In this document: one piece after another, positions 1-64,000 of the stretch
Position numbering within the stretch: the stretch's first letter is position 1
Layout of the letters: every line of letters begins with the position of its first letter
Origin: Planctomycetota bacterium
Lineage (GTDB): Bacteria > Planctomycetota > UBA8742 > UBA2392
NCBI GenBank assembly: GCA_027493625.1
Contig: JAOSKM010000001.1
Location: forward strand, 1,812,657-1,876,656
Direction of reading: 5' to 3'
Length of the DNA stretch: 64,000 bases
The notes under the pieces: model-generated
Databases searched by the model: none
What the model was told of the DNA's origin: nothing
What the model saw: only the letters and a program-made list of their open reading frames with translations
Translations under genes and position numbers: made by a program

Positions 1-797
1 TCCGCGACAAAAGCCAGATCCTGATCCGCCGCGGCCGGCTTGACGAAGCGCTTGAGCAGCTGCTGCACGCGGGCCAGCTCGCGCGCGAAGCCGGCCTGTC
101 GCGCGTCACCGCGATCGTGGAGGCTGACATGGCCGAGCTGTCGCTGGAAGTCGACGACATCGACGCCGCCGGCGAGCACGCGGGCCTGGCGCTGGACATC
201 TTCCGCGACATCCGCGAACCGGGCTCGATCGCGAGGGCCGCGCGGCTGCTGGCGGAAACCGAGATCGAACGCCGCGAGTATGCCTCCGCGCTCAAGCACC
301 TCGATGAGGCTCTCGACGCGCTGGGCAAGCTGGAGAATCAGAACGAAACCTGCATCGTCGAGGCGCTGCGCGGCCTGGCCCTGGTGGGCGTCGACGCCGC
401 GGACGGCGCCGAGAAGCTGGCCGCCGAGGCCCTGCGCCGCGCCGAGGAAGCCGGCGCCACCCGCCAGGACGCCTACCTGCTGCTGCTGGCCAGCCACGCC
501 CGCTGCCTGCTGGCGCTCGAGCGCGTGGCCGACGCCAACCGCGCGGCCGCCAGGGTCCGCGAGCTGGCCGCCGACGCCGGCTACAGCGCGTATTCCACGG
601 AGCGCATCGCGCGCAAGGCGCTCAGACTGCTCGAGGTCTCCGCGCGCGGCACCGCGCCGCGCGTGCGGGTGCATTGCGCGTTGTGCGGCCAGCGCTACAT
701 GGGATCGCGCGAGCGCATCAGGGCCTTGAAGAAGTGCATGCGCTGCGGCCATACTCCATTCCAGGCAGCCGATGTTCCGGACGGAGACCAGCCATGA
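1..797 (+). CDS. TPR-like helical repeat protein with C-terminal double CxxC zinc ribbon (5' end outside window)
   Basis: The frame is open from base 3. Ala/Leu/Glu-rich helical repeats are present (EYASALKHLDEALDALGKL). The C-terminus reads RVHCALCGQ...CMRCGH. The TGA at 795-797 overlaps the next ATG (ATGA). Confidence 0.55.
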   Translation, partial: RDKSQILIRRGRLDEALEQLLHAGQLAREAGLSRVTAIVEADMAELSLEVDDIDAAGEHAGLALDIFRDIREPGSIARAARLLAETEIERREYASALKHLDEALDALGKLENQNETCIVEALRGLALVGVDAADGAEKLAAEALRRAEEAGATRQDAYLLLLASHARCLLALERVADANRAAARVRELAADAGYSAYSTERIARKALRLLEVSARGTAPRVRVHCALCGQRYMGSRERIRALKKCMRCGHTPFQAADVPDGDQP

Positions 798-1165
798 GTT
801 CAAGCCAACTTGATCTTTTTGCCGCCGCCGCGCTGCAGGGCCTGCTGATCGACCGCGAGTGGGACGACGCCGAAGAGCTGGCCCGCGAGGCCTTCCGCAT
901 CGCGCGCGCCATGATGGCCGAGCGCCTGCGCCAGAACGAGCTGCCGGACAGCGAAGTGATGGAGTCCGACATCCTCGCCGAGCCGCTGGAGGTGCTGGAC
1001 CTCGCCCTGCGCATCACCAAGAAACTGCGCGCCATCGGCATCGAGCGCGTAAGAGACCTCACCCTCACCACCGAGCGCCAGGTGCGCAACACCGGCCTCG
1101 GCGACGAGAGCGTTGCCGAGATCCGCAACGCCCTGCACCGCCACGGCCTGACGCTGTCCCAGTAA
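794..1165 (+). CDS. small protein with RNA polymerase alpha C-terminal-like helix-hairpin-helix domain
   Basis: ATG 794 lies inside ORF 674-1165 and overlaps the upstream stop. The C-terminal half (LEVLDLALRITKKLRAIGIERVRDL...VAEIRNALHRHGL) resembles an RpoA-CTD HhH domain. Confidence 0.5.
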   Translation: MSSSQLDLFAAAALQGLLIDREWDDAEELAREAFRIARAMMAERLRQNELPDSEVMESDILAEPLEVLDLALRITKKLRAIGIERVRDLTLTTERQVRNTGLGDESVAEIRNALHRHGLTLSQ

Positions 1166-1501
1166 GCCCGGGCGATTTCGGCCCCGACCCTACAAACCGA
1201 CCGGTGTGTTGTAATCGCGCGCTGCGGCCGCAGCGGGTACTTTCATGGCGTGGGAACGAGGCCGACAGGCTGAAATCCACCCGCCGCGGGGCCGGAGCCA
1301 CCGCGTCAAACAGCGGCACCCCCGCCGCAGGACGCAGGTGAACTCGCCCCGCCGGAGCGGTCACTCCAACCACGGGCGCAGAGGCCAAAAGGGCCGAAGC
1401 GCCCGCCCGCCTTTAAAGGCTGATTCCAAACTCTCTCGCGGTCTGTTTCGGGCGGGGCGCTTCGAACCTCGGCGTCCCTCTACTCGCGGCGGAACCCTTG
1501 C

Positions 1502-2382
1502 CTACGCGGCGTTGCGGTAGTCTTCGCCTTCGATCCGGGGCGACATTTCAAGCAGCCTTTGCACCCGCGCTTCCATGGGCGGGTGGGTGCTGAACAGGGC
1601 GCTGATCCCGCGGCCGCTTAGCGGGTTCACGATGAACAAGTGCGCAGTGGCGGGCTCGACCCGGTGGTCGGGCTTGATGTGGTGCACGCCGTAGTGCAGC
1701 TTCTGAAGCGCGCGGGCAAGCGGCACGCCGCTGCCTACCAGCTTCGCACCGGTTTCGTCGGCCAGGTACTCGCGCGAGCGCGAGATCGCCAGCTGGATCA
1801 GCGTGGCGGCAAAGGGCGCCACCAGCATGGCCAGCAGGGCGCCGATGGCGCCCAGGGGTTGTCCTCGTCGTTGCTGCCGCCGAACATCACCACCCACATC
1901 AGCATGTTGGCGACCATGCTGATCGCGCCGGCAAAGGTCGCCGCGATGGTGCTGATCAGCGTGTCGCGGTTGATCACGTGCCCCAGCTCGTGTGCCAGCA
2001 CGGCCTGCACCTCAGCGTGATCCAGGATCTGCAGCAGGCCCTCGGTTACAGCGACGGCCGAGTGTTTGGGGCTGCGGCCGGTGGCGAACGCGTTTGGGGT
2101 GTGGTCGGGCACGATGTAGACGCGGGGCATGGGGATGTCCGCGCGGCAGGCGAGTTCCGCCACCATGGCGTGCAGCTCAGGGGCCTGATCGGGGCCGACT
2201 TCGCGGGCGCGGTAAAGCGCCAGCACCAGCCTGTCGGAGAACCACCAGGCGCCGAAGTTCATGGCGACGGCGATACCGAAGGCGACCAGCATGCCGACGT
2301 AGCCGCCGATCAGCCAGCCCATGCCGACGGCAACACCCGTCAGCAGGCCCAGAAACAGTGCGGTTTTGAAGCGGTTCCACAT
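1502..2382 (-). CDS. htpX: M48 family zinc protease HtpX, split by a 1-nt frameshift
   Basis: ORFs 1798-2382 and 1502-1897 together give a complete HtpX: TM N-terminus, HELGH motif, C-terminal FSTHPP. The frames join (..[14 protein letters not shown]..) if the G4 run at 1855-1858 is one base longer. Confidence 0.8.
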
Positions 2383-2509
2383 GGCTCACTATCCTCGGGC
2401 AACGGCCCTGTTCGCGGATTCAACACCAGCGCCGGGGCGGTAATTCCCGGAACCAGCGCCCTCAACAGCGGTTATTGAGCTAAAAGCGTGGCGGATTTCG
2501 CGAGGAACC

Positions 2510-3016
2510 ATGCTGATCCGCCCCGAAACCAGCGACGACATCGCCGCCATCCACGCGGTGAATGCTGCGGCATTCGAGACTTCCGCCGAGGCCGAACTGG
2601 TGGATGGCCTTCGCGCGGCCAGGGTGTCGCCGTTCATCTCGCTGGTGGCCGAGACCGGCGGCCGTGTGGTCGGGCACATCCTGTTTACGCCGGTGCAGGT
2701 GGTCGGCGAGGGCACATGGGATGCACTGGCGCTGGCCCCCATGGCCGTGCTGCCCGAGTTCCAGCGCCGCGGCATCGGCTCGCAGCTTGTGCACGCCGGG
2801 CTGGAAGCTTGCCGCGCGGCCGGGCACGAGGTGGTGTTCGTACTGGGCCACCCGGAGTTCTACCCGCGCTTCGGCTTCCGCCGCATGAGCGAGTTCGGCA
2901 TCACCTGCGAGTTCAATGCGCCCGACGAAGTGCTGATGGTGCTGGAGCTGACGCCCGGCGCGATCGTCGGCCGCCGGGGCGAGGTGCGCTACCACCCGCT
3001 GTTCCAAGGCGTATAG
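2510..3016 (+). CDS. GNAT family N-acetyltransferase
   Basis: 168 aa. The acetyl-CoA pocket pattern VLPEFQRRGIGSQLV and the overall layout match YhbS-like GNATs. Confidence 0.8.
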   Translation: MLIRPETSDDIAAIHAVNAAAFETSAEAELVDGLRAARVSPFISLVAETGGRVVGHILFTPVQVVGEGTWDALALAPMAVLPEFQRRGIGSQLVHAGLEACRAAGHEVVFVLGHPEFYPRFGFRRMSEFGITCEFNAPDEVLMVLELTPGAIVGRRGEVRYHPLFQGV

Positions 3017-3137
3017 CCCATTCCAAAGGGTTGCTTCGTTTCCCATCGCGGCCGCTGATTGCGCGGCATAGGCTTATGTCGGGGACCGGCAATAGGGCCG
3101 GGAACCGGCAGGAGAGGCGAAACTCGAGGAGGCAACC

Positions 3138-3287
3138 ATGTACCGGCTGATCTGGTTGGCGGCGTTCTTTGCGATCTGTGCCGTCTACTTTGTCGAGGGC
3201 CTGTGGGTACTGGGTGTCGTCCTGCACTGCCTGCTGTTCTTCGCCTGGCTGGTGGTCGCGCCCGGTGAAAGCCGCAGGAAGGAGTAG
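3138..3287 (+). CDS. 49-aa hydrophobic small protein (two predicted TM helices), not in the ORF track
   Basis: ATG 3138 is preceded by GGAGG with a 5-nt spacer (gaggaggcaaccATG). Sequence MYRLIWLAAFFAICAVYFVEGLWVLGVVLHCLLFFAWLVVAPGESRRKE, TAG at 3285-3287. Confidence 0.35.
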   Translation: MYRLIWLAAFFAICAVYFVEGLWVLGVVLHCLLFFAWLVVAPGESRRKE

Positions 3288-3389
3288 CCCCGCCCCGCGC
3301 CCGCGCACATGGAAAGCCTCGTCCGTGGGCGGCCGCAGTTCTGCCGGCTTTCAGCTCCGGGCGTTTCATGGTGAATTCTGGCCGGTACT

Positions 3390-6201
3390 CTACTGGCTGG
3401 GTTGTTCCCAGGACAGGAAGGCTGCCTGGGGAGACAACGCGTGGGCCGGCGGCTCGTCCAGCAGGATTACGCGGGCCTCCCCCTCGGGCTCGAGGCCCGC
3501 GGCGTGCGCGGCCTGCAGCAGGGCCGGCGCGTGGCGCGTGCCGTCGCGCAGCTTGAGCGCCCCCGACAGCAGGAACACCCAGCGCGCGGCGCCAACCTCC
3601 AGCTTGTCGCCCGCGTGCAGCGTGACGGTCTGCTTGCCGCGGGCCCAGTCCGTGCGCTGGGCGTGAGCCAGGTGCTGCCAGGCCGCGTCGCCGCGCAGCA
3701 GGTTGTCGAGCACGTGGCGGGCCCAGGCGTCCTCGACCTGATTGCGCAACTCGGGTGATTCCTCCATCAGCTTGCGCACGTCGGGGAAGCGCAGGCGCAG
3801 GGCGGTCAGTGTGGTGGCGGCGCGCACGCTGGCGCTGCGCGGCTCGCCGGTCAGCAGGGCCATTTCGCCCAGCACCTCGCCGCCGCCGATGATGTCCAGC
3901 AGGCGCTCCTGTTCACCTTCGCCCTTCACCACGTGGGCGGCGCCGCGCGCGATGATGAACATGGCGTCGCCAGGCTCGCCCCTCGTGCAGCAGCAATTCA
4001 TCCTTGGCGAACACCGCCTCTTCGGCGGCGTCGGCCAGCAGCTTCAGCAGCTTCGGGTCGAGCGACTGGAACAGCGGGATGCCGCGCAGCAGCTCGGCGG
4101 CCGAGGGCAGCTCCGCGCGCGTCGGCGACATGGCGAGCTCGGCCATGCGGCGCTGGATGATCTCCAGGAAGTCGTCCGCGACGGCCGCCGGCACCAGGCC
4201 CTCTTTCTCGAACTGCTCCAGGGCGCCGCGCTCGAGGTTCAGCTCCACGCGCTTGCCCAGCCGCTTCTCGATGGCGCTGGCGACCTCGGGCGCGTTGGCG
4301 CGCAGGTCTTCCAGCGACTGCTGCGCCTCGCGGCGGAAGCGCTGGTAGGCCGCGGTCACCTTCCGCACCGGCTCGGACTCGCGTTCCGGGCTCTGCTCCA
4401 GGCTGTGCAGCACGCGGGCCGCCGCCACGGACTCGGCCCATGCCAGCTCGTAGAGGCGCGAGATGCCGAGGAACGCCAGGCGGCCGCTGACAAAGGGCAG
4501 CTTGCGCAACAGGCGCAGCAGGCGGTTGCGCGCGCGCAGCAGGCGGCCGGTGCGGCTGTCGGGCGCGGCGGTGTCGCCGGCCGCCAGGCGCTCGAGCTGC
4601 GACTCCAGCTCAAAGGCCAGGATCTGCTGGGTGGGGCCGCTGATCAGGCCGGTCTGGTTGGATTCGTCGTAGGCCGAGCGCTCGACGGCGATGGCCTGGT
4701 ACCAGGCCAGTTGCGCCAGCTCGGCGGGGTCTTCGCGGCGCAGCTCGTTGCGCGACTCGCGCAGGTGCTCCTCGACCACGCGGCGGCGCTCGCGCATGGA
4801 GGCGCGGATTTCGTCCCAGTGGATGGTGCGGTAGCGCGTGCGAGCCGCCAGCCGCTCGATGTCGGCCTCCACCTGCTGCAGCACGCGCGACTGCGCCAGC
4901 AGCCGCAGCAGCCTCTCACCGGGCGGGCGCTTGCCGAAACCCAGCTTGCGCAGCAGCAGGCCCGTGGTGGTGCCGTTCACCAGGATGGTCAGCAGCACCA
5001 CGCCCGCGGTCACGCGCAGCATCTGGCCGCGCACATCCGGCGGCAGTTTGTCGTCGGCCGCCACCAGCAGCACCAGCGCCAGTGATACCGCGCCGCGCAG
5101 GCCGCCCCAGGCGATCACCGTCGCCTGGCGAGCTGTCACTTTCGGGCCCAGCAGGCTCATCACGGGCTGGAACAGGAACACGGCGGCAAAGCGGATCAGC
5201 ATGATGCCCGCCCAGGCCGCCAGGGTGACCAGTACGCCCAGCAGCGTGAAGTGCTCGAACTGGCCGGCGATCACCATGCCGGCCAGGAAGAAGATCAGCG
5301 TGTTGGCGACGTGCGCCATCATGCCGAGGAACTGGTGGGCGCGGTGGCGCACCTCGGGGCTGATCGCGGTGTGGCCCGGGCCGCTCATCCACAGGCCCAC
5401 GGTCACCACGGCGATCACGCCCGAGACGTGCAGCGAGGCCTCGCCCAGGATCATGGCCGCGTAGCCCATCACCACGATCAGCGTGATTTCGACCTTGGGC
5501 TCGTCGAAGATGCGGCTCAGCAGCCACGACAGCGCCAGCGCGATCACCAGCCCCAGGCCGATGCCGCCGGCCAGCACCTTGACGAAACTGCCCAGGGCGG
5601 GCGCCAGCTGGAAGTCGCCGCCGGCGGCAATGCCGATCAGCAGCGTGAAGGCCACGATGGCCGTGGCGTCGTTGAGCAGCGACTCGCCCTCGATCAGCAG
5701 CGCCAGCCGCTTGGGCGCGCCGACGTCGCGCAGCAGGGCCACCACGGCGACCGGGTCCGTGGCGCTGATCAGCGCGCCGAACACCAGCGCGACCGGCAGC
5801 GACCACTGCCAGCCCAGGCCCGTCACGCCCAGCATCAGCGCGGCGGTGGCAAGCAGGCAGGCCAGCATGGCGGGAATCGCCAGGGTGGCGATCGGCCCGA
5901 TGTTGCGCCCGAACTTGTAGGTGTCGAGCGACAGGGCGGACTCGAACACCAGGGTGGGCACGAACACGAAAAGCACCAGGTCGGTGTTGAGCGCGGCGCC
6001 GGAGGCCATGGATTGCAGGCCGTGGGGCAGCAGCTCGTGGCGGCGCAGCAGCAGCAGCAGGGCGCCGACGCCAAGTCCCAGCACCAGCATGGCGACGGAA
6101 TAGGGGAACTTGTAGCGCCTGGCGGCCAGCTTCACGCCCGCGCCGACGGCCAGCACGAAGCAGGCCACCAGCACGATGGTCAGTTCAGGCCCGTGTTCCA
6201 T
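3390..6201 (-). CDS. NhaP-type (CPA1) Na+/H+ exchanger fused to C-terminal cyclic-nucleotide-binding domain(s), split by a 1-nt frameshift
   Basis: A multi-TM N-terminus carries ATDPVAV...ESLLNDA, followed by a long helical linker and then a cNMP beta-barrel (GEVLGEMALLTGEPRSASV). ORFs 3913-6201 and 3390-4001 join (..LLLHEG|EPGDAMFII..) if the C4 run at 3979-3982 is one base shorter. Confidence 0.8.
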
Positions 6202-6251
6202 GGCAGGCGCCCCACAATCAGAAACGCCGGCATGGCGTTGTGACGTCCATT

Positions 6252-6307
6252 GGAGGTTGGAGGTCAGAGGTTAGAGGTCGGAGGTTAGAGGTCAGAGGTC
6301 GGGGAGG
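6252..6307. repeat. heptamer tandem array (GGAGGTY/AGAGGTY, about 8 units)
   Basis: Reads GGAGGTT GGAGGTC AGAGGTT AGAGGTC GGAGGTT AGAGGTC AGAGGTC GGGGAGG. Confidence 0.9.
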
Positions 6308-6333
6308 ATGTACCGCAATCGGTTTGTGAAGTT

Positions 6334-6360
6334 CGCCTGCCGCCTGCCGCCTGCCGCCTG
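6334..6360. repeat. heptamer tandem array (CGCCTGC, about 4 units)
   Basis: Reads cgcctgc cgcctgc cgcctgc cgcctg. Confidence 0.9.
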
Positions 6361-6372
6361 TCACGCCATCGG

Positions 6373-6403
6373 CCGCGCGCTTGCGCTTGCGGCTCCTGTT
6401 CCT
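6373..6403. repeat. 31-nt dispersed repeat core (copy 1 of 2)
   Basis: ggccgcgcgctTgcgcttgcggctcctgttcc matches 40990-41020 with one mismatch. Both copies lie just 3' of minus-strand genes. Confidence 0.85.
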
Positions 6404-6454
6404 GCCTCCTGCTTCCTGCCTCCTGCCTCCTGCCTCCTGCTTCCTGCTTCCTGC
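6393..6454. repeat. heptamer tandem array (TCCTGCY, about 9 units) abutting the STAS gene stop codon
   Basis: Reads CTCCTGT TCCTGCC TCCTGCT TCCTGCC x3 TCCTGCT x2 and runs into the stop codon at 6454-6456. Confidence 0.9.
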
Positions 6455-7293
6455 TAATACACGTAGAAGAATTCCTCCACCGTGTGCTCCATGGGCGGCT
6501 CGATCTGCTGCCAGCCGGAGTCGATCTTCAGCAGCGTCATCAACTGCTCATAGTGCAGGCGGTCGCGGAAGGTGATCTTCTCCGAGACCACGCCGGTGGG
6601 CACGTCGCTGGCCCACAGCTCCAGGTCCTTGAAATCAAAGCCCTTGGCGCGCAGCCAGGCATGGAACTGGTGCAGCTTGTCGAAGGTGCTGTGGGTCGCG
6701 CCGCAGCCGCAGTTGTGGCGGCGCAGCAGCACGTAGGCCGCGGCGTGCAACTCGTTGCGCCGCTCGCCCTCGTGCACTTCCATGGTGCTGGCGCGGCTGG
6801 GCGCCTTGGGCGGGTGGCTGTTCAGGTCCACGGGCACGATCTCAAGCAGCCCTTTCGGCCCCATCTCGAGGCTCTTCACCTTGCCGTCGGCGTAAATGTC
6901 GATACGCCCCGCCGGGTTGGGCACAAAGGGCGGCACGAAGCCCAGCAGCACCGAGTGATAGGTGCCGTCCTGGGCGCTGCTCAGTACCCGGTGCTCGATG
7001 GCCTTGGCCGCGCCGTACACCTCGAGGTAGCTGCGCACCACCGGCGGCGGGTCGCAGATCACGAACTGGCGGTTGTACTTCTCGGCCACCTTGATCAGGT
7101 CCAGCAGCGTGGCGACGGCCGCGGAGTCGATCTGTTCAACCTGGTGCAGGTGCAGGATGCGGTGCCCGTCGATCTCGAACAGCTTGCGCTGCCTGATGTA
7201 CTGCTGCAGGCGGGGCACCAGCACGTTGTCAACGCGGGCGGGCAGCGTGGTGACGACGGCGCGGAAATCGCGCGGGATGGTGATTTCGGCCAT
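6454..7293 (-). CDS. STAS (anti-sigma antagonist-like) domain protein with uncharacterised C-terminal domain
   Basis: AGGAG precedes ATG 7293. The N-terminal ~110 aa have a STAS-like pattern (LDLIKVAEKYNRQFVICDPPPVVRSYLEVYG). I do not recognise the C-terminal ~130 aa (HNCGCGATH...FFYVY). Confidence 0.55.
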   Translation of the reverse strand: MAEITIPRDFRAVVTTLPARVDNVLVPRLQQYIRQRKLFEIDGHRILHLHQVEQIDSAAVATLLDLIKVAEKYNRQFVICDPPPVVRSYLEVYGAAKAIEHRVLSSAQDGTYHSVLLGFVPPFVPNPAGRIDIYADGKVKSLEMGPKGLLEIVPVDLNSHPPKAPSRASTMEVHEGERRNELHAAAYVLLRRHNCGCGATHSTFDKLHQFHAWLRAKGFDFKDLELWASDVPTGVVSEKITFRDRLHYEQLMTLLKIDSGWQQIEPPMEHTVEEFFYVY

Positions 7294-7332
7294 GGCGGGG
7301 CTCCTGTGTACAGGTGCTAACCGCGGGAGAGC

Positions 7333-9141
7333 CTAGTTTGTTCCGCGCCCCGCAGCAGCAGCCAGGTTGGGCTCGCTTTCGCCGGCGCCCGACTCGAGGT
7401 TGCGCAGGGCCTGGCGGCGCTCCTCCCAGCGGCCGATGCGGGCGTCGATCACGTTGACGGTGTGGTTCTTGATGCGCCGCAGGGCGACCACGATGTCGCT
7501 GAACACCATGCCCGCCAGCGCCTCGCAGCGCCCCTCGCGCACGCGGGCCAGGTGGGCGTCGCGGATCTCGTCGGCGCGCACGCCGATCGCGTCCGCCAGC
7601 CGCACCAGCTCGCGCACTTCGTCGTCGGTCATATCCACCTTCTGGTGGGTGATCACGAACTCGGCAGCCGCCTTCAGGAACTCGCCGACCCGCGCGAACA
7701 GGTCGTCAAGCTCCTGCCATGCGTCGTCTGAGAACTTCAGGTTGTCACGGAACATGCGGGAGCGGTACTTGGTCAGGCTCTGGCAGTAGTCCACCACGCT
7801 TTCCAGCTCGTCGCTGATGCGGATCAGCGCGTAGCCGCGCTTGGCCTGCTCGGCCGTCATCGGCAGCTGCATCACCTCGGTGATGAACAGCGTGACTTCC
7901 ATCTGGATGTTGTCGGTGACCTGCTCCAGGTGCTCGACCTGCTTGAACAGGTCAGGCTGGTCGGCCTGCAGGCGCACGTACTTCGTGGCGTCGCGGAAGG
8001 CGTCCAGCGTGACGTCGCCCATCAGCCGGATTTCGCCCTCGGCCTCTTCCAGTGCCAGCTCGGGCGCGATGTTGGACATGTTGCCCGAAAGCTTCAGGCG
8101 CTTCTTGCTGCGCTTGCCCTTGTCCGGCTTGAGCCATACCACCAGCTTCACCAGCAGCGGCAGCAGCGGCAGGAAGAACAGGTTGTTGGTGAGGTTGAAG
8201 CCGCTGTGGCCCGCGGCGATCTTCATCATGATCAGCGGGTCCACGCCTTCCGCGGCGCCGGTGCCATCCACCTTGAACAGGCCCGAGATGATGCCGGGCA
8301 CGCCCTCGACCACGGTCTCCACGGCGCCGACGTACCAGGGGAAGATGATCACCATCACCGTCACGCCGATCACGTTGAACATGATGTGCGCGTAGCTGGC
8401 GCGCTTGGCGTCGATGTTGCCGCCGATCGCCGCCAGGTGCATGGTGATGGTCGTGCCGATGTTCTCGCCCAGCACCAGTGCTGCCGCGGTGTGGTAGTCG
8501 ATCTGGCCCGTGGCCGCCAGCGACATGGTGATCGCCAGCATCGCCGAGCTGCTCTGCACGATAAAGGTCAGCGCGCAGCCCAGCACCACGCAGGCCAGGA
8601 TCGAGAGGATGTTGTCGGCCTGGATGATCTTCATCAGGCCCTGGAACTCCTCACTGCCCGCCAGCGGCTTGAAGCCGCCCGACATGAACTCGAGGCCGAT
8701 GAACACCATGCCCAGCGCGATCAGCACCTTGCCGATGGCCTTCCACTTCATCGACTTCGCGAAGAACATCGGCACGAAGCCGGCGCCCACCAGCAGCAGG
8801 CCGTATTTGCCGATCTTCACGGCGATGATCCAGCCCGTGATGGTGGTGCCGATGTTGGCGCCCAGCACCACGCCCACAGCCTGCGTCAGGTTCATAAGAC
8901 CGGCGTTAATGAAGCCGACCAGCATCACGGTGGTGACGCTGCTGGACTGCACGATCACGGTCAGCAGCACGCCCACGCCCATGGCGACGACGCGGTTGTT
9001 GGTGAGCCAGCCGATCAGCTTGCGGATGAAGTCGGATGCCAGAGCCTGCAGGCTTTCGCTCAGCAGCTTCATGCCGAACAGGAAGATGCCCAGGCCGCCG
9101 AGAACGGTGTAGGCGAGGGTGAACCACTTGCCGGCATCCAT
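7333..9141 (-). CDS. Na/Pi cotransporter family protein with C-terminal PhoU-like domain
   Basis: Two Na/Pi-cotransporter repeats are present (LIGWLTNNRVVAMGVGVLLTVIVQSSS; GCALTFIVQSSSAML), followed by helical PhoU-like repeats. The likely start is MDAGKWF at 9141 inside ORF 7333-9201. Confidence 0.8.
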   Translation of the reverse strand: MDAGKWFTLAYTVLGGLGIFLFGMKLLSESLQALASDFIRKLIGWLTNNRVVAMGVGVLLTVIVQSSSVTTVMLVGFINAGLMNLTQAVGVVLGANIGTTITGWIIAVKIGKYGLLLVGAGFVPMFFAKSMKWKAIGKVLIALGMVFIGLEFMSGGFKPLAGSEEFQGLMKIIQADNILSILACVVLGCALTFIVQSSSAMLAITMSLAATGQIDYHTAAALVLGENIGTTITMHLAAIGGNIDAKRASYAHIMFNVIGVTVMVIIFPWYVGAVETVVEGVPGIISGLFKVDGTGAAEGVDPLIMMKIAAGHSGFNLTNNLFFLPLLPLLVKLVVWLKPDKGKRSKKRLKLSGNMSNIAPELALEEAEGEIRLMGDVTLDAFRDATKYVRLQADQPDLFKQVEHLEQVTDNIQMEVTLFITEVMQLPMTAEQAKRGYALIRISDELESVVDYCQSLTKYRSRMFRDNLKFSDDAWQELDDLFARVGEFLKAAAEFVITHQKVDMTDDEVRELVRLADAIGVRADEIRDAHLARVREGRCEALAGMVFSDIVVALRRIKNHTVNVIDARIGRWEERRQALRNLESGAGESEPNLAAAAGRGTN

Positions 9142-9275
9142 GCTGTCGCTCCAGTGTCGTCGGCGACAATAGCGAGCGGACCCCGCCGGATTAAAGAGCA
9201 TGCCAAGGAAATGTTAACCGGCCTCCGCGCGCCCCTGCTGACAGGCGGCCGGGGGACGCTAAAACCATAACGGCC

Positions 9276-13663
<4,388 letters not shown>

Positions 13664-13667
<4 letters not shown>

Positions 13668-13684
13668 GGACACGCGGCCGCGGT
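13664..13684. repeat. REP family A half copy (GTAG-GGACACGCGGCCGCG)
   Basis: The left arm and loop are identical to the full copy at 25830-25851. The right arm is lost. Confidence 0.6.
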
Positions 13685-13750
13685 AACCAAGGCCCGGGAT
13701 GCCCCTGTCCGACAAAGCCTTGGCGAAGTCGGAAATCCCGGGCGAATCAG
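13685..13750. repeat. REP family C copy with 30-nt insertion in the hairpin
   Basis: aaccaaggCCCGGGATGCC[30 nt]AATCCCGGGCGAATCAG compares with 19200-19237. The insert itself forms a tccgac/gtcgga stem. Confidence 0.65.
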
Positions 13751-13926
13751 AGCACCTTCATGGTTGGCCTGCAGGACAACGGCCCCAAAAGGGCTCCACT
13801 AAGGTAGCCGGGCGTATTCGCGCCCGGAGTTGTCCGGCCGTGTTCTCAGGCGCTCGAAGGGCGGCCTTCACCGCGCATCGCACTCTTCAGGCGGCCCTGC
13901 GGGCGCGCCTTCCGGGGCCATGGACA

Positions 13927-13950
13927 CCGGGGGCTTACGCCCCCGGCTAC
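13927..13950 (-). repeat. RAYT-type REP relative (GTAG + CCGGGGG-CGTAAG-CCCCCGG on minus strand)
   Basis: It has the same CGTAAG loop and G5/C5 stem as the hairpins flanking the RAYT gene (40257-40276, 40817-40836), with the arms swapped. Confidence 0.55.
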
Positions 13951-14402
13951 CGTAGCTGGGCCCTGCGGGCCCGAACTGCTGCAAACGAACCCTGAACGTG
14001 CTCAAGCTGTTCACTCACTGCGCCCGGCTGCAGTGCAACTGCGGTTGCCCACCAAGGACACCAAGGTTCACGAAGAAAAGCATTAGCCACGCGGGGGCGT
14101 GAAGGGCTGAGCGTTGCCCGGCCTTCACTTTTGGGTCTGAGCGGGAAGCAACGCCAGGGCGCCATGGTGCGCCACGGCTCTATCGTTGCCGCAAGTCGAT
14201 TGGACAATGGATGCACAGGCCACGGAAAGGCCGTGGCGTTCATGGCGTCATGGCGTTGGATGACGGTCCCTGAACACGAACCGTGTCCGAGCTGCGCAGG
14301 GCTCTTCGTTCCTTAGTTCCTTCGCGTTGCAGATGCAGTTGCAGTGCTTCGTGAACTTCGTGTGCTTCGTGGAGGATCGCTTCTTGCAGCCGGTTGCGGG
14401 GC

Positions 14403-15698
14403 CTATCCTGTCGCCAGCTCGCGCAGTTGCAGCGCCACCTCGCGCAGCTCCGGGTCGTGGCTGCTTTCCGTGACGTTCAGCTTCGCCCGCAGATCCTCGG
14501 CTTCTTCGGCCAGGAAGCGCGCGTCCTCGGCGTTGCCGGCCTGCTGCTCGATGCGGGCGTGCAGGGCGGTGCACTTCAGCCGGTACTGCTGCTCGGGCTT
14601 GTCGGTGCGATCAAGCACCTCGATTGCTTCCATCACGGCCTCGCGCGCGTCATCGGTCTCGCCCAGTTGAAGCAGCGCGCCGGCCTTCAGCCACAGCGAG
14701 TCAACCAGCATCACCGGGTAGCCTTCCTCGCGCGAGGTCTGTACCGCAAGCTCGGCGTGCTCCAGCGCCTGCCGCGGGTTGTGGCGGCGCAGGGCGATGC
14801 GGGCCAGCGCAACCGCGTTTGCCTGGCGCATGTAGCCGTCGGCGTTGCTGCCGACCAGATCGTTGGCCTTCAGGACGGCGTCGGCGGCTTCATCCAGCCG
14901 CTCGAGCATCACCAGCACAGCCGCACGCAGCGACAGTGCGCGCGCCTGCCGGCCCGGCATGTGCAGCGGCACGGTGATTCGGAGTGCCTCGTCGGTAAAC
15001 TCCATGGCGTCATCGAGCCGCCCCGCCGACTTGTGGACCTCCGCGAGGTTGATCAGGCCCAGCGCCAGGAAAGAGGGTTCGCCTAGCGCCTTGAAGATCG
15101 CGATCACCTGCTGCAGGCGGCTGATCGCCTCGTCGTAACGCCCCATCTCGTGCAGCAGCGACGACATCAGCCCCAGGCTGCGCGCCTGGCCGCTGCGGTC
15201 GCCGGTGATTTCATCCAGCTCGATCACCTCTTCCATCAGCTTCAGCGCCTGCTCCAGCAGTCCCTGGTCCTGCAGGATCTGCGACTGCAGGTGCAGCATG
15301 CGGTTGACGCCTGCCAGCTCGCCGATGTCGCGATACAGCCGGGCGGCGATCTGCGACTCGTCCTGGGCCATGTCCAGCCTGCCCATTTGGCGCAGGGTGA
15401 TGGCAAGGTTGGCGCGGGCGCGCACAGCCGCTCGCTTGTGGCCCCCGGCCTCAGCTCGCTCGAGGGCTTCGCGCAGCAGCGCCTCAGAGCGCGTGAAGTC
15501 AAAGTCGTACCGAACAGATACGCCCAGCCCGGAAAGCGCGTCGGCCTCGCTCTCCAGGTCGCCGGCGTCGCGCGCGAGGCGCAGGGCCGTTTCCCACATG
15601 TTGCGGGCCTCGATGCGCTCACCGCGGCGGTCGGCCTCCCAGGCTGCTTCCACCAGCTTGATGATCTGCGTGTCGGCAGTCGGCTTGTCTTGCGTCAT
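14403..15698 (-). CDS. tetratricopeptide (TPR) repeat protein
   Basis: 431 aa of consecutive 34-40 aa helical repeats with the A/L/G/Y TPR pattern (e.g. LGLMSSLLHEMGRYDEAISRLQQVIAIFKALGE). Confidence 0.75.
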   Translation of the reverse strand: MTQDKPTADTQIIKLVEAAWEADRRGERIEARNMWETALRLARDAGDLESEADALSGLGVSVRYDFDFTRSEALLREALERAEAGGHKRAAVRARANLAITLRQMGRLDMAQDESQIAARLYRDIGELAGVNRMLHLQSQILQDQGLLEQALKLMEEVIELDEITGDRSGQARSLGLMSSLLHEMGRYDEAISRLQQVIAIFKALGEPSFLALGLINLAEVHKSAGRLDDAMEFTDEALRITVPLHMPGRQARALSLRAAVLVMLERLDEAADAVLKANDLVGSNADGYMRQANAVALARIALRRHNPRQALEHAELAVQTSREEGYPVMLVDSLWLKAGALLQLGETDDAREAVMEAIEVLDRTDKPEQQYRLKCTALHARIEQQAGNAEDARFLAEEAEDLRAKLNVTESSHDPELREVALQLRELATG

Positions 15699-15759
15699 CT
15701 GGAGTCCCGGTGTCCCGGGCGACCATCATAGCACACGCGCAGGAAGCAGGGCCAGCGGC

Positions 15760-17064
15760 TCAGGTTTGAACCCAGGCGCAGATTGCCTCCGTGGCGGCAA
15801 CCACGTTGGGGCAGTGGGTGACCAGGAATTCTTCATTCACCTGGAAGTCTTCGCCGCGGCTCTCCAGGATCGCCATCGCGCGCGCGCCGTCGAAGTCCAC
15901 GTAGGCCAGTCGCGCCGTCAGCTCGGACGCCGGCCGGCCGAACTCGCTGCCCGGCAGGATCGCCACGCCGGTTTCATCCAGCAGCTTCTCGCACAGCTGC
16001 CGGCTGGTCTTCACGCCGCGCTCGGCCAGCAGCTCGGCGAAGGGCGAGAAATCGGGGAACAGGTAGAAGCCGCCCTGCGGGGCCAGCGTGCGGATCGCGC
16101 AGGCATTCAGCCGGCCTGCCATCCAGTTGCCCAGCGCCTTCAGCACCTTGCGCGCGCGCCACAGGTAGCGCTCGATTTCCGGCCCGCCGCGGAAGGCGCG
16201 CACGGCCGCGTACTGTATGGGCGCTGAAGTGCTGGTGTAGGTCTCGCTGGCGACGCTGGCCATGGCGTCCAGCAGCCAGCGCAGCTCGCGCGGGAAAGTG
16301 AAAGTGCCCAGCCGCCAGCCGCCCGCGCCGCACCACTTGCTGAGGCCCGAGCTGATGATGGTTCCCTTGGGGTAGTAGCGCGAAATGCTGAGGTGGCTGC
16401 CCTCATGGTGCAGCTCGCCGTAAATCTCGTCGCTCAGGAGCACCAGCTTGTGCTTCCTGGCCACGGCGGCGATCGCCTGCAACTGCTCGGCCGTGTAGCT
16501 GCGGCCGGTGGGGTTGCTGGGATAGTTGAGGATCACGACCCGCGGGCGGCCTTCGTCTTCGCTGCAGTGGGCGTCCAGCTGCTCGGCCGTGAGCATCCAG
16601 TCGTGGGCGGCGTCGGTGGGCAGGAAGGCGACGTTGCGCCCGATGATCTTCGCCTGCGGCGCGTAGCTGACCCAGGCCGGGGCGGGGATCACCAGGTCGC
16701 CGTAGTACACGAGTTGCAGGATGAACATCAGCTCTTTGCTGCCCGGGCCGATCAGCACGTCGTCGCCGGTTGACGCGCAGCCTTCGCCGCGGCGGTGGTA
16801 GTCGGCCACGGCCTCGCGCAGGGCGCCCAGGCCTTTCACCGGCAGATAGTCTTTCTGGTAGGCGTTGGCCTTGAGCTCTTCGACCACCGGTTCGGGCACC
16901 GGAAAGGGCGACTGGCCCAGGCCCAGCTTGTAGATGTTGCGGCCTTGAGCCAGCAGCGCGTTGCTGCGCTCGTTGATGGCCACCGTCGCGGACGGCTTCA
17001 TCCCGCGGATGTTCAGGTTGATGTGGACGTCGGGTGCGCGCGTGCTTTCGCTCGAGTCAGTCAT
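15760..17064 (-). CDS. class I/II PLP-dependent aminotransferase
   Basis: LSDEIYGEL and the PLP-lysine region SGLSKWCGAGGWRLG are present. The likely start is MTDSSEST at 17064 inside ORF 15760-17175. Confidence 0.8.
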   Translation of the reverse strand: MTDSSESTRAPDVHINLNIRGMKPSATVAINERSNALLAQGRNIYKLGLGQSPFPVPEPVVEELKANAYQKDYLPVKGLGALREAVADYHRRGEGCASTGDDVLIGPGSKELMFILQLVYYGDLVIPAPAWVSYAPQAKIIGRNVAFLPTDAAHDWMLTAEQLDAHCSEDEGRPRVVILNYPSNPTGRSYTAEQLQAIAAVARKHKLVLLSDEIYGELHHEGSHLSISRYYPKGTIISSGLSKWCGAGGWRLGTFTFPRELRWLLDAMASVASETYTSTSAPIQYAAVRAFRGGPEIERYLWRARKVLKALGNWMAGRLNACAIRTLAPQGGFYLFPDFSPFAELLAERGVKTSRQLCEKLLDETGVAILPGSEFGRPASELTARLAYVDFDGARAMAILESRGEDFQVNEEFLVTHCPNVVAATEAICAWVQT

Positions 17065-17098
17065 GACCCGAGTTTGCAAAACGAGGCCGACGATGGAA

Positions 17099-17172
17099 GT
17101 AGGGATACGCTGCCGCGTGTCCCTGCGAAGGGCGGATGTTCCGTGCGGGGACACGCTGCCGCGTGTCCCTAC
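17099..17172. repeat. two REP family A hairpins (GGGAYACGC-TGCC-GCGTGTCCC)
   Basis: Hairpins at 17101-17124 and 17147-17170. GTAG flanks lie at 17099 (+) and 17172 (-). Confidence 0.85.
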
Positions 17173-17315
17173 CACACGCGCGGCAGCCTTTGCGAGGACT
17201 GCGCGTCCTGCACCGTCTCGTGCTCTTCCAGCACGGTGCGCTCGCCGTAGGCGGTTTCCTGCACGATGGCCCAGCGGCCGGTGGCCTGCTGCTCGATCTT
17301 GAGTTCAGGGTCCAT
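17169..17315 (-). CDS. 48-aa hypothetical protein, not in the ORF track
   Basis: ATG 17315 is preceded by GGAGA with a 5-nt spacer (cccGGAGAtaaccATG). Sequence MDPELKIEQQATGRWAIVQETAYGERTVLEEHETVQDAQSSQRLPRVW. The stop TAG is part of a GTAG-REP. Confidence 0.35.
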   Translation of the reverse strand: MDPELKIEQQATGRWAIVQETAYGERTVLEEHETVQDAQSSQRLPRVW

Positions 17316-17553
17316 GGTTATCTCCGGGCGGATACCTTAACTATCGGCGCGACACGCCCGGCCCCTGTGCGGGATTTCTGGCTGAAATGTGGGGAAAATG
17401 AGGAAGCGGTGGCTGGTGGTTAGTGGCTGGATGGGCGCCGTTTCCAGCCACCAGCCGCTAGTACAGCGTCAGGCAAGCAGTCCGGCAGTTGGCCCATGTT
17501 CGGCGTCTGTTGCAGGGGACTCGCCGCCGCCCGGAAACAACAAACTGCAAAAT

Positions 17554-17607
17554 GCAACCACGAATAAACACAGGTGAACATGTGTACCTGTGTTCACCTG
17601 TGGTTGC
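17554..17607. terminator. imperfect long hairpin 3' of the MlaD-like gene
   Basis: gcaaccac...cacaggtgaaca pairs with tgttcacctgtggttgc. Confidence 0.4.
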
Positions 17608-17731
17608 TTTCAATCAGACCGCGCAGAGCCCACAGGACACGCGGAGAAGGACAAACTGCGTTCGCGGTTCTCAGCGCGCTCTGCGCGAGACCTTGTTTCC
17701 GTAACTATCGGATTTGATGGTTGACGCTGTA

Positions 17732-18724
17732 CTAGTCACCCAGAAGCTTCGCCGCCGCTTCCTCGATGGCCGTGCCCGCGCCGTTCAGCGGCACCCAGTA
17801 CACGCCCTCGGGCAGGCCCACCGCCGGCAGCGTGAACCCCGCCACGTTGGTGCCGTCCACCAGCGCCACCAGGCCCAGCCCCGTGCGGGCGCGCAGCCGC
17901 ACCTCCTCGTCGCTGTGCACGGCCGTGAAGGCATTGCCCTCGAAGTCGGTGAGCAGCAGGCCCTGGCCGTCGGCCAGCGCGTCGGGCCAGAAGGGCGCGG
18001 CGCTGCCCGTGTACTGGGTGGCTGGCACGCGCAGCACCACGAAGGGCAGGCGCGTGGCCAGGATGTCCGCCACGTGGGTGGCGCCGCCGATCAGCTCGAC
18101 CCGGTAGCTCTCGCCCACCAGCTCGCCGCTGTACTCCACGGGCCAGCTTGGCGCGAGCACCAGCAGCTCGCCGTCCGCGCGCACGCCGGCGATCACGCCC
18201 GTCACCTTGCGCTGCTGGGTTTCGGTCAGGTCGGCGCCGGCTTTCAACTCAAGCGTGGCGCGGAACTCCACCAGCCACCCCGGGCGCGCACTCAGCTTGC
18301 GCGGCACGGCGGCAGGCGCCAGCGCGGGGTCGGGGTCCGGCGGCTCGGGCAGGCCTTCGAAGGTGTGGCCGCTTTCCACCGCCGCGCCGCCTGCCTTGGG
18401 GGTATCGAACAGCAGGATCGCGCTGCCCAGCTTTGAGTGGATCCAGAAACGACTGTTCTGCCGCACCAGCACGGACTGGTCGGCCGCAATGCGCGCTACC
18501 ACGACCGACTTGCCGTTGAAAGTGGCGACATCCTCGACACGGCCGACGACGCTGTCGCCGTAGATCACGTGGTCGTCAGGCGCCAGGCCGCGGGCGTCCT
18601 GGAACTCGACGCGGATCGCCATGCCGCCGCCGCCGGCCTGGCGCAGCATCCAGACGCCGGCCAGGGCCGCCGAAGCGACCACCACCAGCAGCACAGCGCC
18701 AAGGGCAACACGGGCAACTCGCAT
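17732..18724 (-). CDS. membrane-anchored MlaD/MCE-domain protein
   Basis: An N-terminal TM helix is followed by an MCE-like segment (IRVEFQDARGLAPDDHVIYGDSVVGRVEDV). The remainder is unrecognised. Confidence 0.5.
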   Translation of the reverse strand: MRVARVALGAVLLVVVASAALAGVWMLRQAGGGGMAIRVEFQDARGLAPDDHVIYGDSVVGRVEDVATFNGKSVVVARIAADQSVLVRQNSRFWIHSKLGSAILLFDTPKAGGAAVESGHTFEGLPEPPDPDPALAPAAVPRKLSARPGWLVEFRATLELKAGADLTETQQRKVTGVIAGVRADGELLVLAPSWPVEYSGELVGESYRVELIGGATHVADILATRLPFVVLRVPATQYTGSAAPFWPDALADGQGLLLTDFEGNAFTAVHSDEEVRLRARTGLGLVALVDGTNVAGFTLPAVGLPEGVYWVPLNGAGTAIEEAAAKLLGD

Positions 18725-18826
18725 GGGGGCATGGTAGCAGCAAGCAGGGTCAGACGTAGGGGCCGCCCCAGGTGGCGGCCCGGGGCGGGCACATGGGCCC
18801 GCCCCTACAGACGCGCTACAGACGCG

Positions 18827-19156
18827 CTACATGCGCGCTTCGATGCGCATCAGGTGCTTGAGGGCGATGCGCTGGACTTCGGATTCAAGCCAGGGGCGCC
18901 GGGTGGCAATCACCTCGGAGCGGCTGGGGCGCGAAATCATCGCCGCCCACTTGAAGAAGGCCAGAATGCCCAGCGCCAGCACGCCCAGCGTGATCCAGTA
19001 GGGGGTGGCGTCGCTGATCTCGCCGCCGCCGACCTCCTGCGCCACCTGCATCTGCACGCAGTACATCGCCAGCCAGCCGAAGGTAATCGCAAACAGCAGC
19101 AACCCCGCCGCGGGCAGCAACTCAGAGGGCGCCTTCAATTCAAAGGGCAATCGCAT
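18827..19156 (-). CDS. hypothetical two-TM membrane protein
   Basis: The likely start is MRLPFELK at 19156 inside ORF 18827-19255. There are two hydrophobic helices. Confidence 0.35.
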   Translation of the reverse strand: MRLPFELKAPSELLPAAGLLLFAITFGWLAMYCVQMQVAQEVGGGEISDATPYWITLGVLALGILAFFKWAAMISRPSRSEVIATRRPWLESEVQRIALKHLMRIEARM

Positions 19157-19199
19157 GGTGTAAGTGTACCACACGAAAGCGCCCCCGGCAGGCATCCTC

Positions 19200-19257
19200 A
19201 AACCGAAGCCCGGGATGCCAATCCCGGGCGGATCAGCCTGGAGTACCGAGTCCAACG
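19200..19257. repeat. REP family C copy (AAACCGAAG-CCCGGGA-TGCCAA-TCCCGGG...)
   Basis: A 7-bp stem hairpin plus a conserved tail. It matches 35348-35400 and, in reverse complement, 35401-35437. Confidence 0.8.
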
Positions 19258-19261
19258 TAAC

Positions 19262-19287
19262 AAGCCCGGCCTTTGCAGGCCGGGCTT
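19262..19287 (-). terminator. hairpin terminator 3' of the SPFH gene
   Basis: aagcccggcc-tttgca-ggccgggctt, followed on the minus strand by gttacgtt. Confidence 0.45.
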
Positions 19288-19317
19288 TGGTTGCGCCGTT
19301 CAGACCCCCGCACTCCG

Positions 19318-20446
19318 TTACGCCTTCACGCCCATCTTGGCTCCGCAGTTAACGCAGAACTTGGCGTCGGGCAGGTTTTCGTGGCCGCACTCGCCGCACT
19401 TGGGCTTGGTACCCATCTTGAAGCCGCAATCGGGGCAGAACTTGGCGTCGGCCTTGATGCTCACGCCGCAGCTGGGGCAGCGCTTTTCCACCAGCATGGC
19501 CTCACCGCAGTGGGTGCAGAAGCGCGCGCCCTTCTCGTTGGCGCCCTGGCACTTCGGGCAGGCGATGTAGTCGTCGGCCTTTTTGCCCTGCTGCTGCAAC
19601 TGCGCCGCCTGCTGCTGGTTGAGCTGGTTGAACATCATGCCCGGCATCATCATGCCCATCATCATGCCTGCGCTGTTGCCCGTGCCCGGGTTCTTGGCCA
19701 TGTCGCGCATGGCGTCGGCCATCTGGAACTGGGCGTACTTGCTGGCGTCGCCCAAGGCACCCATCTCGGCGCGCTTGTCTACGGCCTTCTGGACGCTTTC
19801 CGGCAGGTTGAAGTTATTGATGAAAAAACTCTTCGAGCGCGATGCCGAACTTCGCCATGCTCGCGTTGAGGTGCGGCTTCATGGCCTCGGCGAACTCTTT
19901 GTAATGGCCGGGCAGGTCGAGGATCGACTTCATGTTGGTGCCGAGCCAGTCGTTGACGTGGCTGACGATCAGGTCACGAAGATAATCCTCAATCTCGTCG
20001 GTTCTAAAACTGTCGTCCTGGCCCACGAGGTTGTTGATGAACACCAGGGGCTCGGTCACGCGGATGGCAAAGCGCCCGAAGCCGCGCACGCGCACCAGGC
20101 CGAAGTCGGTGTCGCGCAGGGTGATGGGCTCCTTGGTGCCCCACTTCAGGTCGGCGAAGATCTTCGTGTTCACGAAGTACACTTCGGTCCGGATCGGCGA
20201 CTTGAAGCCCCATGGCAGGCTCAGCAGCTTGGTGATCACCGGAATGTTGGCCGTGGTGATGGTGTGGCGCCCCGGCGGGAAGATGTCGGCCGCCTTGCCG
20301 CCGCAGCAGAAGATGGCGACCTGGTTCTCGCGCACGATGCACTGCCCGCCCAGCTTGAACTCGGCGCTGCCGCGCTCAGGGATGCGGTGGCTGATCTCGT
20401 CCGCGCGTGTTTCCTGGTACTCGATGATCTCAAGGAAGATGCCCAT
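19318..20446 (-). CDS. SPFH/band-7-like protein with C-terminal multi zinc-ribbon tail (COG4260-type), split by a 1-nt frameshift
   Basis: ORFs 19814-20446 and 19318-19764 join (..ALEEFF|INNFNLPESVQKAVDKRAEMGALGD..) if the A6 run at 19823-19828 is A5. The tail has four CxxC pairs. Confidence 0.75.
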
Positions 20447-20677
20447 GTTCGCTCCGCTGCAGGTTTCTGGTTACCGGTTTCGGGGCAGTGCCCCTGAATC
20501 CCGGCCGGAATAGTAGCACCTGTGCACGTTGCCGTGCATTCCAAACCCGCGTGCAGTGTGTAAGCCCGCTTGGCCGCTTCTGACACACCGCTGCATCGGA
20601 ATCGCGACGAATACAGTTGCTTTTTTTTGTGATGGGGTACACTTCTTGTCCCCGCGCATCAACGCTGGAGCCTTCAG

Positions 20678-21619
20678 ATGCCGATCGGAGTGAACGCAAT
20701 CCGGCTTGCCGACGATGTTCGCGAACGCGACCTCATCGAAACCCGCCCGTTCAAGATTCAGCACTTCGACATCCTGCCGTTCCGGGAAGTCGTCGGCGGG
20801 CGCGACCTGTACACGCGCACCAACGAGTTCGTGGACTTCGGCGTCAACCTCGACAACTGCGCCAAGATCGAGGAGCAGACACCGCTGCCGGACACGGAGG
20901 TTCGCTACGAGTTCGTGCTGCTCGGCACCATGTTCCGCGTCTGCTACACGGCGCAGGACCGCTTCCGCGTGCCGAACAACATCGTGCAGATCGTCAAGCG
21001 CCTCGCCACGCGACGCCTGCGCTACAAGTTCTCGCGCATCATGGACACCGGCGACGGCGCGTTTCCGTCACTGGAATCGCTGGCAGGAACGGTGATTCCC
21101 GTCGGGGCGGCGCTGACGCTGACCAACCTTGACGACGCTTGGCTCAGTGTCCACGAAAACGACGGCCACGCCAACGCCATCTTCTGCTACAGCGACGGCC
21201 TCAAAGCAATCTGGGAGGCGCACTACTCGCGTAGCATCAACCCGACTTACGAGCCGGAACACTTCCCTGATCCGATTGAAGGCATGAGGGCCAGCCTGCG
21301 CCCGTGCCTGCACGGCGTGCGCATTTACGTGAACGATTTGATCGAGTCCCGTCCGCAACCCGACGGCACGTTCCTCACCAACATCTACTTTGCACTGGTG
21401 GGCGACTCCGGCCGCAACGAAGGCCGCGGCTTGACGGCCATCATCCCGCCGATGCAGGACGGAGACATGTTCACGTTTCGGATGACGCCGGTGGTGACGG
21501 ACACCGTATCGCTTTCGACAATCAACGTAGACGCGATGTGGCCGGTAGGCCTGTCCATCGGCAGCCCCAGCGCCCTGAGCATGTTGAAGGACGTGCTGGT
21601 AACCCCACTCGGAGCATAG
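20678..21619 (+). CDS. candidate HK97-fold shell protein (phage major capsid / family-2 encapsulin-like), 313 aa
   Basis: GGAG lies 8 nt upstream of the ATG. The C-terminal pattern TNIYFALVGDSGRNEGRGL...MWPVGLSIGSPSALSMLKDV and the N-terminal FREVVGGRDLYTRTNEF recall HK97-type capsid and SrpI-like shells. This is motif recall only. Confidence 0.4.
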   Translation: MPIGVNAIRLADDVRERDLIETRPFKIQHFDILPFREVVGGRDLYTRTNEFVDFGVNLDNCAKIEEQTPLPDTEVRYEFVLLGTMFRVCYTAQDRFRVPNNIVQIVKRLATRRLRYKFSRIMDTGDGAFPSLESLAGTVIPVGAALTLTNLDDAWLSVHENDGHANAIFCYSDGLKAIWEAHYSRSINPTYEPEHFPDPIEGMRASLRPCLHGVRIYVNDLIESRPQPDGTFLTNIYFALVGDSGRNEGRGLTAIIPPMQDGDMFTFRMTPVVTDTVSLSTINVDAMWPVGLSIGSPSALSMLKDVLVTPLGA

Positions 21620-21622
21620 ACT

Positions 21623-22426
21623 ATGGCGAACGAAGAGGGCTGCCCAAGCTGTGGCGACCACACCTTTCCGCGATCCATGCACCTGAGGGCAGGCGACGCG
21701 GAAGCCATGCGCAGCATGCTTGAATCCGTGGAGGTCCGGCCATACAACCCGAAAGCGCCTCCAGCCGCCACTGACATGGAATTGCTGTTCGACGAGGGAC
21801 TCGATGCGCATGTCGGCGAGGCATTTGCACCCACCGAATATATTTTGCCGGAACACGGACGAGTCCAGTCCCTACGCGAAATCCAGGAAACGGGACCACG
21901 GCCGCAGGCTGCGTACTTCATGGTCGACAACCCATCAGTCGAAGGCAACAGCGTAGGCGGTAAAGTGACAGGCCAAGGCATTGATCCCGAAACCTTCATG
22001 TACCAAGATGCAACATCGGCGGCACTCTGGCTATTGCTGGCGGACGATGATCCCAACGAAGACTACGAAGAGAGGTTGAGGAAATGGCGGTTGGCGCAGA
22101 GACTCGGACTGGAGGGCATCTTGTTCCCGGGAGGGAAACCAAAGCGCCGAAAGAGACCATTGCCACCCTCTCCTACACCAACACTACCCAAACCCAAAGT
22201 CGTTGTGGACACGTCAGTACGCGATTGTATCGACAAGTGTCGGAACGACTTCGCCAAGGCGAATGAGCAATTCGGTAAAGATCTGGCTGCATGTGATCGG
22301 TTTTTGCCGGACAAGGCTCGTTTCACGGCATGTGCGGCTCTCGCTCTTCAAACTTGGATCAGCGCTCACGCGAAGTACCTTGCTTGTCGGGATGAGTGCT
22401 ACAAGATTCCATGGAAACGAAAGTAA
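21623..22426 (+). CDS. hypothetical bipartite protein: acidic N-terminal region, Pro/Lys linker, Cys-rich helical C-terminal domain
   Basis: GGAG lies 8 nt upstream, and the gap to the previous stop is 3 nt. It contains LLLADDDPNEDYEERL, then GGKPKRRKRPLPPSPTPTLPKPK, then 6 Cys in the last ~65 aa. Confidence 0.5.
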   Translation: MANEEGCPSCGDHTFPRSMHLRAGDAEAMRSMLESVEVRPYNPKAPPAATDMELLFDEGLDAHVGEAFAPTEYILPEHGRVQSLREIQETGPRPQAAYFMVDNPSVEGNSVGGKVTGQGIDPETFMYQDATSAALWLLLADDDPNEDYEERLRKWRLAQRLGLEGILFPGGKPKRRKRPLPPSPTPTLPKPKVVVDTSVRDCIDKCRNDFAKANEQFGKDLAACDRFLPDKARFTACAALALQTWISAHAKYLACRDECYKIPWKRK

Positions 22427-23914
22427 ATGGTGCCAACGCAGCCGGCAGAATATTTACGACTGATGCTGCCGCTTTTCATGGCAGTATTGCTTGCCTGTTG
22501 CACATGCCCGCCGAGTGTTGATCATGAATCAGTGCCCGCTTCCGAGTCGGTGACGTACGCATATCTGCTCTACAATCGAGGGACATGTTTCGGGTGGCGC
22601 ACTGAGAGCGTCAATTATGAGAGTGTGTCAGGCCAAGTGTTGCTAAATACGAGAATTGAAACGGTCGTCAAGACGCAAGATGTATTTTATCGCGGTAGTA
22701 CGATAGACCACTCAGTCATGAACATTACGCAGACTAGTGCAGGCCGTTTCGTTCGGATCAATCAAGCCGTTGATAACGGACACCAAAATCGACGTACTGA
22801 AATCGTGTGGCGTGGCGAAACGGTAACCATGTCCCGCTACCTCGATGGGTCCGTCGCTTCTGTTGATGAATTGCCGAGAGAGGTTTTGCCAGACGCCGAG
22901 ATATGGCCTTTGGTACTTCATGCAGTTGGTAAACATCCTCTAGTCACTTCAATTACACGCAGCATTTCTAGAAGCCCCGTTCCACCTCTACCATTGCCTA
23001 ACGCTGAGTGGCTCTCAGTTCGACTCAATGGAATTGAAATCACTTGCGCAGCGAATGACGCCGGTACGGCTGTTTTCGCATGGTTTCCTGACGGAACTAC
23101 TGCTCGACTTGTACCTCAAATACCAGCCGAGTTTGAGCCAACTGTGCTGCACAGGAACGGGATTGTCCCTGTGGATCGCACCATACAGCAGCCAGAGGAC
23201 CTGCTTAGGCTTACAATAGTAGTTCCCGAAACACCTCAAGTAAGAAAAGTGGCTGGTGGTTTTGAGGAATGTGGGCGCGAGTACCAAGATGTACACATTT
23301 CGGTGCAAGGAGTTGTCATCACACTTAAGGCGGGCTTCGGCACGACATTCGACATGGAGGTACCGTTCCCGCTGCCTGCTATCCCCGAAACGATTAGCGG
23401 CTACTTGGGTCCCTCCTTGCTGTGCGAGTCCGATGACCCTGCAATAGTCGAGACGGCTCAGATGTTGGTTGCGACGCATACTTCTGCCGCCGAGAGTGCC
23501 AAGGCGCTGGGTGAGTTTGTGTATCAGTACTTGGCAGATGATTCTGCAAGCGTTACGAATGCCAGTGCAAGGTATGCGTTACGCAATGGGCGTGGCGATT
23601 GTACAGCCCATGCTCATCTGGTTATTGCGTTGGCACGCGCCGCAGGTATTCCCGCGAGGCTTGCGGGCGGACTGCTTTACGACTCCACCGAAGAATTCGG
23701 CGCAATCTTCGCATTTCACTCGTGGGCGGAACTGTGGCTCGGAAAATGGACGCCGGTTGATGCGACATTTGGTCCGCGCGACTTCCCGGCCCGCTATCTT
23801 CTCCTTGATTACGGCCACGACTCCAGCGATCTTGGTGACGGTATTCTACGCGCTCATGCGTGGGTGTGGTCGTCCTTAGGCGCCAAAGTGTTGGATTACG
23901 AGTATCGCAGGTAG
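22427..23914 (+). CDS. lipoprotein with C-terminal transglutaminase-like cysteine protease core
   Basis: The ATG abuts the previous TAA. The lipobox is LLAC/C. The Cys-His-Asp core reads GRGDCTAHAHL...FHSWAELW...PVDATF. It has the lowest GC in the window. Confidence 0.7.
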   Translation: MVPTQPAEYLRLMLPLFMAVLLACCTCPPSVDHESVPASESVTYAYLLYNRGTCFGWRTESVNYESVSGQVLLNTRIETVVKTQDVFYRGSTIDHSVMNITQTSAGRFVRINQAVDNGHQNRRTEIVWRGETVTMSRYLDGSVASVDELPREVLPDAEIWPLVLHAVGKHPLVTSITRSISRSPVPPLPLPNAEWLSVRLNGIEITCAANDAGTAVFAWFPDGTTARLVPQIPAEFEPTVLHRNGIVPVDRTIQQPEDLLRLTIVVPETPQVRKVAGGFEECGREYQDVHISVQGVVITLKAGFGTTFDMEVPFPLPAIPETISGYLGPSLLCESDDPAIVETAQMLVATHTSAAESAKALGEFVYQYLADDSASVTNASARYALRNGRGDCTAHAHLVIALARAAGIPARLAGGLLYDSTEEFGAIFAFHSWAELWLGKWTPVDATFGPRDFPARYLLLDYGHDSSDLGDGILRAHAWVWSSLGAKVLDYEYRR

Positions 23915-24242
23915 CTCAGTCCCACGGCGCAACCCCACGATCTATTGACCTGTCAATAGCCGCCCGGCGCCGGGCCTGCCAGGCCGCATCCGCGGCGCCG
24001 TGAGGTCGAGCCGTGGGGCTGGATGACTTGACTTCCGATGCACGGTATTGCTATCCTTACGTGGCTGCAAATAGCCGCGCACAGCGGCCCATGTAGTGCC
24101 GGTCTCCGCTCGTTGTACTGCTTGCGGCGACCACCAGAACAGTTGTTGATTTCGGCCGGGCGGTTTGCCCTGGGTTCGTGCTTGGGTTGTTCCCGGCCGT
24201 TACGCGAATCGGCGTGTCACTGCGCCCAGATAAGGAGAGCCC

Positions 24243-25712
24243 ATGTCCATGCGAGATCATTCGGCAAAGCCGAACTTGCCGCAGAAAAGCACTGCTTTTC
24301 AAGGCAAGTTCCAGGTCTACAGCAAGCAGCACCTCGAGACCTTGCCCCAGCTGCAGAAACTGACACCCGACCACCGCCTGGCCATGCGCGCCGTGGCGGA
24401 AGTGCTGCCCTTCCGCGTGAACAACTATTTGGTGGAAGAGCTGATCGACTGGGACAACGTCCCCAACGACCCCGTCTTCCAGCTCACCTTCCCGCAGCCC
24501 GGCATGCTGGCCCGTGAAGACTTCGGCCTGCTGTGCGGCATGCTCAAGCGCAACGCCCCCGCGGCCGAACTGGCAGCCGAGGTCAAGCGCATCCGCTATT
24601 CGCTCAATCCGCACCCGGCCGGGCAGAAGTCGCTAAACGTGCCGCACGAGAACGGCCAGCCCGTGGCGGGCATGCAGCACAAGTACCGCGAAACGGTGCT
24701 GTTCTTCCCCATGGCCGGCCAGACCTGCCACGCCTATTGCACCTACTGCTTCCGCTGGCCGCAGTTCGTGGGGCTGGACGACATGAAGTTCGCCAGCAAA
24801 GAGGCAGCCGGGCTGGTCGAGTACCTGAAAGCGCACAAGGAAGTCACCAGCGTGCTGATCACAGGCGGCGACCCGATGATCATGCGCACGCAACTGCTGC
24901 GGCAATACGTCGAGCCGCTGCTGGGCCCCGGGCTTGAGCACGTGGCAAGCATCCGCTTCGGCACGAAGGCACCGGCCTACTGGCCCTACCGTTTCACCCA
25001 GGGCGAAGACGCCGACGACCTGATGCGCCTGATTGGCGAAATCCGCGCCGCGGGCAAAGACGCGGCCATTATGGCCCACTTCAGCGTGCTGCGCGAACTG
25101 CAGACCGAGGTCGCCCAGGCGGCCGTGAAGCGGCTGGTGGGCGCGGGCGCGACGGTGCGCACGCAGGCGCCGCTGATCCGGCACGTGAACGACAACGCGG
25201 ACAACTGGGCGCAGATGTGGCGCAAGCAGGTCAGCCTGGGGGCGATCCCGTACTACATGTTCATCGAGCGAGATACCGGGGCGCGCGGCTACTTCGAGGT
25301 GCCCCTGTGGCGCGCCTACATGATTTTCACCGAGGCCTACCGGCAGGTGACCGGCCTGGCGCGCACGGTACGCGGCCCCAGCATGAGCTGCACGCCGGGC
25401 AAGGTGCTGATCAGCGGCGTGGCGGAGGTGAAGGGGGAAAAGGCCTTCGTGCTGAAGATGCTGCAGGGGCGCGACCCGGCCTGGGTGAACCAGGTGTTTT
25501 TCGCCAGGTACGACCAGCGCGCGGCGTGGATGGATCAGCTGAAGCCGGCCTTCGGCGAGCAGGAGTTCTTCTTCGAGGAAGGCATGCGCCAGATGCTCGA
25601 AAGCGGCGAGGCGCGCGTGTGGCTGCCCACGGAAGTGGACGCCCTGGAAGAAACCTGGCGCATGGAAAGCGTAGAGCCCGACCACGAACACGACCGCAAG
25701 CGCGACAAGTAG
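24243..25712 (+). CDS. KamA-family radical SAM protein (lysine 2,3-aminomutase-like), paralog 1
   Basis: AAGGAG RBS. The CHAYCTYC (CxxxCxxC) cluster lies within AGMQHKYRETVLFFPMAGQTCHAYCTYCFRW. The stop TAG is inside a GTAG-REP. Confidence 0.8.
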   Translation: MSMRDHSAKPNLPQKSTAFQGKFQVYSKQHLETLPQLQKLTPDHRLAMRAVAEVLPFRVNNYLVEELIDWDNVPNDPVFQLTFPQPGMLAREDFGLLCGMLKRNAPAAELAAEVKRIRYSLNPHPAGQKSLNVPHENGQPVAGMQHKYRETVLFFPMAGQTCHAYCTYCFRWPQFVGLDDMKFASKEAAGLVEYLKAHKEVTSVLITGGDPMIMRTQLLRQYVEPLLGPGLEHVASIRFGTKAPAYWPYRFTQGEDADDLMRLIGEIRAAGKDAAIMAHFSVLRELQTEVAQAAVKRLVGAGATVRTQAPLIRHVNDNADNWAQMWRKQVSLGAIPYYMFIERDTGARGYFEVPLWRAYMIFTEAYRQVTGLARTVRGPSMSCTPGKVLISGVAEVKGEKAFVLKMLQGRDPAWVNQVFFARYDQRAAWMDQLKPAFGEQEFFFEEGMRQMLESGEARVWLPTEVDALEETWRMESVEPDHEHDRKRDK

Positions 25713-25851
25713 GGACACGCTGCCGCGTGTCACGCACCACAACCGGGGACAGGCACGTTCCGTGCCTGTCCCCATTCCGCGTTCATGGCACGTAGGGACA
25801 CGCTGCTGCGTGTCCCCGGATGGCGGGCAGGGACACGCGGCCGCGTGTCCC
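25709..25851. repeat. cluster of four REP family A hairpins
   Basis: Hairpins at 25712-25733, 25745-25773 (GGGGACAGGCAC-GTTCC-GTGCCTGTCCCC), 25795-25817 and 25830-25851. Confidence 0.9.
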
Positions 25852-25929
25852 GTTCGGTGTCGCATGCACCGGTATACTCAAATGGTCGACGGCGGAGTGT
25901 CCGCCGTGCACCCCATACCGGAGGTTGCC

Positions 25930-26412
25930 ATGCAACCCGAAACCCAGGCTGGTCTGGAAACCAGCAAGGCCTTCCTGAAAGACAGCATCGAACTCACCCA
26001 CCTGCTGCTGAAGCAGCAACTGGAAGCGCTGCAGCGCGGCGAGCAGATCGACTGGAAAACCGCCCGCGAACTGGTGCGCGAAGGGCGCGCCTCGGCCCGG
26101 CAACTGGCGCAGATCGCAAACCTCGAGCTGCGCGGCGAAAAGCAGGCGCAGGCCAAGCCCCGCCCCGAGCCGGTGGAAGTGCCAAGCGAGCCCGTGCCGC
26201 AGCTCAACCTGCCGCAACAGACGCTGCAGGAGTTCGCGCAGTCGATGATGGACTGGACCAACGCCCTGCGCGAGGCGACGCCGGGCAACATCCCGCCCCT
26301 GCCCAGGCCGGCGCAGGAGCTGATGGAACGCGTGGGCCTCGACCCGGAGCGCGACGACAGCCTCGAGAAGCTGTTGCGCATCCTGGAAGGGCAGCAGGCG
26401 GTGGCAGCGTAG
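25930..26412 (+). CDS. hypothetical helical protein (160 aa)
   Basis: GGAGG lies 6 nt upstream of ATG 25930, inside ORF 25762-26412. The protein is Gln/Glu/Leu-rich and helical, with no recognised domain. Confidence 0.45.
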   Translation: MQPETQAGLETSKAFLKDSIELTHLLLKQQLEALQRGEQIDWKTARELVREGRASARQLAQIANLELRGEKQAQAKPRPEPVEVPSEPVPQLNLPQQTLQEFAQSMMDWTNALREATPGNIPPLPRPAQELMERVGLDPERDDSLEKLLRILEGQQAVAA

Positions 26413-26414
26413 AG

Positions 26415-26514
26415 CCCCGGCGGAAACGCCGGGGACGCCCGCCGAGTCTGGCGGGCGAATCGAGTCGCTCTCACGCGGCAGAAGCGCCGCGTGCCCCCGG
26501 CGGAAACGCCGGGG
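26415..26514. terminator. four-hairpin block between convergent genes, bracketed by two identical GAAA-tetraloop hairpins
   Basis: ccccggcg-GAAA-cgccgggg occurs at 26415-26434 and 26495-26514. The inner hairpins are at 26436-26457 and 26472-26493. Confidence 0.6.
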
Positions 26515-26522
26515 CTCGAGTA

Positions 26523-26972
26523 CTAGCGGCCGGCGCCTTCTACTGCGGCGACGAAGTCCTGCGGGTCTTTGAATTCGCGGTAGACGCTGGCGAAGCGTAC
26601 GTAGGCGACTTTGTCGACGCTCTTGAGGCGGTCCATGATCATTTCGCCGATCACGCGTGTGGGTACTTCGCGCTCGAACTTCTTGCTGACCTCGTTCTCG
26701 ATCGCGGTCACGATGTCGTCGATCTGCGCGGCGCTGACCGGGCGCTTTTCGCAGGCACGCTGGATGCCGTAACGGATCTTCTCGCGGTCGAAGGGTGCGC
26801 GACTGCCGTCTTTCTTGATCACGCGCAGGGGAGTTTCCTCGATGCGCTCGTAGGTCGTGAAGCGCTTGTGGCAGGCCAGGCACTCGCGGCGGCGGCGCAC
26901 CACGGCGCCGTCGGCCGAGGAACGCGAGTCCACGACGCGGTCTTTGTCGACGTTGCAGAACGGGCAGCGCAT
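26523..26972 (-). CDS. nrdR: transcriptional repressor NrdR
   Basis: MRCPFCN...CLACHKRFTTYE zinc ribbon plus an ATP-cone. The start is at 26972 inside ORF 26523-27077. Confidence 0.9.
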   Translation of the reverse strand: MRCPFCNVDKDRVVDSRSSADGAVVRRRRECLACHKRFTTYERIEETPLRVIKKDGSRAPFDREKIRYGIQRACEKRPVSAAQIDDIVTAIENEVSKKFEREVPTRVIGEMIMDRLKSVDKVAYVRFASVYREFKDPQDFVAAVEGAGR

Positions 26973-27150
26973 GGGATCTCCGGTCTGGTCGCGGGAGGGG
27001 GATCGCAACCAGTGGTGTATGATCGGGGATGCTAGCAGGTTGGTATGGCGGATTCGACGGTTCGCCGCTGCCGACACACAAAATTTTGTGGTGGTGGGCC
27101 ATTCGCGCCAAATCTAACCATCCAGTTACACCCCATAAGGACCCCCTTGG

Positions 27151-27186
27151 GGATTTTGGATTTTCGATGTTGGATTTTGGATTGGG
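27151..27186. repeat. heptamer tandem array (GGATTTT-type, 5 units)
   Basis: Reads GGATTTT GGATTTT CGATGTT GGATTTT GGATTGG. Confidence 0.85.
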
Positions 27187-27318
27187 TGGGAGGCGGCTCA
27201 CGAATCGCTGGGCCGTCCCTTCCGTTTCTCCGTTAGGAGTAGGGGAACTGTTCCACTACATTCGTAGACAATCGTGCGCCGCAGCGCCTGGGCAGGCCGT
27301 GGCTTTGTGAGGACTCCG

Positions 27319-28927
27319 ATGCGCCGGACTCTGCTTGCCCTTGTTTGTGCCTTTAACTCTCGTAATGGCTTTTGCCTGGCCGGTCACGGACGCCCAGGGC
27401 GTGCCCATTCCCGGTGGCGGGCGGTTCCCCGGCGGCGGCCGAATGCCCGGCGGCGGCGGCCAGCAGCCCCAGGGCTCCGAGGGCGACTGGTACAACCTCG
27501 GCCCCATCGGCGGTAAGGCCACCATGGACGGCCAGACGCTCAAGGTCGAGAACGTCTTCGAGGACGCCCCCGGCGCCAAGGCCGGCCTGCAGGTCGGCGA
27601 CGTGATCACCGGCGCGCCCGCCGGCTTCAAGCGCGACGCCTACCATGAACTGGGCGCGGCCATCGAGGCCGCCGAGGCCCAGAAAAAGGCCAAGAGCGCC
27701 GTGGTGAAGCTCAGCATCCAGCGCGGCGGAGCCGAGAAGACCCTCGAGGTGCAAGTACCGGAGTACGGCAAAGACGCCAACGACTTCCCCGGCGGCAAGA
27801 TGCGCGACGCCATCGTGGACAAGTCACTCGACTGGCTCGCCAAGCAGCAGCAGGGCGACGGCGGCTGGGAGTGCCACCTGTCAGGCGAAAACGGCCGTTG
27901 CGTGATGACCAGCCTGTGCGGCCTGGCGTTCATGGCGGCCGGCAACACGGCGGCCAAGGGGACCTACAAGAAGAACGTCGAGAACGCGGCGAAGTTCGTG
28001 ATGGCGAACATCGGCAAGGAAAGCGCGTTCGGCGGCGGCGGCGGCGCGAACTGGAACCAGACCAACTGGGGGCTCGGCTACGGCGGCATTTTCCTGAGCG
28101 AGGTGCAGCACGCGTCGCCGGTGCGCGGTCTGGATGAAAAGCTGAAATGGGTGGCCGAGACCATCATCGCCAACATGGAGAGCAGCGGCGGCTTCGCCCA
28201 CGGCCCGGGCGGTCCCAACGCGCTGAATTACCTTGAGCTCGAGATCGTCAGCAACTACTGCGTGGCGGCGCTCGGCGGCGCCAAGGCCAACGGCATCGAC
28301 GTGGACGGCAAGAAGATCGAGCTGATGCTGGAGTACATCCAGAAGTGCGGCGGCGGCAAGGGCGGCGTGGGCTACAGCACCCGCCAGGGCCAGGTCGGCT
28401 GGGGCGACCCCGGCCGCACCGGCGGTGCCATGATGGCCTTCGGCGCCGTGGGTCGCGACGACCACCCGTACTACAAGCCCATGAGCGCTTTCCTGCAGGC
28501 GAACCTGCGCGACATCATCGACGGCCACGTCAGCCCCACCATGCACCACTTGAGCGCGGCCGCGGCCTGCTACCGCGAGGGCAAGAAGGCCTGGGGCGCG
28601 TACTGGGAGGCCCAGCGCCAGGAGTGCACCATGCTGCGCAACCCGGACTGCACGTTCACCGGCCGGCCCACCAAGGAAAGCGCCCAGATGGGGCGCAACA
28701 ACGACCTGGACCTGGGCACGGTGTGGAACACGGCGCACTGGGTGATCATCCTGTGCCTCGAGAAAGACAACCTGCCCGTCTGGTTCGGCAAGTCAGGCAA
28801 AGCGAAGAAGCCCGAGCCCGAGCCCAAAGAGCCCGACCCGGTAACCGGCAAAGAAGACAAGCCCAAGCCGGAAAAGAAGCAACCGGAGAAGAAGAAGCCC
28901 GACATCGACGACATCCTCGACGACTAG
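27319..28927 (+). CDS. secreted PDZ-domain protein with prenyltransferase/terpenoid-cyclase-like alpha-alpha repeats and Lys/Pro/Glu-rich tail
   Basis: PDZ segment GAKAGLQVGDVITGA. Repeats include LDWLAKQQQGDGGWE. The ORF track starts at TTG 27335, but ATG 27319 has an ideal GAGGA-5nt spacing and would give the signal peptide MRRTLLALFVPLTLVMAFAWPVTDA if one C of 27338-27340 is extra. Confidence 0.65.
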
Positions 28928-29085
28928 GGCGTAGCGCAGCGAACGTGCCTGACCGGGAGCGCAGGCTTCCAGCCTGCAATTGGCGCACGCGTCCCGCGCG
29001 CGCCGGCTGCGGTCGAGACGACCGCAGCAGATGGCGGCAGGATGCCGGCGCTCCCATTGCGTGGAGCGGGCTTCCAGCCTGCCGG

Positions 29086-29108
29086 TGCGGACGGGACGTC
29101 CGCGCTCC
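29086..29108. repeat. REP family D copy (TGCGGACGGGACGTCCGCGCTCC)
   Basis: 22/23 identical to the reverse complement of 35316-35338. The hairpin is gcggacg-gga-cgtccgc. Confidence 0.8.
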
Positions 29109-29140
29109 TGCTGTGTCGCGGCGCTTGCTATGCTGCGGCG

Positions 29141-29973
29141 ATGGGTGGACGGGTCTACAACTCTGACAACCTTGAAGTGCTGCGGAGCTTGCCCGATGAC
29201 TCCGTGGACCTGATCTATATCGACCCGCCCTTCAACACCGGCCGGGCGCAGACCCGGCGCTCGATCAAGGTTGAGCCTGACGCCGCCGGCGACCGCACCG
29301 GCTTCAAGGGCGTGCGCTATAAAACCACCGAGCTGGCCGAGCGCGCCTACGACGACGCCTTTGAAGACTTCCTCGAGTTCCTGCGCCCGCGGCTGGTCGA
29401 GGCCCGGCGCGTGCTCAAACCAACCGGCTCGATCTACTTCCACATCGATTACCGCGAGGCCCACTACTGCAAGGTCTTCCTGCTGGACGCCATCTTCGGC
29501 CGCGACTGCTTCGTCAACGAGATCATCTGGGCCTACGACTACGGCGGCCGTCCGAAACGGCGCTGGCCCGCCAAGCACGACACCATCTTCCTGTACGCCA
29601 AGGACCCGGCGCTCTACACCTTCAACCAGGACGCCATCGAGCGCATACCCTACATGGCGCCCGGCCTGGTCGGCCCCGAGAAGGCCGCCAGGGGCAAGCT
29701 GCCCACCGACGTGTGGTGGCACACCATCGTGCCCACGGCCGGTCGCGAGAAGACCGGCTACCCGACGCAGAAGCCGCTGGGCGTGGTGCGCCGCGCGATC
29801 CAGGCCAGCAGCAACCCGGGTGATGTGGTGCTGGATTTCTTCGCAGGCTCAGGCACCACCGGCGCCGCGTGTATAGAGGAAGGCCGCGAGTTCATCCTGG
29901 TGGACAACAACCCCAGGCCATCCAGGTGATGCGCGAAAGGTTCAAGGACGCGAAGGGCGTAGAATGGCTGTAG
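29141..29973 (+). CDS. beta-class DNA methyltransferase (DPPF motif; probably N6-adenine), orphan, C-terminus displaced by a 1-nt frameshift
   Basis: IYIDPPFNTG (motif IV) precedes DFFAGSGTTGAA (motif I). The ORF ends at 29929, but ..VDNNP|QAIQVMRERFKDAKGVEWL* (TAG 29971-29973) is restored if the C4 run at 29911-29914 is C5. Confidence 0.75.
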
Positions 29974-30077
29974 GGGCCGCCCGCAGTCAGTAGCGCAGGC
30001 GCCCCGCCTGCACAGGTCGTGGGCGCCCCGCCCACGACAGAATTCACGAAAAGGCGCCATGCCAGGAACGGACTACG

Positions 30078-30629
30078 CTAATCCACCCACTCCGGGGTTT
30101 CGCCTTCCTTGGGCTGCTGCTGGACGCTGCTGAACAGCTCGATGGTGTTGCCCATGGGGTCCTTGATGGTCCAGCCCCAGTAGCTGTTCTGGCGCCAGGT
30201 GGGTTTTTCCGTGGCGGCGGGCAGGTCCACCTCGCGCACGCGCTTGACCACATCGCGCAGCTCGTCCTCGGTGTACTCGAGGCTGAAGCTCATGAGCGGC
30301 GCGGAGTTCTCGGGCGCTTCGCCCGGCTGCCAGGCCCAGCGTTCCTCGAAGGGCAGCTCGCTGTCCCAGCGGAAGAACATCAGCTGGAAGCCCTCGGTGT
30401 CGTAAACGGCCCAGCCGAAGTTCTCGTCGTCGCGGAAGTTGAGCTCGGACATGCCCAGCACGTCCGAGTAGAAGTCGCGCATCAGGCCGACGTCGTTGCA
30501 CATCACGTACAGGAAGCGCACGTTGACCTTCGGCCCCGGCTGCTCGGCCAGCTCGTCAATCGCGGCCTCGGCTTTGCCGGGCTGCCTGCGCTCGAGGCTC
30601 TTGGTCTTCTTTCCGCCCTTCTTCGCCAT
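30078..30629 (-). CDS. VOC (glyoxalase/bleomycin-resistance fold) family protein
   Basis: GGAG RBS. Start MAKKGGKK at 30629. The layout FLYVMCNDVGLMRDFYSDVLGM...WTIKDPMGNTIELF fits a VOC fold. Confidence 0.6.
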   Translation of the reverse strand: MAKKGGKKTKSLERRQPGKAEAAIDELAEQPGPKVNVRFLYVMCNDVGLMRDFYSDVLGMSELNFRDDENFGWAVYDTEGFQLMFFRWDSELPFEERWAWQPGEAPENSAPLMSFSLEYTEDELRDVVKRVREVDLPAATEKPTWRQNSYWGWTIKDPMGNTIELFSSVQQQPKEGETPEWVD

Positions 30630-30743
30630 GGTGGTCTCCCCAGAACTATGAACCACGTCACCCTCACAAGCAAGCCCCACAAACCAGCAAGAAGCGATGA
30701 TGGCCGGCTCAGGTCGGGTGTCCGCGACGTACGTCCCCGCTGC

Positions 30744-32243
30744 TCAGGAGGGCTTGGCAGAAGCACCGGTCGGAGGTCGAGGCCGGCAGAGCAGGCGGAG
30801 AGTTGCTCCCAATGCGGCGATAAGCGACGCGTAATTCAGCCAGACGAGAGCGGCCAGCGCGGGTGTTCCGCGCAACCTCTCGGAGACAGCAAGTCGTGCA
30901 GGCAACAGATCGGGGGCCAGGGCCGCCCGGTCGCCCATCCCAGGATCTCCTGGAAAACTGCGATGCTCCAGCTCGCCGACCAAGCCCCAGTAGATGTTCG
31001 CGAAGCGCCTGGGCAGCCAGGCGTAGGGTTGCATTGGCTCAAGTCCCTGCCTGGTTCGGAACGTATCCTGCGCGTGCTCGAGGCGCGCGGGAAACACCGC
31101 TCCTGCCCACTGCACGGCCGCGCTGAGAATCAGCAACGAGAATACGAGGAGCCGCAACCGGCTGCGCCTCAAATGCAACCAGGCCATGCAGAGCACGGGA
31201 CCAACCAGCAGCACTCCGTGCATGAAGTAGCGGGGGCCCCAGGCGACGCCCACGGCGTGTCCGACGTAACGCGAATATCCAGCCAGCAGTACCGCATGCA
31301 GCAGGAAGCCGACCAGCGCCAACCATGCCGCAAGCCGCAGCCGCCGGGTCGTCCACGGCAGAAGCAGCAGCAGCGGCGCGAACCAGATCAGCCCGAAATC
31401 GGGAAGGAACAGCAAGTCCACAAGCAAACCGGCGTCGAGGGACCAACCGTCGTGCCCGACTTCCCAACCGGTTGTCCATGGATTTCCGAACCGGTAAGTG
31501 TTCCACCAGAAGAACAGCACAAGCGAAGGCGCGCTGCCGGCCAGGAACGCCGCCAGTGTCCGCAACCGCTGACGCCTCAGGCTGCAGGCCAGCCAGATGC
31601 ACAGAACAGCTGCCATGAACACGGCATTGGGGCGCAGGTTGGCGGTAAACGAGGTCAGCGCACCGGCGACGGCTGCCCACGCGTCGCCGCCCCCCTTCAA
31701 CCGGCGAAGCAGGCAGTAGAAGGCGCTCGCGAGCAGGGCGGCAACCAGCGCCTCTTCCTGCATGGAAAGCCCCCAGATCAGCCATGGAGTGCATGCCAGC
31801 AGCATGAGTGTAAGGAGTGCACTCCTGTGCGGAGCAATATGGAACTGGCGCAGTGCGCCGAACACCGCCCCGGCCAGGGCCAGGTTCACGGCGATGGTGT
31901 AAGCCAGCGCGATCAGCGCTTTTCTGACCATGTTGCCCCGGGAGGAATCCTTCACATCGCGAGGCATGCCGGTCAGCGCGACCAGAGGAACCAGCAACAG
32001 CGGCTGGCCAAGACCGTAGATGGAATAGCTTCGATCATCGCGCCCACGCGCGAAGAACATCGGCCAGTCGGCATCCGGTGCGGAGTTCAGGTTTCCTTGC
32101 GTCAAATCAACCGCGAGCTGAACGCGCAGTGCACCGTCAATCTGGTCGATGCCGGGGGCCTTGACCGCACAGGTGAGCATGACCACCGCCGCGAACAGCA
32201 GCGTACGAGGACTGAGTCGTTGCAGGAATCCGGTCTGGGACAA
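30744..32243 (-). CDS. polytopic membrane protein, probable GT-C fold glycosyltransferase (ArnT/PMT-like)
   Basis: About 12 hydrophobic helices, with an early conserved-looking loop FFARGRDDRSYSIYGLGQPLL. TTG start. The family call is tentative. Confidence 0.45.
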   Translation of the reverse strand: MSQTGFLQRLSPRTLLFAAVVMLTCAVKAPGIDQIDGALRVQLAVDLTQGNLNSAPDADWPMFFARGRDDRSYSIYGLGQPLLLVPLVALTGMPRDVKDSSRGNMVRKALIALAYTIAVNLALAGAVFGALRQFHIAPHRSALLTLMLLACTPWLIWGLSMQEEALVAALLASAFYCLLRRLKGGGDAWAAVAGALTSFTANLRPNAVFMAAVLCIWLACSLRRQRLRTLAAFLAGSAPSLVLFFWWNTYRFGNPWTTGWEVGHDGWSLDAGLLVDLLFLPDFGLIWFAPLLLLLPWTTRRLRLAAWLALVGFLLHAVLLAGYSRYVGHAVGVAWGPRYFMHGVLLVGPVLCMAWLHLRRSRLRLLVFSLLILSAAVQWAGAVFPARLEHAQDTFRTRQGLEPMQPYAWLPRRFANIYWGLVGELEHRSFPGDPGMGDRAALAPDLLPARLAVSERLRGTPALAALVWLNYASLIAALGATLRLLCRPRPPTGASAKPS

Positions 32244-32390
32244 TCCCGATCCTCAAGCGGTGCTGAAGTGCGGAGCCAGTCTGGCTGTGGAACTGCCCAA
32301 ACACAATCCCGCTCAAGAATTGTGCGTGCTGTTGCCGAAAGCCGGATAGCCCGTGTCGTCGCGGGTGGGTTGTCATCGAGGGGAGTCACC

Positions 32391-34811
32391 ATGGCCGGCA
32401 AATCTCTGAGCGCTCGCGCATCCATCGCCATCGACCGCGTCGGCAAGCTGTTCAAGCGCGAGATGCTGCAGGAATGCGCCGCCCTGAGCCTGATCCTCGT
32501 CGTCGCCTTCCTGATCCTCAGCATCGTCAGCTACGACCCGGCCGACATCCCCGGCGCCGTCTGGCCCCTCAACGACCAGCCCAACAACCTGGGCGGGCGC
32601 ATCGGCGCCGTGGTCGTGCACCTGGGCTACACATTTCTCGGCGTCGGCACCTACCTGCTGGTGGGGGTGCTGGGCGTGTACGCCTCATTGATCTTCTTCC
32701 GGCGCAAGGCCGCCGACTGGCCCGTGCGCTTGATCGGCACGGCCATGCTGGTGGGGACCTTCGCAGCCCTGTTCGGCGACAGCTACGCCGATTCCGGCAT
32801 CATGCCCAGCCGCGGCGGCGTGATCGGCACCACCATCTTCGGCCTGCTGAACGCCAACTTCGGCATGACCGGCACCTACCTGGTGCTGGCCTTCACGGCG
32901 CTGCTCAGCTTCCTGCTCGCGACCGACATCCTGTTCTACCCGATCATCCGCGACCTGCTGCACCCGCTGGGCGATGAGTCCGAGATCAGCGGCCCCATCA
33001 CCAGCATCCCCGAGCCCATCACGGCCGACGAAGAAGAAGAGCAGAAGGACTCCAGGGGCTGGATCATGCGCCTGCTGCGGCGCGGCGACGACGACGCCGA
33101 GGAAGCCGAGGAAACCGAGGACGACAGCGCCGTCGAGTTCGACCCCGACATCGCGCTGATCCCCGTTGAGCAGCCGGCCCCCGCGCCAGAGCCCGAGAAG
33201 CAGGGCGGCCGTCGCCCCGTGGTGGTCAGGCGCGAGCCCGCGGAGGAAGCCAGCCCCGAGGAATGGGAAGAGGCCCTTGAGCGCTACCAGCTTCCCGAGG
33301 TGGCGATGCTGAACACCTCCAGGAAGAAGGACAGCCAGGGCGCCCGCGCCGAGATGCAGCGCGCCGCCGAGATCATCTACCAGACCTTCAAGGCCTTCCG
33401 CATCGAGGTGCGCGTGACCGACTACGTGCGCGGCCCGACCGTGACGACCTACGAGATGGAAATCCCGCCCGACGTCATGATCAACAAGGTGGACCGCTGC
33501 AAGCAGAACCTGGCGCTGAACCTGCGGGTCGAGACCGTGCGCATGGTGACCACCGCGGGCAAGAGCACGATCGGCGTCGAGGTGCCGAACCAGACCCGCG
33601 AGATGGTGGGCTTCCGCGAGATCCTGGAAACCCCGGAGTTCGAGAAGGCGCGCGGGAAGATGGAGCTGCCCATGGCGTTCGGCAAGGACGCGCTGGGCCA
33701 GCCGGTGATCCGCGACCTGGCCACCATGCCGCACCTGCTGGTGGGCGGCGCGACCGGCCAGGGCAAGTCGGTGTTCGAGAACGTGATGCTGGCGAGCCTG
33801 CTGATGAGCTGCTCGCCGTACCAGCTGCGGCTGGTGATGGTGGACCCCAAGCAGGTCGAGTTCACGCCCTACGCGGACGTGCCGCACCTGCTGGCGCCGG
33901 TGATCGACGACTCGCGCCGCGCGGTCAGCGTGTTCGAGTGGGTGGTGGAAGAGATGGAGCGCCGCTACAGCCTGCTCAAGAACGCCGGCGTGCGCAAGCT
34001 GACCGAATACAACGAGCTCTCGCAGAAAGAGCTCAACAAGCGCATGGCCGCCAACGGCGTGGACCCGGAAAGCGTGCCCAACCAGCTGCCGTACATCGTG
34101 TGCATCGTGGACGAGCTGGCGGACCTGATCCTGGTGGCCGGCGACACCAAGGTGGACGAGATGATCGCCCGCATCGCCGCCAAGGCGCGCGCCGCCGGCA
34201 TTCACCTGGTGCTGGTGACGCAGAGCCCGCGCAGCGACGTGCTGACCGGCCTGATCAAGGCCAACATCCCCGCCCGCGTCTCTTTACGCGTCAATACCGG
34301 CACGGAATCGCGCATCGTGCTGGACCAGACCGGCGCCGAGGACCTGCTGGGCAAGGGCGACCTGCTGATGGTCATGCCCGGCGAGCCCAAGGCCCTGCGC
34401 GTGCAGAGCGCTTACATCGCCGACGACGAGCTGAACCGCGTGCTCGACAACCTGCGCAGCCAGCTCAAGCCCAACTACGTGATCGACCCCAGCAACCTGT
34501 CGGATCCCGGCCAGGGCGGCGGCTCGGGCGGCGGCATCGGCGAGCTGGACCCCGACTTCGTGCGCGCCGTGGACGAGATCCTGGCCGCCGGCCGAGGCTC
34601 CGCCAGCTTCCTGCGCACGGCCATGGGGCTGGGCCACACGCGGGCCACGCGCATCATCATCCAGATGGAGAAGGCCGGCATTCTCGGCCCCGCGCGCGGC
34701 AGCAAGGAGCGCGAGATCATGATCAGCTTCGAGGAATGGGAAGCCCGCAAGCAGGCAGGCGACCCGGCCGGCCAGGGCGGCGGAATCTACGACAGCATGG
34801 TAGCAGCATGA
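32391..34811 (+). CDS. ftsK: DNA translocase FtsK
   Basis: ATG 32391 is in frame inside the 1387-aa ORF. There are four N-terminal TM helices, an acidic/Pro linker, the Walker A GATGQGKS, and a C-terminal gamma winged helix (RIIIQMEKAGILGP). Confidence 0.9.
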   Translation: MAGKSLSARASIAIDRVGKLFKREMLQECAALSLILVVAFLILSIVSYDPADIPGAVWPLNDQPNNLGGRIGAVVVHLGYTFLGVGTYLLVGVLGVYASLIFFRRKAADWPVRLIGTAMLVGTFAALFGDSYADSGIMPSRGGVIGTTIFGLLNANFGMTGTYLVLAFTALLSFLLATDILFYPIIRDLLHPLGDESEISGPITSIPEPITADEEEEQKDSRGWIMRLLRRGDDDAEEAEETEDDSAVEFDPDIALIPVEQPAPAPEPEKQGGRRPVVVRREPAEEASPEEWEEALERYQLPEVAMLNTSRKKDSQGARAEMQRAAEIIYQTFKAFRIEVRVTDYVRGPTVTTYEMEIPPDVMINKVDRCKQNLALNLRVETVRMVTTAGKSTIGVEVPNQTREMVGFREILETPEFEKARGKMELPMAFGKDALGQPVIRDLATMPHLLVGGATGQGKSVFENVMLASLLMSCSPYQLRLVMVDPKQVEFTPYADVPHLLAPVIDDSRRAVSVFEWVVEEMERRYSLLKNAGVRKLTEYNELSQKELNKRMAANGVDPESVPNQLPYIVCIVDELADLILVAGDTKVDEMIARIAAKARAAGIHLVLVTQSPRSDVLTGLIKANIPARVSLRVNTGTESRIVLDQTGAEDLLGKGDLLMVMPGEPKALRVQSAYIADDELNRVLDNLRSQLKPNYVIDPSNLSDPGQGGGSGGGIGELDPDFVRAVDEILAAGRGSASFLRTAMGLGHTRATRIIIQMEKAGILGPARGSKEREIMISFEEWEARKQAGDPAGQGGGIYDSMVAA

Positions 34812-34822
34812 GTTATCAGGCA

Positions 34823-34871
34823 GGAGGCGGGAGGCGGGAGCTAACTGCAGTAACTCCCGCCTCCCGCCTCC
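34823..34871 (+). terminator. perfect 18-bp-stem hairpin built from heptamer repeats, 3' of ftsK
   Basis: ggaggcgggaggcgggag / ctcccgcctcccgcctcc. The loop is centred on palindromic actgcagt. It is followed by ...gcctttatt. Confidence 0.6.
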
Positions 34872-34900
34872 AAACTCCCGCCTTTATTGGAGATGACCTA

Positions 34901-35314
34901 ATGAGAGTGATGAACTGGCTCACCGACCGTGCTAAGTGGCTCGTCCCCGCCGGTGTGGCTTTCTGCCTGGCCTTGCTGGCGTTCGACCTGGTTGCCTTCT
35001 GGGCTTTCGGTCGGCGGCCTTTGGTCAGCAGCGACGAAACCAGCTGGCTGCTGTGGGCGCTGATGATCGGCTCGGCCGTGACCTACGCCGCGCGCTGGAA
35101 GATCGCGGGCGAAGCGCGCATGCGCGTGTCCCTGGCGGCCGCATTGGCGACCATGGTGCTGGTGTCGGCGACGCACCCCTGGCTGAACGGCTGGGGCCGC
35201 GACGCCGCGCAGCCCGTGGCGCCCACACTGCTGGAGAACCCGCAAACCCGCGCCCACGAAGCCCTGGTGTTCGCCGGCGGCCCGCTCAGCGAGCCGGAAG
35301 CAAGCCGCTGGTAA
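34901..35314 (+). CDS. hypothetical membrane protein (137 aa)
   Basis: ATG 34901. Three hydrophobic helices (WLVPAGVAFCLALLAFDLVAFWAF...). Confidence 0.4.
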   Translation: MRVMNWLTDRAKWLVPAGVAFCLALLAFDLVAFWAFGRRPLVSSDETSWLLWALMIGSAVTYAARWKIAGEARMRVSLAAALATMVLVSATHPWLNGWGRDAAQPVAPTLLENPQTRAHEALVFAGGPLSEPEASRW

Positions 35315-35315
35315 C

Positions 35316-35338
35316 GGAACGCGGACGTCCCGTCCGCA
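35316..35338. repeat. REP family D copy (inverted)
   Basis: ggaacgcggacgtcccgtccgca is the reverse complement of 29086-29108 with 1 mismatch. Confidence 0.8.
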
Positions 35339-35347
35339 TTGCCAGCC

Positions 35348-35437
35348 AAAGCTCGGGATGCCAATCCCGGGCAAGCTGACCTGTGGTTCCGACTCAACGC
35401 TGACTTGCCCGGGGTTGGTACCCCGGGCTTCGGTTTT
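35348..35437. repeat. REP family C palindromic dimer
   Basis: Two family C units lie head-to-head: cgggatgccaatcccgggcaag...cttgcccggggttggtaccccgggcttcggtttt. Confidence 0.8.
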
Positions 35438-35442
35438 CATCC

Positions 35443-36195
35443 CTAGAACCGCAAACTGAGGCGGGCGTACTCGAAGTAGACGCCGACTGCGCCCTTGGTC
35501 TTCGTCTCTATGTTGTCGTCGTGCTCGTGCTTGCTGCCGCCGACCGTGCCGTACAGGTACAGGCCGAAACCCACGCCGATCAGGTTGGTCAGGTAGAAGT
35601 CAATGCCTGCGCCGCCTGCGATCAGGTAGAAGATGTCCGAGTACTTCACGTCCTTGGTGTCGCCGGTGCCCGGCACGTCGGCGTCCTCCGTTGCCGCGAA
35701 GTACGCGAAGCCCGCGGGGTACAGCGCCACGAACGGGCGGAACCAGTCCGTGATCTCGACGTCTTCGAAATCCAGCACGAACTTCGCGCCCAGCAGCACG
35801 CTGACGGCCAGCGCGTCGCCGCCGTTGTGTTCCGGCCGACCGAGAATGCCGTAACTGATCGAGAAATGGGCGCCCGCGGCCAGCCACGGGGTGAAGTAAA
35901 AGTCGAAGAAGCCGCCGAAGGTGACGCCCAGTGCCGCGCTGTTGATGCCCAAGGTGGCCCCTGTGCCGAACATCTGGTCGGCGCTTTCGCGGGGCGACTC
36001 CATGATCGGCGCGCGCAGCAGCGGGTCGAGGTCGAAGTCGCCGTCAAAGGCGACAGCGCGAGTCTCGGCCTGCTGCTCGAACAGATTCACGGCGCGCAGG
36101 TTGCGGTTCGCGGCAAACGACCGCTCGAAGCCCTCATCGGCGTGCAGCAGCGGGCACAGCGCCAGCGCCGCAGCCACCAGCAACAGGTACCTCAT
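35443..36195 (-). CDS. outer-membrane beta-barrel (porin-like) protein
   Basis: AGGAGG RBS. Signal peptide MRYLLLVAAALALCPLLHA. Alternating Gly/aromatic beta-strand pattern. The C-terminus ends in F (..ARLSLRF). Confidence 0.6.
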   Translation of the reverse strand: MRYLLLVAAALALCPLLHADEGFERSFAANRNLRAVNLFEQQAETRAVAFDGDFDLDPLLRAPIMESPRESADQMFGTGATLGINSAALGVTFGGFFDFYFTPWLAAGAHFSISYGILGRPEHNGGDALAVSVLLGAKFVLDFEDVEITDWFRPFVALYPAGFAYFAATEDADVPGTGDTKDVKYSDIFYLIAGGAGIDFYLTNLIGVGFGLYLYGTVGGSKHEHDDNIETKTKGAVGVYFEYARLSLRF

Positions 36196-36390
36196 GGCCC
36201 AGCCTCCTTTCCGTGTAAGGCTCTGCTTGGTTGGACCACCCATTGTGCCCGGCGCGGGGGGCGCTGCCAACCGCTTTTCGCGCGCCCGCCCTGTTGACGT
36301 GTCAATATGCGGCGGCATGCTGCCGGGCCTGAATTCCCTTTGCAGCGCGGCATGCCCACGCTATGCAGTAGGGCCACGAAAGGAGCCGCC

Positions 36391-38949
36391 ATGACCGACG
36401 TTGTCCGCCTCACCGAGCTCGGCATCCACCAGGGCGCCGACTTCACACTGCCCGGCGCCGAGGCCCACTACCCGCCCGACCTCGAGCTCGAGCCCCTGCA
36501 CCTCGACATCGCGCTCAGCATCGACATCCCGCACCGCACGGCCGAGGGCGTCGTCACCAGCACCATCCGCGCCCACCGCGCGGGGCCCGCGGCCGTCAAG
36601 CTGCACGCCGTGGACTTCGAACAGGTAGAAGCGCGCGACGCCGACGGCCGCGAACTGACTTTCCGCTACGACGGCAAGCAGCTCCACGCCGAGTGGCAGC
36701 AGCCGTTCAAGGCCGGCGAAGAGCGCAAGCTGGTGGTGAAGTACAAGGTGGTCAAGCCGGTCACCGGCCTGTTCTTCAGCTCGCCCGACAGGGACTACCC
36801 CAAGGCCGGCACCTGGGCCGCCACGGACCACGAGACGGAACGCGCCCGCCACTGGCTGCCCTGCATCGACCTGCCCAACGTGCGCCCGACGCTCAGCTTT
36901 CACCTGACCGCGCTGAAGGACTACACCATCCTCGCCAACGGCGAGCTGGTTAAAGAGGAAGCCCACGAAGACGGCACCAAGACCGCGCACTGGGAGCTCA
37001 AGCAGCGCTGCCCCAGCTACATCACCTGTTTTGCCGTCGGCGACTTCACCCGCTGCGACGACGGCGAGCACAACGGCAAGCCCATCGCCTACTTCGCCGA
37101 TCGCAACTGGAAGCCCGAGGACCTGAAGCGCACCTTCGGCCGCACCGGCGCCATGCTGGACTGGATGACGAAGAAACTCGACGACCCCTACCCGTTCCCC
37201 AAGTACTACCAGTTCGCGCTGCCGGGCATCGGCGGCGCCATGGAGAACATCTCGCTGGTGAGCTGGGACGACATGCTGGTGCTGGACGAAACGCTCAGCA
37301 AGGAGTGGGGCTGGACCGTCGACCAGATCAACCTGCACGAGATGGCGCACTCCTGGTTCGGTGACCACATCGTGTGCCGCGACTTCGCCCACGCCTGGCT
37401 GAAGGAAAGCTGGGCCGTCTACATGGAGACCTGCTACCTCGAGGACACCAGGGGCGCCGTCGAGCGCGACTTCGACTTCTACACCAATTTGCAGGCCTAC
37501 CTCGGTGAGGCCGACGGCTCGTACATGCGGCCGATCGCGACCCGCAAGTTCGACCACAGCTGGAGCATGTACGACCGCCACCTTTACCCGGGCGGCGCGG
37601 TGCGCCTGCACATGCTGCGGCGCGAGTTGGGCGACGACACCTTCTGGGCCGGCGTGCGCGACTACGTGAAGCGCTACGGCGGCAAGGTGGTCGAGACTGA
37701 CGACTTCCGCAAGGTGCTGGAAGAGCACTCAGGCCGTTCGCTGGTGAAGTGGTTCGACCAGTGGATCATGAACAAGGGCTACCCGGCGCTGAAGGCGAGC
37801 TTCAGCTACGACAGCAAGAAGGGCGAAGGAACCTTCGAGATCGAGCAGACCCAGCACGCCAAGAACAAAGAGCTGCCGCTGTTCGAGCTTGTGACCGACA
37901 TCGGCTGGGTGATCGACGGCAAGCTGCACACCCGCGAAATCAAGCTGGAGAAGGACAAGCACTCGTTCATCGTGAAAATGGAGCGCGAGCCCGAGCAGGT
38001 GCGGCTTGATCCCCTGGTGCGCACGGTGTGCAAGATCGAGTTCAACCCCGGCGACGAAAAGCTGCGCAGGCAGCTGACCGGCGCGGCCGACGTGGTCGGG
38101 CGGATTCTGGCCGCCGCTGAGCTGTGCAAGACCGGCAAGCGCGCGAACATCGAGGCCGTGCGCGACGCGTACAAGGCCGAGAAGTTCTGGGGCGTGCGTG
38201 TGCGCTTCGCCGGCGCGCTGGCCGGCGCCAACAGCCACGCGGCCGTGGAGGCGCTGGCCGAGCTGCTGGGGCATGAGCAGGACGGCATGGTGTGCGAGAC
38301 GCTGGTGCGCGCGGCCGGGCAGTACCGCGACCCGCTGATTCGCGAGGCGTTGCTGAAGTTCATCGAGAGCGGCCCGAAGCTGTACCGCGCGCGCGGCGCG
38401 ACCTGGGAGATGCTGGGCGCCCAGCGCGAGGACGCGCCGTTCGAGAAGCTGGCGCAGGCCGCGAAGCAGGAAACGCCCCTGGGCTGGGAGCAGCAGGGAG
38501 CGTTCCGGGCGCTGGCGGAGTCGCGCAGGCCGGAAGCCCTGCCGCTGCTTATTGACGCGTCAAGATACGGCGCGACCAGCAACCGCGCGCGCCACGCGGC
38601 GGCTTCGTCGCTGGGCGCTGTGGCCAAACACGCCGAGCGCCATGACCGGGAAAGGGCCGTCGAGAAACTGGCCGACCTGCTGCGCGATCCCAACCAGCGC
38701 GTGCAGAAGTTCGCCATGGGCGGGCTGCAGGCCGCGGGCGCGGACGAGGCGCTGCGACAGCTGGAGGCCTGGGGCCGCGGCCTCAGCGAGCAGGAGCAGA
38801 CGGCCGTCAAGCGCGCGGCGGCGGGCATCCGGGCAAGCGTGAAGCCCAAGGCCGCGGCGCACGACAAGCAGCTCGACGAGTTCAGGGAGACCATGCGCAA
38901 GCTGAACGACCGCATTGAAAAGCTGGAGGCGGAAACGAAGAAGGCGTAG
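36391..38949 (+). CDS. M1 family aminopeptidase (aminopeptidase N-like) with C-terminal HEAT-like repeats
   Basis: AGGAG RBS. GAMEN and HEMAHSWFGD-x18-E zinc motifs are present. The start is at 36391 inside ORF 36307-38949. Confidence 0.85.
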   Translation: MTDVVRLTELGIHQGADFTLPGAEAHYPPDLELEPLHLDIALSIDIPHRTAEGVVTSTIRAHRAGPAAVKLHAVDFEQVEARDADGRELTFRYDGKQLHAEWQQPFKAGEERKLVVKYKVVKPVTGLFFSSPDRDYPKAGTWAATDHETERARHWLPCIDLPNVRPTLSFHLTALKDYTILANGELVKEEAHEDGTKTAHWELKQRCPSYITCFAVGDFTRCDDGEHNGKPIAYFADRNWKPEDLKRTFGRTGAMLDWMTKKLDDPYPFPKYYQFALPGIGGAMENISLVSWDDMLVLDETLSKEWGWTVDQINLHEMAHSWFGDHIVCRDFAHAWLKESWAVYMETCYLEDTRGAVERDFDFYTNLQAYLGEADGSYMRPIATRKFDHSWSMYDRHLYPGGAVRLHMLRRELGDDTFWAGVRDYVKRYGGKVVETDDFRKVLEEHSGRSLVKWFDQWIMNKGYPALKASFSYDSKKGEGTFEIEQTQHAKNKELPLFELVTDIGWVIDGKLHTREIKLEKDKHSFIVKMEREPEQVRLDPLVRTVCKIEFNPGDEKLRRQLTGAADVVGRILAAAELCKTGKRANIEAVRDAYKAEKFWGVRVRFAGALAGANSHAAVEALAELLGHEQDGMVCETLVRAAGQYRDPLIREALLKFIESGPKLYRARGATWEMLGAQREDAPFEKLAQAAKQETPLGWEQQGAFRALAESRRPEALPLLIDASRYGATSNRARHAAASSLGAVAKHAERHDRERAVEKLADLLRDPNQRVQKFAMGGLQAAGADEALRQLEAWGRGLSEQEQTAVKRAAAGIRASVKPKAAAHDKQLDEFRETMRKLNDRIEKLEAETKKA

Positions 38950-39003
38950 GTCCGTGGGGGCGCGTCACACAGCCTTCGCGGCGTTTGGGATCATGGCAAC
39001 AGC

Positions 39004-39087
39004 GAATTACCAATTACCAATAACCAATTACCAATTTCCGAGGGGGTCTCGGGACAATTGGTAATTGAAAACTGGTTATTGGTAATT
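39004..39087. terminator. long hairpin built from AATTACC-type heptamers between convergent genes
   Basis: aattaccaataaccaattaccaatt pairs with aattggtaattg-aaaa-ctggttattggtaatt. An inner ccgag/ctcgg stem is also present. Confidence 0.6.
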
Positions 39088-39106
39088 TGCTGTTCAAGCC
39101 AGCTGC

Positions 39107-39546
39107 CTACAGGCTGCCGGACGCTTCGGCCACGCTCAGGCCAACGTACAGGACCGCGCCGATCACCTGCCAGCTGATGCCGATGATGATGCCGGCCAGC
39201 GCCAGACCTTCGCCCGCCTGGCGACGCTTGGCCTCAGCCATCCCGATCGCACAGCAGATGATTCCCGGCATGGACGTACAACCCAGCAGCGCCAGCCAGA
39301 ATCCGGCCGTCACGATGCCGGGCGTGATGCCCATCTGCGGATTAGCCATGCCGTAGGGATTGGGCCCCTGGCCGCCGTACTGCGGCGGGTATGGGACGGG
39401 TCCCTGCGGCGGCCCCTGGTACGGGCCGCGCGGGTAGTTGCCGCCCACGGGCGGGCCCTGGTACGGGCCCTGCGGGTAGTTGCCGCCGACCGGCTGCTGT
39501 GGGTTGTTCTGGGGCTGGTAGCCCCCTGCTGGTTGTAGCCGGCCAT
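39107..39546 (-). CDS. DUF4190-like membrane protein with Gly/Pro/Tyr/Gln-rich N-terminal repeats, split by a 1-nt frameshift
   Basis: AGGAGA RBS before ATG 39546. MAGYNQQG|GYQPQNNPQQPVGGNYPQGPYQGPPVGGNYPRGPYQGPP... reads through if the C5 run at 39522-39526 is C6. The TM core reads GIVTAGFWLALLG...LALAGIIIGISW. Confidence 0.65.
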
Positions 39547-39580
39547 GGCGCGTCTCCTGGTATTGCCGCTACAGGATAGT

Positions 39581-40144
39581 TCAGGGCGCGGCGCCGGCCA
39601 ATGCCGCAACTTCCTCGGGCGTGAGCCAGCGCCAGTGGCTGCTGGGGATGTCGAGTTTGATGGGACCGAACGAGAGGCGCTTGAGTTCCAGCACCTTGAG
39701 GGGCTTGCTGGTCGTGGCATCTTTCAGCGCGCCGAACATGCGGCGGACCTGGCGGTTCTTGCCTTCGTCCAGCGTCACCAGCAGCCGCGACTTGGGGCCG
39801 GTGCCGCCCCTGGCCTCGACGGACTTGGCGCGCATCTCGCCCTCGGCGGTCTGCGCGCCGCGCTTGAGCTGGTTGAGCTGGTCGTCAGACACACGGCCGC
39901 GCACCCAGACCTCGTAGGTCTTGTCGTGCGTCCCCGGCCGCGCGAGGCGTTCCTGCAGCTTGCCGTCGCGCACGAACAGCAGCAGGCCGCGGGAATCAAG
40001 GTCAAGGCGGCCGACCGGTTTCCAGCCCTCGGCCAGCACCCAGTCAGGCAGCAGGTCAAACACAGTACGCCGCCCCAGCTCATCAGAGCGAGTAACCAGA
40101 CACCCGCGAGGCTTATGGAACATGAAGATGGGGGTGGCGGTCAT
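39581..40144 (-). CDS. RsuA/RluE-family pseudouridine synthase (no S4 domain)
   Basis: FHKPRGCLV...PVGRLDLDSRGLLLF...KTYEV..GKNRQVRRMF. The start is uncertain (ATG 40144 or GTG 40162). Confidence 0.8.
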   Translation of the reverse strand: MTATPIFMFHKPRGCLVTRSDELGRRTVFDLLPDWVLAEGWKPVGRLDLDSRGLLLFVRDGKLQERLARPGTHDKTYEVWVRGRVSDDQLNQLKRGAQTAEGEMRAKSVEARGGTGPKSRLLVTLDEGKNRQVRRMFGALKDATTSKPLKVLELKRLSFGPIKLDIPSSHWRWLTPEEVAALAGAAP

Positions 40145-40229
40145 AGGCAAAGACGACCGCACGTTCCGGTCGCGAAATCAAGTACCCGGCCGTGATCAGC
40201 AGGCTGTACTCCACGATACTCCACCTCTT

Positions 40230-40863
40230 GCCTGCGGAGCAGGCCAACAACCGTTAGCCCCCGGCGTAAGCCGGGGGTATCGGAGCACCAAAGATTCCAG
40301 AGCCGCGGAGCGGCGACACAACTCATTCGCCAATGAACTCCGGGTCACCAATGAAGTCATACTTCTCCAGCAACCGCCGCAACTCTTCCTGCAAGGAAAC
40401 CGTAGCGTGGTGCTCCTGCTGGTTCTTGATGTAGTCCACGACCATGCCGACATGGCTCTGGCTGATGGAGAAGCCGCCATAGCCTCGCTGCCAGCCGAAT
40501 TTCGATGTTCGCAACTCTTCGTTCATGTGGCGGGACGAGTTCGCCTTCAGCTTGTTGACCACGTCCGCCAGCGCCAGCGTGGCGGGTAAATCAATCAGCA
40601 GGTGTGTGTGGTCGGAGACGCTGTTCAGGCGATGCAGGTAGACGTTCAGGTTCTTGAGCACGCCGACCATGTAACCTTCGAGCTTGGGTTTGAGGTCCGG
40701 CGTGATGATTGCGGTGCGGTCTTTGGTCGCGAACACAAGGTGCACCAGCAGCCGGGTGTAGGTATGCGCCATTTGTGTCGCCGCTCCGCGGCTCGGGTGA
40801 ACGGGCGGCATGATACCCCCAGCTTACGCTGGGGGCTAACGGTTGTTGGCCTGCTCCGCAGGC
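40230..40863 (-). mobile_element. RAYT unit: Y1 transposase gene bracketed by nested inverted repeats
   Basis: The outer 52-bp IR is 40230-40281 / 40812-40863 (50/52, the two differences are compensatory in a hairpin). The inner perfect 20-bp IR is 40302-40321 / 40773-40792. Confidence 0.8.
40323..40772 (-). CDS. IS200/IS605-family Y1 (HUH) transposase homolog, REP-associated (RAYT-like)
   Basis: MAHTYTRLLVHLVFATKDR...SDHTHLLI (HUH-type) ...FGWQRGYGGFSIS (Tyr region) ...QQEHH. The start is at 40772 inside ORF 40323-40811. Confidence 0.85.
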   Translation of the reverse strand: MAHTYTRLLVHLVFATKDRTAIITPDLKPKLEGYMVGVLKNLNVYLHRLNSVSDHTHLLIDLPATLALADVVNKLKANSSRHMNEELRTSKFGWQRGYGGFSISQSHVGMVVDYIKNQQEHHATVSLQEELRRLLEKYDFIGDPEFIGE

Positions 40864-40989
40864 GGGATACTCGATGAGTCGTCGCAAAGCCGGGGAGGTC
40901 GGGATGGCTGCGACCTGAGCGGACGGGTAGGTTGCGGACTCCGCGGCCGGGACGTTTGCGATCTTCGCAAACGCCAGCGATACGAGACG

Positions 40990-41020
40990 GCCGCGCGCTG
41001 GCGCTTGCGGCTCCTGTTCC
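40990..41020. repeat. 31-nt dispersed repeat core (copy 2 of 2)
   Basis: ggccgcgcgctGgcgcttgcggctcctgttcc. It is followed by a degenerate 7-nt periodic tract. See 6373-6403. Confidence 0.85.
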
Positions 41021-41039
41021 GTTTACGCCGTCTGTTTGC

Positions 41040-42104
41040 TTAGCGCCTTGAGGCGTTCTTCTTTTTTTCCCACTGGCGGCAGGCATCCACCAGCTCGTCG
41101 ATGTCGCCGGCCATCACCTTGGTCAGCGGCAGGCTTACCTTGGCGCGGTGGTCTGTGCAGCGGTCCTGCGGGAAGTTGTATGTGCGCACCTTGTCGCCGC
41201 GGCCGCCGCTGCCGACCATGTTGCCGCGCATCTCGGCCATGGCGCGGTCGCGCTTTTCCTTCTCGAGGCGGTACAGCTTGCTCTTCATGATGCGCAGGGC
41301 CTCGTCGCGGTTCTTGTGGAAGCTGGGCGTGCTCTGGCAGTCCACGAACAGGCCGGTGGGCAGGTGCCGCATCTGGCAGCGCGAGTTGGTCTTGTTCACG
41401 TTCTGGCCGCCGGGGCCGCCGGAGCGCGCGGCCTTGATCTCGAGGTCGCTTTCCTTGATCTCGATCTCGACGTCTTCCATTTCCGGCAGCACGGCCACGG
41501 TTGCCAGGCTGGTGTGAATGCGCCCGGCGCCTTCCGTGCTGGGCACGCGCTGCACGCGGTGGCCGCCGCCCTCGTACTTGAACCAGCGCCACACGCCCTC
41601 GCCCTTGATGCGGTAGGTGCCGTTCTTCAGGCCGCCGACTTCGGACTCGACTTCGTCCAGCATCTCGAGCTTGAACTTGTGGTGGGCGCACCAGCGGGCG
41701 TAGTTTTCCATCAGTTCGCGGGCGAACAGGGTGGCCTCGTCGCCGCCTTCGGCGCCGCGGATTTCCAGGATGACGTCGCGGCTGTCGTCTTCGTCATCCA
41801 GCAGGATCAGGTCCTGGGCCTCGGTCAGCTGGCGGTCGTGGGTGGCCTTCAGTTCCTCGAGCTCGACCTCGGCCAGCTCCTTCATCTCGGAATCGGCGGC
41901 CGGGTCTTTCAGGATTTCCTCGCTGCCGGCGATCTGCTGCTTCAGCGCGACCAGCTGGCGGTAGGCCTCGGCCTGTTCGCGCAGTGATCCGCGCTCGCGC
42001 TGGTATTGCGCGAACAGCTTGCTGTTCGAGTAGACCTCGGGGTCCTCGATCAGCTTGCCGAGCTCGTCGTAGCGCTCGGCCCGTTTTTTCAGCAGTTCGA
42101 TCAT
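41040..42104 (-). CDS. prfA: peptide chain release factor 1
   Basis: The RF1-type tripeptide is in RVQRVPSTEGAGRIHTS, and the GGQ motif is SGGPGGQNVNK. The frame is uninterrupted. Confidence 0.9.
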   Translation of the reverse strand: MIELLKKRAERYDELGKLIEDPEVYSNSKLFAQYQRERGSLREQAEAYRQLVALKQQIAGSEEILKDPAADSEMKELAEVELEELKATHDRQLTEAQDLILLDDEDDSRDVILEIRGAEGGDEATLFARELMENYARWCAHHKFKLEMLDEVESEVGGLKNGTYRIKGEGVWRWFKYEGGGHRVQRVPSTEGAGRIHTSLATVAVLPEMEDVEIEIKESDLEIKAARSGGPGGQNVNKTNSRCQMRHLPTGLFVDCQSTPSFHKNRDEALRIMKSKLYRLEKEKRDRAMAEMRGNMVGSGGRGDKVRTYNFPQDRCTDHRAKVSLPLTKVMAGDIDELVDACRQWEKKKNASRR

Positions 42105-42120
42105 GGCGATACCAGTTTAC

Positions 42121-42192
42121 CAGAGGTCAGAGCTCAGAGGTCGGAGGAAGCAAGTGTCGTGGGGCCGAATCCCTGACCTCTGACCTCTGAAC
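42121..42192. terminator. hairpin built from CAGAGGT-type heptamers between rpmE and prfA
   Basis: cagaggtcagagctcagaggtcgg ... ccctgacctctgacctctgaac. Confidence 0.55.
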
Positions 42193-42256
42193 TCCGGCCC
42201 CTGAATACGAACCGGCGCAGGGCATTCGCCCCACGCCGGTGAACGATTCCGCGTTG

Positions 42257-42613
42257 CTAATCGCGCTTGGCGCCCTTGCCCTCGAGCTCGGGGATTACCT
42301 TCTTCTTGCCGAACACCTTCTTCTTTTCCAGCTCGGTCTTGAGGTCCTTCTGGAGGCGCTTGGTGGCCTTGGGCGCCGTCTTCTTCATCTTGGCCTGTTC
42401 GGCGGCCTGGTCCTTGTTCCACTGGAAGCGCTTGGTGAAGGCGTCCACGCGGCCGGCGCTGTCCACGAACTTCTGGGTGCCGGTGTAGAAGGGGTGGCAG
42501 GCGCTGCAGATGTCGATGCTCAGCGTCTTGTGGCGCGACATGACCTGGAAGGTGTTGCCGCAGGTGCAACGGACGTCCGTCAGGTGCACGTCGGGATGGA
42601 TACCAGCTTTCAT
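42257..42613 (-). CDS. rpmE: 50S ribosomal protein L31 with ~45-aa Lys-rich C-terminal extension
   Basis: MKAGIHPDV...CTCG...CSACHPFYTG core (Zn type), then KDQAAEQAKMKKTAPKATKRLQKDLKTELEKKKVFGKKK... Confidence 0.85.
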   Translation of the reverse strand: MKAGIHPDVHLTDVRCTCGNTFQVMSRHKTLSIDICSACHPFYTGTQKFVDSAGRVDAFTKRFQWNKDQAAEQAKMKKTAPKATKRLQKDLKTELEKKKVFGKKKVIPELEGKGAKRD

Positions 42614-42981
42614 CGTCTTCTCCGTTCCGCCTTCGCCAAGGCTTCCCCCGCCGCCAAGGCTGAGAGGGACGAGCCGGCGGACAGGTCCGCCTGCGAGGGC
42701 CTACTTACGCGACGGGTCCGGGAGCCTTTCTCCGGGGTGCCCGCCACCGATCAACTACCTGCGCGTCAGCCGCGGCAGGGGCGGGAATGATAGCGAGGGC
42801 TATCCCGCGCGCAAGGGCCGGAATTACCGAACCGGGAGCGCTTCAAGTGCGTATCATCCCTGTGGGAAAAGCTTTCCACACTCGACTTTTTCTCTCAAGC
42901 TGTATTGATTGCCGGCCGTTAACGAGTCGATAAACTGTCCGCTGCATCAATGACGTAGTGCAACCTGCTCGGGGGAGTTGC

Positions 42982-45900
42982 ATGAAAGGTCGGTCCGGAA
43001 CGCTGATCACGGTCCTGGGCGCGCTGATCCTGCTGGGTTTGGTCGCCGGTTACTTCCTTGTTATTGCGCCTGCTGATGAAACGCAGCCGGTGGTCAGGCC
43101 CGGCGTTGCCAACGCCTGCGCGGGCGACATCTTCGATCCCGCTGCATCCGAAGACTCAGGCAAGTCCAGGCCCGGAAAACGCGACCCCCTCAGCGCCGGT
43201 CTGAACCCCGGCGGCGGCAGGAACGATCCCGCCAACCCCGGCAAAGAGGGCGACCCCGCGGCCGCCACGGACCCGCAGTCGGTCGAAAAGGTCAACGAGA
43301 CAGCGCCCGTGGTTGACCCCGAAGAGGTCAACGCCCCCGTCCCCGGCCACCTGCTGGTACGCATCGTGGACAAGGAAGACGAGCGCCCCCTCACCGGCGC
43401 CTCGGTCTGCTTCCCGATCCGCGGAACGAAGCTGGAAACCGAAAGCGGCGACGTGAAACTGGGTTCCGTTATCGCCGGCCTGGCCAGGCGCGCCAACCGC
43501 CACGGCTGCGTGATCTGGAACGCCAAAGAGCTGGCCAGGCTCAGCGCCGAGCAGGCCGAGCAGGACGCCGAGGCCGGCAAGCAGCCCACCAGCCTGCTCG
43601 CCACCTGCCTGGGCTACGCCGACCTGTTTGAGCCCCTGGCGATTCCCGACCTCAAGAAGGGCGCCGAGGTGACGTTCAAGCTGTACCCGGCCGTGCGGGT
43701 GACCGGCAAGGTGCGCGAGAAGCGGGGCGGCGCGGTGCAGTTCGCGAGCGTGGAGATTCTGCAGACCACCGGCCAGGGCGACGCCAAGAAGCCGGCCAAC
43801 AAGTTCAGCATCCAGGCGGACGCGCTGGGCGAGTTCACGGTCAAGCTGGCCGACAGCTACGTCTACACCTTCCACGTGAAGATGTCCGGTTACGCCGAGT
43901 ACACCTCGCGCGAGTTCAACTTCCGGGAAGACGCCCGCGAAGTCAGCCTGCTGCTTGAGCCCGCGCGCGGCATCAGCGGCGTGGTGGTCGGCGCCGGCGG
44001 CAAGCCGGTCAAGGACGCCGAGGTGCTGGCGCGCGATGACGGCGACAAGTGCTACACCGACGCCAAGGGCAAGTTCGCCTTCGACATGGTGGCCGACCGC
44101 ATCTTCCGCAACGACGTCAACCTGCGCGTCTCGGCCGAGGGCTACGCCCCCCAGAACGTGAAGGTGCTGGCCAACGACCACAACGTACGGGTCGAGCTCG
44201 AGAAGGAAGGCAGCCTGCACGGCGTGGTGCTGAGCGAGAAGAACGAGCCGATCCAGGGCGCCGTCGTGGAATGCCTGTACTACGAGGGCGAGGCGCGCTA
44301 CCCCTACGACGCGGTGCTGAGCGACGCCAAGGGCAAGTTCAGGTTCGGCAACTTCGCCGAGGGCAAGGTGATGATCACCGCCACCCACGGCGAGCTCTAC
44401 AGCGAAAGCAAGATCACCGAGGTGCAGCCCAAGAAGAACCTGGGCCCCATCAAGCTGGTGCTGACCACCGGCGCCACCGTCAGCGGCGTGGTCAGCTGCA
44501 ACGGCGTCGGCATCAAGGGCGTCACCATCGCGCTGGACGGCAAGGCTGCCGGCTCGACCAACGCGGACGGCGCCTTCACGCTCAAGGGCGTGCGTCCGGG
44601 CAAGCACAAGCTCAAGATCCTGAACCAGTTCCCGATTGCCGATGAGCACGTGCGGCAGTTCCCCGTGTTCACCACGGACGGCAAAGCCTACTACTACCTG
44701 CCCGCCGAGCAGGCAGTCGAGTTGAAGTACGCCGACACCGAAACGGTGAACTTCGAGGTGCAGTCATTCGAGGCCAAGGTGGACCGCAAGATCACCGTGC
44801 AGGTCCGCACCCGGCCCAGCGAGCCCGCCACGGGCGTGCAGGTCACCATCAAGCCCGTGTTCGGCACGCCCCCCGAGGGCGTGGAAGCGCCCAAGACCTG
44901 GGTCACCGCGCTCGATCTGCCGGATGGCCAGGCCGACATGCCGCTCAACCTGCTCAACGGCGTGAGCTACGAGGCTACCTTCGTGCACAACCGCTTCTTC
45001 ACCGCCAGGCTGACGGCCGACTCGCTGGCCGGCGTGCAGGACGGCGGCGTGATCGAGCTGGTGCTGGAGCGCGCCTTCATCATCAAGGGCTACGTCAAGG
45101 ATTCGCAGGGCGCGGGCCTGGAGGGCGTGGGCCTCAGCAAGGACAAGAACAACCCCTGGGACATGCAGGCCACCACCGACATCTACGGCTACTTCGAGTT
45201 CGGGCAGCTCAAGGCCGGCGAGTACACCATCACGGCGTTCAAGACCAGCTACTACCAGGAACAGCGGGTGGTGAAGGTCGAGGCCAGCGATCCTGAGCCG
45301 CTGCAGATCACGATGGTGAACGCCAACGAGATCCGCATCATCGTCGCCAACAACGGCACGCCGCAGCCGGGCGCCCACGTGCACATTTTCCGCAATGACG
45401 CCGAAGGCGACAACCCCGACGACTACAAGCGCCACTTCGACATCGGCACCACCGACGCAAAGGGCGAGAAGTACATCAACTTCCACTGGGTGCGGAACTA
45501 CCAGATCGTCGCCTACTACGGCAACGAGGTCGCCTTCGTCAACTTCAACAACCTGCGCGAAATGCCCGAGCGCGAGTTCACCATCGAACTCGAGCAGGCC
45601 TACGACCTCACCGGCCGCCTGGTCGACAAAGACACCGGCCGGCCCGTCGGCCCGGCCATCGTGCGCGCGCACATCGCCAGCACCGGCGTGGACGGCCGCG
45701 ACGGCAACTTCTTCCAGCTCGAGACGGACAGCGCCGGCAACTTCGCCTTCAAGGTGCCGGCCGGCGACTACTGGTTCTATGTGCCGCGCACCAACTCGCA
45801 CCAGAGCTTCCACACCGAGGGCAGCACGGTGCCCGCGGGCAGCACCAACCTGGTGCTGGAGGTGCCCCTGCGCGAAGACATCGAGGGCAATTACGCCCAG

Positions 45901-46251
45901 GTGCTGAGCATCAGCGCGCCCGCCACCATGACGGCCGGGCAGGACTACGTGGTCGAGGTGACGGTCAAGAACATGGGCAGCACCACCTGGACCAGCGCCG
46001 GCAACAAGCCCTGGCGGCTGGGCAGCCAGGCCCCGCAGGACAACAAGACCTGGGGCATGAGCCGCGTGCCCATCCCGCAGGGCCAGGAAGTAAGGCCGCG
46101 GGACACCTTCGTGTTCAGCTTCACGGTGAAGGCGCCCGCCAACGCCGGCCAGTACGACATGCAGTGGCGCATGGTACAGGACGGCAAGGAGTGGTTCGGC
46201 CAGTTCAGCGAAAAGCTGCGCATCACGGTCGAGGCCCCGTCAGGCGGATAG
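42982..46251 (+). CDS. giant membrane-anchored protein with multiple carboxypeptidase-regulatory-like (CarboxypepD_reg) domains and C-terminal NBR1-like Ig domain
   Basis: GGGGGAG lies 4 nt upstream of ATG 42982. There is an N-terminal TM helix. The G-V-V/L-x-G-x-P-hydrophobic-x-G-A beta-sandwich units repeat. The C-terminus reads VKNMGSTTWT...QYDMQWRMVQDGKEWFG. Confidence 0.65.
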   Translation: MKGRSGTLITVLGALILLGLVAGYFLVIAPADETQPVVRPGVANACAGDIFDPAASEDSGKSRPGKRDPLSAGLNPGGGRNDPANPGKEGDPAAATDPQSVEKVNETAPVVDPEEVNAPVPGHLLVRIVDKEDERPLTGASVCFPIRGTKLETESGDVKLGSVIAGLARRANRHGCVIWNAKELARLSAEQAEQDAEAGKQPTSLLATCLGYADLFEPLAIPDLKKGAEVTFKLYPAVRVTGKVREKRGGAVQFASVEILQTTGQGDAKKPANKFSIQADALGEFTVKLADSYVYTFHVKMSGYAEYTSREFNFREDAREVSLLLEPARGISGVVVGAGGKPVKDAEVLARDDGDKCYTDAKGKFAFDMVADRIFRNDVNLRVSAEGYAPQNVKVLANDHNVRVELEKEGSLHGVVLSEKNEPIQGAVVECLYYEGEARYPYDAVLSDAKGKFRFGNFAEGKVMITATHGELYSESKITEVQPKKNLGPIKLVLTTGATVSGVVSCNGVGIKGVTIALDGKAAGSTNADGAFTLKGVRPGKHKLKILNQFPIADEHVRQFPVFTTDGKAYYYLPAEQAVELKYADTETVNFEVQSFEAKVDRKITVQVRTRPSEPATGVQVTIKPVFGTPPEGVEAPKTWVTALDLPDGQADMPLNLLNGVSYEATFVHNRFFTARLTADSLAGVQDGGVIELVLERAFIIKGYVKDSQGAGLEGVGLSKDKNNPWDMQATTDIYGYFEFGQLKAGEYTITAFKTSYYQEQRVVKVEASDPEPLQITMVNANEIRIIVANNGTPQPGAHVHIFRNDAEGDNPDDYKRHFDIGTTDAKGEKYINFHWVRNYQIVAYYGNEVAFVNFNNLREMPEREFTIELEQAYDLTGRLVDKDTGRPVGPAIVRAHIASTGVDGRDGNFFQLETDSAGNFAFKVPAGDYWFYVPRTNSHQSFHTEGSTVPAGSTNLVLEVPLREDIEGNYAQVLSISAPATMTAGQDYVVEVTVKNMGSTTWTSAGNKPWRLGSQAPQDNKTWGMSRVPIPQGQEVRPRDTFVFSFTVKAPANAGQYDMQWRMVQDGKEWFGQFSEKLRITVEAPSGG

Positions 46252-46276
46252 GCGCGACCCTGGGGAAGTAAAAGGA

Positions 46277-46353
46277 GGGACAGGCACCTCGGTGCCTGTC
46301 CCTCTTCACTTTGCGCGCCCGTGCCGTGCACACAAGGGGGACAGGCGCGTTCC
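46277..46353. repeat. REP family A: one full hairpin plus a half copy
   Basis: gggacaggcac-ctcg-gtgcctgtccc at 46277-46302. gggggacaggcgcg at 46336-46353. Confidence 0.85.
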
Positions 46354-46376
46354 TTACCTTCCCCGGTCGGGGGCGT

Positions 46377-47687
46377 CTATTCGTGCTTTTCGAACTTCTG
46401 GATGTCCTCGGGCTTGAGGTACTGGCGCACGTCCTTGATCAGCATGTCCGGCGCCAGCCAGTTCACGCCCTGCACCTCCGCGAGCGCGGGCGGCACGTAG
46501 GTACAGTAGGGCTCGCTGGCCAGGTAGTCGCCGGTCACCGCGAACGCCCGTGAGCGCGCGCCGCCGCACACATCGCGGTAGTCGCAGGCCCAGCACTTGC
46601 CCTTGAGCCGCGAAAAGTCGCGCATCGCCTTCAGGTGCGGGTTGTTGCGGTAGATCTCGACGATCGACTTCTCCTTCACGTTGCCGCACTTCAGCGGCAG
46701 AAAGCCGCTGGGGTACACCTCGCCCACGTGGTCAATGAAGATGAAACCGTTGCCGTCGTTCACGCCGCGGCCGGCACGCCCGATCGCGTCGCCGCGCGAC
46801 CAGCCGCCCGGCTTCATGTCGCGCAGCACCCAGGCGGGCGGGCCATCGGACTTGCGATCCTCGGGGCTGCCCTCACCGCTGCGGGGGCGCAGGTACTTGC
46901 CGCTGTCGTTGCTGCGCCCTTCGCTGCGCTGGTGCTGCAGCACCACGCGCCGGTAGTGGGGTGCTGCCGTGGTCTTGAGGTCGAAGTCGGCCTTCTTGGC
47001 CGTCTCGTACAGCTTGTTGAGCGCCTGCTCGTATTGCTCGGGGCTGATTTCGTCGGTCTCTTCGCCGCGGCCGGTGGGCACCAGGAAGAACGCGGCCCAC
47101 AGCGTGAGGCCCAGCTGCTGCATCAACTCGCACAGGTTGTCGATGTCGTTCATGTTCCAGCGCGAGATGGTGGTGTTGATCTGGACGGTCAGGCCCTCGG
47201 CCTGCGCGTCCTTGATCGCGCGGATGGTGTGGTCGTAGCTGCCGGGCTGGCGCCGGAAGTTGTCGTGGATCTCGGCTGTTGACCCGTCAAGGCTGATGGC
47301 CATGCGCGTCAGCCCGTTCTGCTTCATCTCGTGGATGGCCTCGCGCGTGAGCAGGCCGGTGGCGCTGGGCGTGACGGCCACGCGCAAGCCGATGGAGTCG
47401 GCGTACTTGATGTACTCCATGGTGTAGGGCGATTTTAAAGGATCGCCGCCGGTCAGCACGAACAGCGGCGGCGCTGTTTCGCTGAAGGCGCGCAACTCGT
47501 CGATCAGTTTAAATCCCTGCTCCTTGGTGAGCTCGCGCTCGTCGCGGTTGGGGATGGCCTCGGCGCGGCAGTGCACGCAGCGCAGGTCGCAGGCGCGGGT
47601 GACCTCCCAGATCGCGATGAACGGCGCCTTCTCGAAGTCGATGTCGAAGAAGTTGGGCTTGCTGCGGTGTTCTACGGATTTCGCCAT
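46377..47687 (-). CDS. radical SAM/SPASM domain protein
   Basis: GGAGG lies 5 nt upstream of ATG 47687. The CDLRCVHC (CxxxCxxC) cluster is present. The C-terminal Cys-rich SPASM-like region reads CGNV...CWACDYRDVCGG...CTY. Confidence 0.75.
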   Translation of the reverse strand: MAKSVEHRSKPNFFDIDFEKAPFIAIWEVTRACDLRCVHCRAEAIPNRDERELTKEQGFKLIDELRAFSETAPPLFVLTGGDPLKSPYTMEYIKYADSIGLRVAVTPSATGLLTREAIHEMKQNGLTRMAISLDGSTAEIHDNFRRQPGSYDHTIRAIKDAQAEGLTVQINTTISRWNMNDIDNLCELMQQLGLTLWAAFFLVPTGRGEETDEISPEQYEQALNKLYETAKKADFDLKTTAAPHYRRVVLQHQRSEGRSNDSGKYLRPRSGEGSPEDRKSDGPPAWVLRDMKPGGWSRGDAIGRAGRGVNDGNGFIFIDHVGEVYPSGFLPLKCGNVKEKSIVEIYRNNPHLKAMRDFSRLKGKCWACDYRDVCGGARSRAFAVTGDYLASEPYCTYVPPALAEVQGVNWLAPDMLIKDVRQYLKPEDIQKFEKHE

Positions 47688-47769
47688 CACGGCCTCCAAC
47701 CCCGCATGATAACGCCCTGATGCAATGCCGCCATGGCGGTGCAGGCTGTGGAAAAGCGGCCGTCAACCT

Positions 47770-47868
47770 GGGACGGGCACGGAATGTGCCTGCCCCTGTC
47801 CATGGCTGCTGTGGGGCGTGCCATGGGTGTGCACAGTAAAGAGGGACGGGCACCAAGGTGCCCGTCCC
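47770..47868. repeat. REP family A: degenerate copy plus perfect GGGACGGGCAC-CAAG-GTGCCCGTCCC
   Basis: Copies at 47770-47796 and 47843-47868. Confidence 0.8.
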
Positions 47869-47879
47869 TGTGCGCGGCT

Positions 47880-49082
47880 TTACCTTCTTCCGCCGCCGCC
47901 GCCGCCGCCGCCCCTGCCGCCGCCGCCGCCTCCGCCGCCGCCGCCCCTGCCGCCGCCGCCGCCTTGCCCTCTACCTTGTCCCCGCCCTTGTCCTCCGGCC
48001 TTTCCTTGCCCCCTGCCCTGCCCGGGACCGCCGTTGCGGGCCTGGTTCCGACCGCGCACCCTGGCCCGGTTGCGTGCGGGGTTGGGTCCGCCCGGCCCTG
48101 CGCGGCCGTCATCGGCGTCGTCCTCGGGGTCATCCTTGGGCGGCCTGGTGGTCTTGTCGGGCGGCAGTATCGGCGGGTCGTCGTTCGGTTTCTCGACAAT
48201 CGGCGGCGGCGGCGGTACTTCGGACTTCTTCTCGACCGGCGTCTCCACCTTCACCTCTTTCGGCTTCTCAGGCCGCGCCTCGACTGCAGCCTCGGTTTTC
48301 TTTTCAGCCCGCGGCGTGCTCTCCGGTTCCGGTTCCGGTTCGGGCTGCTGCACGGCCTCGGTTTTCCTTTCGGCCCGCGGCGTGCTCTCCGCTTCCGGTT
48401 CGGGCTGCTGCGCGGCCTCGGTCTGCCCGCGCCCGCCTCTCCAGCGCAACGCGCGTCCGAGGCCCATGCCCAGCCCCGGCCCCTGGCCCATTCCCGGGCC
48501 GCCGGCATTGGTCGCCGGCTGCTCCACCACGCCGCTCTCCGCCTTGCCCTCCAGGCTGCGGATGTAGGCCACCAGGTGGCCGATCTGCTCTTCACCCAAC
48601 GCCTTGCCGTAGGCCGGCATGGCAGACTGGAAGGGTGCAAACCCGCCGCCCTCGCTGATGCGCCACCACAGATAGTCGTCGTTTACACCGGCCAGGAATG
48701 CACTGTCTGCCAGCTTGGCCGCCGCCGGGCGCAGCCCCTGCCCCATCGGCGAGCCGGCGCCCGCCGCGCCATGGCAGCCGGAACACTGGCGCGAATAGAT
48801 CGCCCTGCCCTCCGTTGCGTCACCGGGCGTCTTGCCCTTGAACCGCTCCGGCGCCTGCGGGCGATCAAGCGTCGCGGTCGCCGACGCCTTCTGCGGCGCC
48901 GGCGTGCCGGGCGGCGTGACCGCCGTGGACGTCGGCGGGGGCGCCGTCTGCGGCAGAACCGAGGCCGTGGTCTGCGGCGCAGCCTGTGACGCCGACTCGG
49001 GCTGGTCGCCGCTGCAGCCGGCAACAAGCAGCCCGGCAGCCAGCAGCAGGCCGGCCGACACAATGAGGTGCTTTACTTTCAT
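47880..49082 (-). CDS. c-type cytochrome lipoprotein with long disordered tail ending in Arg/Gly (RGG, poly-Gly) repeats
   Basis: Lipobox LLVAGC. Heme site CSGCH with the distal ...AMPAYG. The start is at 49082 inside ORF 47880-49139. Confidence 0.7.
   Translation of the reverse strand: MKVKHLIVSAGLLLAAGLLVAGCSGDQPESASQAAPQTTASVLPQTAPPPTSTAVTPPGTPAPQKASATATLDRPQAPERFKGKTPGDATEGRAIYSRQCSGCHGAAGAGSPMGQGLRPAAAKLADSAFLAGVNDDYLWWRISEGGGFAPFQSAMPAYGKALGEEQIGHLVAYIRSLEGKAESGVVEQPATNAGGPGMGQGPGLGMGLGRALRWRGGRGQTEAAQQPEPEAESTPRAERKTEAVQQPEPEPEPESTPRAEKKTEAAVEARPEKPKEVKVETPVEKKSEVPPPPPIVEKPNDDPPILPPDKTTRPPKDDPEDDADDGRAGPGGPNPARNRARVRGRNQARNGGPGQGRGQGKAGGQGRGQGRGQGGGGGRGGGGGGGGGGRGGGGGGGGRR
47890..47960. 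repeat. (CCG)n trinucleotide tract encoding poly-Gly/Arg at the cytochrome C-terminus
   Basis: cgccgccgccgccgccgccg cccct gccgccgccgcc... Confidence 0.9.
48289..48414. repeat. 66/60-nt in-frame tandem duplication within the cytochrome tail
   Basis: The units gcctcggttttc(t/c)ttt..cgggctgctgc(a/g)cg encode QQPEPE(PEPE)STPRAE(K/R)KTEA twice. Confidence 0.85.
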
Positions 49083-49382
49083 ATGCTTGCACTCCCGGCT
49101 GCCTTGCGGGATGGTCAAACCGCGTGCACCGCCGCCCACGGCAGCCGGCGAATGGGCGGATGCGCACGTGAACGCAGAACGATCGGCGGGCGGGACGACT
49201 TTTCCCGATCATCCGGAACAGCCCGAAAAAACCCCCGGCATTGCTCGATGCTGCAACCATTGAGACAGGGAGCTGCCCGCGCGCGGCGGCCGAAAACACG
49301 GTTTCCGGGACGGGCTCGGGCGGATCCGGCGTTTCGCCCTTAACCGTCCGCCGCCCGTCCCGGACTCAACGTGGAGGCCGCC

Positions 49383-50723
49383 ATGCCGATTGCGCCTCAA
49401 CTTCGCTTCTACACGGCGCGTGACATCGACAGCCTGCCGCAGCTGCAGGCCCTGCCCGCCGAGCAGCGCCTGGACATGAAAGCCGTCGCGGCCGTGCTGC
49501 CCTTTCGCGTCAACCAGTACGTGATCGACCAGCTGATTGACTGGTCGAACATCCCGTCCGACCCGATCTTCCAGCTCACGTTCCCCCAGCGCGGCATGCT
49601 CAGCGAGCACAACTTCAAGCTGATGCGCGAGCTGATCGCCAAAGGCGCGCCACAGGCCGAAGTGAAAGCCGCGGCCGAGAAAATCCAGCGTTCCCTGAAC
49701 CCGCACCCCTCGGGCCAGATCAACCTGAACGTGCCGCTGGACGCCCAGGGCAAGCGCCTGCCGGGCATGCAGCACAAGTACCGCGAAACCGTGCTGTTCT
49801 TCCCGATGGCCGGCCAGACCTGCCACAGCTACTGCCAGTACTGCTTCCGCTGGGCGCAATTCGTGGGCCTGCAGGACCTCAAGTTCGCGGCCCGCGAGGC
49901 CGAGCAGCTGGTCGAGTACCTGAAGCGCCACAAGGAAGTCACCAGCGTGCTGTTCACGGGCGGCGACCCCATGGTGATGGGCGCGCCCGTGCTGCGCCGC
50001 TACATCGAGCCGCTGCTGGGCAAGGGGCTCGAGCATGTCCAGAGCATCCGCATCGGCACCAAGGCGCCGGCGTACTGGCCCTATCGCTACACCAGCGACG
50101 CGGACGCCGACGACGTGCTGCGGCTGTACGAGCAGGTGCAGGCCTCGGGCCGCACCATGGCGCTGATGGTGCATTACTGTCATCCGCGCGAGCTGCAGAC
50201 CGAGGCCGCGCAGGCGGCGCTGAAGCGCATGCGGGATTCGGGCGCCGAGGTGCGCTGCCAGGCGCCGCTGATCCGGCACATCAACGACAACCCGGAAACC
50301 TGGCGCGAACTGTGGGACCTGGAGGTACGCCTGGGCGCGCATCCCTACTACATGTTCGTGGAGCGCGACACCGGCGCGCGCGGCTATTTCGAGGTGCCGC
50401 TGGTCAAGGCCTACGAGATCTACTCACAGGCATATCGCTCCGTGACGGGTCTCGCACGCACGGTGCGCGGGCCGGTGATGTCCTGCATGCCGGGCAAGGT
50501 CGTGGTGGATGACGTGACGGAGTACGGCGGCGAGCAGGTGATCGTGCTGAAGATGATCCAGGGCCGCAACCCGGAGTGGGTGAACCGCACGTTCCTGGCA
50601 AAGCGCGACGACAAAGCCACCTGGTTCGATCAGCTCAAGCCCGCCGGCAAACCCTGGTTCTTCGGCGACGAGCTGCAGCAGATGATCGAAAGCGGCAACG
50701 CCCGGCCGTGGGAGAACGTGTAG
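49383..50723 (+). CDS. KamA-family radical SAM protein, paralog 2
   Basis: GGAGG lies 5 nt upstream of ATG 49383. The CHSYCQYC cluster is present. The protein is colinear with 24243-25712. The stop TAG is inside a GTAG-REP. Confidence 0.8.
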   Translation: MPIAPQLRFYTARDIDSLPQLQALPAEQRLDMKAVAAVLPFRVNQYVIDQLIDWSNIPSDPIFQLTFPQRGMLSEHNFKLMRELIAKGAPQAEVKAAAEKIQRSLNPHPSGQINLNVPLDAQGKRLPGMQHKYRETVLFFPMAGQTCHSYCQYCFRWAQFVGLQDLKFAAREAEQLVEYLKRHKEVTSVLFTGGDPMVMGAPVLRRYIEPLLGKGLEHVQSIRIGTKAPAYWPYRYTSDADADDVLRLYEQVQASGRTMALMVHYCHPRELQTEAAQAALKRMRDSGAEVRCQAPLIRHINDNPETWRELWDLEVRLGAHPYYMFVERDTGARGYFEVPLVKAYEIYSQAYRSVTGLARTVRGPVMSCMPGKVVVDDVTEYGGEQVIVLKMIQGRNPEWVNRTFLAKRDDKATWFDQLKPAGKPWFFGDELQQMIESGNARPWENV

Positions 50724-50748
50724 GGACAGATACCTTGGTGCCTGCCCC
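50720..50748. repeat. REP family A degenerate copy with GTAG prefix
   Basis: gtagggacagatac-cttg-gtgcctgcccc. Confidence 0.65.
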
Positions 50749-50770
50749 TGCTCAGGTTGGACGTTCGACT

Positions 50771-51631
50771 TCAGGAAGTGAGAGGCGCCTGCGATACCTG
50801 TCCTTCGTTCGAACTGAGAACGGCCGGCACCCAATTCAGGTTCAGCTCCGCGAGGTTCAGCACCTCGCCGTCAAAGATGCGCCATTCGTCGCCGTGACGC
50901 AGCAGCAGGCGCGTGACCGGGTAGCCGTGGTCTTCGCGTTCCATACGCACGCTGCGGTACACGTGAACCCGCAAGGTGACGCGCGCTATGCCATCGCCAA
51001 GCATTTGTACGTCAGAAGAGGCCTTCAGCACCAGCCGCGAACCGGGCCCCAGCACACGCGCCGCGCGCCAATAGGCAGCGAAAGACGCCACACTGTCGAA
51101 TGAGTAACGCTTGATGCTAAGGGGATCGTGCCTGGCGGCCGATGGCGCGGCCCGCAGGTAACTGTCCTTGTCCACCGCTGCCAGCAGCCTGTAGGCGCGC
51201 CGGAAATCGGCCCGGTTGATGCAGTGGACAAACTCCCGCATGCAATCCGAGGGCGAACGGGCGCCGGTCCGTGAGGCGGCCAGAGCGCCGTGGCTGAACA
51301 GCACCGCGGCGATGGGAGCCGAGAGAATCAGGATGAACGACGCGCCGTAAATCAACCCCAGGGCCAGGGAGCCAGCCAGTTCCACGAGCGCGATCCCCAT
51401 CAGCGCAATCGGCCAGAGGAGCGCGCGCCCTGCCGGCTCGTCCTGGTTGTTGCCCTGCAGCCACTGGATCAGTTTCCATTGCGCGCGCTGGTTCGCGAGC
51501 GCCAAGTCGTCGTAAACGACCAGGGGTCCCACCTGCCGGGCAGGCGGGATCTCCCCGTAGGGGCGCAGATTGACGGGCTGATCGTTCACGCGCCGGCTCC
51601 ACCACCGCATCAATTTTACGAACAGCCGCAC
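50771..51631 (-). CDS. hypothetical membrane protein with C-terminal NTF2/SnoaL-like-looking domain
   Basis: Two central TM helices. The C-terminal 120 aa (FVHCINRADFRRAYRLL...LLLRHGDEWRIFDGEV) are suggestive only. Confidence 0.4.
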   Translation of the reverse strand: MRLFVKLMRWWSRRVNDQPVNLRPYGEIPPARQVGPLVVYDDLALANQRAQWKLIQWLQGNNQDEPAGRALLWPIALMGIALVELAGSLALGLIYGASFILILSAPIAAVLFSHGALAASRTGARSPSDCMREFVHCINRADFRRAYRLLAAVDKDSYLRAAPSAARHDPLSIKRYSFDSVASFAAYWRAARVLGPGSRLVLKASSDVQMLGDGIARVTLRVHVYRSVRMEREDHGYPVTRLLLRHGDEWRIFDGEVLNLAELNLNWVPAVLSSNEGQVSQAPLTS

Positions 51632-51645
51632 CGGTTGTGGTTCGT

Positions 51646-53121
51646 CTACAGCACCGGGCTCAGCAGCTGGAAGAACTGCTGCAGGAAGCGCAGCAGGAAG
51701 GGGCGGGCTCGCCAGCCCTCAAGTTGCAGCGCGCGTGAGCCCTCAATGTACCTCTGCTGCAGCGCGCGCACCCGCGCGGCGAAGTCGCCGTCGTACACCA
51801 GCAGCGAGATCTCGAAGTTCAGGTAGAAACTGCGCATGTCCAGGTTCACCGTGCCGAACATCGCGATGCGGCCGTCAACGGTGATCGCCTTGGTGTGCAG
51901 CACGCCGCCGTCGAAACGGGTGATCTTCACGCCGCCCTCCAGCAGCTCTTCGAAGTACGCCTCGCCTGCCAGCCGGACCACCCGGCTGTCCGAGCGGCGC
52001 GGAACCACCAGCGTCACTTCCACGCCGCGCGCGGCCGCGGACAGCAGCGCCTTGATCATGGCCTCGTCCGGGATGAAGTAGGGCGAGGTCAGCACCAGCT
52101 CGCGCTCGGCGGCATAGATCGCGGTCAGGATCAGCTCCTGGATGGTCGCCTGCGGCATGCCGGGCCCCGACGGCACCACCTGCACGATCGCGTCCCCCAC
52201 CAGCGCGTTGCGGCGCAGGTCGAACCTGTCGGCCGCGGTCTCGATGCCCTCGTAGGTCTCGAACTCCCAGTCGGCCAGCAGCGTGACCTGCAGGGCCTCC
52301 ACGGCCGGGCCGGTGACGCGCACCATGGCGTCGATCCACTCGCCGATTTCGGAATCCTGCCGGAACAGGGCGGGGTCTGCCATGTTCTGGCTGCCGGTGT
52401 AGCCGATCTCGCCGTCGATCACGGCGATCTTGCGGTGGTTGCGCAGGTCGATGCGCGCGAACAGCGTGCGCACCACGCCCACGTTCAGCATAGTGACTAC
52501 CTTTACGCCGCCGTTGCGCAGGTTGCCGATGCTGGGGTGCTTGATGAAATCGTCGGCGCCCACGTCGTCCACCAGCACCCGGCAGGTGACGCCACGAGCG
52601 GCCGCGTTCAGCAGCGCGGCCACCACGTCGTTGACGCGGCCGCCTGGCTCCCAGATGTAAAACTCCAGGTGCACGGATGACTTCGCGGCGTTGATGTCGG
52701 CGATCAGGCGGTCGAAGAAGGCGTTGGCCTCCTCGATCAGCTCAAGGGAATTGCCGGGCAGGGCGGGAATGCCGGTGGTGCCGCGCGCCGTGCGGCGCAA
52801 CAGCACGGCGCCGTGGCTGAGGGTGCTGTCGTCGCAGGGGAAGTCGCGGCTGAGGCCATCCAGCCAGATGCCGTAAGGCTCGCGCAGCTCGGCGATGCGG
52901 CGGGCGCGGCGTGTGCCCAGGCGGCGCTCGCCCAGCAGCAGGTAGATCAGCGCGCCCAGCAGCGGCAGAAGCAGGATCACGCCCAGCCACGCCAGCGTGA
53001 AGCCCACGGTGCTGCGGCGCATGATCACGCGGATGCCCAGCACGATGCGGATCAGCCAGTCAAGCGCCAGCAGCACGATCGCGACTGAGTAGGTGCCCTC
53101 CTGCAGGAAGTATCTGTACAT
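51646..53121 (-). CDS. cls: cardiolipin synthase (two HKD motifs)
   Basis: HRKIAVIDGEIGYTGSQN and HTKAITVDGRIAMFGTVN. N-terminal TM helices. The start is at 53121 (GGAG RBS) inside ORF 51646-53289. Confidence 0.85.
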   Translation of the reverse strand: MYRYFLQEGTYSVAIVLLALDWLIRIVLGIRVIMRRSTVGFTLAWLGVILLLPLLGALIYLLLGERRLGTRRARRIAELREPYGIWLDGLSRDFPCDDSTLSHGAVLLRRTARGTTGIPALPGNSLELIEEANAFFDRLIADINAAKSSVHLEFYIWEPGGRVNDVVAALLNAAARGVTCRVLVDDVGADDFIKHPSIGNLRNGGVKVVTMLNVGVVRTLFARIDLRNHRKIAVIDGEIGYTGSQNMADPALFRQDSEIGEWIDAMVRVTGPAVEALQVTLLADWEFETYEGIETAADRFDLRRNALVGDAIVQVVPSGPGMPQATIQELILTAIYAAERELVLTSPYFIPDEAMIKALLSAAARGVEVTLVVPRRSDSRVVRLAGEAYFEELLEGGVKITRFDGGVLHTKAITVDGRIAMFGTVNLDMRSFYLNFEISLLVYDGDFAARVRALQQRYIEGSRALQLEGWRARPFLLRFLQQFFQLLSPVL

Positions 53122-53172
53122 GGCTCCGCCGCGTGAGACTCGCGTCGCAGTATACAGGCGCCAAGGCCCGCA

Positions 53173-53306
53173 GGGACAGGCACCCTTTTCACGGTGCAAG
53201 TTCGGCTTTGCTGGTGCGATGAACGCTGACCGGGGACAGTCACCAAGGTGACTCTCCCCGGTTGTGGGAAATGAAGAGGGGACAGGCACGCAACGTGCCT
53301 GTCCCC
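53173..53306. repeat. three REP family A copies
   Basis: 53173-53197 (half copy), 53231-53262 (ggggacagtcac-caag-gtgactctcccc) and 53278-53306 (perfect). Confidence 0.85.
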
Positions 53307-53325
53307 GGTCGTGGCTGATCTGCCG

Positions 53326-55014
53326 TTACTTCTGCTTCCAGCGTTCGGGAATGGTGCCTTCCCAGCCGTACTTGTCGAGCTTGACCTTCAGCTCTTTCAC
53401 CTCTTCGCCGCGCTTGATGCGCACGGTGACCTCGGTGCCCGGGTCCATGCTGGCCGCGAACATGATGATGGCCGGCATGTCGCGCACCACCACGTCGCCG
53501 TTCTCGCTGCTGGCGTCTTCCATGCCTTCTTCGGGCATCAGGGCCGCCAGGTTCACCAGGTGGGTGATGATGTCGCCCTTCTGGATGCCCGCCTTGGCCG
53601 CAGCGCCGCCTTCTTCCACTTCTTCGACCAGCATGCCGCCGTGCTCAAGGCCGTGCTTCTTCCAGTCGTCGAGGGGGACGGCGTCGCCGGTGAGGGCGAA
53701 CTTGCCGGCCTTGCCGTGCCAGGTGCGGATCACGGCGTCCTTCACGAACTCTTCGCTGGCGAAGGGGGAAGCCGCGTTCTCGGCGCCCTTCTCGTAGGCG
53801 ACGAACTCGATCTCCTTGCTGGCGGTGTTGACGATCATCTTGTGGTAGCGGGCCGCCAGCGAGATGCCGATGATGCCGTCGAAGTCCAGCACGATTCCCC
53901 GCTGCTTCAGCATGGGCAGGAACATCTTGATCATGTCCGGCATCTGGTCGCTCATCTTGGGCAGCGCCATGATGGTGCAGGGCAGGTCTTCTTCCTTCAG
54001 GTTGCCGATCTCGAAGCTTTCCACCATGCTGGACTTGGCCTCACCCTTGCCGACGCCCTTGACCGGGTAGCCGAAGCTCTCGGTCAGCTTCAGCTCGGTG
54101 CCCAGCTCGTCGCTGAGCGCCAGCAGCATCGAGGCGCCGGTGTCGAACATGAAGGTCTTCTCGACGCCGTTCAGCTTGGCCTTCACGTACCAGTAGGGCA
54201 CCAGCTCGCCGATCATCGGCAGGCTGACCGTGGTGTACTTCAGGGTCTGGCCTTCGCTCGGGCCCTTGGCGGCTTCGGCCGCCTCGGTCTTGCGCTCTTC
54301 TTCCTGCAGCAGGAAGAACTGGCCGAAGGGCTGCATGGGGCCGATCGAGAACTCGTCGTCCTTGCCGGGTTCTTCTTTCGGATCGCCTTTCCTGGGGCCG
54401 GGCAGTCCGGGGATGCCCGGGATGCCGCCGCCGCCCTCGAGCATGCTGATGATCGTGGCGTCGGCGTCGTTTGGCATTTCGTCGGCGCCGTACCTGGTGA
54501 TGCTGAGCTTGTGGGCGGCGAAGTCGATCTCGACTTCCTTCATCATGCGGATCACGTTCTGGCCCACGATGCCCATCATGTGCCAGCCCAGCGTGCCGGA
54601 CATGTGGTCGAGGTTCATGCTGGCGGCCACGCACTTGCCGCGCTCGTAGCTGCCGATCTGCATGTTGTCGAGCACCACCAGCTTGGCCTCGGCGGTGCCG
54701 ACGCCCTGCACGCCGCCGCCCGGCATGTCGTGCTCTTTGAGGCCGAACTCCTTGGTGAGGCGCTGGTTGATCACGGACTGGGTGGCGCCGCTGTCAAACA
54801 GGAACTTGTAGGGACCTTTGCCGTTGACCTTGACCTGGATGAAAATCAGGCCTTCGAACTCGAAGGGCACGGTCAACCCGTCGCCCTCGGGCTCGGCTTC
54901 GGTCTTCTCTTCCTCGGCCGGCTTGGGGGCGTCCTGGGCGCTCGTGATCGTGCACGGCGCGAGCAGTGCGGCCAGCATCGCAACGGCCAAAAGTGTCTGC
55001 AACCAACGCTTCAT
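53326..55014 (-). CDS. secreted protein with two retropepsin-like aspartyl protease domains and C-terminal PDZ domain
   Basis: Signal peptide. FLFDSGATQSVI and FMFDTGASMLLA (DSG/DTG active-site loops). PDZ segment GAAAKAGIQKGDIITHL. Confidence 0.7.
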   Translation of the reverse strand: MKRWLQTLLAVAMLAALLAPCTITSAQDAPKPAEEEKTEAEPEGDGLTVPFEFEGLIFIQVKVNGKGPYKFLFDSGATQSVINQRLTKEFGLKEHDMPGGGVQGVGTAEAKLVVLDNMQIGSYERGKCVAASMNLDHMSGTLGWHMMGIVGQNVIRMMKEVEIDFAAHKLSITRYGADEMPNDADATIISMLEGGGGIPGIPGLPGPRKGDPKEEPGKDDEFSIGPMQPFGQFFLLQEEERKTEAAEAAKGPSEGQTLKYTTVSLPMIGELVPYWYVKAKLNGVEKTFMFDTGASMLLALSDELGTELKLTESFGYPVKGVGKGEAKSSMVESFEIGNLKEEDLPCTIMALPKMSDQMPDMIKMFLPMLKQRGIVLDFDGIIGISLAARYHKMIVNTASKEIEFVAYEKGAENAASPFASEEFVKDAVIRTWHGKAGKFALTGDAVPLDDWKKHGLEHGGMLVEEVEEGGAAAKAGIQKGDIITHLVNLAALMPEEGMEDASSENGDVVVRDMPAIIMFAASMDPGTEVTVRIKRGEEVKELKVKLDKYGWEGTIPERWKQK

Positions 55015-55192
55015 AAGGTGTTTCCTCCGTATCGCTTACCTTCGACTGTTACGAACAGGCCACAGGCCGCAGGTAAAGCATGTTGTCCGATTGACGCCCC
55101 TAGTCGGGCCTGTCACGGGAACCTCACGCGAAAAAACGGCGAGGTCAGAAGTTGGCGGCAAGGTTGCCTGTCCCTTCCGTCGACCAACCTGC

Positions 55193-56497
55193 ATGATCGC
55201 GACCATGGTCGAGCAAGATTCATCCACGAGGCCCCATCCATTTGACTGCCCTTCGTGCGGGGGCGCCGCTGCATCTCTCCGTCGGCTCTGCCGTGCCGGT
55301 GTGCACCCACTGCGGGAAAGAGCTGGGTGAACCGGCGCCGGTGGCTTCCCCGCGAGCTTGACGTACAGTTTCAGCAGGCGCTCAGCCGGCACGAACGGGA
55401 TTGCGGAAGGGGACGTCACCGGCTGGACCTGTTCGGAGTGCGGGGCAGTGGTCGCGAACGCCGCCGGCAACATGGCCCGCTGCGAGTTCTGCGGCAGCAG
55501 CCACCTGGTGCTGACCCGGCAGGTGCTGGGCACGCTGAAGCCCGACGGCATGCTGCTGCCGAAGCTCACCCGCGCAGAGGCACTTGAGCGAATTGTGGCC
55601 TGGTGTCGTGCTGGTCGTCTGTAACGAAGCGATCTTCTGCTTGCGAGCGTCCGATTGCCGCGGGGCTTCCACCTGCATCCTGAGGCCGTGAAAGTGATCT
55701 GGCTGCCGTTGTTCGATTTCGAATTGACCGTCGACTGCAAACCCGACGACTTCAAGCCCATCCACCCAAAAGCCGACCTTCCGGGCGACTTACCGCTACC
55801 CCTGAGGGGACGTACTCGCCCTTACCCGGCGCTGGCGCGCGGCGTCGCGCCCCGGCTGTGGTCGATCCTCCGCGCACCCCGGGCAGAACCCGTACCCTTC
55901 ATGGTGGAAGCACTCGCCGGCTACCACTTGATACCGGCGAACCTGGATCCGGAGATGGCCTGGAAGGAAGTGCGACTGCCGCTGGACCTGGAGTTGTATG
56001 GTCAGTACGACCAGATTCTGCGGCAACGGAAGCTGGTTGCGCAGGTCGGCTACCACAAGTTCCCGCGCCAGTTGTCGTTCCGGCTGCTGCTGGCGCCGCT
56101 GTACATCTGCCTGACGAAAACGGTTCACAACGCCCGAGTGGCGGTTGCTGTCGATCCTGTGGACGGGCAGATCACCGTCTACGCGGTGGATGACGCGAAG
56201 CTGGCGGAGGATGCTTACGGCGCGCTGATCCACGGCTTTTTCAGCGAGCGCCCGATCAGCGAAGGGACACCCGAGCCGGAGCCCGCACAGCCGGTCGCCC
56301 CGGTGGAAATGGGCTGGGATGGCGAGTTTTCTTTGCGCGGCGTGCTGATGGCGCTGGTTGTGTTCGCTATGCCCCTTGGCATAGGCCTGGTTGCATTAAC
56401 AGGCTTGACGATGCAGGGCAAACTGCTCGCCGCCCTCGGCGTCTGCGTGGCCGGCTTCTGCCTGGGGGCTTTGCTCAGGTTCATGATGTGGGAGTGA
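55193..56497 (+). pseudogene. double zinc-ribbon plus C-terminal TM protein, disrupted by about 3 frameshifts and an in-frame TAA
   Basis: The pieces lie in three frames: FDCPSCG(APL..)..VCTHCGKEL, then RELDVQFQQALSRHER, then WTCSECGAVV..ARCEFCGSSHLV...KPDGMLLP. TAA at 55622-55624 interrupts the frame shared with ORF 55655-56497. Confidence 0.55.
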
Positions 56498-56505
56498 GAA
56501 AGCGA

Positions 56506-56538
56506 CCGGGGACAGGCACGTTCCGTGCCCGTCCCCGG
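56506..56538. repeat. REP family A hairpin between convergent genes
   Basis: ccggggacaggcac-gttcc-gtgcccgtccccgg. Confidence 0.85.
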
Positions 56539-56557
56539 TTGCGGTCCGGTTTGCCGG

Positions 56558-57379
56558 CTACTTCACGCTGCCCGGGCGCAGGGGACGGCCGTTTTCGTCG
56601 ACCGGGTTGCCGTCTTTGAAGCGCAGGCCGCCGTATTCGTCGTCTTCGCCGTAGCCGCCGGTCTGGCCCTCGCGCAGGCGCTTGAGGCGCTCGGCCTCGC
56701 GTTCGTCGAAGCGCTCTTTCTCATAACGTTCTGCCAGCAGGCGGGCTTCACCGGAGCGTTTTGGCGTGTACACCACCACGGGCGGGGCGGAGCGATGGGT
56801 GCGGTGATGCACGCCGCGGGCGCGGGGCTCACCGGTCGCGAAGGCCGGGTCGCGCAGGTTTACCAGCGCGCGGTCCTGCAGCTCGGCGTCGTAGCCGTAG
56901 CCGCTGGGCGCGTAGTACAGGCGGCGCACCGCGGCATCCAGCTCGAAGCGCCCCAGGTAATCCTCGCGCGCGCCGCTGTAGCGGTACACCGCGCCGTCGG
57001 GATTCATGTAACCGACCCGCTGCCAGGCGCCGTCATAGAACTCGACGATGAACAGCGTGCCGCGGTCTTCCTGCAGGCGCCGGATGTAGCCCACCGACGT
57101 CAGTACCGTGGGGCGCAGCGGGTCTTCCGCAATCTCGACGGTGTAGAATTCATTGAGCTCCAGCCCGTGGGAACGGCCGGAGTAGTCCTTGCGCTCTTCG
57201 GCGATGTGGCCGGTGTTGAACAGCTCGGCGATTTCCTGGCCGTGGTAGCCGTGGCGCTGGTTCTCGAACTCGATGTCGAAACCTTCGTAAGACTCGCGCG
57301 ACGGGTGGTCGCGGCCCTGGTCGGTCACGCATCCGCCCAGCACCAGTGCCGCGAGCAACGCTGCAGTCAGCTTGTTCAT
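56558..57379 (-). CDS. hypothetical lipoprotein
   Basis: Lipobox LVLGGC. No recognised domain. The C-terminus is charged. Confidence 0.5.
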   Translation of the reverse strand: MNKLTAALLAALVLGGCVTDQGRDHPSRESYEGFDIEFENQRHGYHGQEIAELFNTGHIAEERKDYSGRSHGLELNEFYTVEIAEDPLRPTVLTSVGYIRRLQEDRGTLFIVEFYDGAWQRVGYMNPDGAVYRYSGAREDYLGRFELDAAVRRLYYAPSGYGYDAELQDRALVNLRDPAFATGEPRARGVHHRTHRSAPPVVVYTPKRSGEARLLAERYEKERFDEREAERLKRLREGQTGGYGEDDEYGGLRFKDGNPVDENGRPLRPGSVK

Positions 57380-57441
57380 GGGTACGACCTGCGCTGTCGG
57401 GGGGCCCCAAGCCTAGCGCGGGCAGGCGCGCCGGTCCAGAG

Positions 57442-58662
57442 TTATTGCGGAACGGAGTTGCCGGCCAACAGGCCGGCGGCCAGGGCGAAATGCTGCTCAA
57501 AGCCGCCCCAGTCGGCGCTGATGTCCAGCAGCTGGCCCGCGATGTACAACCCGGGAACCAGCCGGCTTTCCAGGCTGCGCGGGTTTACTTCGCGCAGGCT
57601 GACCCCGCCGGTGACGCCCTCGGCGGCGCGCATGCCCAGCGTGCCGCGCAGCTTGAGGCGGGTATCCAGCATCTCGCCCAGCAGGGCTTCCCGCTGCCGC
57701 TCACTGAGCTGCATCACGCGCGCGCCGCGCTTGACCTTCTGGCGCGCCAGCAGCGCGGCACCCAGGCTGCGCGGCAGGATGTGATCGATCGCTTCGTGGG
57801 CGGCCTCGCGGGTGCGTTCGCCGAACACGCGGAACAGCCACAGCGCGACTTCCTCGGCGCGCAAAGAGGGGAAGAAGTTGACCGCCAGCTCCAGCTCGGC
57901 GCCGCGCGCCAGCGCGGGCTCAATGGCGTGCGACAGGTTGAACACCGCCTCGCCGGTCAGGCCCGACAACGTGAACAGCATGCTGCCCGCGGCCTCGGCC
58001 AGTTCGCGCCGCCCCTCCAGCAGGCGCAGCCGCACGTCCATCCAGAGGCCGGGCAGGCGCAGGGGCCATTCCTCGTGGACACGCACCCCCACCAGCGCGG
58101 GAAACACGGGCGCCAGCGTGTGGCCCAGCGACTGCGCGATGCGATAGCCGTCGTCACCGCCGCCCAGTTGCGGCAGGTTGGCGCCGCCGGTGGCCAGCAC
58201 CACGGCGCGGGCCGGCAGGTTTTCGCCGTCGGCCAGCTCGACGGTGAAGCCGGCGTCGGCCTTGCGCACACCGCTGACGGCGCGGGTTTCCAGGGCGTCT
58301 TCCACCTGCTCCAGCAGCGCGCCGATCACTTCAGCGCCGCCCCCCGCGGGCTTCACCAGCCCGTAGTACGGGGCGTCCTGCAGCTCCACGCCCGCCTGCT
58401 GGAACCAGGCACGCAGCCGGTCGGCGTCCAGGGCAGCCAGCGCGTCGCTCACGAAGCGCGCGTGACGACCGTGAAAACGCGAGATGTCCAGGCCGGTGTT
58501 GCTTACGGCCGCGGCGCCCATGCTGGAGTAGCAGAACTTGCCGCCCACGACGGGCTGTTTTTCGAAGATGCGGAACGGGATGCCGCGGCGGCGCAGCTGC
58601 ACGGCGGCCATCAGGCCCGCTGGGCCCGCGCCGACGACAACCACCTCGGGTGATCCGTTCAA
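57442..58662 (-). CDS. NAD(P)/FAD-dependent oxidoreductase (HI0933/BaiN-like flavoprotein)
   Basis: VVVVGAGPAGLMAA dinucleotide fold. C-terminal GLYIAGQLLDISADWGGF. The TTG start overlaps the upstream stop (TTGA). Confidence 0.7.
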   Translation of the reverse strand: MNGSPEVVVVGAGPAGLMAAVQLRRRGIPFRIFEKQPVVGGKFCYSSMGAAAVSNTGLDISRFHGRHARFVSDALAALDADRLRAWFQQAGVELQDAPYYGLVKPAGGGAEVIGALLEQVEDALETRAVSGVRKADAGFTVELADGENLPARAVVLATGGANLPQLGGGDDGYRIAQSLGHTLAPVFPALVGVRVHEEWPLRLPGLWMDVRLRLLEGRRELAEAAGSMLFTLSGLTGEAVFNLSHAIEPALARGAELELAVNFFPSLRAEEVALWLFRVFGERTREAAHEAIDHILPRSLGAALLARQKVKRGARVMQLSERQREALLGEMLDTRLKLRGTLGMRAAEGVTGGVSLREVNPRSLESRLVPGLYIAGQLLDISADWGGFEQHFALAAGLLAGNSVPQ

Positions 58663-58991
58663 GCCAGCTGGAACCCGACGTCGTAGAAGACCATGGTGTC
58701 ACGCAGGAAGTAGATGGCGACGTAACCCGCGTAGGCAGCCAGTGCGATGATGGAGAGGAACAGCCCCTGGTTGATCTTCAGCTTGCCCGACATGGTCTTC
58801 TCGAAGCTGGGGAAGACCAGGCCGAAGCCCACGGCGAACAGCGTGCCGACGTAGAACGGCGTGGCGGTCGGTGAGGTGATGGTGTTCTTGGACAGGATGC
58901 CGAAACCGTACAGCACACCCCAAATTGCGGCCAGGATGACGTTTATGACGCCAACGTAGTAGGTGATCGAGACCGATTCCTTAGATGCCAC
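58659..58991 (-). CDS. hypothetical four-TM membrane protein
   Basis: GTG start overlapping the upstream stop by 11 nt. The protein is hydrophobic throughout. Confidence 0.45.
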   Translation of the reverse strand: MASKESVSITYYVGVINVILAAIWGVLYGFGILSKNTITSPTATPFYVGTLFAVGFGLVFPSFEKTMSGKLKINQGLFLSIIALAAYAGYVAIYFLRDTMVFYDVGFQLA

Positions 58992-59499
58992 GATTCGCCC
59001 CCTTCTCCCTGTGCGGTAAGGCGTAGCTGAAAATGCCCTGCTGGCCGGGAGCTTCTTCTACCCCAACCGTGATGACGTGCAAGTGCTGGTATTCACCCCG
59101 TGCCACGAGCTCATCATATAACCTTTTAGCAAGGTAGTTTGCGAGTAGTTCTGTAGAAGTATTGGGCAAATCGAGCAGCAGCGTGTCCTTGGCCGGCGAC
59201 ACGAACTCGCTGCCGTCGCGGTGTTTCACCCGCACCGAATCGCCTTCCTCGCGGATTTCCAGCACTTCGGCGCGCTTCGGGTAGATGGTCTTGTGGTCCA
59301 GACCGTCGCACAGGCGCCGGAACACCGGCTTGAAGGTGATGTAATCCAGCACGTAACCGGCCGGGCCCAGCTCGCCCTCTACCTCGACCCACGCCCAGTA
59401 GTTGTGGCCGTGCAAAGGCTCACGGCTGCCGTCATTGAACAGCAGGAAGTGGGCACAGGAGAAGTTGAAGTACTGCTTGTCGACCTTGATCCGGTACAT
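58981..59499 (-). CDS. 6-pyruvoyl-tetrahydropterin synthase/QueD family protein
   Basis: FSCAHF...LHGHNY motifs. The probable start is MYRIKV at 59499 (AAGGA RBS) inside ORF 58981-59511. Confidence 0.65.
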   Translation of the reverse strand: MYRIKVDKQYFNFSCAHFLLFNDGSREPLHGHNYWAWVEVEGELGPAGYVLDYITFKPVFRRLCDGLDHKTIYPKRAEVLEIREEGDSVRVKHRDGSEFVSPAKDTLLLDLPNTSTELLANYLAKRLYDELVARGEYQHLHVITVGVEEAPGQQGIFSYALPHREKGANRGI

Positions 59500-59507
59500 C
59501 GATTCCT

Positions 59508-59807
59508 TCACTGATCCATCCGCTTGCGGACTATTCGCGGGTGTCGGGCGCCGTGGAGCACGGCTACAACCCGGAGTTCGGTGTCTGTCATTGTGAAGAA
59601 CACCGAGTAGGGAAAGACTTTCATGTTGTGCCGGCGCACTCCGGGCAGAAACTCAGGGCAGAGCCCGACGTTCTCGTCGATCCACGTAAAAGCGTCATGC
59701 AGGTGGGATTCAAAGCGCGCGCCCAGCCCACGCTCTCGCCTCTCATACCAGTCGTGCGCCTCTATGAGGTCGGCCTTGGCCTCATCCTCAACTATCAGAG
59801 TTCGCAT
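59508..59807 (-). CDS. RelE/ParE family toxin
   Basis: 99 aa, MRTLIVEDEAKADLIEAHDWY...VFPYSVFFTMTDTELRVVAVLHGARHP. It overlaps the upstream antitoxin gene by 20 nt. Confidence 0.75.
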   Translation of the reverse strand: MRTLIVEDEAKADLIEAHDWYERRERGLGARFESHLHDAFTWIDENVGLCPEFLPGVRRHNMKVFPYSVFFTMTDTELRVVAVLHGARHPRIVRKRMDQ

Positions 59808-60030
59808 TGGCCTCTCGGCTTCGCCGCAACTCCTCCCGAACTTCCGACCACGGTGTACCCGGACGCGGATCGTCTTGCATCCGTTTGAGTCGCTGCTCAA
59901 TGACGTCCTGGTGCCAATCGGGAACCGGGAGATCATCAGGCGCAAAGCTGCTCCAGATCATTTCGATCAGGCGCATGCGCTCTTCAACCGATAGTTTTGC
60001 CACTTGTGATTCGGTAAGCGGCGCAGCCAT
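59788..60030 (-). CDS. addiction-module antitoxin component (TIGR02574-like)
   Basis: 80 aa, LSVEERMRLIEMIWSSF...PDWHQDVIEQRLKRM...PWSEVREELR. Confidence 0.7.
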   Translation of the reverse strand: MAAPLTESQVAKLSVEERMRLIEMIWSSFAPDDLPVPDWHQDVIEQRLKRMQDDPRPGTPWSEVREELRRSREANANSDS

Positions 60031-60079
60031 GCAAACCTCCTGGCGCCATCATAGCATGCACGCACTTCCGCTACAGCGC

Positions 60080-61108
60080 CTAGAACTGGCCCAGGAACCG
60101 CATGTCGTTGGTGGTGAAATGGCGGATGTCGCCGATGCGGTGCTTCAGCATCGCGATGCGCTCCACCCCCATGCCGAAGGCGAAGCCCGTGTACTTCTCC
60201 GGGTCATAGCCCACGGCCTGCAGCACGTTGGGGTCCACCATCCCGCAGCCCAGCACCTCCAGCCACGGCTTCTTCAGGTGCTTGAACATCTGGCAGTCGA
60301 TGTCCACCTCGGCGCTCGGCTCCGTGAACGGGAAGTAGTGCGGCCGGAAGCGCATGCGCGTCTCGGGCCCGAAGTACTCGCGCACGAACAGCTCGAGCAC
60401 GGCCTTGAGGTCGCCGAAATGCAGGTCTTCGGCGATCGCCAGGCCCTCGATCTGGTGGAACATGAAGTGGTGTGTGGCGTCCACGGTGTCGGGGCGGTAG
60501 ACGCGGCCGGGGGCGATCACGCGCACGGGCGGTTTGCGCGATTCCATGGTGCGGATCTGGATGGTGCTGGTCTGGCTGCGCAGCAGCATGGGCACGGGCT
60601 TGGCTTCCCAGTCGGGCGCGTTGAGCTGCAGGTAGAAGTTGTCGGCCTCTTCGCGCGCGGGGTGGCCGGCGGGGATGTTGAGGGCGTCGAAGTTGTGGAA
60701 CTCGTCCTCAACCTCCGGGCCTTCGACCTGGCTGAAGCCGATGCGCTGGAAGATCTCGACGATCTCTTCAATCGTCTGGGTGATGATGTGGGCGTGGCCG
60801 ATTTCGCGGCGCTTGCCGGGCTTGGTGAGATCGATGCCCGGCCTGGCTGCGGCCGTGCTGCCCACGCGCGCCTGCGCGGCCTGGAAGGCCTCGGTGATTC
60901 TGGCGTTCAGGACGTTGGCGGCCTTGCCGTATTCGCCGCGCTGTTCTTTGGGCACGTCCTTGATGCCGCCCAGGATGGCCTTCACGTGGCCCTTGCCGCC
61001 CAGGTACTCGCGGCGCAGCTCTTCCAGCGCGGTGGCATCGGCCACGGACTCAAAGGCCTTGAGGCCCTGGGTCAGCAGGTTGGAGATGGCGGCAAGGTCG
61101 TAGCCCAT
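60080..61108 (-). CDS. pheS: phenylalanine--tRNA ligase alpha subunit
   Basis: Class II motifs are present: FRPDxxDATHHxMFHQxEG and the C-terminal FGMGVERIAMLKHRIGDIR. The start is at 61108 inside ORF 60080-61135. Confidence 0.9.
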   Translation of the reverse strand: MGYDLAAISNLLTQGLKAFESVADATALEELRREYLGGKGHVKAILGGIKDVPKEQRGEYGKAANVLNARITEAFQAAQARVGSTAAARPGIDLTKPGKRREIGHAHIITQTIEEIVEIFQRIGFSQVEGPEVEDEFHNFDALNIPAGHPAREEADNFYLQLNAPDWEAKPVPMLLRSQTSTIQIRTMESRKPPVRVIAPGRVYRPDTVDATHHFMFHQIEGLAIAEDLHFGDLKAVLELFVREYFGPETRMRFRPHYFPFTEPSAEVDIDCQMFKHLKKPWLEVLGCGMVDPNVLQAVGYDPEKYTGFAFGMGVERIAMLKHRIGDIRHFTTNDMRFLGQF

Positions 61109-61160
61109 GGGCCGGGAATATAACGGCAGAGCCAATCAACGCCAGAGCAAGCAAAACAGA

Positions 61161-61184
61161 AGCCCGCCATGCCAATGGCGGGCT
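61161..61184 (-). terminator. intrinsic-terminator-like hairpin with T-tract about 50 nt upstream of pheS
   Basis: On the minus strand: agcccgccat-tggc-atggcgggct followed by TCTGTTTTGCTTG. Confidence 0.55.
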
Positions 61185-61264
61185 TTGGGTCAGCGGTGAG
61201 TTGACTTGCATGCGATCGGATCGTTCGGCTTCAGACAAGGCGCGGAGCGCCTTCACAGCGGAAG

Positions 61265-61494
61265 CCCCCACCGAACGCCTCTGGCGTTCGGTGGGGGTAC
61301 TCGGCGGAAGGAAGAACAAAGGCGCTGAGCGCCGACACACCATCCGTACCCGCCGCCAGAACCGTTCGGCCGCAAGCGGCCCTTGTGCCAGCGCTCCGCG
61401 CCTTGGGTAACTTGATTGCCGCAATCCCCCAGCGTCTCGGTCGCTGGAAGCGACCTCGAAGCTGGGGGCTTCCATTGTGTCGGCGCTCCGCGCC
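61265..61494. repeat. cluster of RAYT-IR-related REP sequences without a transposase gene
   Basis: 61321-61340 resembles the inner IR (16/20) and 61475-61494 also does (18/20). 61426-61468 is CCCCCAGCG..GCTGGGGG with an expanded loop. 61265-61297 is a perfect hairpin. The GGCGC(T/G)(C/G)(C/A)GCGCC motif occurs four times. Confidence 0.6.
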
Positions 61495-61560
61495 GCACTG
61501 CCAAACGGTGATCCACCGATCTCCGCTGCCTTGCGTTCGCGGCATGCTTGATTCTACGCA

Positions 61561-61586
61561 AAGCCCCGGCTTGGCAGCCGGGGCTT
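61561..61586. terminator. hairpin 3' of the kinase gene, T-rich on both sides
   Basis: aagccccggc-ttggca-gccggggctt, followed by gtgttttgtg on the plus strand and tgcgtag on the minus strand. Confidence 0.5.
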
Positions 61587-61613
61587 GTGTTTTGTGCGCT
61601 GTCATTCGCCCGC

Positions 61614-62687
61614 TTATCGGCCGCCGGGTCGGGGCGTGCCGGGCCTTGGGTTGCCTTGGGGCGGCCGTGCCTGCACGTCTGAGCCTAGCGGCTTGGTGAA
61701 GCTTTGCGGGTCGTTGCGCGGCGGCGGCACCGCCTGGCTGCGCGGCACACCTGTATCGCTGAGCGACTTGACCTGCGGCGAGCTCGCGCGCATCGGCGCG
61801 CCGCTCATGGGCGCGGTGCTGTCCATCCCCGCGGAACGCAGCGCATCGCGCGCTTTCTTGAGCACCGCCAGCACGGCCGGGATGTTCGGTAGGCGGCGGC
61901 GCGGGTCCTTGGCGGTCATGGCGACCACGGCCTCGCGCAGCTCCTTGGGCAGGGTGTCGAAGGTCTCGCGCGGCATCTGCAACTGCTCGCCCACCACGTT
62001 CAGCAGCACGGCCATGGGCGTGGCGCCCTCGAAGGGCAGCGCGCCGGTGAGGAACTGCCACAGCGTCACGCCCAGGGCGTAGATGTCCACCCGGGCGTCA
62101 ACGTCCATGCTCTTGATCTGCTCGGGCGCCATGTAGTTCGGCGTGCCCACCACCTGGTTGCTGAGTGTCAGGGCCGTCGCGGTGTTGGTGATGCTGCGCG
62201 CCAGGCCGAAGTCGGTAACCTTCACCTTGCCGTCGCGCGCGATCAGGATGTTGGCGGGCTTGATGTCGCGGTGGATCACGCCCTGGTCGTGCGCCTCGCC
62301 CAGGGCGCGGGCCACGAAGCCGGCGATGTTCACGGCGCGCATGGGGCTGAAGCGCCCTTCGCGGTCCAGCAGGCGCTGGGCGTCCACGCCTTCCACGTAC
62401 TCCATCACCAGGTAGTAGACGCCGTGGTCACGGCCGACATCCAGCGTGCGCACGATGTTGGGGTGCTGCAGGCGGCCGCTTACTCTGGCCTCGCGCAGGA
62501 AGCGCTCAACCATTTCGCGCTTGCCGACGAACAGGTCGGGCAGCAGCTTGATCGCAACCATCATGTCGAGGCCCGGGTGGTGCCCCAGGTACACCGCCCC
62601 CATGCCGCCGCGGCCAAGGATGCTCTTGGCTACGACGTTGCCAAATGTCTGGCCGATGATGGGGTCTGAATGTTGGAGATCCGACAT
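61614..62687 (-). CDS. Ser/Thr protein kinase with Pro-rich C-terminal tail
   Basis: GRGGMGAVY, VIHRDIKPANILI, DFGLAR and GTPNYMAPE motifs. The start is at 62687 inside ORF 61614-62732. Confidence 0.85.
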   Translation of the reverse strand: MSDLQHSDPIIGQTFGNVVAKSILGRGGMGAVYLGHHPGLDMMVAIKLLPDLFVGKREMVERFLREARVSGRLQHPNIVRTLDVGRDHGVYYLVMEYVEGVDAQRLLDREGRFSPMRAVNIAGFVARALGEAHDQGVIHRDIKPANILIARDGKVKVTDFGLARSITNTATALTLSNQVVGTPNYMAPEQIKSMDVDARVDIYALGVTLWQFLTGALPFEGATPMAVLLNVVGEQLQMPRETFDTLPKELREAVVAMTAKDPRRRLPNIPAVLAVLKKARDALRSAGMDSTAPMSGAPMRASSPQVKSLSDTGVPRSQAVPPPRNDPQSFTKPLGSDVQARPPQGNPRPGTPRPGGR

Positions 62688-62745
62688 GCTGTGTTCCAGG
62701 GCCCGCGATGCATTATGCCGCACAAGCAACAATCCGGCTACGGGC

Positions 62746-62843
62746 GTTCAGGGGCCAGGTTTCAGGTGTCAGGTTTCAGGGGAAAAGCGGAGCCCGCAGG
62801 GAATCTGCCCTGCAACCTGCAAGCTGACCCCTGAAACCTGAAC
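62746..62843. terminator. compound hairpin built from CAGGTTT-type heptamers, 3' of the acyl-CoA dehydrogenase gene
   Basis: gtcaggtttcagggg pairs with cccctgaaacctgaa. An inner gcaggg/ccctgc stem is present. Both arms are 7-nt periodic. Confidence 0.55.
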
Positions 62844-64000
62844 TAGTCTCCCAGCAGGCTGCGCGCGATCACGATGCGCTGGACCTGGCTGGTGCCCTCG
62901 TAGATCTCCGTGATCTTGGCGTCGCGGAAGTAGCGCTCGACGTCGTACTCCTTGCTGTAGCCGTTACCGCCGAAGATCTGCACCGCGTCCTTGGCGCACT
63001 TGTTCGCCGTCTCGCTGGCGAACAGTTTCGCCATGGCCGCCTCGCGCGCGCAGGGGCGCGCGTTGTCGCGCAGCCACGCCGCCCGCAGGATCAGCAGCCG
63101 CGCGGCATCCAGCTTCATGGCCATGTCCGCCAGCATCCACTGCACGCCCTGGAAGTTCGCGATCGCCTGGCCGAACTGCTCGCGCTTCTTGGCGTACTCG
63201 GTGGCGTCTTCCAGGCTGGCGCGCCCGATGCCCACGGCCTGGCTGGCGATGCCGATGCGCCCGCCGTCAAGGGTGTCCAGCGCGATGGTGAAGCCCTTGC
63301 CCTCTTCGCCGATCAGGCTGCTGGCCGGGATGCGGCAGTCCTCGAACAGCACCTCGCTGGTGGCGCTGCCGCGGATGCCCATCTTCTTTTCCTTCTTGCC
63401 GATCACCACACCCTTGCGGTCGGCCTCTACAATGAACGCTGAAATGCCGCGGGTTTTGTGCTCTTTGCTGGTGCGCGCCATCACGATGAACACATCGGCG
63501 TAGGGCGCGCTGGTGATCCACAGCTTGCTGCCGTTCAGCACGTACTCGTTGCCGTCTTTCACGGCCTCGCACACCAGGCTGCCGGCGTCCGTGCCGGCGC
63601 CGGCCTCGGACAGGCAGTAAGCGCCCAGCCACTCACCGCTGGCCATCTTCGGCAGCACGCGGGCCTTCTGCTCGTCGTTGCCCCACTTCGTCAGCAGGCT
63701 GCTGAACAGGCTCATGTGCACGCTGAGCGTCACGCCGGTGCTGGCGCACCAGCGGTTGATTTCCTCAAGCGTGATGCTGGCGGCCTGGTTGCCCAGCTTG
63801 TTTTCGTAGAAGCCGGCGCCGCCGTATGCCTCGGGGATGGTCAGCGCGGTCAGGCCCAGGTCGGCCATGGCCTTGAACACCGAGCGGTCGAACTGCTCAG
63901 CCTTGTCCATCTCGCGGGCCTTGGCCTTCAACTCGCCGGCCGCGAATTCGCGCGCGGTCTGCTGCAGCATCGACAGTTCTTCGTTCAGCTCGAAATTCAC
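62843..64000 (-). CDS. acyl-CoA dehydrogenase (short/branched-chain type); the GTG start coincides with the last 3 bases of the window
   Basis: 385 aa, with a typical N-terminus MNFELNEE and the C-terminal QIFGGNGYSKEYDVERYFRDAKITEIYEGTSQVQR. It could extend beyond the window. Confidence 0.85.
   Translation of the reverse strand: MNFELNEELSMLQQTAREFAAGELKAKAREMDKAEQFDRSVFKAMADLGLTALTIPEAYGGAGFYENKLGNQAASITLEEINRWCASTGVTLSVHMSLFSSLLTKWGNDEQKARVLPKMASGEWLGAYCLSEAGAGTDAGSLVCEAVKDGNEYVLNGSKLWITSAPYADVFIVMARTSKEHKTRGISAFIVEADRKGVVIGKKEKKMGIRGSATSEVLFEDCRIPASSLIGEEGKGFTIALDTLDGGRIGIASQAVGIGRASLEDATEYAKKREQFGQAIANFQGVQWMLADMAMKLDAARLLILRAAWLRDNARPCAREAAMAKLFASETANKCAKDAVQIFGGNGYSKEYDVERYFRDAKITEIYEGTSQVQRIVIARSLLGD

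Follow-up and report, generated by a model that had tools for sequence, protein, structure and literature searches.

How do tandem repeats arise and persist that keep a period of 7 nt while their unit differs from site to site? This question was raised by a 64-kb stretch of DNA from an uncultured wastewater Planctomycetota bacterium (the whole stretch is called the window below), in which nine arrays with a 7-nt period are found at seven intergenic sites. Five sites hold clean inverted pairs forming hairpins of 20-40 bp, one holds an imperfect hairpin of 226 nt, and one an unpaired array. An earlier note on this DNA had proposed that such arrays are generated in situ and mirrored. The features are the following (TRF, Tandem Repeats Finder; no strand assigned unless one is given):

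6240-6465, minus strand: whole 226-nt imperfect hairpin with two outer arrays; fold MFE -91.8, z -2.65
6252-6307 (TRF 6253-6302): RGAGGTY x8 array, from TRF and sequence, pairing with 6393-6455 in the fold
6334-6360: CGCCTGC x3.9 array (TRF, 100% matches), inner part of the long hairpin
6393-6455: YTCCTGC x9 array (TRF; GCAGGAR in the sense RNA), abutting the STAS stop codon at 6454-6456
17408-17458: GGTGGCT, GGTGGTT and AGTGGCT units with a shorter inverted partner (from sequence; below the TRF threshold)
27151-27186 (TRF 27151-27183): GGATTTT x5 direct array in the divergent nrdR / DUF6288 spacer
34818-34883: GGAGGCG hairpin, arms 34823-34843 and 34851-34871 plus one extra CTCCCGC unit (TRF 34818-34840 and 34854-34883)
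38998-39094: AATTACC hairpin in the spacer of the convergent pepN and DUF4190 genes, arms 38998-39036 and 39056-39094 (TRF 39005-39036 and 39056-39087)
42120-42205: CAGAGGT / CCTCTGA hairpin (TRF 42121-42147 and 42171-42205; fold z -4 to -5)
62747-62843: NNNCAGG / CCTGNNN hairpin (TRF 62747-62782 and 62809-62842)

Period-7 arrays between genes

Units followed each other head to tail in 3.1-9 copies at eight loci of the window, as found with TRF and also with our own scans. Non-redundant TRF rows numbered 16 for period 7/14 and 0-3 for each of the periods 5, 8, 10, 11 and 13; our scans returned arrays of period 7/14 and none of period 4, 5, 8, 10 or 13. When only arrays of at least 2.8 copies were counted, there were 10 of period 7/14, 0-1 for each of the periods 5, 8, 10, 11 and 13, and about none in shuffled sequence. 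Dinucleotide shuffles of the window gave 0.0-0.2 arrays per period. The excess of period 7 that had been claimed was thus borne out in the window, with 7/14 far above other non-triplet periods and the shuffled controls, and 7 was enriched over 8 and other non-triplet periods when TRF and scans were run on the window and the sampled loci. The relatives were represented by about 150 kb from four related genomes rather than by whole genomes. Contrary to the earlier description, other intergenic periods exist besides 7, with mini-arrays of 6, 8, 9 and 11 nt at 6377, 14234-14371 and 18805.

Non-coding DNA makes up approximately 20% of the window and contains all period-7 arrays, several of which directly adjoin a stop or start codon. 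Their placement at gene ends, described earlier, holds, the names of the flanking genes having been confirmed with Pfam. The array at 6252-6307 forms the C-rich 3' arm (RACCTCY) of the minus-sense transcript running from the STAS gene to the Na/H-exchanger gene. In the 226-nt hairpin that contains it, pairing takes place unit by unit, with 5-bp helices and 2-nt internal loops recurring every 7 nt, and the variable positions of the units are those that tolerate G-U pairs or lie in internal loops. The array at 6334-6360, listed as one of the sites in the earlier note, is an inner array and not the arm of a mirror pair. The hairpin at 17408-17458, between an MlaD-like gene and an aminotransferase gene (plus strand -39.5, z -4.15 in the fold), reads as first described, with three imperfect units and a partner, though it is under the TRF score. 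The 34.8-kb hairpin begins 7 nt past the ftsK stop codon and has 21-nt arms that are 95% complementary (z about -6), and the one at 39.0 kb has 39-nt arms (z about -10 to -11), which include the non-repeat ends AACAGCGAAT / ATTTGCTGTT. At 42.1 kb, the hairpin lies between rpmE, following the conserved terminator-like hairpin of that gene at about 42206-42250, and the start of prfA at 42104. The 62.7-kb hairpin fills the spacer from the acyl-CoA dehydrogenase stop to the Ser/Thr kinase start; it can pair in several registers (z about -2.6 to -2.7). Only the array at 27.15 kb is located in a promoter region.

We considered the possibility that the arrays are artefacts of assembly or binning, in which reads were mis-joined at low-complexity sequence. 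Short-read contigs often stop in or beside arrays, as such an artefact would predict; in practice, short-read assemblies of this organism are interrupted by the hairpins, at sites that can be predicted. Yet, the 42.1-kb hairpin had the same sequence in 10 assemblies and the 6393-6455 array in 8, as far as their contigs extend, and one JGI contig covered the entire 252-nt spacer and was equal base for base. These assemblies stem from different sequencing runs, and orthologous arrays were present in MAGs of three other species. Identity across 8-10 independent metagenome assemblies, in which the earlier note had proposed to look for the arrays, indicates that these are not artefacts, an explanation to which we attach next to no probability.

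The number of units was not polymorphic within the species at 42.1 kb (10 assemblies) or at 6.4 kb (8 assemblies), where short-read assemblies could hide minor variants. The within-species polymorphism that characterizes phase-variable contingency SSRs was thus not seen in these assemblies. A comparison of unit numbers, which had been proposed earlier, revealed variation only between species, as whole-unit changes of 7 and 14 nt. Slippage is thus slow here and becomes visible only between species.

Hairpin pairing and divergence between species

An array was counted as paired if an inverted partner was found within 120 nt. This was the case for 8 of 13 arrays in the window and 7 of 7 in close relatives (together 15/20), as against 7 of 53 in other lineages, a proportion equal to that of the control (6/53). 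The window contains 10 arrays of at least 2.8 copies per 64 kb, and its close relatives contain 6 per 64 kb. Other Planctomycetota of this clade had none in 90 kb, and 1.77 Mb of diverse loci yielded 36, so that the density in the lineage is about 8-fold that of the diverse sample, where 7 was also the top non-triplet period. Pairing of heptamer arrays is specific to this lineage. The earlier description of mirrored pairs stood for most sites, which fold as inverted pairs, but not for the array at 27151-27186, for which neither a partner nor a hairpin was found (fold z -0.4).

RNA folding favoured the sense strand at 3 sites and the antisense strand at 5, and was equal at 1; the sense strand thus has no consistent advantage, and a role of the stems in RNA is therefore a proposal only. 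A terminator scan did not report the heptamer hairpins, which have no U-tract or T-run; their stems are of 20-40 bp and their loops of 7-35 nt, whereas an intrinsic terminator has a short GC-rich stem and a loop of 3-8 nt. No match to an Rfam family was found for them.

Comparison of the window with the relative L010 disclosed 8 differences in 142 positions of the arms and 16 in 41 positions of the loops (Fisher p = 6e-7). At fourfold-degenerate sites of pepN, 66 of 416 differed, a proportion higher than that of the arms (p = 0.0014) and lower than that of the loops (p = 0.0009). The inverted pairs were preserved in L010 and L185, and imperfect units and mismatches were retained between species. 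The 39-kb hairpin was conserved in L010 and L189 with a diverged loop, in which an apical mini-stem was kept with a changed sequence (CCGAG..CTCGG versus CCGG..CCGG). Whole units had nevertheless been gained or lost: L010 has one more unit than the window at 42.1 kb (7-nt indel), and the L185 orthologue of the 6.25-kb array is two units shorter (14-nt indel in the C-rich arm), both arms being longer in the window. In L185, the counterpart of 6334-6360 is fused with the adjacent array, and the architecture of the 226-nt hairpin is the same.

In more distant relatives, the heptamer sites are either empty or carry a simple hairpin that resembles a terminator. At the 3' end of pepN, outgroups have an ordinary hairpin, rich in GC and with a T-rich tail behind it, at the exact site of the 100-nt AATTACC hairpin of the window and L010. 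The heptamer hairpin between rpmE and prfA is absent from outgroups, and the alignment indicates that its two arms were inserted separately, on either side of a spacer still present in outgroups. As the conserved terminator-like hairpin still stands beside it, this site is not a replacement.

These findings led us to favour, with a probability of about 0.5, the view that the arrays are heptanucleotide SSRs, lengthened on the spot by slippage and retained at gene ends because selection maintains them as hairpins. The process would start within a spacer from a short seed, direct or inverted, to which slipped-strand mispairing during replication adds steps of 7 nt. The opposite arm would follow, either because pairing is selected or by way of intrastrand template switching on the hairpin, leaving both arms periodic and roughly balanced, and now and then a whole hairpin would be copied into another spacer. 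Purifying selection would hold the stems for their action as stem-loops between cistrons and at the ends of genes, where they might form the 3' end of a transcript, act as an mRNA-stabilising or processing hairpin, or serve as a hairpin at the DNA level. Against this view stand the uniform unit numbers within the species, the folding without sense-strand advantage, the missing U-tracts, the terminator-like hairpin retained beside the rpmE-prfA site and the paralogous copies described below, and the data give no account of a step of 7 rather than 8 or 10.

Alternatively, the hairpins could be a purely mutational by-product of 7-nt-biased slippage and of template switching on quasi-palindromes, that is, neutral filler of spacers. 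The diversity of the units, folding without preference for the sense strand, the lack of an Rfam family or terminator signature, and the finding that close species gain, lose or overwrite sites (in L010, other repeats stand in place of the GGAGGCG hairpin at 34.8 kb) would all agree with this. Yet, conservation of the arms exceeds that of fourfold-degenerate sites about threefold, which is not so for loops and flanks, imperfect units and mismatches persist between species, both arms at 6.2 kb expanded jointly, and 10 assemblies are free of length polymorphism, which made us regard neutrality as unlikely. The frequent pairing, the conservation of stems beyond fourfold-degenerate sites and the coexistence of several unit families lead us to argue that the repeats are kept here because of the structure that they form and not because of a sequence motif or of G-quadruplexes.

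Unit families, copies between loci and a possible 7-nt reader

According to the earlier note, each locus has its own unit and the arrays are accordingly not mobile copies. This had to be revised, since a few unit families recur at non-orthologous loci. AGAGGTC is found at both 6.25 kb and 42.1 kb, GCAGGNG at 6.33, 6.39 and 34.8 kb, and GGATNNN in L010 and L180, while AATTACC also recurs at non-orthologous loci. In L010, the AATTACC hairpin even has a complete paralogous copy at a second site, in which the non-repeat ends AACAGCRAAT...ATTYGCTGTT are included; this demonstrates that copying between loci occurs and that growth in place is only part of the explanation. Generation in situ, as first proposed, is thus upheld by the whole-unit indels between sister species but does not account for every array.

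This raised the possibility that the hairpins are small mobile elements of several families, similar to MITEs or REPINs, mobilized by a transposase, for example the IS200-like Y1 enzyme encoded in the window (Y1_Tnp gene, 40323-40811), and that their heptamer arms are incidental. The shared ends of the two AATTACC hairpins at different sites in L010, the similarity of the AGAGGTC arrays at 6.25 and 42.1 kb (92-95% over 19-25 nt) and the resemblance of the 27-kb array of L010 to the arm of an L180 hairpin at another locus speak for movement. However, the 52-nt inverted repeats on either side of the Y1 gene are its own and differ from the heptamer hairpins, and the gene is missing from the syntenic region of L010, which retains these hairpins. 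Neither a target-site duplication nor a clean insertion boundary was seen; in L010 a duplication could not be recognized because the orthologous spacer is wholly different. One family had two end-sharing copies in L010, and 1-3 copies were seen per family in the sequence sampled. Moreover, the two arms between rpmE and prfA were inserted separately with ancestral spacer between them, and orthologous arrays change in place by single units. Mobility as the general explanation is for these reasons distinctly improbable. The window also holds REP-like palindromes (GTAGGG..CCCTAC and GGGACAGGCAC..GTGCCTGTCCC); when it was compared with itself, REP-like families were found, and the heptamer hairpins were not among them.

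The unpaired array at 27.15 kb behaved in a particular way. The L010 site holds GGATNNN x5 of equal length and in the same place, with flanks that are 100% identical. Over all five units, the GGAT core differed at 1 of 20 positions and the three spacer bases at 11 of 15 (p = 3e-5); in the L010 units all spacers are different and the cores perfect. Such a pattern would be expected if the arrays were binding sites for a reader that recognizes a 4-5 nt core in a 7-nt register. This could be a DNA-binding protein (ribbon-helix-helix-like), an RNA-binding protein (cold-shock/OB-fold, about 7 nt), or a G-quadruplex or i-motif formed on units of the GGNGGNN type, which 5 of 9 units resemble. The NNNCAGG units at 62.7 kb point in the same direction, as do the conserved positions 1-4 and 6 of Xanthomonas heptamers and their quadruplexes in vitro (PMC4692102). 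Yet, the cores vary by locus (GGAT, CAGG, GAGGT, CCTGC, AATNACC), so that one reader cannot serve all, and the 27-kb pattern may also be explained as replacement by another family member. Quadruplexes are impossible for AT-rich units such as AATTACC, and in the pairs, the presence of a complement to the G-rich arm favours a duplex. We hold binding-site arrays to be very unlikely.

An equally slim chance was given to a bolder proposal, that this lineage possesses a specialised process or reader, independent of sequence and with a fixed 7-nt step, which builds, mirrors and maintains hairpins at gene ends. It is allowed by the conserved cores and scrambled spacers at 27.15 kb, the selection on stems beside fast loops, the balanced growth of arms and the lineage-restricted pairing. 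Candidates could be a periodic nucleic-acid-binding protein contacting a core of 4-5 nt per 7 nt, or an enzyme of replication or repair with a footprint that dictates the step. If this were true, the arrays would not be debris of slippage but would make up a regulatory code specific to each locus, and the lineage would offer a natural handle on why 7 is preferred as the period of prokaryotic intergenic repeats. Comparative material on slippage, mobility and selection is provided by four related species and by outgroups in which these sites have plain hairpins.

Comparison with known heptamer repeats and other systems

The heptameric STRR repeats of heterocystous cyanobacteria had been named as the only comparable class. 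This proved wrong, since tandem heptamers are widespread in prokaryotes (bioRxiv 10.1101/309039; PMC4679880) and occur as pairs in Xanthomonas (PMC4692102). Among the tandem repeats between prokaryotic genes, they are reported to be the most frequent (Mori et al., bioRxiv 10.1101/309039), and the prevalence of long SSRs of period 7 in intergenic prokaryotic DNA was described by Mrazek 2007, as summarised in PMC4679880. An origin by polymerase slippage was proposed in that work, according to PMC4679880 and PMC4692102; the units vary by locus and genome and their function is given as unknown (Mrazek 2007 via PMC4679880; bioRxiv 10.1101/309039). The window arrays have all the properties of long heptamer SSRs, namely a 7-nt unit in at least 3 copies, period excess, intergenic location and whole-unit changes. 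They differ from prokaryotic heptamers at large in pairing, which in the diverse sample did not exceed the control, and in their density.

In Xanthomonas, (GGGAATC)n / (GGGANTN)n arrays, typically of about 4 units, lie between genes of a genome of about 65% GC (Rehm et al. 2015, PMC4692102). There, 70-75 convergent pairs of arrays form inverted repeats, and 83% share their gene context in two species, with different lengths but the single or paired type kept; positions 1-4 and 6 of the unit are conserved and G-quadruplexes form in vitro (PMC4692102). Inverted pairs and preservation of type between species are shared by the window. In contrast to the one dominant unit family of Xanthomonas, at least five families, AT-rich units among them, are present in 64 kb, most arrays are paired, and the phylum is a different one. 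Runs of three G, as in the three-tetrad quadruplexes of GGGANTN, occur only at 34.8 kb (GGGAGGC), and AATTACC, CAGGTTT and CAGAGGT are unable to form quadruplexes. Judged by the units, quadruplex formation cannot be the common denominator of these arrays.

The STRR units CCCCAGT, TTGGTCA and CAACAGT are reused at many loci. Among cyanobacterial heptamers, GGGGAYT and TTTTGAA have been described in Nostoc and a 'range of repeating heptamers' in Microcystis. Several families per genome, intergenic location and frequent proximity to start codons are common to these repeats and to ours, whereas the phylum differs, and only few heptamer repeats are paired in Nostoc (PMC4692102). None of the window units was identical to STRR1-3 or to the Nostoc units; the best case had 1 mismatch (AATTACC versus TTGGTCA), which is chance level, and the other units had 2-5 mismatches to STRR units. 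The unit closest to the TAACTGA repeat, found upstream of start codons in Beggiatoaceae and cyanobacteria, was 2 mismatches off.

REP and REPIN elements with their RAYT (Y1) resemble the window hairpins in being intergenic, at gene ends and between cistrons, but REPs are families defined by sequence, without internal period, whereas the heptamer hairpins are defined by period and have no common sequence. Heptad operators are known for omega of pSM19035, a ribbon-helix-helix repressor, and for ToxR/ToxT, which use the TTTTGAT repeats of ctxAB. They share with the window arrays a strict 7-bp register and direct and inverted units. Yet, they combine one unit with one protein at promoters, in contrast to the many units found here, mostly at gene 3' ends.

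We found no literature report of such repeats in Planctomycetota. The window arrays are thus a new example of the widespread bacterial heptamer repeats and not a new kind of element; what is new is the phylum, the very frequent pairing and the presence of several unit families.

Period-7 arrays in the window and in independent assemblies

The period-7 heptamer arrays of the window are a real feature. Tandem Repeats Finder (TRF) confirmed period 7/14 at every site listed below except 17408-17458, a weaker site that nevertheless yields a hairpin on folding, and the sequences matched the readings of the earlier note. Sites are hereafter designated by their window position (6.2k, 17.4k and so on).

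Period-7/14 arrays and the hairpins that they form (z, folding score)
6253-6302: array
6334-6360: array
6393-6455: array
17408-17458: three imperfect units with a shorter partner, hairpin z -4.2 (plus strand)
27151-27183: array of GGATTTT units, unpaired, no fold
34818-34840 and 34854-34883: inverted pair, arms 21 nt, 95% complementary, z about -6
39005-39036 and 39056-39087: inverted pair, arms 39 nt including the non-repeat ends AACAGCGAAT / ATTTGCTGTT, z about -10 to -11
42121-42147 and 42171-42205: inverted pair, arms about 28-35 nt, z -4 to -5
62747-62782 and 62809-62842: inverted pair, several pairing registers, z about -2.6 to -2.7

Two scans of our own detected arrays in the window at periods 7 and 14 and none at 4, 5, 8, 10 or 13; dinucleotide shuffles gave practically none, whatever the period, and non-redundant TRF rows numbered 16 for period 7/14 as against 0-3 each for 5, 8, 10, 11 and 13. 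The excess of period 7 was plain. The period-7 arrays were all located in intergenic spacers, which represent about a fifth of the window. Seven was dominant but not the sole period, as small intergenic arrays of 6, 8, 9 and 11 nt were also present (6377, 14234-14371, 18805). Those of 6, 8 and 9 nt at 14234-14371 belong to an unusually long convergent spacer (13668-14402, 735 nt), which also contains GC-rich hairpins and had no Rfam match at the gathering threshold. The window was scanned in full for Rfam families and tRNAs, with no matches. Three further repeats, a CCG/33-nt repeat (47890-47964), a 66-nt tandem repeat (48289-48422) and a 42-nt in-frame repeat within the DUF4190 gene (39407-39494), are probably low-complexity protein-coding sequence unrelated to the heptamers. 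Inspection of the sequence led us to dismiss FtsK-orienting (KOPS) motifs, telomere-like addition and arrays of the CRISPR type. Mimicry of Shine-Dalgarno or anti-Shine-Dalgarno sequences, brought to mind by the GGAGG / CCTCC units at 6.2k and 34.8k, was also rejected, as only some units fit.

The window (66% GC) derives from an uncultured Planctomycetota bacterium, of which the nearest species-level genome is the MAG JAJVIO01 (locus L010; PepN 94% identical); the two are syntenic across window 25.4-46.3 kb, with 90-95% nucleotide identity. A scan of metagenome contigs with PepN found no close relative, the best match being 59% identical. GC falls to 0.58 at 20000-24000, compared with about 0.66 elsewhere, and the ORFs there have a lower third-position GC; this segment may be horizontally acquired. 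Two paralogous stretches, 24475-25491 and 49567-50586, share about 81-89% nucleotide identity over about 1 kb, and the first paralogue (24243-25712) has only a weak radical-SAM match.

We considered the possibility that the arrays were an assembly artefact, but independent assemblies contained them unchanged. The 6.2-6.45 kb spacer was identical in a JGI contig spanning it entirely and, over the length that their contigs cover, in seven Logan assemblies from different runs. The 42.1k hairpin was identical in 10 assemblies, with one SNP among them, just outside the hairpin, and the 39.0k hairpin in another assembly. These observations refute the artefact, which is hardly conceivable. Of note, the two ends of one contig fall exactly in the loop of the 34.8k hairpin and in the right arm of the 39.0k one, and short-read Logan contigs of this organism (L001-L009, L188, L189) break at heptamer hairpins and at a 33-nt motif, so that typical contigs are bounded by these elements. 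This motif, CGGCCGCGCGCT(T/G)GCGCTTGCGGCTCCTGTTCC, is present at 6370-6402, adjoining the YTCCTGC array, and at 40988-41020, 3' of prfA (97% identical). In L010 (13844-13908) it forms an inverted pair 3' of prfA.

Hairpins, gene context and lineage distribution

Inverted pairs were found at five sites (17.4k, 34.8k, 39.0k, 42.1k and 62.7k). At 6.2-6.45k the two outer arrays, whose units are unlike (in the sense RNA, GCAGGAR and RACCTCY), fold into a 226-nt 'beaded' hairpin (z -2.65) of 5-bp helices with 2-nt internal loops between them, the variable unit positions falling on G-U-tolerant or unpaired positions. The same architecture was found in L185, a locus of a close relative (GCA_020638605.1).

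With genes named by Pfam, four sites separate genes that run in the same direction (STAS and Na/H exchanger; MlaD-like and aminotransferase; L31, rpmE, and RF-1, prfA; acyl-CoA dehydrogenase and Ser/Thr kinase, in order of transcription), and the arrays there often take up the spacer all the way from the stop codon to the vicinity of the following start. The 39.0k site separates the convergent pepN and DUF4190 genes, the 34.8k site directly follows ftsK, and the unpaired 27.15k array occupies the divergent nrdR spacer. Upstream of nrdR, in a stretch 100% conserved with L010, the palindrome ACACAAAATTTTGTGT (about 27075-27090) resembles an NrdR box; an NrdR box would mean autoregulation.

An RNA role of the heptamer hairpins was not demonstrated: the strand asymmetry of folding energy was inconsistent in direction, with no sense-strand advantage; a terminator scan did not report these hairpins, which have no U-tract; and at rpmE-prfA, where outgroups have only a conserved terminator-like hairpin, the window keeps that ordinary hairpin too. 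The arm order (G-first 6, C-first 2 in absolute count) was not significant and, being the same on both strands for an inverted repeat, is uninformative on transcription.

Separate from the heptamer hairpins are REP-like palindromes (17099-17172, 18756-18808, 25712-25851, 46275-46304, 47842-47869, 53278-53314, 56503-56536), some followed by a T-rich tail and scored as terminator-like. By sequence they divide into two families or more (GTAGGGAYACGCTGCCGCGTGTCCC...; GGGACAGGCAC..GTGCCTGTCCC), and similar elements occur in L010, L185 and another compared locus, L021.

Period-7/14 arrays: density (arrays of at least 2.8 copies) and pairing (inverted partner within 120 nt)
Window: 10 arrays per 64 kb; 8/13 paired
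Close relatives (L010, L180, L185): 6 arrays per 64 kb; 7/7 paired
Further Planctomycetota within the clade (PepN identity 71-77%): 0 arrays per 90 kb; pairing pooled with the diverse loci
Diverse bacterial and archaeal loci: 36 arrays per 1.77 Mb; 7/53 paired (complement-only control 6/53)

In the diverse loci, 7 was the top non-triplet period, in agreement with the literature. These counts indicate that the preference for period 7 is general, and that high density and systematic pairing are traits of this lineage. Loci L012-L014 and L023 come from lineages that have no arrays. AT-rich loci from gut or rumen Bacteroidales MAGs (L050-L052) contain 6-8 period-7 arrays per 20 kb (for example L052 14714-14810 and L050 1448-1509), the unit differing from array to array (CTTTTGT, CTGTTGA, TTAGCCA, GTTGACC and others) and most arrays being unpaired, as well as period-8 arrays; these loci illustrate the general heptamer phenomenon independently.

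Evolution of the arrays and copying between loci

Within the species the arrays were invariant across assemblies and are therefore not contingency loci, while between species their length shifts by whole units. At 42.1k, one arm is longer by a single 7-nt unit in L010; in L185 the C-rich arm at 6.25k is 14 nt shorter, and the G-rich arrays are shorter and merged. Between the window and L010, 8/142 arm positions differ as against 16/41 loop positions (p = 6e-7). Compared with the fourfold-degenerate sites of pepN (66/416 differ), arms were less divergent (p = 0.0014) and loops more so (p = 0.0009). By this comparison, the stems are constrained, and the conservation of the arms is the main contradiction to the arrays being a neutral mutational by-product, an unlikely reading. 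At 39.0k, imperfect arm units are retained in both species, and a small apical stem in the loop is preserved though its sequence has changed.

At the pepN 3' end, the hairpin of the outgroups is an ordinary GC-rich one, followed by a T-rich tail. Alignment at 42.1k resolved the two arms as separate insertions around a spacer recognisable in outgroups, which speaks for growth in place and against the arrival of an element already complete. After ftsK, the GGAGGCG hairpin of the window is replaced in L010 by an entirely unlike spacer of 330 nt, which contains a hairpin of the AATTACC type among other repeats; hairpin sites can be overwritten between species.

The earlier note had assigned each locus its own unit. 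Grouping allowing rotation and strand gave instead a few families that recur at non-orthologous loci: AGAGGTC (6.25k, 42.1k) and GCAGGNG (6.33k, 6.39k, 34.8k), alongside AATTACC, GGATNNN and GGTGGYT. Units are not tied strictly to single loci. Three lines of evidence support copying between loci: sequence identity between the 6.25k and 42.1k arrays is 92-95% over 19-25 nt; the pepN 3' hairpin has a paralogue in L010, at 8.4k, non-repeat ends included; and the array that L010 has at the 27k site is similar to one arm of a hairpin that lies at a different locus in the close relative L180. The proposal of the earlier note that arrays are made in place and then mirrored is supported in part, by the whole-unit changes and the separate arm insertions at 42.1k; its strict locus specificity is not supported.

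Such paralogues speak for mobile hairpins of the MITE/REPIN type. This explanation is nonetheless improbable, given the apparent growth in place at 42.1k, the change of orthologous sites by single units, and an IS200-like Y1 transposase gene that has different inverted repeats of its own and is absent from L010. For these last two reasons Y1 was rejected as the main mover of the heptamer hairpins. The Y1 gene, at 40323-40811 on the minus strand (Pfam Y1_Tnp, E = 1e-24) in the stretch 40230-40866, has 52-nt inverted repeats on either side (40230-40281 / 40812-40863, 96% identical), each with a CCCCCGGCGTAAGCCGGGGG-type hairpin. The absence of the whole segment of about 830 nt from the syntenic L010 region marks it as a RAYT-like element that was inserted recently; it occupies the place where the second arm of the inverted pair of 33-nt motifs would be.

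At 27.15k, all units retain the GGAT core both in the window and in L010 (1/20 differences), whereas the three spacer bases per unit are almost randomised (11/15 differ; core versus spacer p = 3e-5), between perfectly conserved flanks. This pattern may reflect either a constraint from reading in register or, in view of the L180 resemblance, replacement by another family member. Together with the GGNGGNN-type units, it would suit arrays read by a binder with a 7-nt register, or G4/i-motif elements; yet cores differ from locus to locus and the AT-rich units are incapable of forming G4, making this reading very doubtful.

Proposed origin and relation to known heptamer repeats

We favour, with a probability of roughly 0.5, the view that these are heptanucleotide simple sequence repeats. 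Arrays would lengthen and shorten in whole units by slipped-strand mispairing, be mirrored through selection for pairing or intrastrand template switching, and occasionally be copied into other spacers. Purifying selection would then keep the stems, a long stem-loop presumably being useful where a gene ends or between two cistrons.

The window arrays belong to a known class, the intergenic heptanucleotide repeats. In many prokaryotes, tandem heptamers are the most abundant intergenic tandem repeat, and there is 'no clear clue' as to what they do (bioRxiv 10.1101/309039); heptanucleotides are the most abundant long SSR according to Mrazek 2007, as cited in PMC4679880. The step of 7 has been tentatively linked to a polymerase footprint (Mrazek et al. 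2007, as relayed in PMC4679880 and PMC4692102); the arrays of this uncultured organism touch the genuine question of why the period is 7 without answering it. Several heptamer families per genome occur in Cyanobacteria and Bacteroidetes, and those of Geobacter metallireducens are annotated as putative regulatory elements (PMC2700814). The window units had no match beyond chance to STRR1-3, GGGAATC, GGGGAYT or TAACTGA, and our literature search found no paper naming both Planctomycetes and heptanucleotide.

STRR repeats, regarded in the earlier note as the only analogue, are less close than the paired heptamers of Xanthomonas. There, about 185 (GGGANTN)n arrays include 70-75 cases of two convergent arrays forming inverted repeats, and 83% keep the same gene context in two species, with lengths differing and pair type preserved (PMC4692102). 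This is the closest described system, the window arrays being paired too. In contrast to Xanthomonas, pairing is near-universal in the window lineage and there are several unit families, AT-rich ones included. The lineage is further set apart by what appears to be measurable purifying selection on its stems.

Follow-up and report, generated by a model that had tools for sequence, protein, structure and literature searches.

TAG stop codons and a GTAG-tagged REP family in a planctomycete genome: the repeat probably came to the stop

The window analysed here, a 64,000-nt stretch of a planctomycete genome, carries two families of short hairpins. Family A, GTAGGGACACGC-N4-GCGTGTCCC(TAC), is present as five full copies, with cores at 17102-17123, 17148-17169, 25712-25733, 25795-25816 and 25830-25851, and one half copy; five matches were found in the window at no more than two mismatches, against 0.02 expected from shuffles. 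Family B, GGGACAGGCACC-N3-5-GGTGCCTGTCCC, is present as eight or nine copies, at 25745-25773, 46277-46302, 47843-47868, 53278-53306 and 56506-56538, with degenerate copies at 47770-47796, 50720-50748 and 53231-53262 and a left arm only at 53173-53197. The hairpin coordinates of the initial annotation were all confirmed, as was its report of GTAG beside six copies: GTAG stands directly before the copies at 13664, 17099, 25709, 25792 and 50720, and CTAC follows a copy at 17169-17172 (GTAG at 17172 on the minus strand). The features are as follows.

13664..13684, plus strand: family A half copy, GTAG with left arm and loop, right arm degenerate
17099..17124, plus strand: family A copy, left member of a doublet, GTAG-GGATACGC-TGCC-GCGTGTCCC
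17147..17172, minus strand: family A copy on the right of the doublet; a 48-aa gene has its TAG stop at CTA 17169-17171
25709..25733, plus strand: family A copy; TAG 25710-25712 is the stop of the KamA-like ORF 24243-25712 (489 aa)
25745..25773, plus strand: family B copy, perfect, between family A copies
25792..25817, plus strand: family A copy with GTAG, intergenic
25830..25851, unstranded: family A copy without GTAG (GCA precedes)
40323..40772, minus strand: RAYT (REP-associated tyrosine transposase) gene, given for context, not a partner of family A or B
46275..46304, minus strand: family B copy between convergent genes, terminator-like with tail CTTTTACTTC, behind gene 46377-47699 (minus)
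47770..47796, unstranded: family B copy, degenerate
47842..47869, minus strand: family B copy, terminator-like, behind gene 47880-49082 (minus)
50720..50748, plus strand: degenerate family B copy directly at the TAG stop (50721-50723) of the KamA-like ORF 49371-50723 (450 aa)
53231..53262, unstranded: family B subtype with flanks ...gaacgctgac / cggttgtgg (the 'B2' partner of a pair)
53278..53306, minus strand: family B copy, perfect, terminator-like, behind gene 53326-54978 (minus)
56506..56538, unstranded: family B copy between convergent genes 55655-56497 (plus) and 56558-57379 (minus)

The four TAG stops said to coincide with hairpins are real. In the half copy, TAG 13665-13667 ends the kinase-like ORF 9276-13667 (1463 aa; seg14); the same half copy is found in the congener G011, and three congeners without the repeat have TAG at the identical codon. 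The minus-strand 48-aa ORF 17169-17315 is, on grounds of sequence, a real gene: it shows 81-98% identity in six congeners with its length of 48 aa kept, and TAG already stands at the stop in four congeners without the repeat. We note that its final two codons look repeat-derived, resembling a REP (repetitive extragenic palindrome) arm. The G009 orthologue of the KamA-like ORF 24243-25712 is equal in length and ends 'gag TAG' without a repeat. For the second KamA-like ORF, 49371-50723, the TAG stop stands, but the copy that abuts it belongs to family B, and the G012 orthologue (L205) has a perfect family B copy at the same TAG.

Across the whole genome, with genes called by a crude in-house caller, family A numbers 65 copies at 43 loci at no more than two mismatches, 46 of them with a perfect core, and its stem-loop has a fold energy of -24.1 kcal/mol (z -6.3). 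Although intergenic DNA makes up 18% of the genome, 59/65 copies are intergenic (23 in convergent, 33 in tandem and 3 in divergent gaps), at a median distance of 31 nt from a gene 3' end, so the bias towards gene 3' ends read from the window holds genome-wide. The enrichment of GTAG holds as well: GTA/TAC flanks both sides of 19 copies, one side of 36 and neither side of 10 (55/65 with at least one), the commonest alternative being GCA. In 19/65 copies the palindrome is symmetric, GTAGGGACACGC-N4-GCGTGTCCCTAC, so that GTAG and CTAC pair there as the outermost 4 bp in a stem of 12 bp; the tetranucleotide is thus present as the prefix described, but in these symmetric copies it is also outer stem. 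Doublets consist of two cores in direct order, judged by their loops.

The TAG of family A acts as a stop codon far above chance, as the initial annotation had suspected. Nineteen of 74 GTAG ends, at 17/43 loci, contain the TAG with which a called gene ends, and where at least 200 open codons lie upstream of the GTAG the frame is 0 in 22 cases vs 4 and 3 in the other frames (p=3e-6). Related Planctomycetota loci show the same frame bias (17 vs 2 and 6), and a perfect hairpin is 4.4 times as frequent after TAG stops as after TGA or TAA stops. The overlap is real and strongly non-random, but it was published before: Di Nocera, De Gregorio and Rocco (2013; PMC3733652) found that TAG stops often come from the GTAG termini of REPs, and also reported repeats of this type from Planctomycetes. 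As the observation has been in print since 2013 and is textbook REP biology, its value here is confirmatory. One explanation for the overlap is that the repeat brings its own GTAG and inserts randomly near gene ends, in-frame copies making a new TAG that truncates or remodels the C-terminus, with selection keeping the harmless ones. Under random in-frame insertion, some two read-through cases would be expected per stop case, whereas at most seven family A GTAG ends lie in coding sequence vs 19 at stops.

Comparison with orthologues bears on the same explanation and on the suggestion that C-termini had been remodelled by insertion. Among 18 stop-overlap genes, 11 have the exact length of their repeat-free orthologues and four more differ by 1-2 aa; 15/18 orthologues in the repeat-free congener G009 have TAG as their stop at roughly that position (the background stop usage of G009 being taken as equal to that of G000), which suggests that the repeat occupies pre-existing stops. 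About 60% of empty-site TAGs have G before them. At seg0 alignable flanks place the repeat right after TAG. Flank searches in both directions between G000 and G011 showed most family A loci to be common to both and gave one clean presence/absence site, at which 103 additional bases stand behind an AAG-TAG-GGA that was already there, although the junction is ambiguous. The same GTAG can also be occupied by different hairpin families in different genomes. Some sites fit insertion with remodelling better. Repeat-free relatives have TGA or TAA at three sites (seg7, seg12 and partly seg10), with gac-TGA at seg7 in relatives against gag-TAG in the repeat-bearing genomes; seg13 and seg12 are 6 and 2 aa shorter than repeat-free orthologues; and the 48-aa gene has closing codons similar to a REP arm. 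Beside the repeat, TAG always follows a G, but in relatives another base stands there at several sites, so the repeat may bring or convert this G. Overall, the comparison shows the position of the stop, and mostly the TAG itself too, to be apparently older than the repeat, and protein lengths appear mostly unchanged by it. Remodelling is therefore mostly not seen, and we regard random insertion with a newly made stop as improbable.

The two hairpin types, taken in the initial annotation as variants of one family, are separate families, and family B has neither tag nor RAYT. Genome-wide, GTA/TAC is found on 1/110 family B ends, and stop overlap is 1/44 vs 19/56 for family A (Fisher p=4e-5). No RAYT adjoined any family B copy, and the genes between paired B copies are ordinary. 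A T-rich tail (five or more T among the 9 nt that follow the stem) is present in 20/55 family B copies (36%; 35 are without one) as against 7/65 in family A, and the tailed B copies match the upstream gene in direction 8:1. Family B supplies all three of the best terminator-like sites in 44-58 kb, and the copy at 46275..46304 has a fold energy of -32.7 kcal/mol. Many family B copies thus look like intrinsic terminators. Another possibility is that the hairpins as a whole are not mobile repeats but ordinary intrinsic terminators with a common stem sequence; the tails, their orientation and the want of an adjoining RAYT in family B lend this support. However, few family A copies are tailed, family A has a flanked RAYT (see below) and is patchily present among congeners, and a copying process is still needed to explain stems that are identical at some 55 B sites; we give this explanation very little weight.

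Family B also serves as an untagged internal control for family A in the same genome, and it bears on a further possibility, that function sets position, a hairpin starting at the stop being selected for tuning translation termination or protecting the mRNA 3' end. A parallel would be those E. coli REPs that lie within 15 nt of a stop, as described in PMC12306157, citing its reference 17. The hairpins are very stable, both families crowd gene 3' ends (median distance 31 nt in family A and 21 nt in family B) and G000 and G011 have most loci in common, all of which a functional role could account for. But family B is as stable and as close to gene ends and yet rarely lies on stops, which argues that there is no general pressure on hairpins to abut them, and family A copy number follows the RAYT, with 0 copies in close congeners although these genes are retained there. 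We consider it unlikely that selection for such a function explains the overlap.

The RAYT gene in the window is flanked by a different hairpin, GTTAG-CCCCC(A/G)GC-GTAA/TTAC-GC(T/C)GGGGG, and the family A RAYT gene (C3:125157-125746) lies on another contig, with five family A copies upstream and three downstream. Its product has the HUH motif MPNHFHGIL and the Tyr motif RFYDHVIRDE, and 2075 homologues, many of them named RayT. It was found as an ORF bracketed by family A clusters and lies below the Pfam threshold (PF01797, 21.1 bits vs a cut-off of 23); in the Pfam profile search of the genome none of the 24 Y1_Tnp matches adjoins an A or B copy, and in the same search of eight other palindrome-bearing genomes the top RAYTs lacked family A flanks. 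The base composition of the gene is foreign to the genome, with a GC3 of 0.60 vs a genome mean of 0.885 +/- 0.037. G011 and G015 have the flanked arrangement as well, at 93% and 58% identity respectively. Among relatives, copy number goes with the presence of this RAYT: four relatives that have it carry 58, 63, 17 and 55 family A copies and 24 others carry 0-1, while in two incomplete genomes with 24 and 9 copies the RAYT was not found.

We propose that family A is a REP of the GTAG-tagged superfamily belonging to the RAYT at C3:125157-125746, and that the pair was probably gained horizontally and then multiplied, giving some 65 copies at 43 loci. Its copies lie just 3' of genes, in insertion-tolerant places, and new ones may be laid directly 3' of an existing (G)TAG, by analogy with IS200/IS605 elements and their fixed tetranucleotide. 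TAG is the commonest stop in this genome and G precedes half of the TAG stops, so that stop codons would be the most abundant harmless landing sites; the stop would then be borrowed by the repeat and not created by it. That GTAG is the target of the family A RAYT is what we infer from comparative evidence. Taken as a whole, a GTAG-tagged REP with its own RAYT, probably acquired horizontally and landing at existing stops, is in our judgement the likely account. A TA-duplication model, with the 22-nt core entering GTAC, was also considered and rejected, as the expected TA(G/A) is absent from the 3' flanks of stop-abutting copies.

Family A is a further example of the published GTAG-REP type. The superfamily defined in PMC3733652 comprises 24 families, including the SMAG elements of Stenotrophomonas maltophilia; like these, family A is a short stem-loop with a terminal GTAG that occurs as singles, doublets and clusters, mostly in unidirectional or convergent gaps near 3' ends. 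That description has the tag unpaired, whereas the family A tag pairs with CTAC in the symmetric copies, and the paper contains no orthologue test of the age of the stop, which the present analysis has. The likeness drawn earlier to the E. coli REP/BIME and TnpA-REP system (Nunvar, 2010, PMC2817692; Messing, 2012, PMC3479197) is apt: in both a Y1/HUH gene is flanked by its own REPs, and a conserved 5' GTAG stands at the foot of the hairpin, which in E. coli is bound by protein. The papers on that system report REPs directly after the rayt stop codon. Unlike the E. coli REP, the family A hairpin is shorter and perfectly paired, and unlike the E. coli RAYT, that of family A scores below the cut-off of the curated RAYT model (NCBIfam NF047646 REP_Tyr_transpos, E 5e-14, 52.4 bits vs 80). 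The E. coli enzyme cleaves at a CT dinucleotide, with GTAG as a guide and not as the target (PMC3479197). IS200/IS605 elements (IS608, ISDra2), as described in the same paper, integrate directly 3' of a fixed tetra- or pentanucleotide, so that the target always precedes the left end. They share with the family A system a related Y1 enzyme and hairpin ends, but the family A repeats carry no gene, and the target role of GTAG is proposed here from comparison. A literature search with the family A palindrome string returned chance primer matches only. The Pseudomonas REPIN/RAYT system, reportedly the subject of work by Bertels and Rainey in 2011, is said to consist of REP doublets with a single-copy RAYT to which copy number is linked. 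Family A resembles it in its doublet unit, its single-copy RAYT and its RAYT-linked copy number, but its doublet cores are direct, not inverted, and its RAYT looks horizontally acquired.

What is added here is a comparative test of direction, which points to the repeat coming to the stop codon and not the reverse. This result bears on the site choice of RAYT-type enzymes, which to our knowledge has never been demonstrated experimentally. For annotation, stops inside family A repeats can be taken as genuine, and the repeats are not C-terminal extensions. Perhaps, though we hold this only tentatively and think it rather doubtful, the family A RAYT and its palindrome move together from phylum to phylum and integrate beside GTAG wherever they arrive. 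Several REP families would then compete for common GTAG anchors, and as the harmless GTAGs of TAG-rich Planctomycetota would be stop codons, copies would pile up at gene ends. A near-identical 28-mer, GTAGGGACACGCCATGGCGTGTCCCTAC, is found in at least ten other phyla, including Bacteroidota, Ignavibacteriota, Stahlbacteria, Chloroflexota and Patescibacteria, where it lies in-frame inside genes, read as V-GTRHGVSL; one such in-gene site is a loop in RAYT genes themselves, between their HUH and Tyr motifs.

In 19 cases, at 17 of 43 loci, a called gene was terminated by the TAG in the GTAG end of a family A repeat (the GTAG-tagged REP hairpin, with two arms and an N4 loop), and at two loci both convergent genes were stopped by a single family A cluster. 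A test that did not depend on gene calls measured the open frame upstream of the family A TAG, frame by frame: at least 200 codons were open 22 times in frame 0 and 4 and 3 times in the remaining two (binomial p=3e-6), so the overlap with stop codons pointed out in the initial annotation exceeds chance. At related Planctomycetota loci, with at least 100 codons open, the counts were 17 versus 2 and 6. Across the whole genome, a perfect hairpin lay 3' of TAG stops 4.4 times more often than of TGA or TAA stops.

The genome comprises 4.72 Mb in six contigs at 65% G+C, with the window at C1:1812657-1876656; the congeneric genomes are MAGs that carry the label Planctomycetota bacterium (Bin_90R, HK-STAS-PLAN-36). 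When perfect hairpins were counted without bias, GGGACACGC was the commonest stem genome-wide (46 copies), and a fuzzy search found 65 good family A copies, whose flanks define the full element as the palindrome GTAGGGACACGC-N4-GCGTGTCCCTAC. GTA...TAC flanks were present on both sides of 19 copies, on one side of 36 and on neither side of 10, that is, on at least one side in 55. The predicted RNA fold has an energy of -24.1 kcal/mol (z -6.3). The loci comprise 29 singles, 8 doublets and 6 larger clusters. Against 3916 genes from a custom codon-usage ORF caller, covering 82% of the genome, 59 of the 65 copies were intergenic (33 in tandem gaps, 23 convergent, 3 divergent); as no more than 20% of intergenic bases fall in convergent gaps, the bias to gene 3' ends is real. 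TAG is the most used stop in this genome (39% of called genes, 43% of high-scoring ones; TGA 38-42%, TAA 18-19%), and G precedes half of TAG stops.

Pattern searches of the window bore out the coordinates of the hairpins, with five family A matches at no more than 2 mismatches (0.02 expected), and two perfect as well as degenerate copies of family B, the second hairpin family (N3-5 loop). The supposed degenerate family B copy at 53173-53197 has the left arm only.
13664, 17099, 25709, 25792 and 50720: copies directly preceded by GTAG
17169: end of a copy with CTAC directly 3'
17169-17315, minus strand: 48-aa ORF, MDPELKIEQQATGRWAIVQE...
49371-50723: KamA-like ORF, TAG stop at 50721-50723

The two families had been described as variants of one. 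Family B has about 55 copies genome-wide, as close to gene ends as family A (median 21 nt), but GTA/TAC on only 1 of 110 ends and a stop overlap of 1/44 versus 19/56 for family A (Fisher p=4e-5). A T-rich tail occurs in 36% of copies, and these tails match the direction of the upstream gene 8:1; of the sites in 44-58 kb, the three that most resemble terminators are family B copies. No Y1 gene adjoining family B was found among the genome's Y1 matches or the genes between paired copies. From the near-absence of GTA/TAC, the single stop overlap, the T-rich tails and the lack of an adjoining Y1 gene, family B is a separate, terminator-like family. The KamA-2 stop (50721-50723), previously counted as a GTAG hairpin stop, does abut a hairpin, but this is a family B copy; in the orthologue of relative G012 a perfect family B copy adjoins the same TAG. 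Family B is often paired, one copy carrying a T-run and a second subtype lying ~40 nt off, flanked by ccatgaacgctgaaag ... cggttgtgg, which points to a composite unit some 90 nt long.
C1:43233/43283: family B pair
C1:1193323/1193382: family B pair
C1:1948580/1948645: family B pair
C1:1950104/1950172: family B pair
Window 53231-53306: family B pair

Remodelling of C-termini by insertion, raised as a possibility earlier, is mostly not what the orthologues indicate. Eighteen repeat-stopped genes were compared with orthologues in the repeat-free congeners G009, G010 and G013, and with G011, by searching with a single chimera of 15 C-termini and with individual genes. Length was the same as in repeat-free orthologues in 11 of the 18 and 1-2 aa off in another four; the exceptions were C-terminal segment seg13, 6 aa shorter, and two genes with diverged tails. 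In G009, TAG is the stop of 15 of the 18 orthologues, either at the identical position or a few codons away, compared with a genome background of about 40% (p about 2e-4 by our own arithmetic, assuming that G009 stop usage equals that of the genome studied here). A lipoamide-dehydrogenase-like gene ends in ...ECVHL in all relatives, and in thirteen repeat-free ones the TAG follows (C/T)TG or a similar codon. Counter-examples are seg7 and seg12, with TGA or TAA in relatives. The base before the TAG is always G beside the repeat, and not always G in empty orthologues. The 48-aa ORF keeps its length throughout the genus at 81-98% identity, and so, judged by its conservation, is a genuine small gene; only in repeat-bearing genomes are its last two codons different, and there they resemble a REP arm and look repeat-derived.

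The downstream flanks of seg0 align between genomes, and therefore the repeat lies directly 3' of the TAG. This genome and G011 differ cleanly in presence or absence at one site only, and there 103 additional bases come after an AAG-TAG-GGA that was already present. As far as these comparisons show, the repeat sits on stop positions, for the most part TAGs, that were there before it, leaving protein length unchanged, with the junctions read from few sites. We infer that a new family A copy would be placed 3' of a (G)TAG already present, much as IS200/IS605 elements insert 3' of a fixed tetranucleotide. The commonest harmless GTAGs would then be stop codons; 789 of the ~4500 GTAGs outside coding sequence in this genome are stops. 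In E. coli, GTAG is treated as a guide that pairs with the CT cleavage site (PMC3479197); in symmetric family A copies, the CTAC opposite the GTAG may supply that CT. GTAG-tagged REPs are known from eight phyla, including Planctomycetes, with the same intergenic pattern as family A and with GTAG termini often providing the TAG stop (Di Nocera et al. 2013, PMC3733652), so the phenomenon itself is not new; REPs immediately after rayt stop codons have also been reported (Nunvar 2010, PMC2817692). What we add is the direction of causality, read from orthologues, and family B as an internal control.

The hairpin family at the same GTAG, usually a stop codon, differs between this genome and G011 and G012, and another genome (G025, locus L162) carries a different family at the lipoamide-dehydrogenase-like stop. 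REP families thus seem to take each other's place at fixed anchors. In one case, a gene ending here in a family A copy has four tandem ggggactgtcccaggttc units after it in sister genome G011.
C1:2182171-2182462: same GTAG, hairpin family different from locus L015
C1:1585030-1585165: same GTAG, hairpin family different from locus L019
G011 C1, about 7375-7480: four tandem ggggactgtcccaggttc units (seen in L230, seg2)

The RAYT (REP-associated tyrosine transposase) gene at 40323-40772 in the window is flanked by its own family, without family A or B, and neither family flanks any of the 24 Pfam Y1_Tnp matches in the genome. The better matches each have their own flanking hairpin family, for example (G)TAG-CCGGGGGC-GYAA-GCCCCCGG, GGCCCGACA or GCCACGGGC. 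The 24 Y1/HUH (RAYT-like) genes share one 4.7-Mb genome, most bracketed by a private family (such as GCCACGGGC, GGCCCGACA, GCCCCCTGC or GCCCGGGGT), and several of these families are abundant in it; examples of the genes are listed below.
C2:783125-783718: Y1/HUH gene
C1:184377-184892: Y1/HUH gene
C2:91614-92093: Y1/HUH gene
C2:754197-754703: Y1/HUH gene
C3:125157-125746: RAYT-A, candidate family A partner

RAYT-A is bracketed by family A clusters (five copies upstream, three downstream), has the motifs MPNHFHGIL (HUH) and RFYDHVIRDE (Tyr), and takes its own stop from a REP TAG. It would be missed by routine annotation because it scores below both the Pfam (21.1 bits, curated cut-off 23) and the NCBIfam REP_Tyr_transpos cut-off (52, cut-off 80; E 5e-14). 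It has 2075 homologues, many named RayT, and its GC3 (0.60 vs genome 0.885 +/- 0.037) points to horizontal acquisition. Where RAYT-A is present, family A numbers 58 copies (own genome), 63 (G011, 93% identical), 17 (G015, 58%) and 55 (G016, 43%); two incomplete genomes in which RAYT-A was not found hold 24 and 9, and 24 other relatives, including congeners G009 and G010, hold 0 or 1. Copy number thus tracks RAYT-A among 30 relatives, which are not independent samples. In other taxa, different GTAG-GG... palindromes flank the homologues. Two homologues (L272, L273; 41-43% identity) lie directly after a type I restriction hsdM with a 4-nt overlap, followed by a weak Methylase_S (hsdS-type) match in L272 and Vsr in L273, with GTAGGGGCGACCGGCCGGTCGCCCCTAC palindromes in or beside these genes.

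The exact 25-mer occurs in more than 100 stretches among the matches listed, from many phyla. Outside Planctomycetota the loop is CATG, giving a perfect 28-bp palindrome, GTAGGGACACGCCATGGCGTGTCCCTAC, found in L002-L103 (Bacteroidota, Ignavibacteriota, Stahlbacteria, Chloroflexota, Patescibacteria, Acidobacteriota, Verrucomicrobiota and others), among them the isolates Flavisolibacter longurius and Labilibaculum euxinus, at 1-13 copies per genome. No frame-0 bias was seen at the loci tested from these other phyla, where translation often continues in frame across the copy, giving V-GTRHGVSL. Of 75 copies, six fall within RAYT ORFs (L006, L025, L038, L045, L090, L103), where they occupy the loop that separates the HUH motif from the Tyr motif; they are translated in frame as GTRHGVS... 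or PPHGVS repeats, often together with degenerate or tandem partial copies. Other in-frame copies occur in a Tgt-like gene (L086), an HsdM-like gene (L033) and others.

Follow-up and report, generated by a model that had tools for sequence, protein, structure and literature searches.

A solitary HK97-fold, encapsulin-like shell gene paired with a modular, polymorphic and perhaps conflict-related candidate cargo

Encapsulins are divided into four families. Every one of them goes back to its own capture of an HK97 capsid gene, and the cargos are fixed metabolic enzymes. The T4-type internal proteins are small and highly variable, and a short, conserved sequence at their N-terminus sends them into a capsid of the HK97 type; they are part of a complete phage and are cleaved by its prohead protease. 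An encapsulin is defined by an HK97-fold shell protein, its self-assembly into an icosahedral shell and dedicated cargo loading, and family 2 cargos carry short Gly-rich motifs within disordered termini (PMC8346489). In the Mmp1/Enc-CD system, loading of the cargo needs its disordered N-terminal region of 155 residues, whose motifs lie at residues 1-21, 35-55 and 107-121 (PMC11659603). Among the features of the polymorphic toxin systems described by Zhang, Aravind et al. in 2012 are trafficking in phage heads (MuF) and immunity proteins with LRRs (PMC3482391).

The locus described here lies in a 64,000-nucleotide stretch of DNA from a Planctomycetota bacterium (hereafter the window). It consists of three plus-strand genes, ORF1 (20678..21619, 313 aa), ORF2 (21623..22426, 267 aa) and ORF3 (22427..23914, 495 aa). 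The genes are tightly packed, with 3 nt between the TAG of ORF1 (21617-19) and the ATG of ORF2 (21623) and 0 nt between the TAA of ORF2 (22424-26) and the ATG of ORF3 (22427); the earlier note on this DNA had given all of these coordinates, codons and gaps exactly. A GGAG stands 9-10 nt before the ORF1 and ORF2 starts (9 nt before the ATG for ORF1). The intergenic region between ORF1 and the divergent SPFH gene (20447..20677), read from the sequence as the presumed promoter region, is weakly conserved relative to the sister locus L012 (L numbers denote loci of relatives), and a sigma-70 promoter scan found nothing above chance in it. Since no signal in the promoter and terminator scans exceeded chance, we infer co-transcription from the spacing only. 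The flanks had been described as ordinary chromosomal genes, which agrees with our matches: an SPFH/Band_7 gene on one side (E 1e-60) and a KamA-like gene with a weak radical-SAM match on the other. No tRNA genes were found. In a PHROG screen of the 37 other window proteins, there was no terminase, portal, protease, tail or integrase family among the best 25 of 37 matched families, again as the earlier note had it. Our preferred explanation, with a probability of about one half, is an encapsulin-like shell derived from a domesticated phage-type capsid, with ORF2 as a client that carries a swappable payload and, together with an exported partner, forms a cassette.

ORF1 alone had no direct match in Pfam (none at E ≤ 1), PHROG or NCBIfam, and as a single sequence it did not match phrog_212 at E ≤ 1. 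The AF2 model of ORF1, built from a 49-sequence alignment, has the HK97 fold (pLDDT 90.8, pTM 0.85). In the Foldseek search of the PDB, which may lack a capsid of the phrog_212 type, family 2 encapsulins held ranks 1-7, at E 3e-17 to 7e-13, and phage and GTA capsids came next. All matches listed for the model, the top 50 in the PDB and the top 50 in BFVD, were capsids or encapsulin shells, and the fold proposed earlier for ORF1 is thus supported. The ORF1 family profile matched PDB family 2 shells at E 2e-16 over positions 29-313, and phrog_212 (major head protein) was matched by 32 of the 49 family members. The same profile scored phage major capsid proteins (MCPs) at 118-144 bits versus 63 bits for family 2 shells, and a narrow-clade profile (A1) found no family 2 chain at E ≤ 1. 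Moreover, hhalign aligned the ORF1 family with the MCP of phage Sonora over 294 columns (99.6%, E 2e-23), and tblastn gave 26.5% identity to this MCP over 83% of ORF1. In sequence, phage capsids are closer relatives of ORF1 than any of the known encapsulin families; because they stand closer than family 2 shells, ORF1 is a separate capsid offshoot. The earlier reading of ORF1 as an encapsulin-like shell therefore stands in terms of its fold and the lack of phage context, but its sequence leans towards phage capsids rather than encapsulins.

We also considered ORF1 as a member of family 2 (PF19307, SrpI-like). This assignment was ruled out, as ORF1 has no PF19307 match and phage MCPs outscore family 2 shells. 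PF19307 was matched by 3 of the 49 ORF1 relatives, the best at 1.3e-5.

The closeness to phage capsids, in both the Sonora identity and the bit scores, would also suit a prophage remnant, in which ORF1 is a functionless leftover capsid gene and ORF2 and ORF3 are chance neighbours. In the same direction point the frame lesions in some relatives: an identical 1-nt insertion at about shell codon 32 in L005-7 (three assemblies), two lesions in L008 and one in L014. Some lineages may therefore be losing the shell or be able to do without it. The more distant relatives L015 and L010 adjoin fibre-like proteins with weak tail-fibre matches, a reminder of phage ancestry. We nevertheless regard a remnant as improbable. 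The shell gene is under purifying selection, with omega of 0.054 versus L012 at dS 0.53 and 0.09-0.12 versus L005 (0.05-0.12 over close relatives, at dS 0.5-1.0), and the codon composition of ORF1 resembles that of the host. Intact copies of the gene are present in the window, L012, L011, L001, L015 and L010. Close homologs occur in chromosomal settings, with peptidase S8, ECF sigma, Mrp antiporter and SPFH neighbours, and the Pfam tables of the L001, L005, L012 and L015 neighbourhoods contained no phage families. The window-type clade had no relative among 2.9 million viral contigs (IMG/VR), and the claim that ORF1 is not prophage-borne was thus upheld. An omega of 0.05, host-like codons and the absence of phage genes nearby, in the window and in the relatives' Pfam tables, argue that ORF1 is not a decaying remnant. 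ORF1 relatives are very rare, about 100 among 1.8 billion representative proteins.

ORF2, the candidate cargo, is built of modules: its N-terminal region is constant, its C-terminal domain specific to the strain. It had no family match in the libraries searched. An ORF2-like gene directly follows the shell gene in the window and in L005-7, L008, L011, L012-13 and L014, that is, in at least six loci with differing flanks, and the module was not found away from these shell loci among 5.8 billion proteins. Both the pairing kept across differing chromosomal contexts and the strict linkage of the module speak against chance neighbourhood with a remnant. In six variants (two in L005 and one each in L008, L011, L012 and L014), similarity to ORF2 is restricted to the N-terminal 110-150 residues. 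Synteny in other genomes, which the earlier note had set as a check, thus holds for the shell gene and this part of ORF2. ORF3 as such is not syntenic elsewhere, because the C-terminal half of ORF2 and the third gene are strain-specific cassettes.

The N-terminal region of the ORF2-like proteins is acidic and has exactly two Cys residues, both located within residues 1-45 in ORF2 (21623..21757). Alignments and a motif scan defined this segment as a leading motif, C-x2-C-x-DHTFPR[AS]MHL, followed by about 25 residues. Residues 46-105 (21758..21937) form an acidic Pro-rich linker, judged by composition and charge-hydropathy, which varies in length and sequence; the net charge of residues 46-112 is -9. 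The crude charge-hydropathy estimate of N-terminal disorder gave a value close to the boundary. The second motif, VEGNSVGG (residues 106-113, 21938..21961), marks the boundary between the constant and variable parts, as seen in the alignments and in an island of identity with L012. Its consensus, [FY]xMxxDxxVEG[ND]SVG, was found in six of seven variants and lies at residue 93-150, as the linker length differs. Residues 114-267 (21962..22426, GC3 0.56) are strain-specific. BLAST among the C-terminal parts of the ORF2-like proteins found no similarity at E ≤ 0.01, except for one weak L008-L012 alignment. In ORF2, this part ends in a helical, basic six-Cys domain, delimited by its Cys positions (nt 22226-22399), with the C-x3-C pairs C202/C206 and C255/C259. 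Across the variants, the C-termini are 110-310 residues long and contain 2-11 Cys, most of them being Cys-rich; L005 has two full cassettes in tandem. Pfam and PADLOC gave no match for the seven ORF2-like proteins (that of the window and six relatives). ORF2 had been described as unlike the known cargo classes, and indeed no cysteine desulfurase, terpene cyclase, polyprenyl transferase or xylulose kinase domain was found in ORF2, ORF3 or any variant.

In most variants, the second motif ends with GG, GS or GA, ahead of the Cys-rich variable domains. Such an arrangement could belong to a leader-bearing secreted peptide or protein (bacteriocin-like, of the double-glycine type) that is cut after VEGNSVGG and is unrelated to the shell. 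ORF3 carries a papain-like core, which we take to be of the same clan as leader peptidases. We find this reading very improbable, since the module occurs in strict linkage with the shell gene, the operon and the window neighbourhood contain no peptidase-ABC exporter, and the “leader” would have 100-150 residues and the “core” up to 310. The hydrophobic spacing ahead of the GG is also, we presume, a poor fit to the double-glycine consensus, and the transglutaminase-like third gene is found in the window only.

ORF2 could also be a shell assembly or decoration factor, scaffold-like or bound outside, rather than cargo, with its variable C-terminus exposed on the surface, e.g. for adhesion or antigenic variation. 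Parallel roles have been proposed for scaffold proteins and encapsulin cargo (bioRxiv 10.1101/2025.06.18.659913), and surface-exposed proteins are typically variable. At distant loci, the gene immediately following the shell gene encodes a small “CGC” protein; if these proteins are homologous to the ORF2 module, the Cys pair may have bound shells since long ago. In the phage relatives, however, it is upstream of the capsid gene that the scaffold-like gene is found, and the downstream gene is without the Cys-pair module. Moreover, variable C-termini as long as those in ORF2 and its variants, each with its own partner gene, are atypical of scaffolds, which makes such a factor quite improbable.

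In terms of base composition, GC is ~ 0.62 in ORF1, drops to 0.46-0.53 over ORF3 and the C-terminal part of ORF2, and is back at 0.62-0.64 by 23.8-24.1 kb, with a window background of ~ 0.66. The hand counts in the earlier note (54/120 at 22621-22740 and 47/60 at 9301-9360) were exact. GC3 is 0.84 in ORF1 and 0.89 in the flanking SPFH and KamA-like genes; it is 0.66 in ORF2 residues 1-114, 0.56 in residues 115-267 and 0.52 in ORF3. The GC3 profile confines the low-GC part to the 3′ two thirds of the unit, so the reported drop across the whole unit applies to the cassette but not to the shell gene. The compositionally foreign, replaceable cassette comprises ORF2 from the linker onward and ORF3 (21760..23900), as delimited by GC and the L012 alignment; its GC is 0.46-0.58 versus 0.61-0.65 over most of ORF1. 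L012 has the same SPFH neighbour, a 95% identical shell and a different cassette. In the window-L012 DNA alignment, similarity is all gone across the cassette except for the VEGNS island, whereas identity recovers at ORF2 residues 1-45, past the ORF1/ORF2 junction. Cassettes have been replaced between these related loci, and such turnover is why GC is low in the 3′ two thirds of the operon.

ORF3 is a strain-specific partner gene for an exported lipoprotein-like protein with a transglutaminase/papain-like core. Residues 1-24 (22427..22498) form a hydrophobic signal sequence with a lipobox-like LLAC (Cys24), identified with a regular expression and by reading the sequence. The transglutaminase-like core recognised in the earlier note was located at residues 343-446 (23453..23764; Transglut_core, E 4e-20), in agreement with its motifs and an alignment to PDB 3isr, a putative cysteine protease (E 8e-4). 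The candidate catalytic residues are Cys392 (GRGDC), His431 (FHSW) and Asp445 (PVDAT). The third genes of the other loci are unrelated to ORF3. These variable genes encode proteins of 178-495 aa with a signal or lipobox-like N-terminus (putatively exported) and always come after the ORF2-like gene. Besides the ORF3 core, no recognisable domains were found in the payloads or partners.

Because of this polymorphism, the payload function is probably conflict-related. A functional version of our preferred explanation would be a polymorphic toxin/immunity system with the capsid-derived shell as its container or delivery vehicle. The variable Cys-rich C-terminal domains would be toxins, harmless inside the shell and then released or delivered to competitors, and the variable exported lipoproteins would be cognate immunity proteins acting in the periplasm. 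Close strains share a constant N-terminus with unrelated C-termini and a variable gene directly downstream, and this arrangement, the tandem cassettes of L005 and the exchange between loci with 95% identical shells match the hallmarks of polymorphic toxins (PMC3482391); an LRR protein is encoded downstream in L001. Cys-rich payloads are expected for proteins working outside the cytoplasm, and the fibre-like proteins of distant relatives could target a particle. On the other hand, no payload matched a toxin family and no partner an immunity family in Pfam or PADLOC, and the operon has no secretion or lysis gene. The partners are large and exported, while small size and a cytoplasmic location are the norm for nearly all known immunity proteins (PMC3482391), and ORF3 looks like an active enzyme rather than an inhibitor. 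The literature searched gives no link between encapsulins and polymorphic toxins. We therefore consider the toxin/immunity version possible but unlikely. Its more speculative form, which we also hold to be unlikely, is a DNA-free, capsid-derived particle with interchangeable Cys-rich effectors for bacterial competition or kin discrimination, in which exported lipoproteins would be the immunity factors and fibre-like proteins would target the particle in related lineages. If true, it would be an encapsulin-like counterpart of tailocins, and possibly an echo of the old “linocin” bacteriocin reports for encapsulins.

In our preferred explanation, a small group of Planctomycetota-like bacteria would have domesticated a phage-type (HK97-fold) capsid gene, keeping it as a solitary shell gene, and the ORF1 protein most likely forms, by self-assembly, an encapsulin-like particle that is closed and has no portal. 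ORF2 would be a client of this shell, tethered by its constant N-terminal region (the two-Cys motif, the acidic Pro-rich linker and VEGNSVG) much as the multi-motif disordered N-terminal loading region serves family 2 encapsulin cargo. The C-terminal domain would be an exchangeable payload, placed inside or outside the shell, and payload and exported partner gene (here ORF3) would form the cassette swapped by recombination between closely related strains. The locus would then represent one more separate capture, with a shell nearer to the capsids of living phages than to those of any known encapsulin family. Its cargo would differ in kind, with one loading region for many unrelated, fast-changing payloads, each with an exported partner. 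If true, this would be a natural plug-and-play loading tag for a new shell, and a protein compartment in a variable, probably conflict-related role rather than in metabolism. The intact, truncated and fibre-associated versions across related genomes would offer a snapshot of capsid domestication.

Compared with the PHROG 212 phage head proteins, e.g. the MCP of Stenotrophomonas phage Sonora (MZ326860.1), ORF1 has detectable sequence homology but a different setting. The Sonora capsid gene lies inside a TerS-TerL-portal-minor capsid-MCP-tail module, and Sonora and the IMG/VR contigs have portal-scaffold-MCP-connector modules; no such gene was seen among the matches listed for the window or in the relatives' Pfam tables. 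Host-like codons, strong purifying selection and a clade without IMG/VR relatives also set ORF1 apart from these phages. ORF2 would resemble the T4-type internal proteins in its variability and its N-terminal targeting, but it is encoded at a locus without a phage and without a prohead protease.

The family 2A encapsulins with cysteine desulfurase cargo, namely SrpI of Synechococcus elongatus (6x8m), mycobacterial Mmp1/MMP-I (8wol) and the Acinetobacter baumannii shell (8t6r), are the best solved structural matches of ORF1 (TM 0.71-0.77, E 3e-17 to 8e-16), and the profile homology is nearly full length. Like them, ORF1 has the HK97 fold, measures about 300 aa and lacks a cNMP-binding domain; it is encoded by a solitary shell gene in a chromosomal operon, and its candidate client has a long N-terminal region with several short, conserved motifs. 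Unlike them, ORF1 lacks a PF19307 match, and its family profile scores phage capsids about twice as high as family 2 shells. ORF2 belongs to none of the four family 2 cargo classes sought above, and the encapsulin literature searched describes no client that, like this one, is polymorphic among close strains and comes with an exported partner. The locus differs from polymorphic toxins in having no known toxin, pre-toxin, trafficking or immunity domain, in its large, exported partners, and in a conserved neighbour that is a capsid-type shell gene and not a secretion system. With those toxins, including the phage-head-packaged MuF class, it shares a constant N-terminal region with unrelated C-terminal parts, a variable downstream partner, tandem cassettes, and cassette replacement between near-identical loci (PMC3482391).

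Re-reading of the sequence located three plus-strand ORFs exactly where the earlier note had placed them: the HK97-type shell gene ORF1 at 20678–21619 (313 aa), the modular ORF2 at 21623–22426 (267 aa), and ORF3, which codes for an exported, transglutaminase-like protein, at 22427–23914 (495 aa). The junction codons and both hand counts of GC were also exact. The intergenic gaps are 3 nt (ORF1/ORF2) and 0 nt (ORF2/ORF3), and GGAG motifs precede ORF1 and ORF2. Since promoter and terminator scans at the operon gave matches at chance level, we infer co-transcription of the three genes from the gap sizes and the GGAG motifs. The GC content drops from ~0.62 in ORF1 to 0.46–0.53 over the latter half of ORF2 and the greater part of ORF3, and returns to 0.62–0.64 at 23.8–24.1 kb (window average ~0.66). 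GC3 is 0.89 in the flanking SPFH and KamA-like genes, 0.84 in ORF1, 0.66 in ORF2 residues 1–114, 0.56 in residues 115–267, and 0.52 in ORF3. Thus, a foreign-looking composition is confined to the 3′ two thirds of the unit; the claim of a low-GC operon held for that part and not for the shell gene, which has a host-like composition.

The clearest single result comes from aligning the DNA of the window to that of its sister locus, L012: the shell gene is constant, and the cassette behind it is replaceable. SPFH is the neighbour at L012 as well, and the L012 shell gene is 95% identical to ORF1 at the protein level and ~93% at the DNA level. The identity falls at the ORF1/ORF2 junction, recovers partially over the codons of the leading motif and of VEGNS in ORF2, and is otherwise gone. 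Such replacement accounts for the GC dip. In every close relative, the gene after the shell gene has the same start, an acidic stretch followed by C-x2-C-x-DHTFPR[AS]MHL and ~25 conserved residues. After a linker that is acidic, Pro-rich and of varying length comes the second motif, [FY]xMxxDxxVEG[ND]SVG, at residue 93–150. Past this motif, the seven ORF2-like proteins are unrelated by BLAST, the sole exception being a weak alignment (27% identity) of the L008 and L012 variants that extends beyond it. The variable parts comprise 110–311 residues and are mostly Cys-rich, with 2–11 Cys each; in ORF2 of the window, the last 75 residues are basic, look helical and contain six Cys, among them two C-x3-C pairs.

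Behind each ORF2 variant stands a different gene, the start of which is signal-like or lipobox-like. In the window it is ORF3, whose transglutaminase core retains the candidate catalytic residues Cys392, His431 and Asp445. The partners elsewhere are of 229 and 240 aa (L005), 178 aa (L008), 405 aa with carboxypeptidase-regulatory-like repeats (L011), and 296 aa (L014), and the partner genes are mutually unrelated. At L005, two complete module-plus-partner cassettes stand in tandem after one shell gene. The conserved neighbourhood thus includes the shell gene and the ORF2-like gene in every close relative, and not the third genes, which differ by locus. ORF2 had no match in Pfam, PHROGs, NCBIfam, PADLOC or PDB sequences, and its N-terminal module was not found elsewhere among 5.8 billion proteins; searches with ORF2 alone or the module profile yielded no more than one known variant besides the queries themselves. 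The view that both partners are unlike the known cargo classes was borne out, with no family match for ORF2 and only the transglutaminase core in ORF3. Pfam detected no domains in six ORF2 variants, three partners and the 525-aa protein of L001. PADLOC found none in the ORF2 variants or partners tested, leaving a defence-system reading without PADLOC support. Polymorphism, tandem cassettes and paired variable partners are hallmarks of polymorphic toxin/immunity loci, which include a phage-head-packaged class (PMC3482391). The payload polymorphism, tandem cassettes and paired variable partner genes seen here therefore make a conflict-related payload of that type a serious possibility, albeit an unlikely one, as no toxin or immunity domain was recognisable and the partners are large and exported, not small and cytoplasmic.

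ORF1 alone had no direct match in Pfam, PHROGs, NCBIfam, PADLOC or PDB sequences, and only seven homologs among 5.8 billion proteins. With about eight close sequences, AF2 produced a useless model (pLDDT 36.6). An exhaustive profile search yielded 103 relatives among 1.84 billion representatives, and with 49 full-length relatives the AF2 model reached pLDDT 90.8 and pTM 0.85. The predicted chain runs from an N-terminal helix through a β hairpin and long strands, a 23-residue spine helix and a mixed α/β middle domain to a C-terminal β sheet, the order expected for HK97. In a Foldseek search of the PDB, ranks 1–7 were all family 2 encapsulin shells (8t6r, 8wol, 9bje, 6x8m, 9bix, 8won and 9bhu; E 3e-17 to 7e-13, TM up to 0.77), after which came capsids of phages, GTAs and satellites, with E values of 1e-11 or weaker. 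Among predicted viral structures, the named matches listed were all capsid proteins (best 8.5e-15). At the sequence level, the ORF1 family profile matched family 2 shells over positions 29–313 (E 2e-16 to 6e-10), and 32 of the 49 relatives matched PHROG 212 (major head protein). Taken together, the model and these matches uphold the HK97 fold that had been claimed for ORF1.

The lineage of ORF1 was addressed by scoring all targets on one scale. The profile of the 49-sequence family alignment (A3), biased in that it contains distant members that are possibly phage capsids themselves, gave HMM scores of 118 bits for the phage Sonora capsid, 127–144 bits for seven IMG/VR phage capsids, and 63 bits for the best family 2 shell; the Sonora capsid reached 99.6% (E 2e-23) with A3 in hhalign. 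This bias notwithstanding, the narrow-clade profile (A1) pointed in the same direction, with 16–26 bits for phage capsids and no match to family 2 shells in the PDB at E <= 1. Moreover, the Pfam scan gave no PF19307 match in ORF1. Because phage capsids outscore family 2 shells and PF19307 did not match, membership of ORF1 in family 2 was rejected. Judged by these scores, ORF1 is a member of an HK97 lineage that includes real phage capsids; the family 2 shells are its more distant kin, yet its nearest solved structures. The encapsulin-like reading of the earlier note stands with respect to the fold and the lack of phage neighbours; by sequence, ORF1 is closer to phage capsids than to family 2 shells.

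ORF1 shows an omega of 0.054 at dS 0.53 relative to L012, and of 0.09–0.12 relative to L005. A genome scan for related loci returned one, in a Planctomycetota MAG (L008), and metagenome and viral scans with A1 returned none. Unrelated chromosomal settings surround the close and intermediate relatives, and within 10 kb there is no phage Pfam family, in line with homologs residing outside prophages. Four further contigs were too short to be informative. Their surroundings include peptidase S8 and DHDPS (L001), an ECF sigma factor and peptidase M14 (L005), vWA-type proteins (L008), Mrp antiporter, TPR proteins and a helicase (L015, a 469-kb contig), and SPFH, as in the window (L012). The window-type shell clade had no relative in 2.9 million viral contigs, and the intermediate clade had matches of 23–29% identity only. 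The low omega, the host-like composition, the varied settings and the missing viral relatives make it improbable that ORF1 is a functionless prophage remnant, a reading favoured by the shell genes that are frame-disrupted in several relatives. Three separate assemblies (L005, 3766–4708; L006; L007) share an identical 1-nt insertion at codon ~32, and there are two lesions in L008 (10001–10936) and one in L014 (2–1029). The cassettes downstream of the disrupted genes are still open, and a GTG restart is available at codon 45. In these lineages, either the N-terminal arm of the shell is dispensable or the shell is being lost.

Family matches confirmed that the operon is flanked by ordinary chromosomal genes, with SPFH on one side and KamA-like on the other; the flanks encode SPFH/Band_7, zinc ribbons, MlaD and a weakly radical-SAM KamA-like protein. 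When 37 other proteins of the window were screened against PHROGs, the matches listed were to housekeeping-type families and one transposase. The reported absence of phage genes agreed with this screen: no terminase, portal, protease, tail or integrase was among the best 25 of the 37 PHROG families matched. No tRNA genes were found in the window and no repeats flanking the operon, hence there is no integration signature at the operon. An ORF at 26523–27077 (minus strand), with an NrdR-like zinc-ribbon start as read by eye (MRCPFCN…DSR…C..C..RF.T.E), supports the ordinary chromosomal setting.

A frameshift in a run of T near 19825–19833 splits the SPFH/Band_7 gene (19318–20446, minus strand) into two ORFs, one of 210 aa (SPFH) and one of 148 aa (zinc ribbons). 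At L012, a single intact gene of 375 aa encodes both SPFH and zinc ribbons, and tblastn switches frame at residue ~205; the split reflects a sequencing error or else marks a recent pseudogene. Intergenic regions (~17097–17172 and ~25707–25851; also 25745–25773, 53278–53314 and 56505–56541) contain recurring REP-like perfect palindromes (GGGACACGCTGCCGCGTGTCCC) and palindromes of a second family (GGGACAGGCACGTTCCGTGCCTGTCCCC). These do not directly flank the operon, and they give rise to spurious ORFs with recurring peptide strings. They may be linked to a 162-aa ORF at 40323–40811 (minus strand), the start of which (…HTYTRLLVHLVFATKDR…) resembles an IS200/REP-associated tyrosine transposase; one window protein matches a PHROG ‘transposase’ family at 1.7e-18. 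Two plus-strand KamA-like paralogues, 25 kb apart at 24243–25712 (adjoining the operon) and 49371–50723, have a similar N-terminal ‘…LPQLQ.L….R…M.AVA’ stretch, and an ORF near the second (46377–47699, minus strand) may, by sequence, also be radical-SAM.

A second architecture was observed at L001 (10964–14719), L010 (6005–9085) and L015 (11028–15434), whose shells are 47%, 36% and 32% identical to ORF1, respectively. There, the shell gene is followed by a 65–110 aa protein that has an acidic stretch and a C-G-C pair at its start, and then by a large protein. The large proteins of L001 and L015 have a Trp-rich N-terminal region in common. L015 and L010 encode fibre-like proteins with ARFDGxxGxxIQNS repeats, mutually related (E 1e-13) and with weak tail-fibre PHROG matches; L001 encodes an LRR protein whose start is lipobox-like. 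All three loci are chromosomal, without head-morphogenesis genes, and suggest a gradation between a phage structural module at one end and a solitary shell with clients at the other. The acidic Cys-pair start, shared by the small proteins and the ORF2 module, raised the suspicion of homology between them, which was not demonstrated.

The mycobacterial desulfurase cargo has a 155-residue disordered N-terminal region with motifs at 1–21, 35–55 and 107–121, which is required for loading, no single motif being sufficient (PMC11659603). Terpene cyclase cargos have short Gly-rich motifs, e.g. GPTGLGT, in disordered termini (PMC8346489). The N-terminal region of ORF2 resembles such family 2 encapsulin cargo in its motif layout, on which we base the proposal that ORF1 would form a closed shell, to which the N-terminal region of ORF2 would tether the variable payload. 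We put the probability at about 0.5, because we infer both assembly and binding. That ORF2 is instead a scaffold or surface decoration of the shell seems quite improbable, and that it is secreted after cleavage of a leader and has no relation to the shell seems highly improbable. A double-glycine-leader/RiPP reading of ORF2 was set aside, given the missing exporter, the wrong spacing and the too large domains.

Our literature search returned no paper tying encapsulins to polymorphic cargo or toxins, and none describing the ORF1 shell lineage. If a conflict role of the payload were proven, the system would be close to a new category. Unlike the solitary ORF1, the related capsid gene of phage Sonora and the IMG/VR contigs stands in the order terminase–portal–scaffold–capsid–connector. 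Compared with known systems, the one described here would be encapsulin-like, stemming from a separate capsid capture, with modular, fast-turning-over clients.

What the first reader, a model, noticed from the sequence alone, without database searches (positions are those of the whole stretch)
20678..21619. ORF1 carries sequence patterns of HK97-type capsid / family-2 encapsulin shells
Three segments match my memory of HK97-type capsids. Near the N-terminus: FDILPFREVVGGRDLYTRTNEF. Centrally: PLPDTEVRYEFVLLGTMFRVCYTAQDRF. At the C-terminus: TNIYFALVGDSGRNEGRGLTAII...INVDAMWPVGLSIGSPSALSMLKDV. The C-terminal arrangement is hydrophobic-IY-x3-(V/F)G, a Gly-rich turn then GL, aromatic-x2-(G/S)L-x-(I/V), and AL-x2-L-x-(D/N)V a few residues from the end. 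I remember this from HK97-fold major capsid proteins and from SrpI-like (family 2) encapsulin shells. The 313-aa length also fits family 2A. This is recall-based motif recognition, not an alignment, so confidence is limited.
Basis: inference. Interest (0 to 1): 0.75.

Follow-up and report, generated by a model that had tools for sequence, protein, structure and literature searches.

The report
Unannotated capsid-like shell gene with swappable partner
This Planctomycetota gene, annotated only as hypothetical, encodes a virus-capsid-fold (HK97) protein that sits among ordinary cellular genes like an encapsulin nanocompartment shell, and it is coupled to a downstream protein that keeps a conserved N-terminal tag while its remaining sequence is swapped between strains.

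Summary

- **Standard searches:** Pfam, NCBIfam, PHROGs, PADLOC and single-sequence PDB searches find nothing.
- **Family:** an exhaustive HMM search recovers about 100 clusters.
- **Fold:** an AlphaFold model built on 51 members is confident (pLDDT 91). It is an HK97 fold, and its seven best PDB matches are all Family 2 encapsulin shells.
- **Sequence relatives:** the family profile hits Mmp1 and SrpI over nearly full length. Core-only profiles score a genuine phage capsid protein (Stenotrophomonas phage Sonora) higher. Pfam's SrpI-like model does not match the window protein, so it is a relative of Family 2, not a member.
- **Context:** neighbouring genes are cellular wherever a contig shows them. 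Two scans with patterns from the window-containing alignments found nothing in IMG/VR.
- **Partner gene:** the downstream gene (21623-22426) shares only about 42 N-terminal codons (CxxC-DHTFP..MHL) and a VEGNSVG motif with its counterparts, and this holds even where shells are 95% identical. The remainder, plus a following lipoprotein gene, forms a low-GC cassette. One locus carries three such cassettes in tandem.
- **Bacillus plasmids:** B. thuringiensis plasmid homologues precede an AbiEii toxin-family gene.

Most likely this is a new encapsulin-like shell family with a polymorphic, N-terminally tagged partner.

The parts
20667..20670 (+). Shine-Dalgarno-like GGAG, 7 nt upstream of the shell start codon
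   Evidence: Read directly from the sequence. No sigma-70-like promoter was detected in the 231-nt divergent intergenic region.
20678..21619 (+). HK97-fold shell protein gene (313 aa). It is identical to MCZ7606142.1, annotated 'hypothetical protein', from a Planctomycetota MAG.
   Evidence: ORF and translation. Family of 103 cluster representatives. AF2 model pLDDT 91.1. Foldseek top hits are Family 2 encapsulins, then HK97 capsids. Profile hits to Mmp1, SrpI and Family 2B shells. Identity to the public record.
21611..21614 (+). GGAG inside the 3' end of the shell gene, 8 nt before the partner gene's ATG. Shell stop to partner start is a 3-nt gap, which suggests translational coupling.
   Evidence: Sequence read.
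21623..22426 (+). Partner or candidate cargo gene (267 aa). It has a conserved N-terminal module, a hydrophilic linker and a strain-specific Cys-rich C-terminal domain.
   Evidence: No Pfam, NCBIfam, PHROG, PADLOC or PDB hit. Only an identical copy exists among 5.8 billion clusters. Only the N-terminal ~110-150 residues are shared with counterparts in L024, L005 (two copies) and L009. DNA homology to those loci stops at about 21745-21753.
21641..21685 (+). Conserved motif 1 of the partner, CPSCGDHTFPRSMHL (residues 7-21)
   Evidence: Alignment of partners and positions. A C-x(1,2)-C within the first ~35 residues (counted from the likely start Met) recurs in the first downstream gene of 14 loci. 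It occurs in 2 of 46 other genes of this window.
21938..21958 (+). Conserved motif 2 of the partner, VEGNSVG (residues 106-112)
   Evidence: Conserved as VEG(N/D)S(V/S)G in the window, L024, both L005 copies and L009, with variable spacing from motif 1.
22427..23914 (+). Lipoprotein-type gene (495 aa) with a transglutaminase-core domain. Its ATG directly abuts the partner's stop codon. It is probably the second gene of the variable cassette.
   Evidence: PF01841 4.4e-20. PDB 3isr 8e-4. N-terminus ..LFMAVLLAC.. has a lipobox. Other loci carry unrelated exported or lipoproteins at this position.
21800..23700 (.). Low-GC island (0.49-0.56 against about 0.61-0.66 in flanks) covering the variable part of the partner gene and the lipoprotein gene
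   Evidence: Composition profiles. GC3 is 0.60 for the partner and 0.84 for the shell.

Best explanation
ORF 20678-21619 encodes the shell subunit of a previously unannotated, non-viral HK97-fold family. I propose it works like an encapsulin: a self-assembling icosahedral protein shell.

The gene 3 nt downstream (21623-22426) most likely encodes the protein the shell binds or encloses. That protein would be recognised through a conserved N-terminal module: CxxC-DHTFP..MHL, then a hydrophilic linker, then VEGNSVG. This resembles the N-terminal targeting domains of Family 2 encapsulin cargos.

The remaining C-terminal sequence of that protein, together with the following exported or lipoprotein gene, is a recombination-swapped cassette. 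One shell type therefore serves many different payloads.

Shown:
- the fold;
- homology to phage capsid proteins and Family 2 shells;
- cellular context;
- tight gene coupling;
- the conserved-N-terminus / variable-C-terminus architecture;
- cassette duplication in one locus.

Inferred:
- shell assembly;
- physical loading through the N-terminal module;
- any payload activity.
For: Fold and homology:
- AF2 model, pLDDT 91.
- Foldseek: Family 2 encapsulins E 7e-18 to 2e-13, then HK97 capsids.
- Profile against PDB: Mmp1 9e-15, SrpI 9e-12, Family 2B about 1e-10. These remain at about 1e-7 with a core-only profile.

Non-viral context:
- The window's neighbours are an SPFH protein, a zinc-ribbon protein, an MlaD-like protein, an aminotransferase, a radical-SAM protein, NrdR and a kinase-WD40 protein.
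- No portal, terminase or protease appears in the loci whose contigs show neighbouring genes.
- Two IMG/VR scans with patterns from the window-containing alignments (A1, A3) found nothing, and a third with a distant sub-clade (A5) also found nothing.
- Codon composition is host-like.

Shell-partner link:
- The gap is 3 nt with an internal GGAG.
- The first downstream gene carries an N-terminal Cys pair in 14 loci whose shells share as little as ~20% identity. Background is 2 of 46 genes.
- N-terminal module types track shell clades.

Polymorphism:
- Window and L024 shells are 95% identical, but the partners share only residues ~4-136 at 30% identity.
- DNA homology ends at ~21745-21753 against L024, L005 and L009.
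- L005 has two cassettes. L016 has three, the second and third each preceded by a duplicated piece of the shell 3' end (97% aa identity for the fragment before the second).
- The cassette region is a low-GC island.

Encapsulin-like trait: tandem shell paralogues occur in L031-L033, as in two-component Family 2B systems (PMC8346489).
Against: - No assembly, loading or activity data exist.
- No partner has a recognisable enzyme domain, except the AbiEii nucleotidyltransferase in Bacillus plasmids.
- The N-terminal Cys motif is absent in L016 and in Bacillus, so no single tag is universal.
- In several loci the Cys-motif protein is only 58-110 aa. It could be a shell accessory protein and not a cargo.
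- By sequence the family is closer to a real phage capsid protein than to any characterised encapsulin.
- The context survey covers roughly 20 loci, many on short contigs.
- Shell genes in L005 and L009 look frameshifted. This could be assembly error or decay.
Confidence: 0.6

Rival explanations
1. Conflict-system reading. This changes the function, not the fold. The variable partners would be toxins or effectors, and the following exported or lipoproteins would be immunity or accessory factors. The shell would either sequester the toxin, acting as a structural antitoxin or an abortive-infection trigger, or package it for delivery, by analogy with MuF polymorphic toxins carried in phage heads.
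For: - The partner has a conserved N-terminus and an unrelated C-terminus, followed by a small variable exported protein.
- Tandem and 'orphan-like' cassettes retain a piece of the upstream conserved gene in L016 and L005.
- The cassette is a low-GC island.
- B. thuringiensis plasmid homologues (31% identity, E 6e-29) lie directly upstream of an AbiEii-family nucleotidyltransferase (PF08843 3.7e-19; PADLOC AbiEii 8e-11) and a PIN-HAD protein. In pBtoxis they sit beside a resolvase and Tn3 transposase, and in pYGD98 beside a resolvase. pMC189 repeats the three-gene order but is flanked by IS transposases and its partner is annotated only 'hypothetical'.
- The definition of polymorphic toxin systems is in PMC3482391. 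The MuF precedent is in PMC12226406.
Against: - No Planctomycetota partner matches any toxin, immunity or PADLOC model.
- The window partner's C-terminal domain was not found fused to any other delivery domain.
- The 'immunity' candidates are large (130-840 aa) and include a transglutaminase-like enzyme.
- No export route for a cytoplasmic shell is evident.
Confidence: 0.3
2. It is the major capsid gene of a defective prophage, a phage satellite or a gene-transfer-agent-like element. It would not be a cellular compartment.
For: - Core-only family HMMs score phage Sonora's annotated major capsid protein at 85, 75 and 48 bits, above Family 2 encapsulins.
- Direct tblastn hits reach capsid proteins of Sonora, Pseudomonas phage hairong-like phages and Acinetobacter phages at E 6e-4 to 6e-6.
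- Weak SU10_MCP and GP7 Pfam hits occur in some members.
Against: - No portal, terminase, protease, scaffold, tail or integrase gene lies near the shell in the window or in loci with 10-kb flanks.
- Three IMG/VR pattern scans found no member.
- The best phage identity is 26-28%.
- Flanking genes differ between loci, while the shell-partner pair is kept.
- The shell gene has host-like GC3.
Confidence: 0.1
3. It is an ordinary Family 2A encapsulin, whose cysteine-desulfurase (or other known) cargo is simply encoded elsewhere.
For: - The closest solved structures are Family 2A shells.
- The length matches.
- The model shows a short N-helix and an extended N-arm, as described for Family 2 (PMC8346489).
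Against: - PF19307 does not match at E <= 1.
- Structure-based identity is 15-18%.
- No class V aminotransferase, terpene cyclase, polyprenyl transferase or xylulose kinase was found among the window genes scanned. The nearby aminotransferase is class I/II, lies 3.5 kb away and is on the other strand.
- A different, conserved partner gene occupies the cargo position in the loci examined.
Confidence: 0.03
4. The protein keeps the HK97 fold but no longer forms closed shells. It might act as a soluble binding partner, regulator or antitoxin of the downstream protein.
For: - In Bacillus plasmids it occupies the position normally held by the AbiEi antitoxin, upstream of AbiEii.
- Nothing here tests assembly.
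Against: - The full set of HK97 elements (N-arm, E-loop, spine helix, A- and P-domains) is predicted with high confidence and aligns over about 320 columns with assembled shells.
- Tandem shell paralogues and conservation along the full length fit a lattice-forming protein.
Confidence: 0.07

Closest known systems
Family 2A encapsulin shells (SrpI of Synechococcus elongatus, 6x8m; Mmp1 of Mycobacterium, 8wol; Acinetobacter baumannii shell, 8t6r)
   Same: - HK97 fold, and the best structural matches: E 7e-18 to 2e-16, TM up to 0.77/0.80.
- Near full-length profile alignment.
- About 310 aa with no inserted domain.
- Short N-helix and extended N-arm.
- Non-phage genomic context.
- The candidate cargo gene is adjacent, and its conserved motifs sit in a hydrophilic N-terminal region, like the N-terminal targeting domains of Family 2 cargos (PMC8346489, PMC12746231).
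   Different: - Only 15-18% identity.
- Not recognised by PF19307.
- The partner is not a cysteine desulfurase, terpene cyclase, polyprenyl transferase or xylulose kinase.
- The partner's C-terminal domain is polymorphic and lies in a swappable low-GC cassette with an exported-protein gene. This has not been described for encapsulins in the papers searched.
Major capsid protein of Stenotrophomonas phage Sonora (Mesyanzhinovviridae; SU10_MCP-type, PF17236)
   Same: - It is the closest characterised sequence relative: 26.5% identity over 83% of the protein.
- It scores 85, 75 and 48 bits with core-only family HMMs.
- It also weakly matches the SrpI-like model. All three groups therefore belong to one neighbourhood of HK97-fold proteins.
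   Different: In Sonora the gene lies in a canonical head module: small and large terminase, portal, minor capsid protein, a scaffold-like protein, the capsid protein, then lysis and tail genes. None of these accompanies the window gene or its relatives.
Family 2B two-component encapsulins (Streptomyces lydicus, 9bje/9bix)
   Same: - Structural and profile matches.
- Some clades of the new family have two tandem shell paralogues, as many Family 2B operons do (PMC8346489).
   Different: There is no cNMP-binding domain insertion and no terpenoid genes.
Polymorphic toxin systems, in particular MuF toxins packaged in phage heads
   Same: - A conserved N-terminal 'trafficking' module with unrelated C-terminal domains.
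- A variable gene follows each one.
- Tandem cassettes carry remnants of the conserved upstream sequence (concept from PMC3482391, PMC12226406).
   Different: - No toxin or immunity domain is recognised in the Planctomycetota loci.
- The conserved upstream element is a separate capsid-fold gene and not part of the same polypeptide.
- No phage is involved.
AbiE (AbiEi/AbiEii) type IV toxin-antitoxin / abortive-infection system
   Same: In B. thuringiensis plasmids the gene right after the shell homologue is an AbiEii-family nucleotidyltransferase.
   Different: The upstream gene is an HK97-fold protein, not an AbiEi regulator. The window locus has no AbiEii.

Membership tests
HK97-fold capsid/shell proteins (Pfam clan of Phage_capsid, SU10_MCP, SrpI-like, Linocin_M18) | HK97 fold: N-arm, E-loop hairpin, spine helix, P-domain sheet and A-domain | tested here: met
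   AF2 model has pLDDT 91.1 and pTM 0.85, with strand 73-89, helix 102-124 and the later sheets. There are 359 PDB matches at E <= 1e-3; the 50 listed are all encapsulin shells or phage, GTA or satellite capsids, and the 50 best BFVD matches are, where named, capsid proteins.
HK97-fold capsid/shell proteins (Pfam clan of Phage_capsid, SU10_MCP, SrpI-like, Linocin_M18) | Significant sequence-profile relationship to known members | tested here: met
   Family profile against PDB: Mmp1 9e-15, SrpI 9e-12. Core-only profile: Sonora capsid protein 4e-23, SrpI 8e-8. The single sequence alone gives no Pfam or PDB hit.
Encapsulin (general definition, PMC8346489) | Non-viral genomic context (no packaging, portal or tail genes) | tested here: met
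   Window neighbours. The loci whose contigs extend beyond the shell operon. No IMG/VR hits in three pattern scans.
Encapsulin (general definition, PMC8346489) | Self-assembly into a closed icosahedral shell | not testable with these tools
   No multimer prediction or experiment was available. This is only inferred from fold completeness.
Encapsulin (general definition, PMC8346489) | Dedicated cargo with a targeting peptide or domain encoded next to the shell | tested here: inconclusive
   A coupled downstream gene with conserved N-terminal motifs is present. Binding and encapsulation are untested, and the motif is not universal.
Family 2A encapsulin | Match to the SrpI-like shell model PF19307 | tested here: not met
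   No hit at E <= 1 for the window protein. Only 3 of 51 relatives hit, best 1.3e-5.
Family 2A encapsulin | No cNMP-binding insertion; short N-helix on an extended N-arm, not the long Family 1 N-helix | tested here: met
   313 aa with no extra domain. The model has helix 4-11 followed by extended chain. The feature list is from PMC8346489.
Family 2A encapsulin | Associated cargo of a known class (cysteine desulfurase; also terpene cyclase, polyprenyl transferase or xylulose kinase in Family 2) | tested here: not met
   None is in the operon or nearby. The downstream proteins have no Pfam or NCBIfam domain, and the next gene is transglutaminase-like.
Tailed-phage major capsid protein (functional virus or prophage gene) | Located in a head-morphogenesis module with terminase, portal and scaffold or protease | tested here: not met
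   Compare phage Sonora's module with the window and related loci.
Polymorphic toxin system (PMC3482391) | Conserved N-terminal region, unrelated C-terminal domains between close relatives, and recombination cassettes | tested here: met
   the homology break lies at codon ~42, shells are 95% identical while partners are unrelated, and L016 and L005 carry tandem cassettes.
Polymorphic toxin system (PMC3482391) | C-terminal domain is a toxin and the next gene is its cognate immunity protein | tested here: inconclusive
   No toxin or immunity domain was detected in the Planctomycetota loci. Only the Bacillus homologues have an AbiEii-family neighbour. Toxicity cannot be tested here.

The most novel reading that the evidence does not exclude
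A cellular HK97-fold shell has been recruited as the common chassis of a polymorphic effector system. Interchangeable toxin-like payloads are tethered to, or enclosed in, an encapsulin-like shell through a short conserved N-terminal tag. Each payload would carry its own exported immunity or accessory gene, and in Bacillus plasmids the payload would be an AbiEii nucleotidyltransferase. The shell would serve as a cage that neutralises the payload until a trigger such as phage infection, or as a tail-less delivery particle. That would be the first encapsulin-type compartment dedicated to biological conflict, as opposed to metabolism.
Probability: 0.25. Interest if true: 0.9.

Novelty: new variant of a known kind. 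Interest (0 to 1): 0.7.

Why it matters
Encapsulins are currently sorted into four families, each with a small set of metabolic cargos. This gene belongs to a family that all curated libraries miss and that public records call 'hypothetical'.

- **Evolution:** the family lies between a genuine phage capsid lineage and Family 2 encapsulins. It is therefore a useful intermediate for the question of how capsids and encapsulins interconvert.
- **Partner behaviour:** its partner gene behaves like a polymorphic cassette. This raises a possibility that can be tested directly, namely that protein shells are used to cage or deliver variable effectors.
- **Engineering:** a short conserved N-terminal tag that loads many unrelated domains would also be attractive for engineered cargo loading.

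Tried and rejected
1. Single-sequence searches gave no usable hits: Pfam, NCBIfam, PHROGs, PADLOC and PDB phmmer.
2. The first AF2 run used only 8 close homologues and failed (pLDDT 36.6). It was discarded for the 51-sequence run.
3. The word-indexed homologue search found only 7-8 relatives, even with the deep profile. The exhaustive HMM search was needed.
4. I first read the A2 profile's PDB hits as showing Family 2 to be the nearest relative. This was revised. The 13 most distant A2 members sit nearer to phage Sonora's capsid protein, and core-only HMMs still prefer Sonora over SrpI/Mmp1.
5. I considered that the shell's covarying C61/C89 pair and the partner's CxxC together form a four-Cys tether. 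This was rejected, because shells lacking the Cys pair (P0009, P0010, P0057) still have Cys-motif partners.
6. I considered the upstream SPFH/zinc-ribbon genes as part of the system. This was rejected, because upstream genes differ between loci (ECF sigma factor, S8 peptidases, McrBC and others).
7. A search for extra (orphan) copies of the shell 3' end or the partner N-terminus inside the window found none.
8. Context look-ups for P0008, P0012, P0025, P0060 and P0091 returned contigs too short to judge neighbours, apart from revealing tandem shell paralogues.
9. The alignment-based genome scan with A2 and the viral scan with A4 failed for lack of a conserved stretch.
10. Literature searches found no description of this family or of encapsulins with polymorphic cargo.
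Full report
**1. The observation**

ORF 20678-21619 (+) is intact: ATG to TAG, 313 aa. GC at codon positions 1/2/3 is 0.60/0.42/0.84, like the surrounding genes, and a GGAG lies 7 nt upstream of the ATG. The exact protein is in public databases as MCZ7606142.1, 'hypothetical protein', from a Planctomycetota MAG on a 2.45-Mb contig. A relative with 82% identity also comes from a Planctomycetota MAG.

**2. Why standard annotation misses it**

The single sequence matches nothing significant in Pfam, NCBIfam, PHROGs, PADLOC or the PDB sequences. A word-indexed search of 5.8 billion clusters found only 7 relatives. An exhaustive HMM search of 1.84 billion representatives with their alignment found 103 clusters at E <= 1e-3, and 31 at E <= 1e-30. 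Most are 300-345 aa.

**3. Fold**

With 8 close sequences AlphaFold2 failed (pLDDT 36.6). With 51 full-length family members (alignment A2) it gave pLDDT 91.1 and pTM 0.85. The order of elements is a short N-helix (4-11), extended chain, hairpin strands, a long strand (73-89), a 23-residue spine helix (102-124), and then mixed helix/sheet and long C-terminal strands.

Foldseek against the PDB returned 359 hits at E <= 1e-3:
- The first seven are all Family 2 encapsulin shells: 8t6r at 7e-18 with TM 0.77/0.80, then 8wol, 6x8m, 9bje, 9bix, 8won and 9bhu.
- HK97, GTA, SaPI and many phage capsids follow at about 1e-11.
- BFVD gave major capsid proteins at up to 1e-13.

The HK97 fold is therefore established at the level of prediction.

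**4. Sequence relationships**

The A2 profile hits the PDB sequences of Mmp1 (9e-15), SrpI (9e-12), the A. baumannii 2A shell (4e-11) and three Family 2B shells (about 1e-10 to 1e-9).

This does not make the protein a Family 2 member:
- PF19307 (SrpI-like) gives no hit to the window protein and only weak hits to 3 of 51 relatives.
- tblastn found an annotated major capsid protein of Stenotrophomonas phage Sonora (26.5% identity, 83% coverage), which lies in a canonical head module.
- A2 contains 13 distant members that sit nearer to that phage protein, so I rebuilt HMMs without them. With 38, 25 and 7 core sequences, Sonora scores 85, 75 and 48 bits. SrpI/Mmp1 score about 35 and about 20 bits with the first two, and about 2 bits (not significant) with the third.
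- Sonora's capsid protein itself matches SU10_MCP above threshold, and matches Phage_capsid and SrpI-like below threshold.

The window protein therefore belongs to a distinct family within the SU10-type capsid / Family 2 encapsulin neighbourhood. Its nearest solved structures are Family 2A shells, and its nearest characterised sequence is a phage capsid protein.

**5. Context: cellular, not viral**

Around the gene lie an SPFH protein, a zinc-ribbon protein, an MlaD-like protein, a class I/II aminotransferase, a radical-SAM protein, NrdR, a DNA methylase and a Ser/Thr kinase-WD40 protein.

About twenty related loci were inspected; those with enough flanking sequence show varied cellular neighbours and no portal, terminase, protease or tail genes. 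The neighbours include S8 peptidases, an ECF sigma factor, McrBC, the Mrp antiporter and aconitase. Three pattern scans of IMG/VR found no member.

In three loci two shell paralogues lie in tandem. This trait is known from two-component Family 2B encapsulins (PMC8346489).

**6. The downstream partner**

The next gene (21623-22426, 267 aa) starts 3 nt after the shell's stop codon, and a GGAG lies within the shell's 3' end. The gene after it (22427-23914) starts at the base following the partner's stop.

The partner has no database match other than itself. Its counterparts in L024, L005 (two copies), L009 and L026 share only two things with it:
- an N-terminal module, M-A-x-E-E-x-C-x-x-C-x-D-H-T-F-P-x-x-M-H-L, extending to about residue 45;
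- a second short motif, VEG(N/D)S(V/S)G, at variable distance (not recognisable in L026).

Their C-terminal 150-300 residues are unrelated. At the DNA level, homology between the window and L024 (85% nt), L005 and L009 ends at 21744-21753, which is codon ~42 of the partner. This is so even though the window and L024 shells are 95% identical.

More distant shells (17-40% identity) are also followed by a gene whose product begins with a Cys pair:
- L019 has CPGC, L022 has CVFC and L023 has CLSC-x-N-H.
- L001, L013, L014, L017 and L020 have a small 58-110-aa protein with 'CGCGGK' near the N-terminus and a conserved C-terminal '..G-x-G-R-V-(I/L)-G'.
- L010 has two CGCSG copies at the start of an 864-aa protein.

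Such a motif occurs in the first 35 residues of only 2 of 46 other genes in the window. The type of N-terminal module follows the shell clade. This co-variation is what one expects if the module contacts the shell. The contact itself is an inference.

**7. Cassette behaviour**

- The variable part of the partner plus the following gene form a low-GC island: 0.49-0.56 against about 0.61-0.66. GC3 is 0.60 for the partner and 0.84 for the shell.
- The following gene encodes a lipoprotein with a transglutaminase core in the window.
- Elsewhere the equivalent gene encodes unrelated lipoproteins or membrane-anchored proteins.
- L005 carries two consecutive partner + lipoprotein pairs.
- L016 carries three partner genes. 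The last ~104 codons of the shell (97% aa identity) plus the partner's 5' end are duplicated before the second gene, and a shorter piece is duplicated before the third.

This architecture is typical of recombination-driven polymorphic loci (PMC3482391). No toxin, immunity or defence model matches these proteins.

**8. Bacillus plasmids**

Fifteen B. thuringiensis plasmids, including pBtoxis, encode a 286-aa family member (31% identity, E 6e-29, 298 bits with the family HMM). In the three plasmids inspected, it is followed by an AbiEii-family nucleotidyltransferase that has a 46-residue N-terminal extension (PF08843 3.7e-19; PADLOC AbiEii 8e-11), and then by a PIN-HAD protein. In pBtoxis the genes sit beside a resolvase and a Tn3 transposase. 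This is the only interpretable partner in the family, and it belongs to a toxin / abortive-infection family.

**9. Interpretation**

Best supported (about 0.6): this is an encapsulin-like, self-assembling HK97-fold shell of a new family. Its adjacent gene product is recruited through a conserved N-terminal module, and the payload is polymorphic.

The function may be conflict-related, either caging or delivering toxins (about 0.25-0.3). This rests on the cassette architecture and on the Bacillus AbiEii link. MuF toxins packaged in phage heads provide a precedent (PMC12226406).

Less likely rivals:
- a relic phage or satellite capsid gene (about 0.1);
- a non-assembling HK97-fold binding protein (about 0.07);
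- a canonical Family 2A desulfurase system (about 0.03).

**10. Limits**

Everything about assembly, loading and activity is inferred. Many context loci are short metagenomic contigs. Shell genes in L005 and L009 appear frameshifted. The Cys motif is missing in L016 and in Bacillus. Literature searches found no prior description, but they cover open-access papers and preprints only.

Noticed in passing
window 20858-20860 and 20942-20944 (shell residues C61 and C89): The two cysteines co-vary almost perfectly across 51 family members: both present in 16, both absent in 34, one alone in 1. This suggests a disulfide or a metal site linking the E-loop tip region to the strand before the spine helix.
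   Followed up: partly
window 19318-20446 (- strand): The SPFH/Band_7_1 gene (19814-20446) and the multi-zinc-ribbon gene (19318-19764) are separate ORFs here. In L024, whose shell is 95% identical, they form one 375-aa SPFH-zinc-ribbon protein. This could be a frameshift, a real split or a sequencing error.
   Followed up: no
L017 10982-11158; L020 2382-2576; L013 6005-6202; L014 9028-9249; L001 10964-11296: Small proteins (58-110 aa) directly after distant shell genes have an N-terminal 'CGCGGK'-type motif and a conserved C-terminal '..G-x-G-R-V-(I/L)-G' or '..FRVL'. The C-terminal motif is reminiscent (from memory) of C-terminal encapsulin targeting peptides. Each is followed by a large Pro/Gly-rich protein that starts 'MP.GA.C'.
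   Followed up: partly
L016 2846-3330, 5120-5608 and 6943-7210: The shell 3' end plus the partner 5' end occurs as tandem duplications (90% and 81-87% nt identity). This gives three partner genes with unrelated C-termini and looks like orphan cassettes.
   Followed up: yes
L027 (pBtoxis NC_010076.1) 11953-15238; L029; L030: B. thuringiensis toxin plasmids carry a family member followed by an AbiEii-family nucleotidyltransferase and a PIN_12-HAD protein. In pBtoxis they sit beside a resolvase and Tn3 transposase. The shell homologue is annotated only as hypothetical.
   Followed up: partly
L031 298-1423; L032 550-2555; L033 172-1844: Two shell paralogues lie in tandem in three metagenomic loci.
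   Followed up: partly
P0034 (504 aa): This family member has an internal insertion and a ~150-residue C-terminal extension with no Pfam match. It may be a displayed or decoration domain fused to the shell.
   Followed up: no
L009 10001-10942; L005 3766-4708: The shell genes in these two MAG or assembly loci are broken into several frames. This could be assembly error or pseudogenisation.
   Followed up: no
L013 6254-9085 and L014 12196-13434: Large downstream proteins share a repeated motif of the type 'A-V-A-R-F-D-G-x-x-G-x-x-I-Q-N-S-x-L-x-V-x-D' with no Pfam match. From memory it resembles repeats seen in some phage fibre-like proteins.
   Followed up: no
window 20604-20630: A short hairpin followed by a run of eight T lies on the + strand in the divergent intergenic region upstream of the shell gene. 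It was flagged as terminator-like, but no + strand gene precedes it.
   Followed up: no
L010 8592-11186: The 864-aa partner of a very distant shell (P0057, about 20% identity) shows a weak, sub-threshold match to phospholipase A2 (E 0.007). McrBC genes lie upstream.
   Followed up: no
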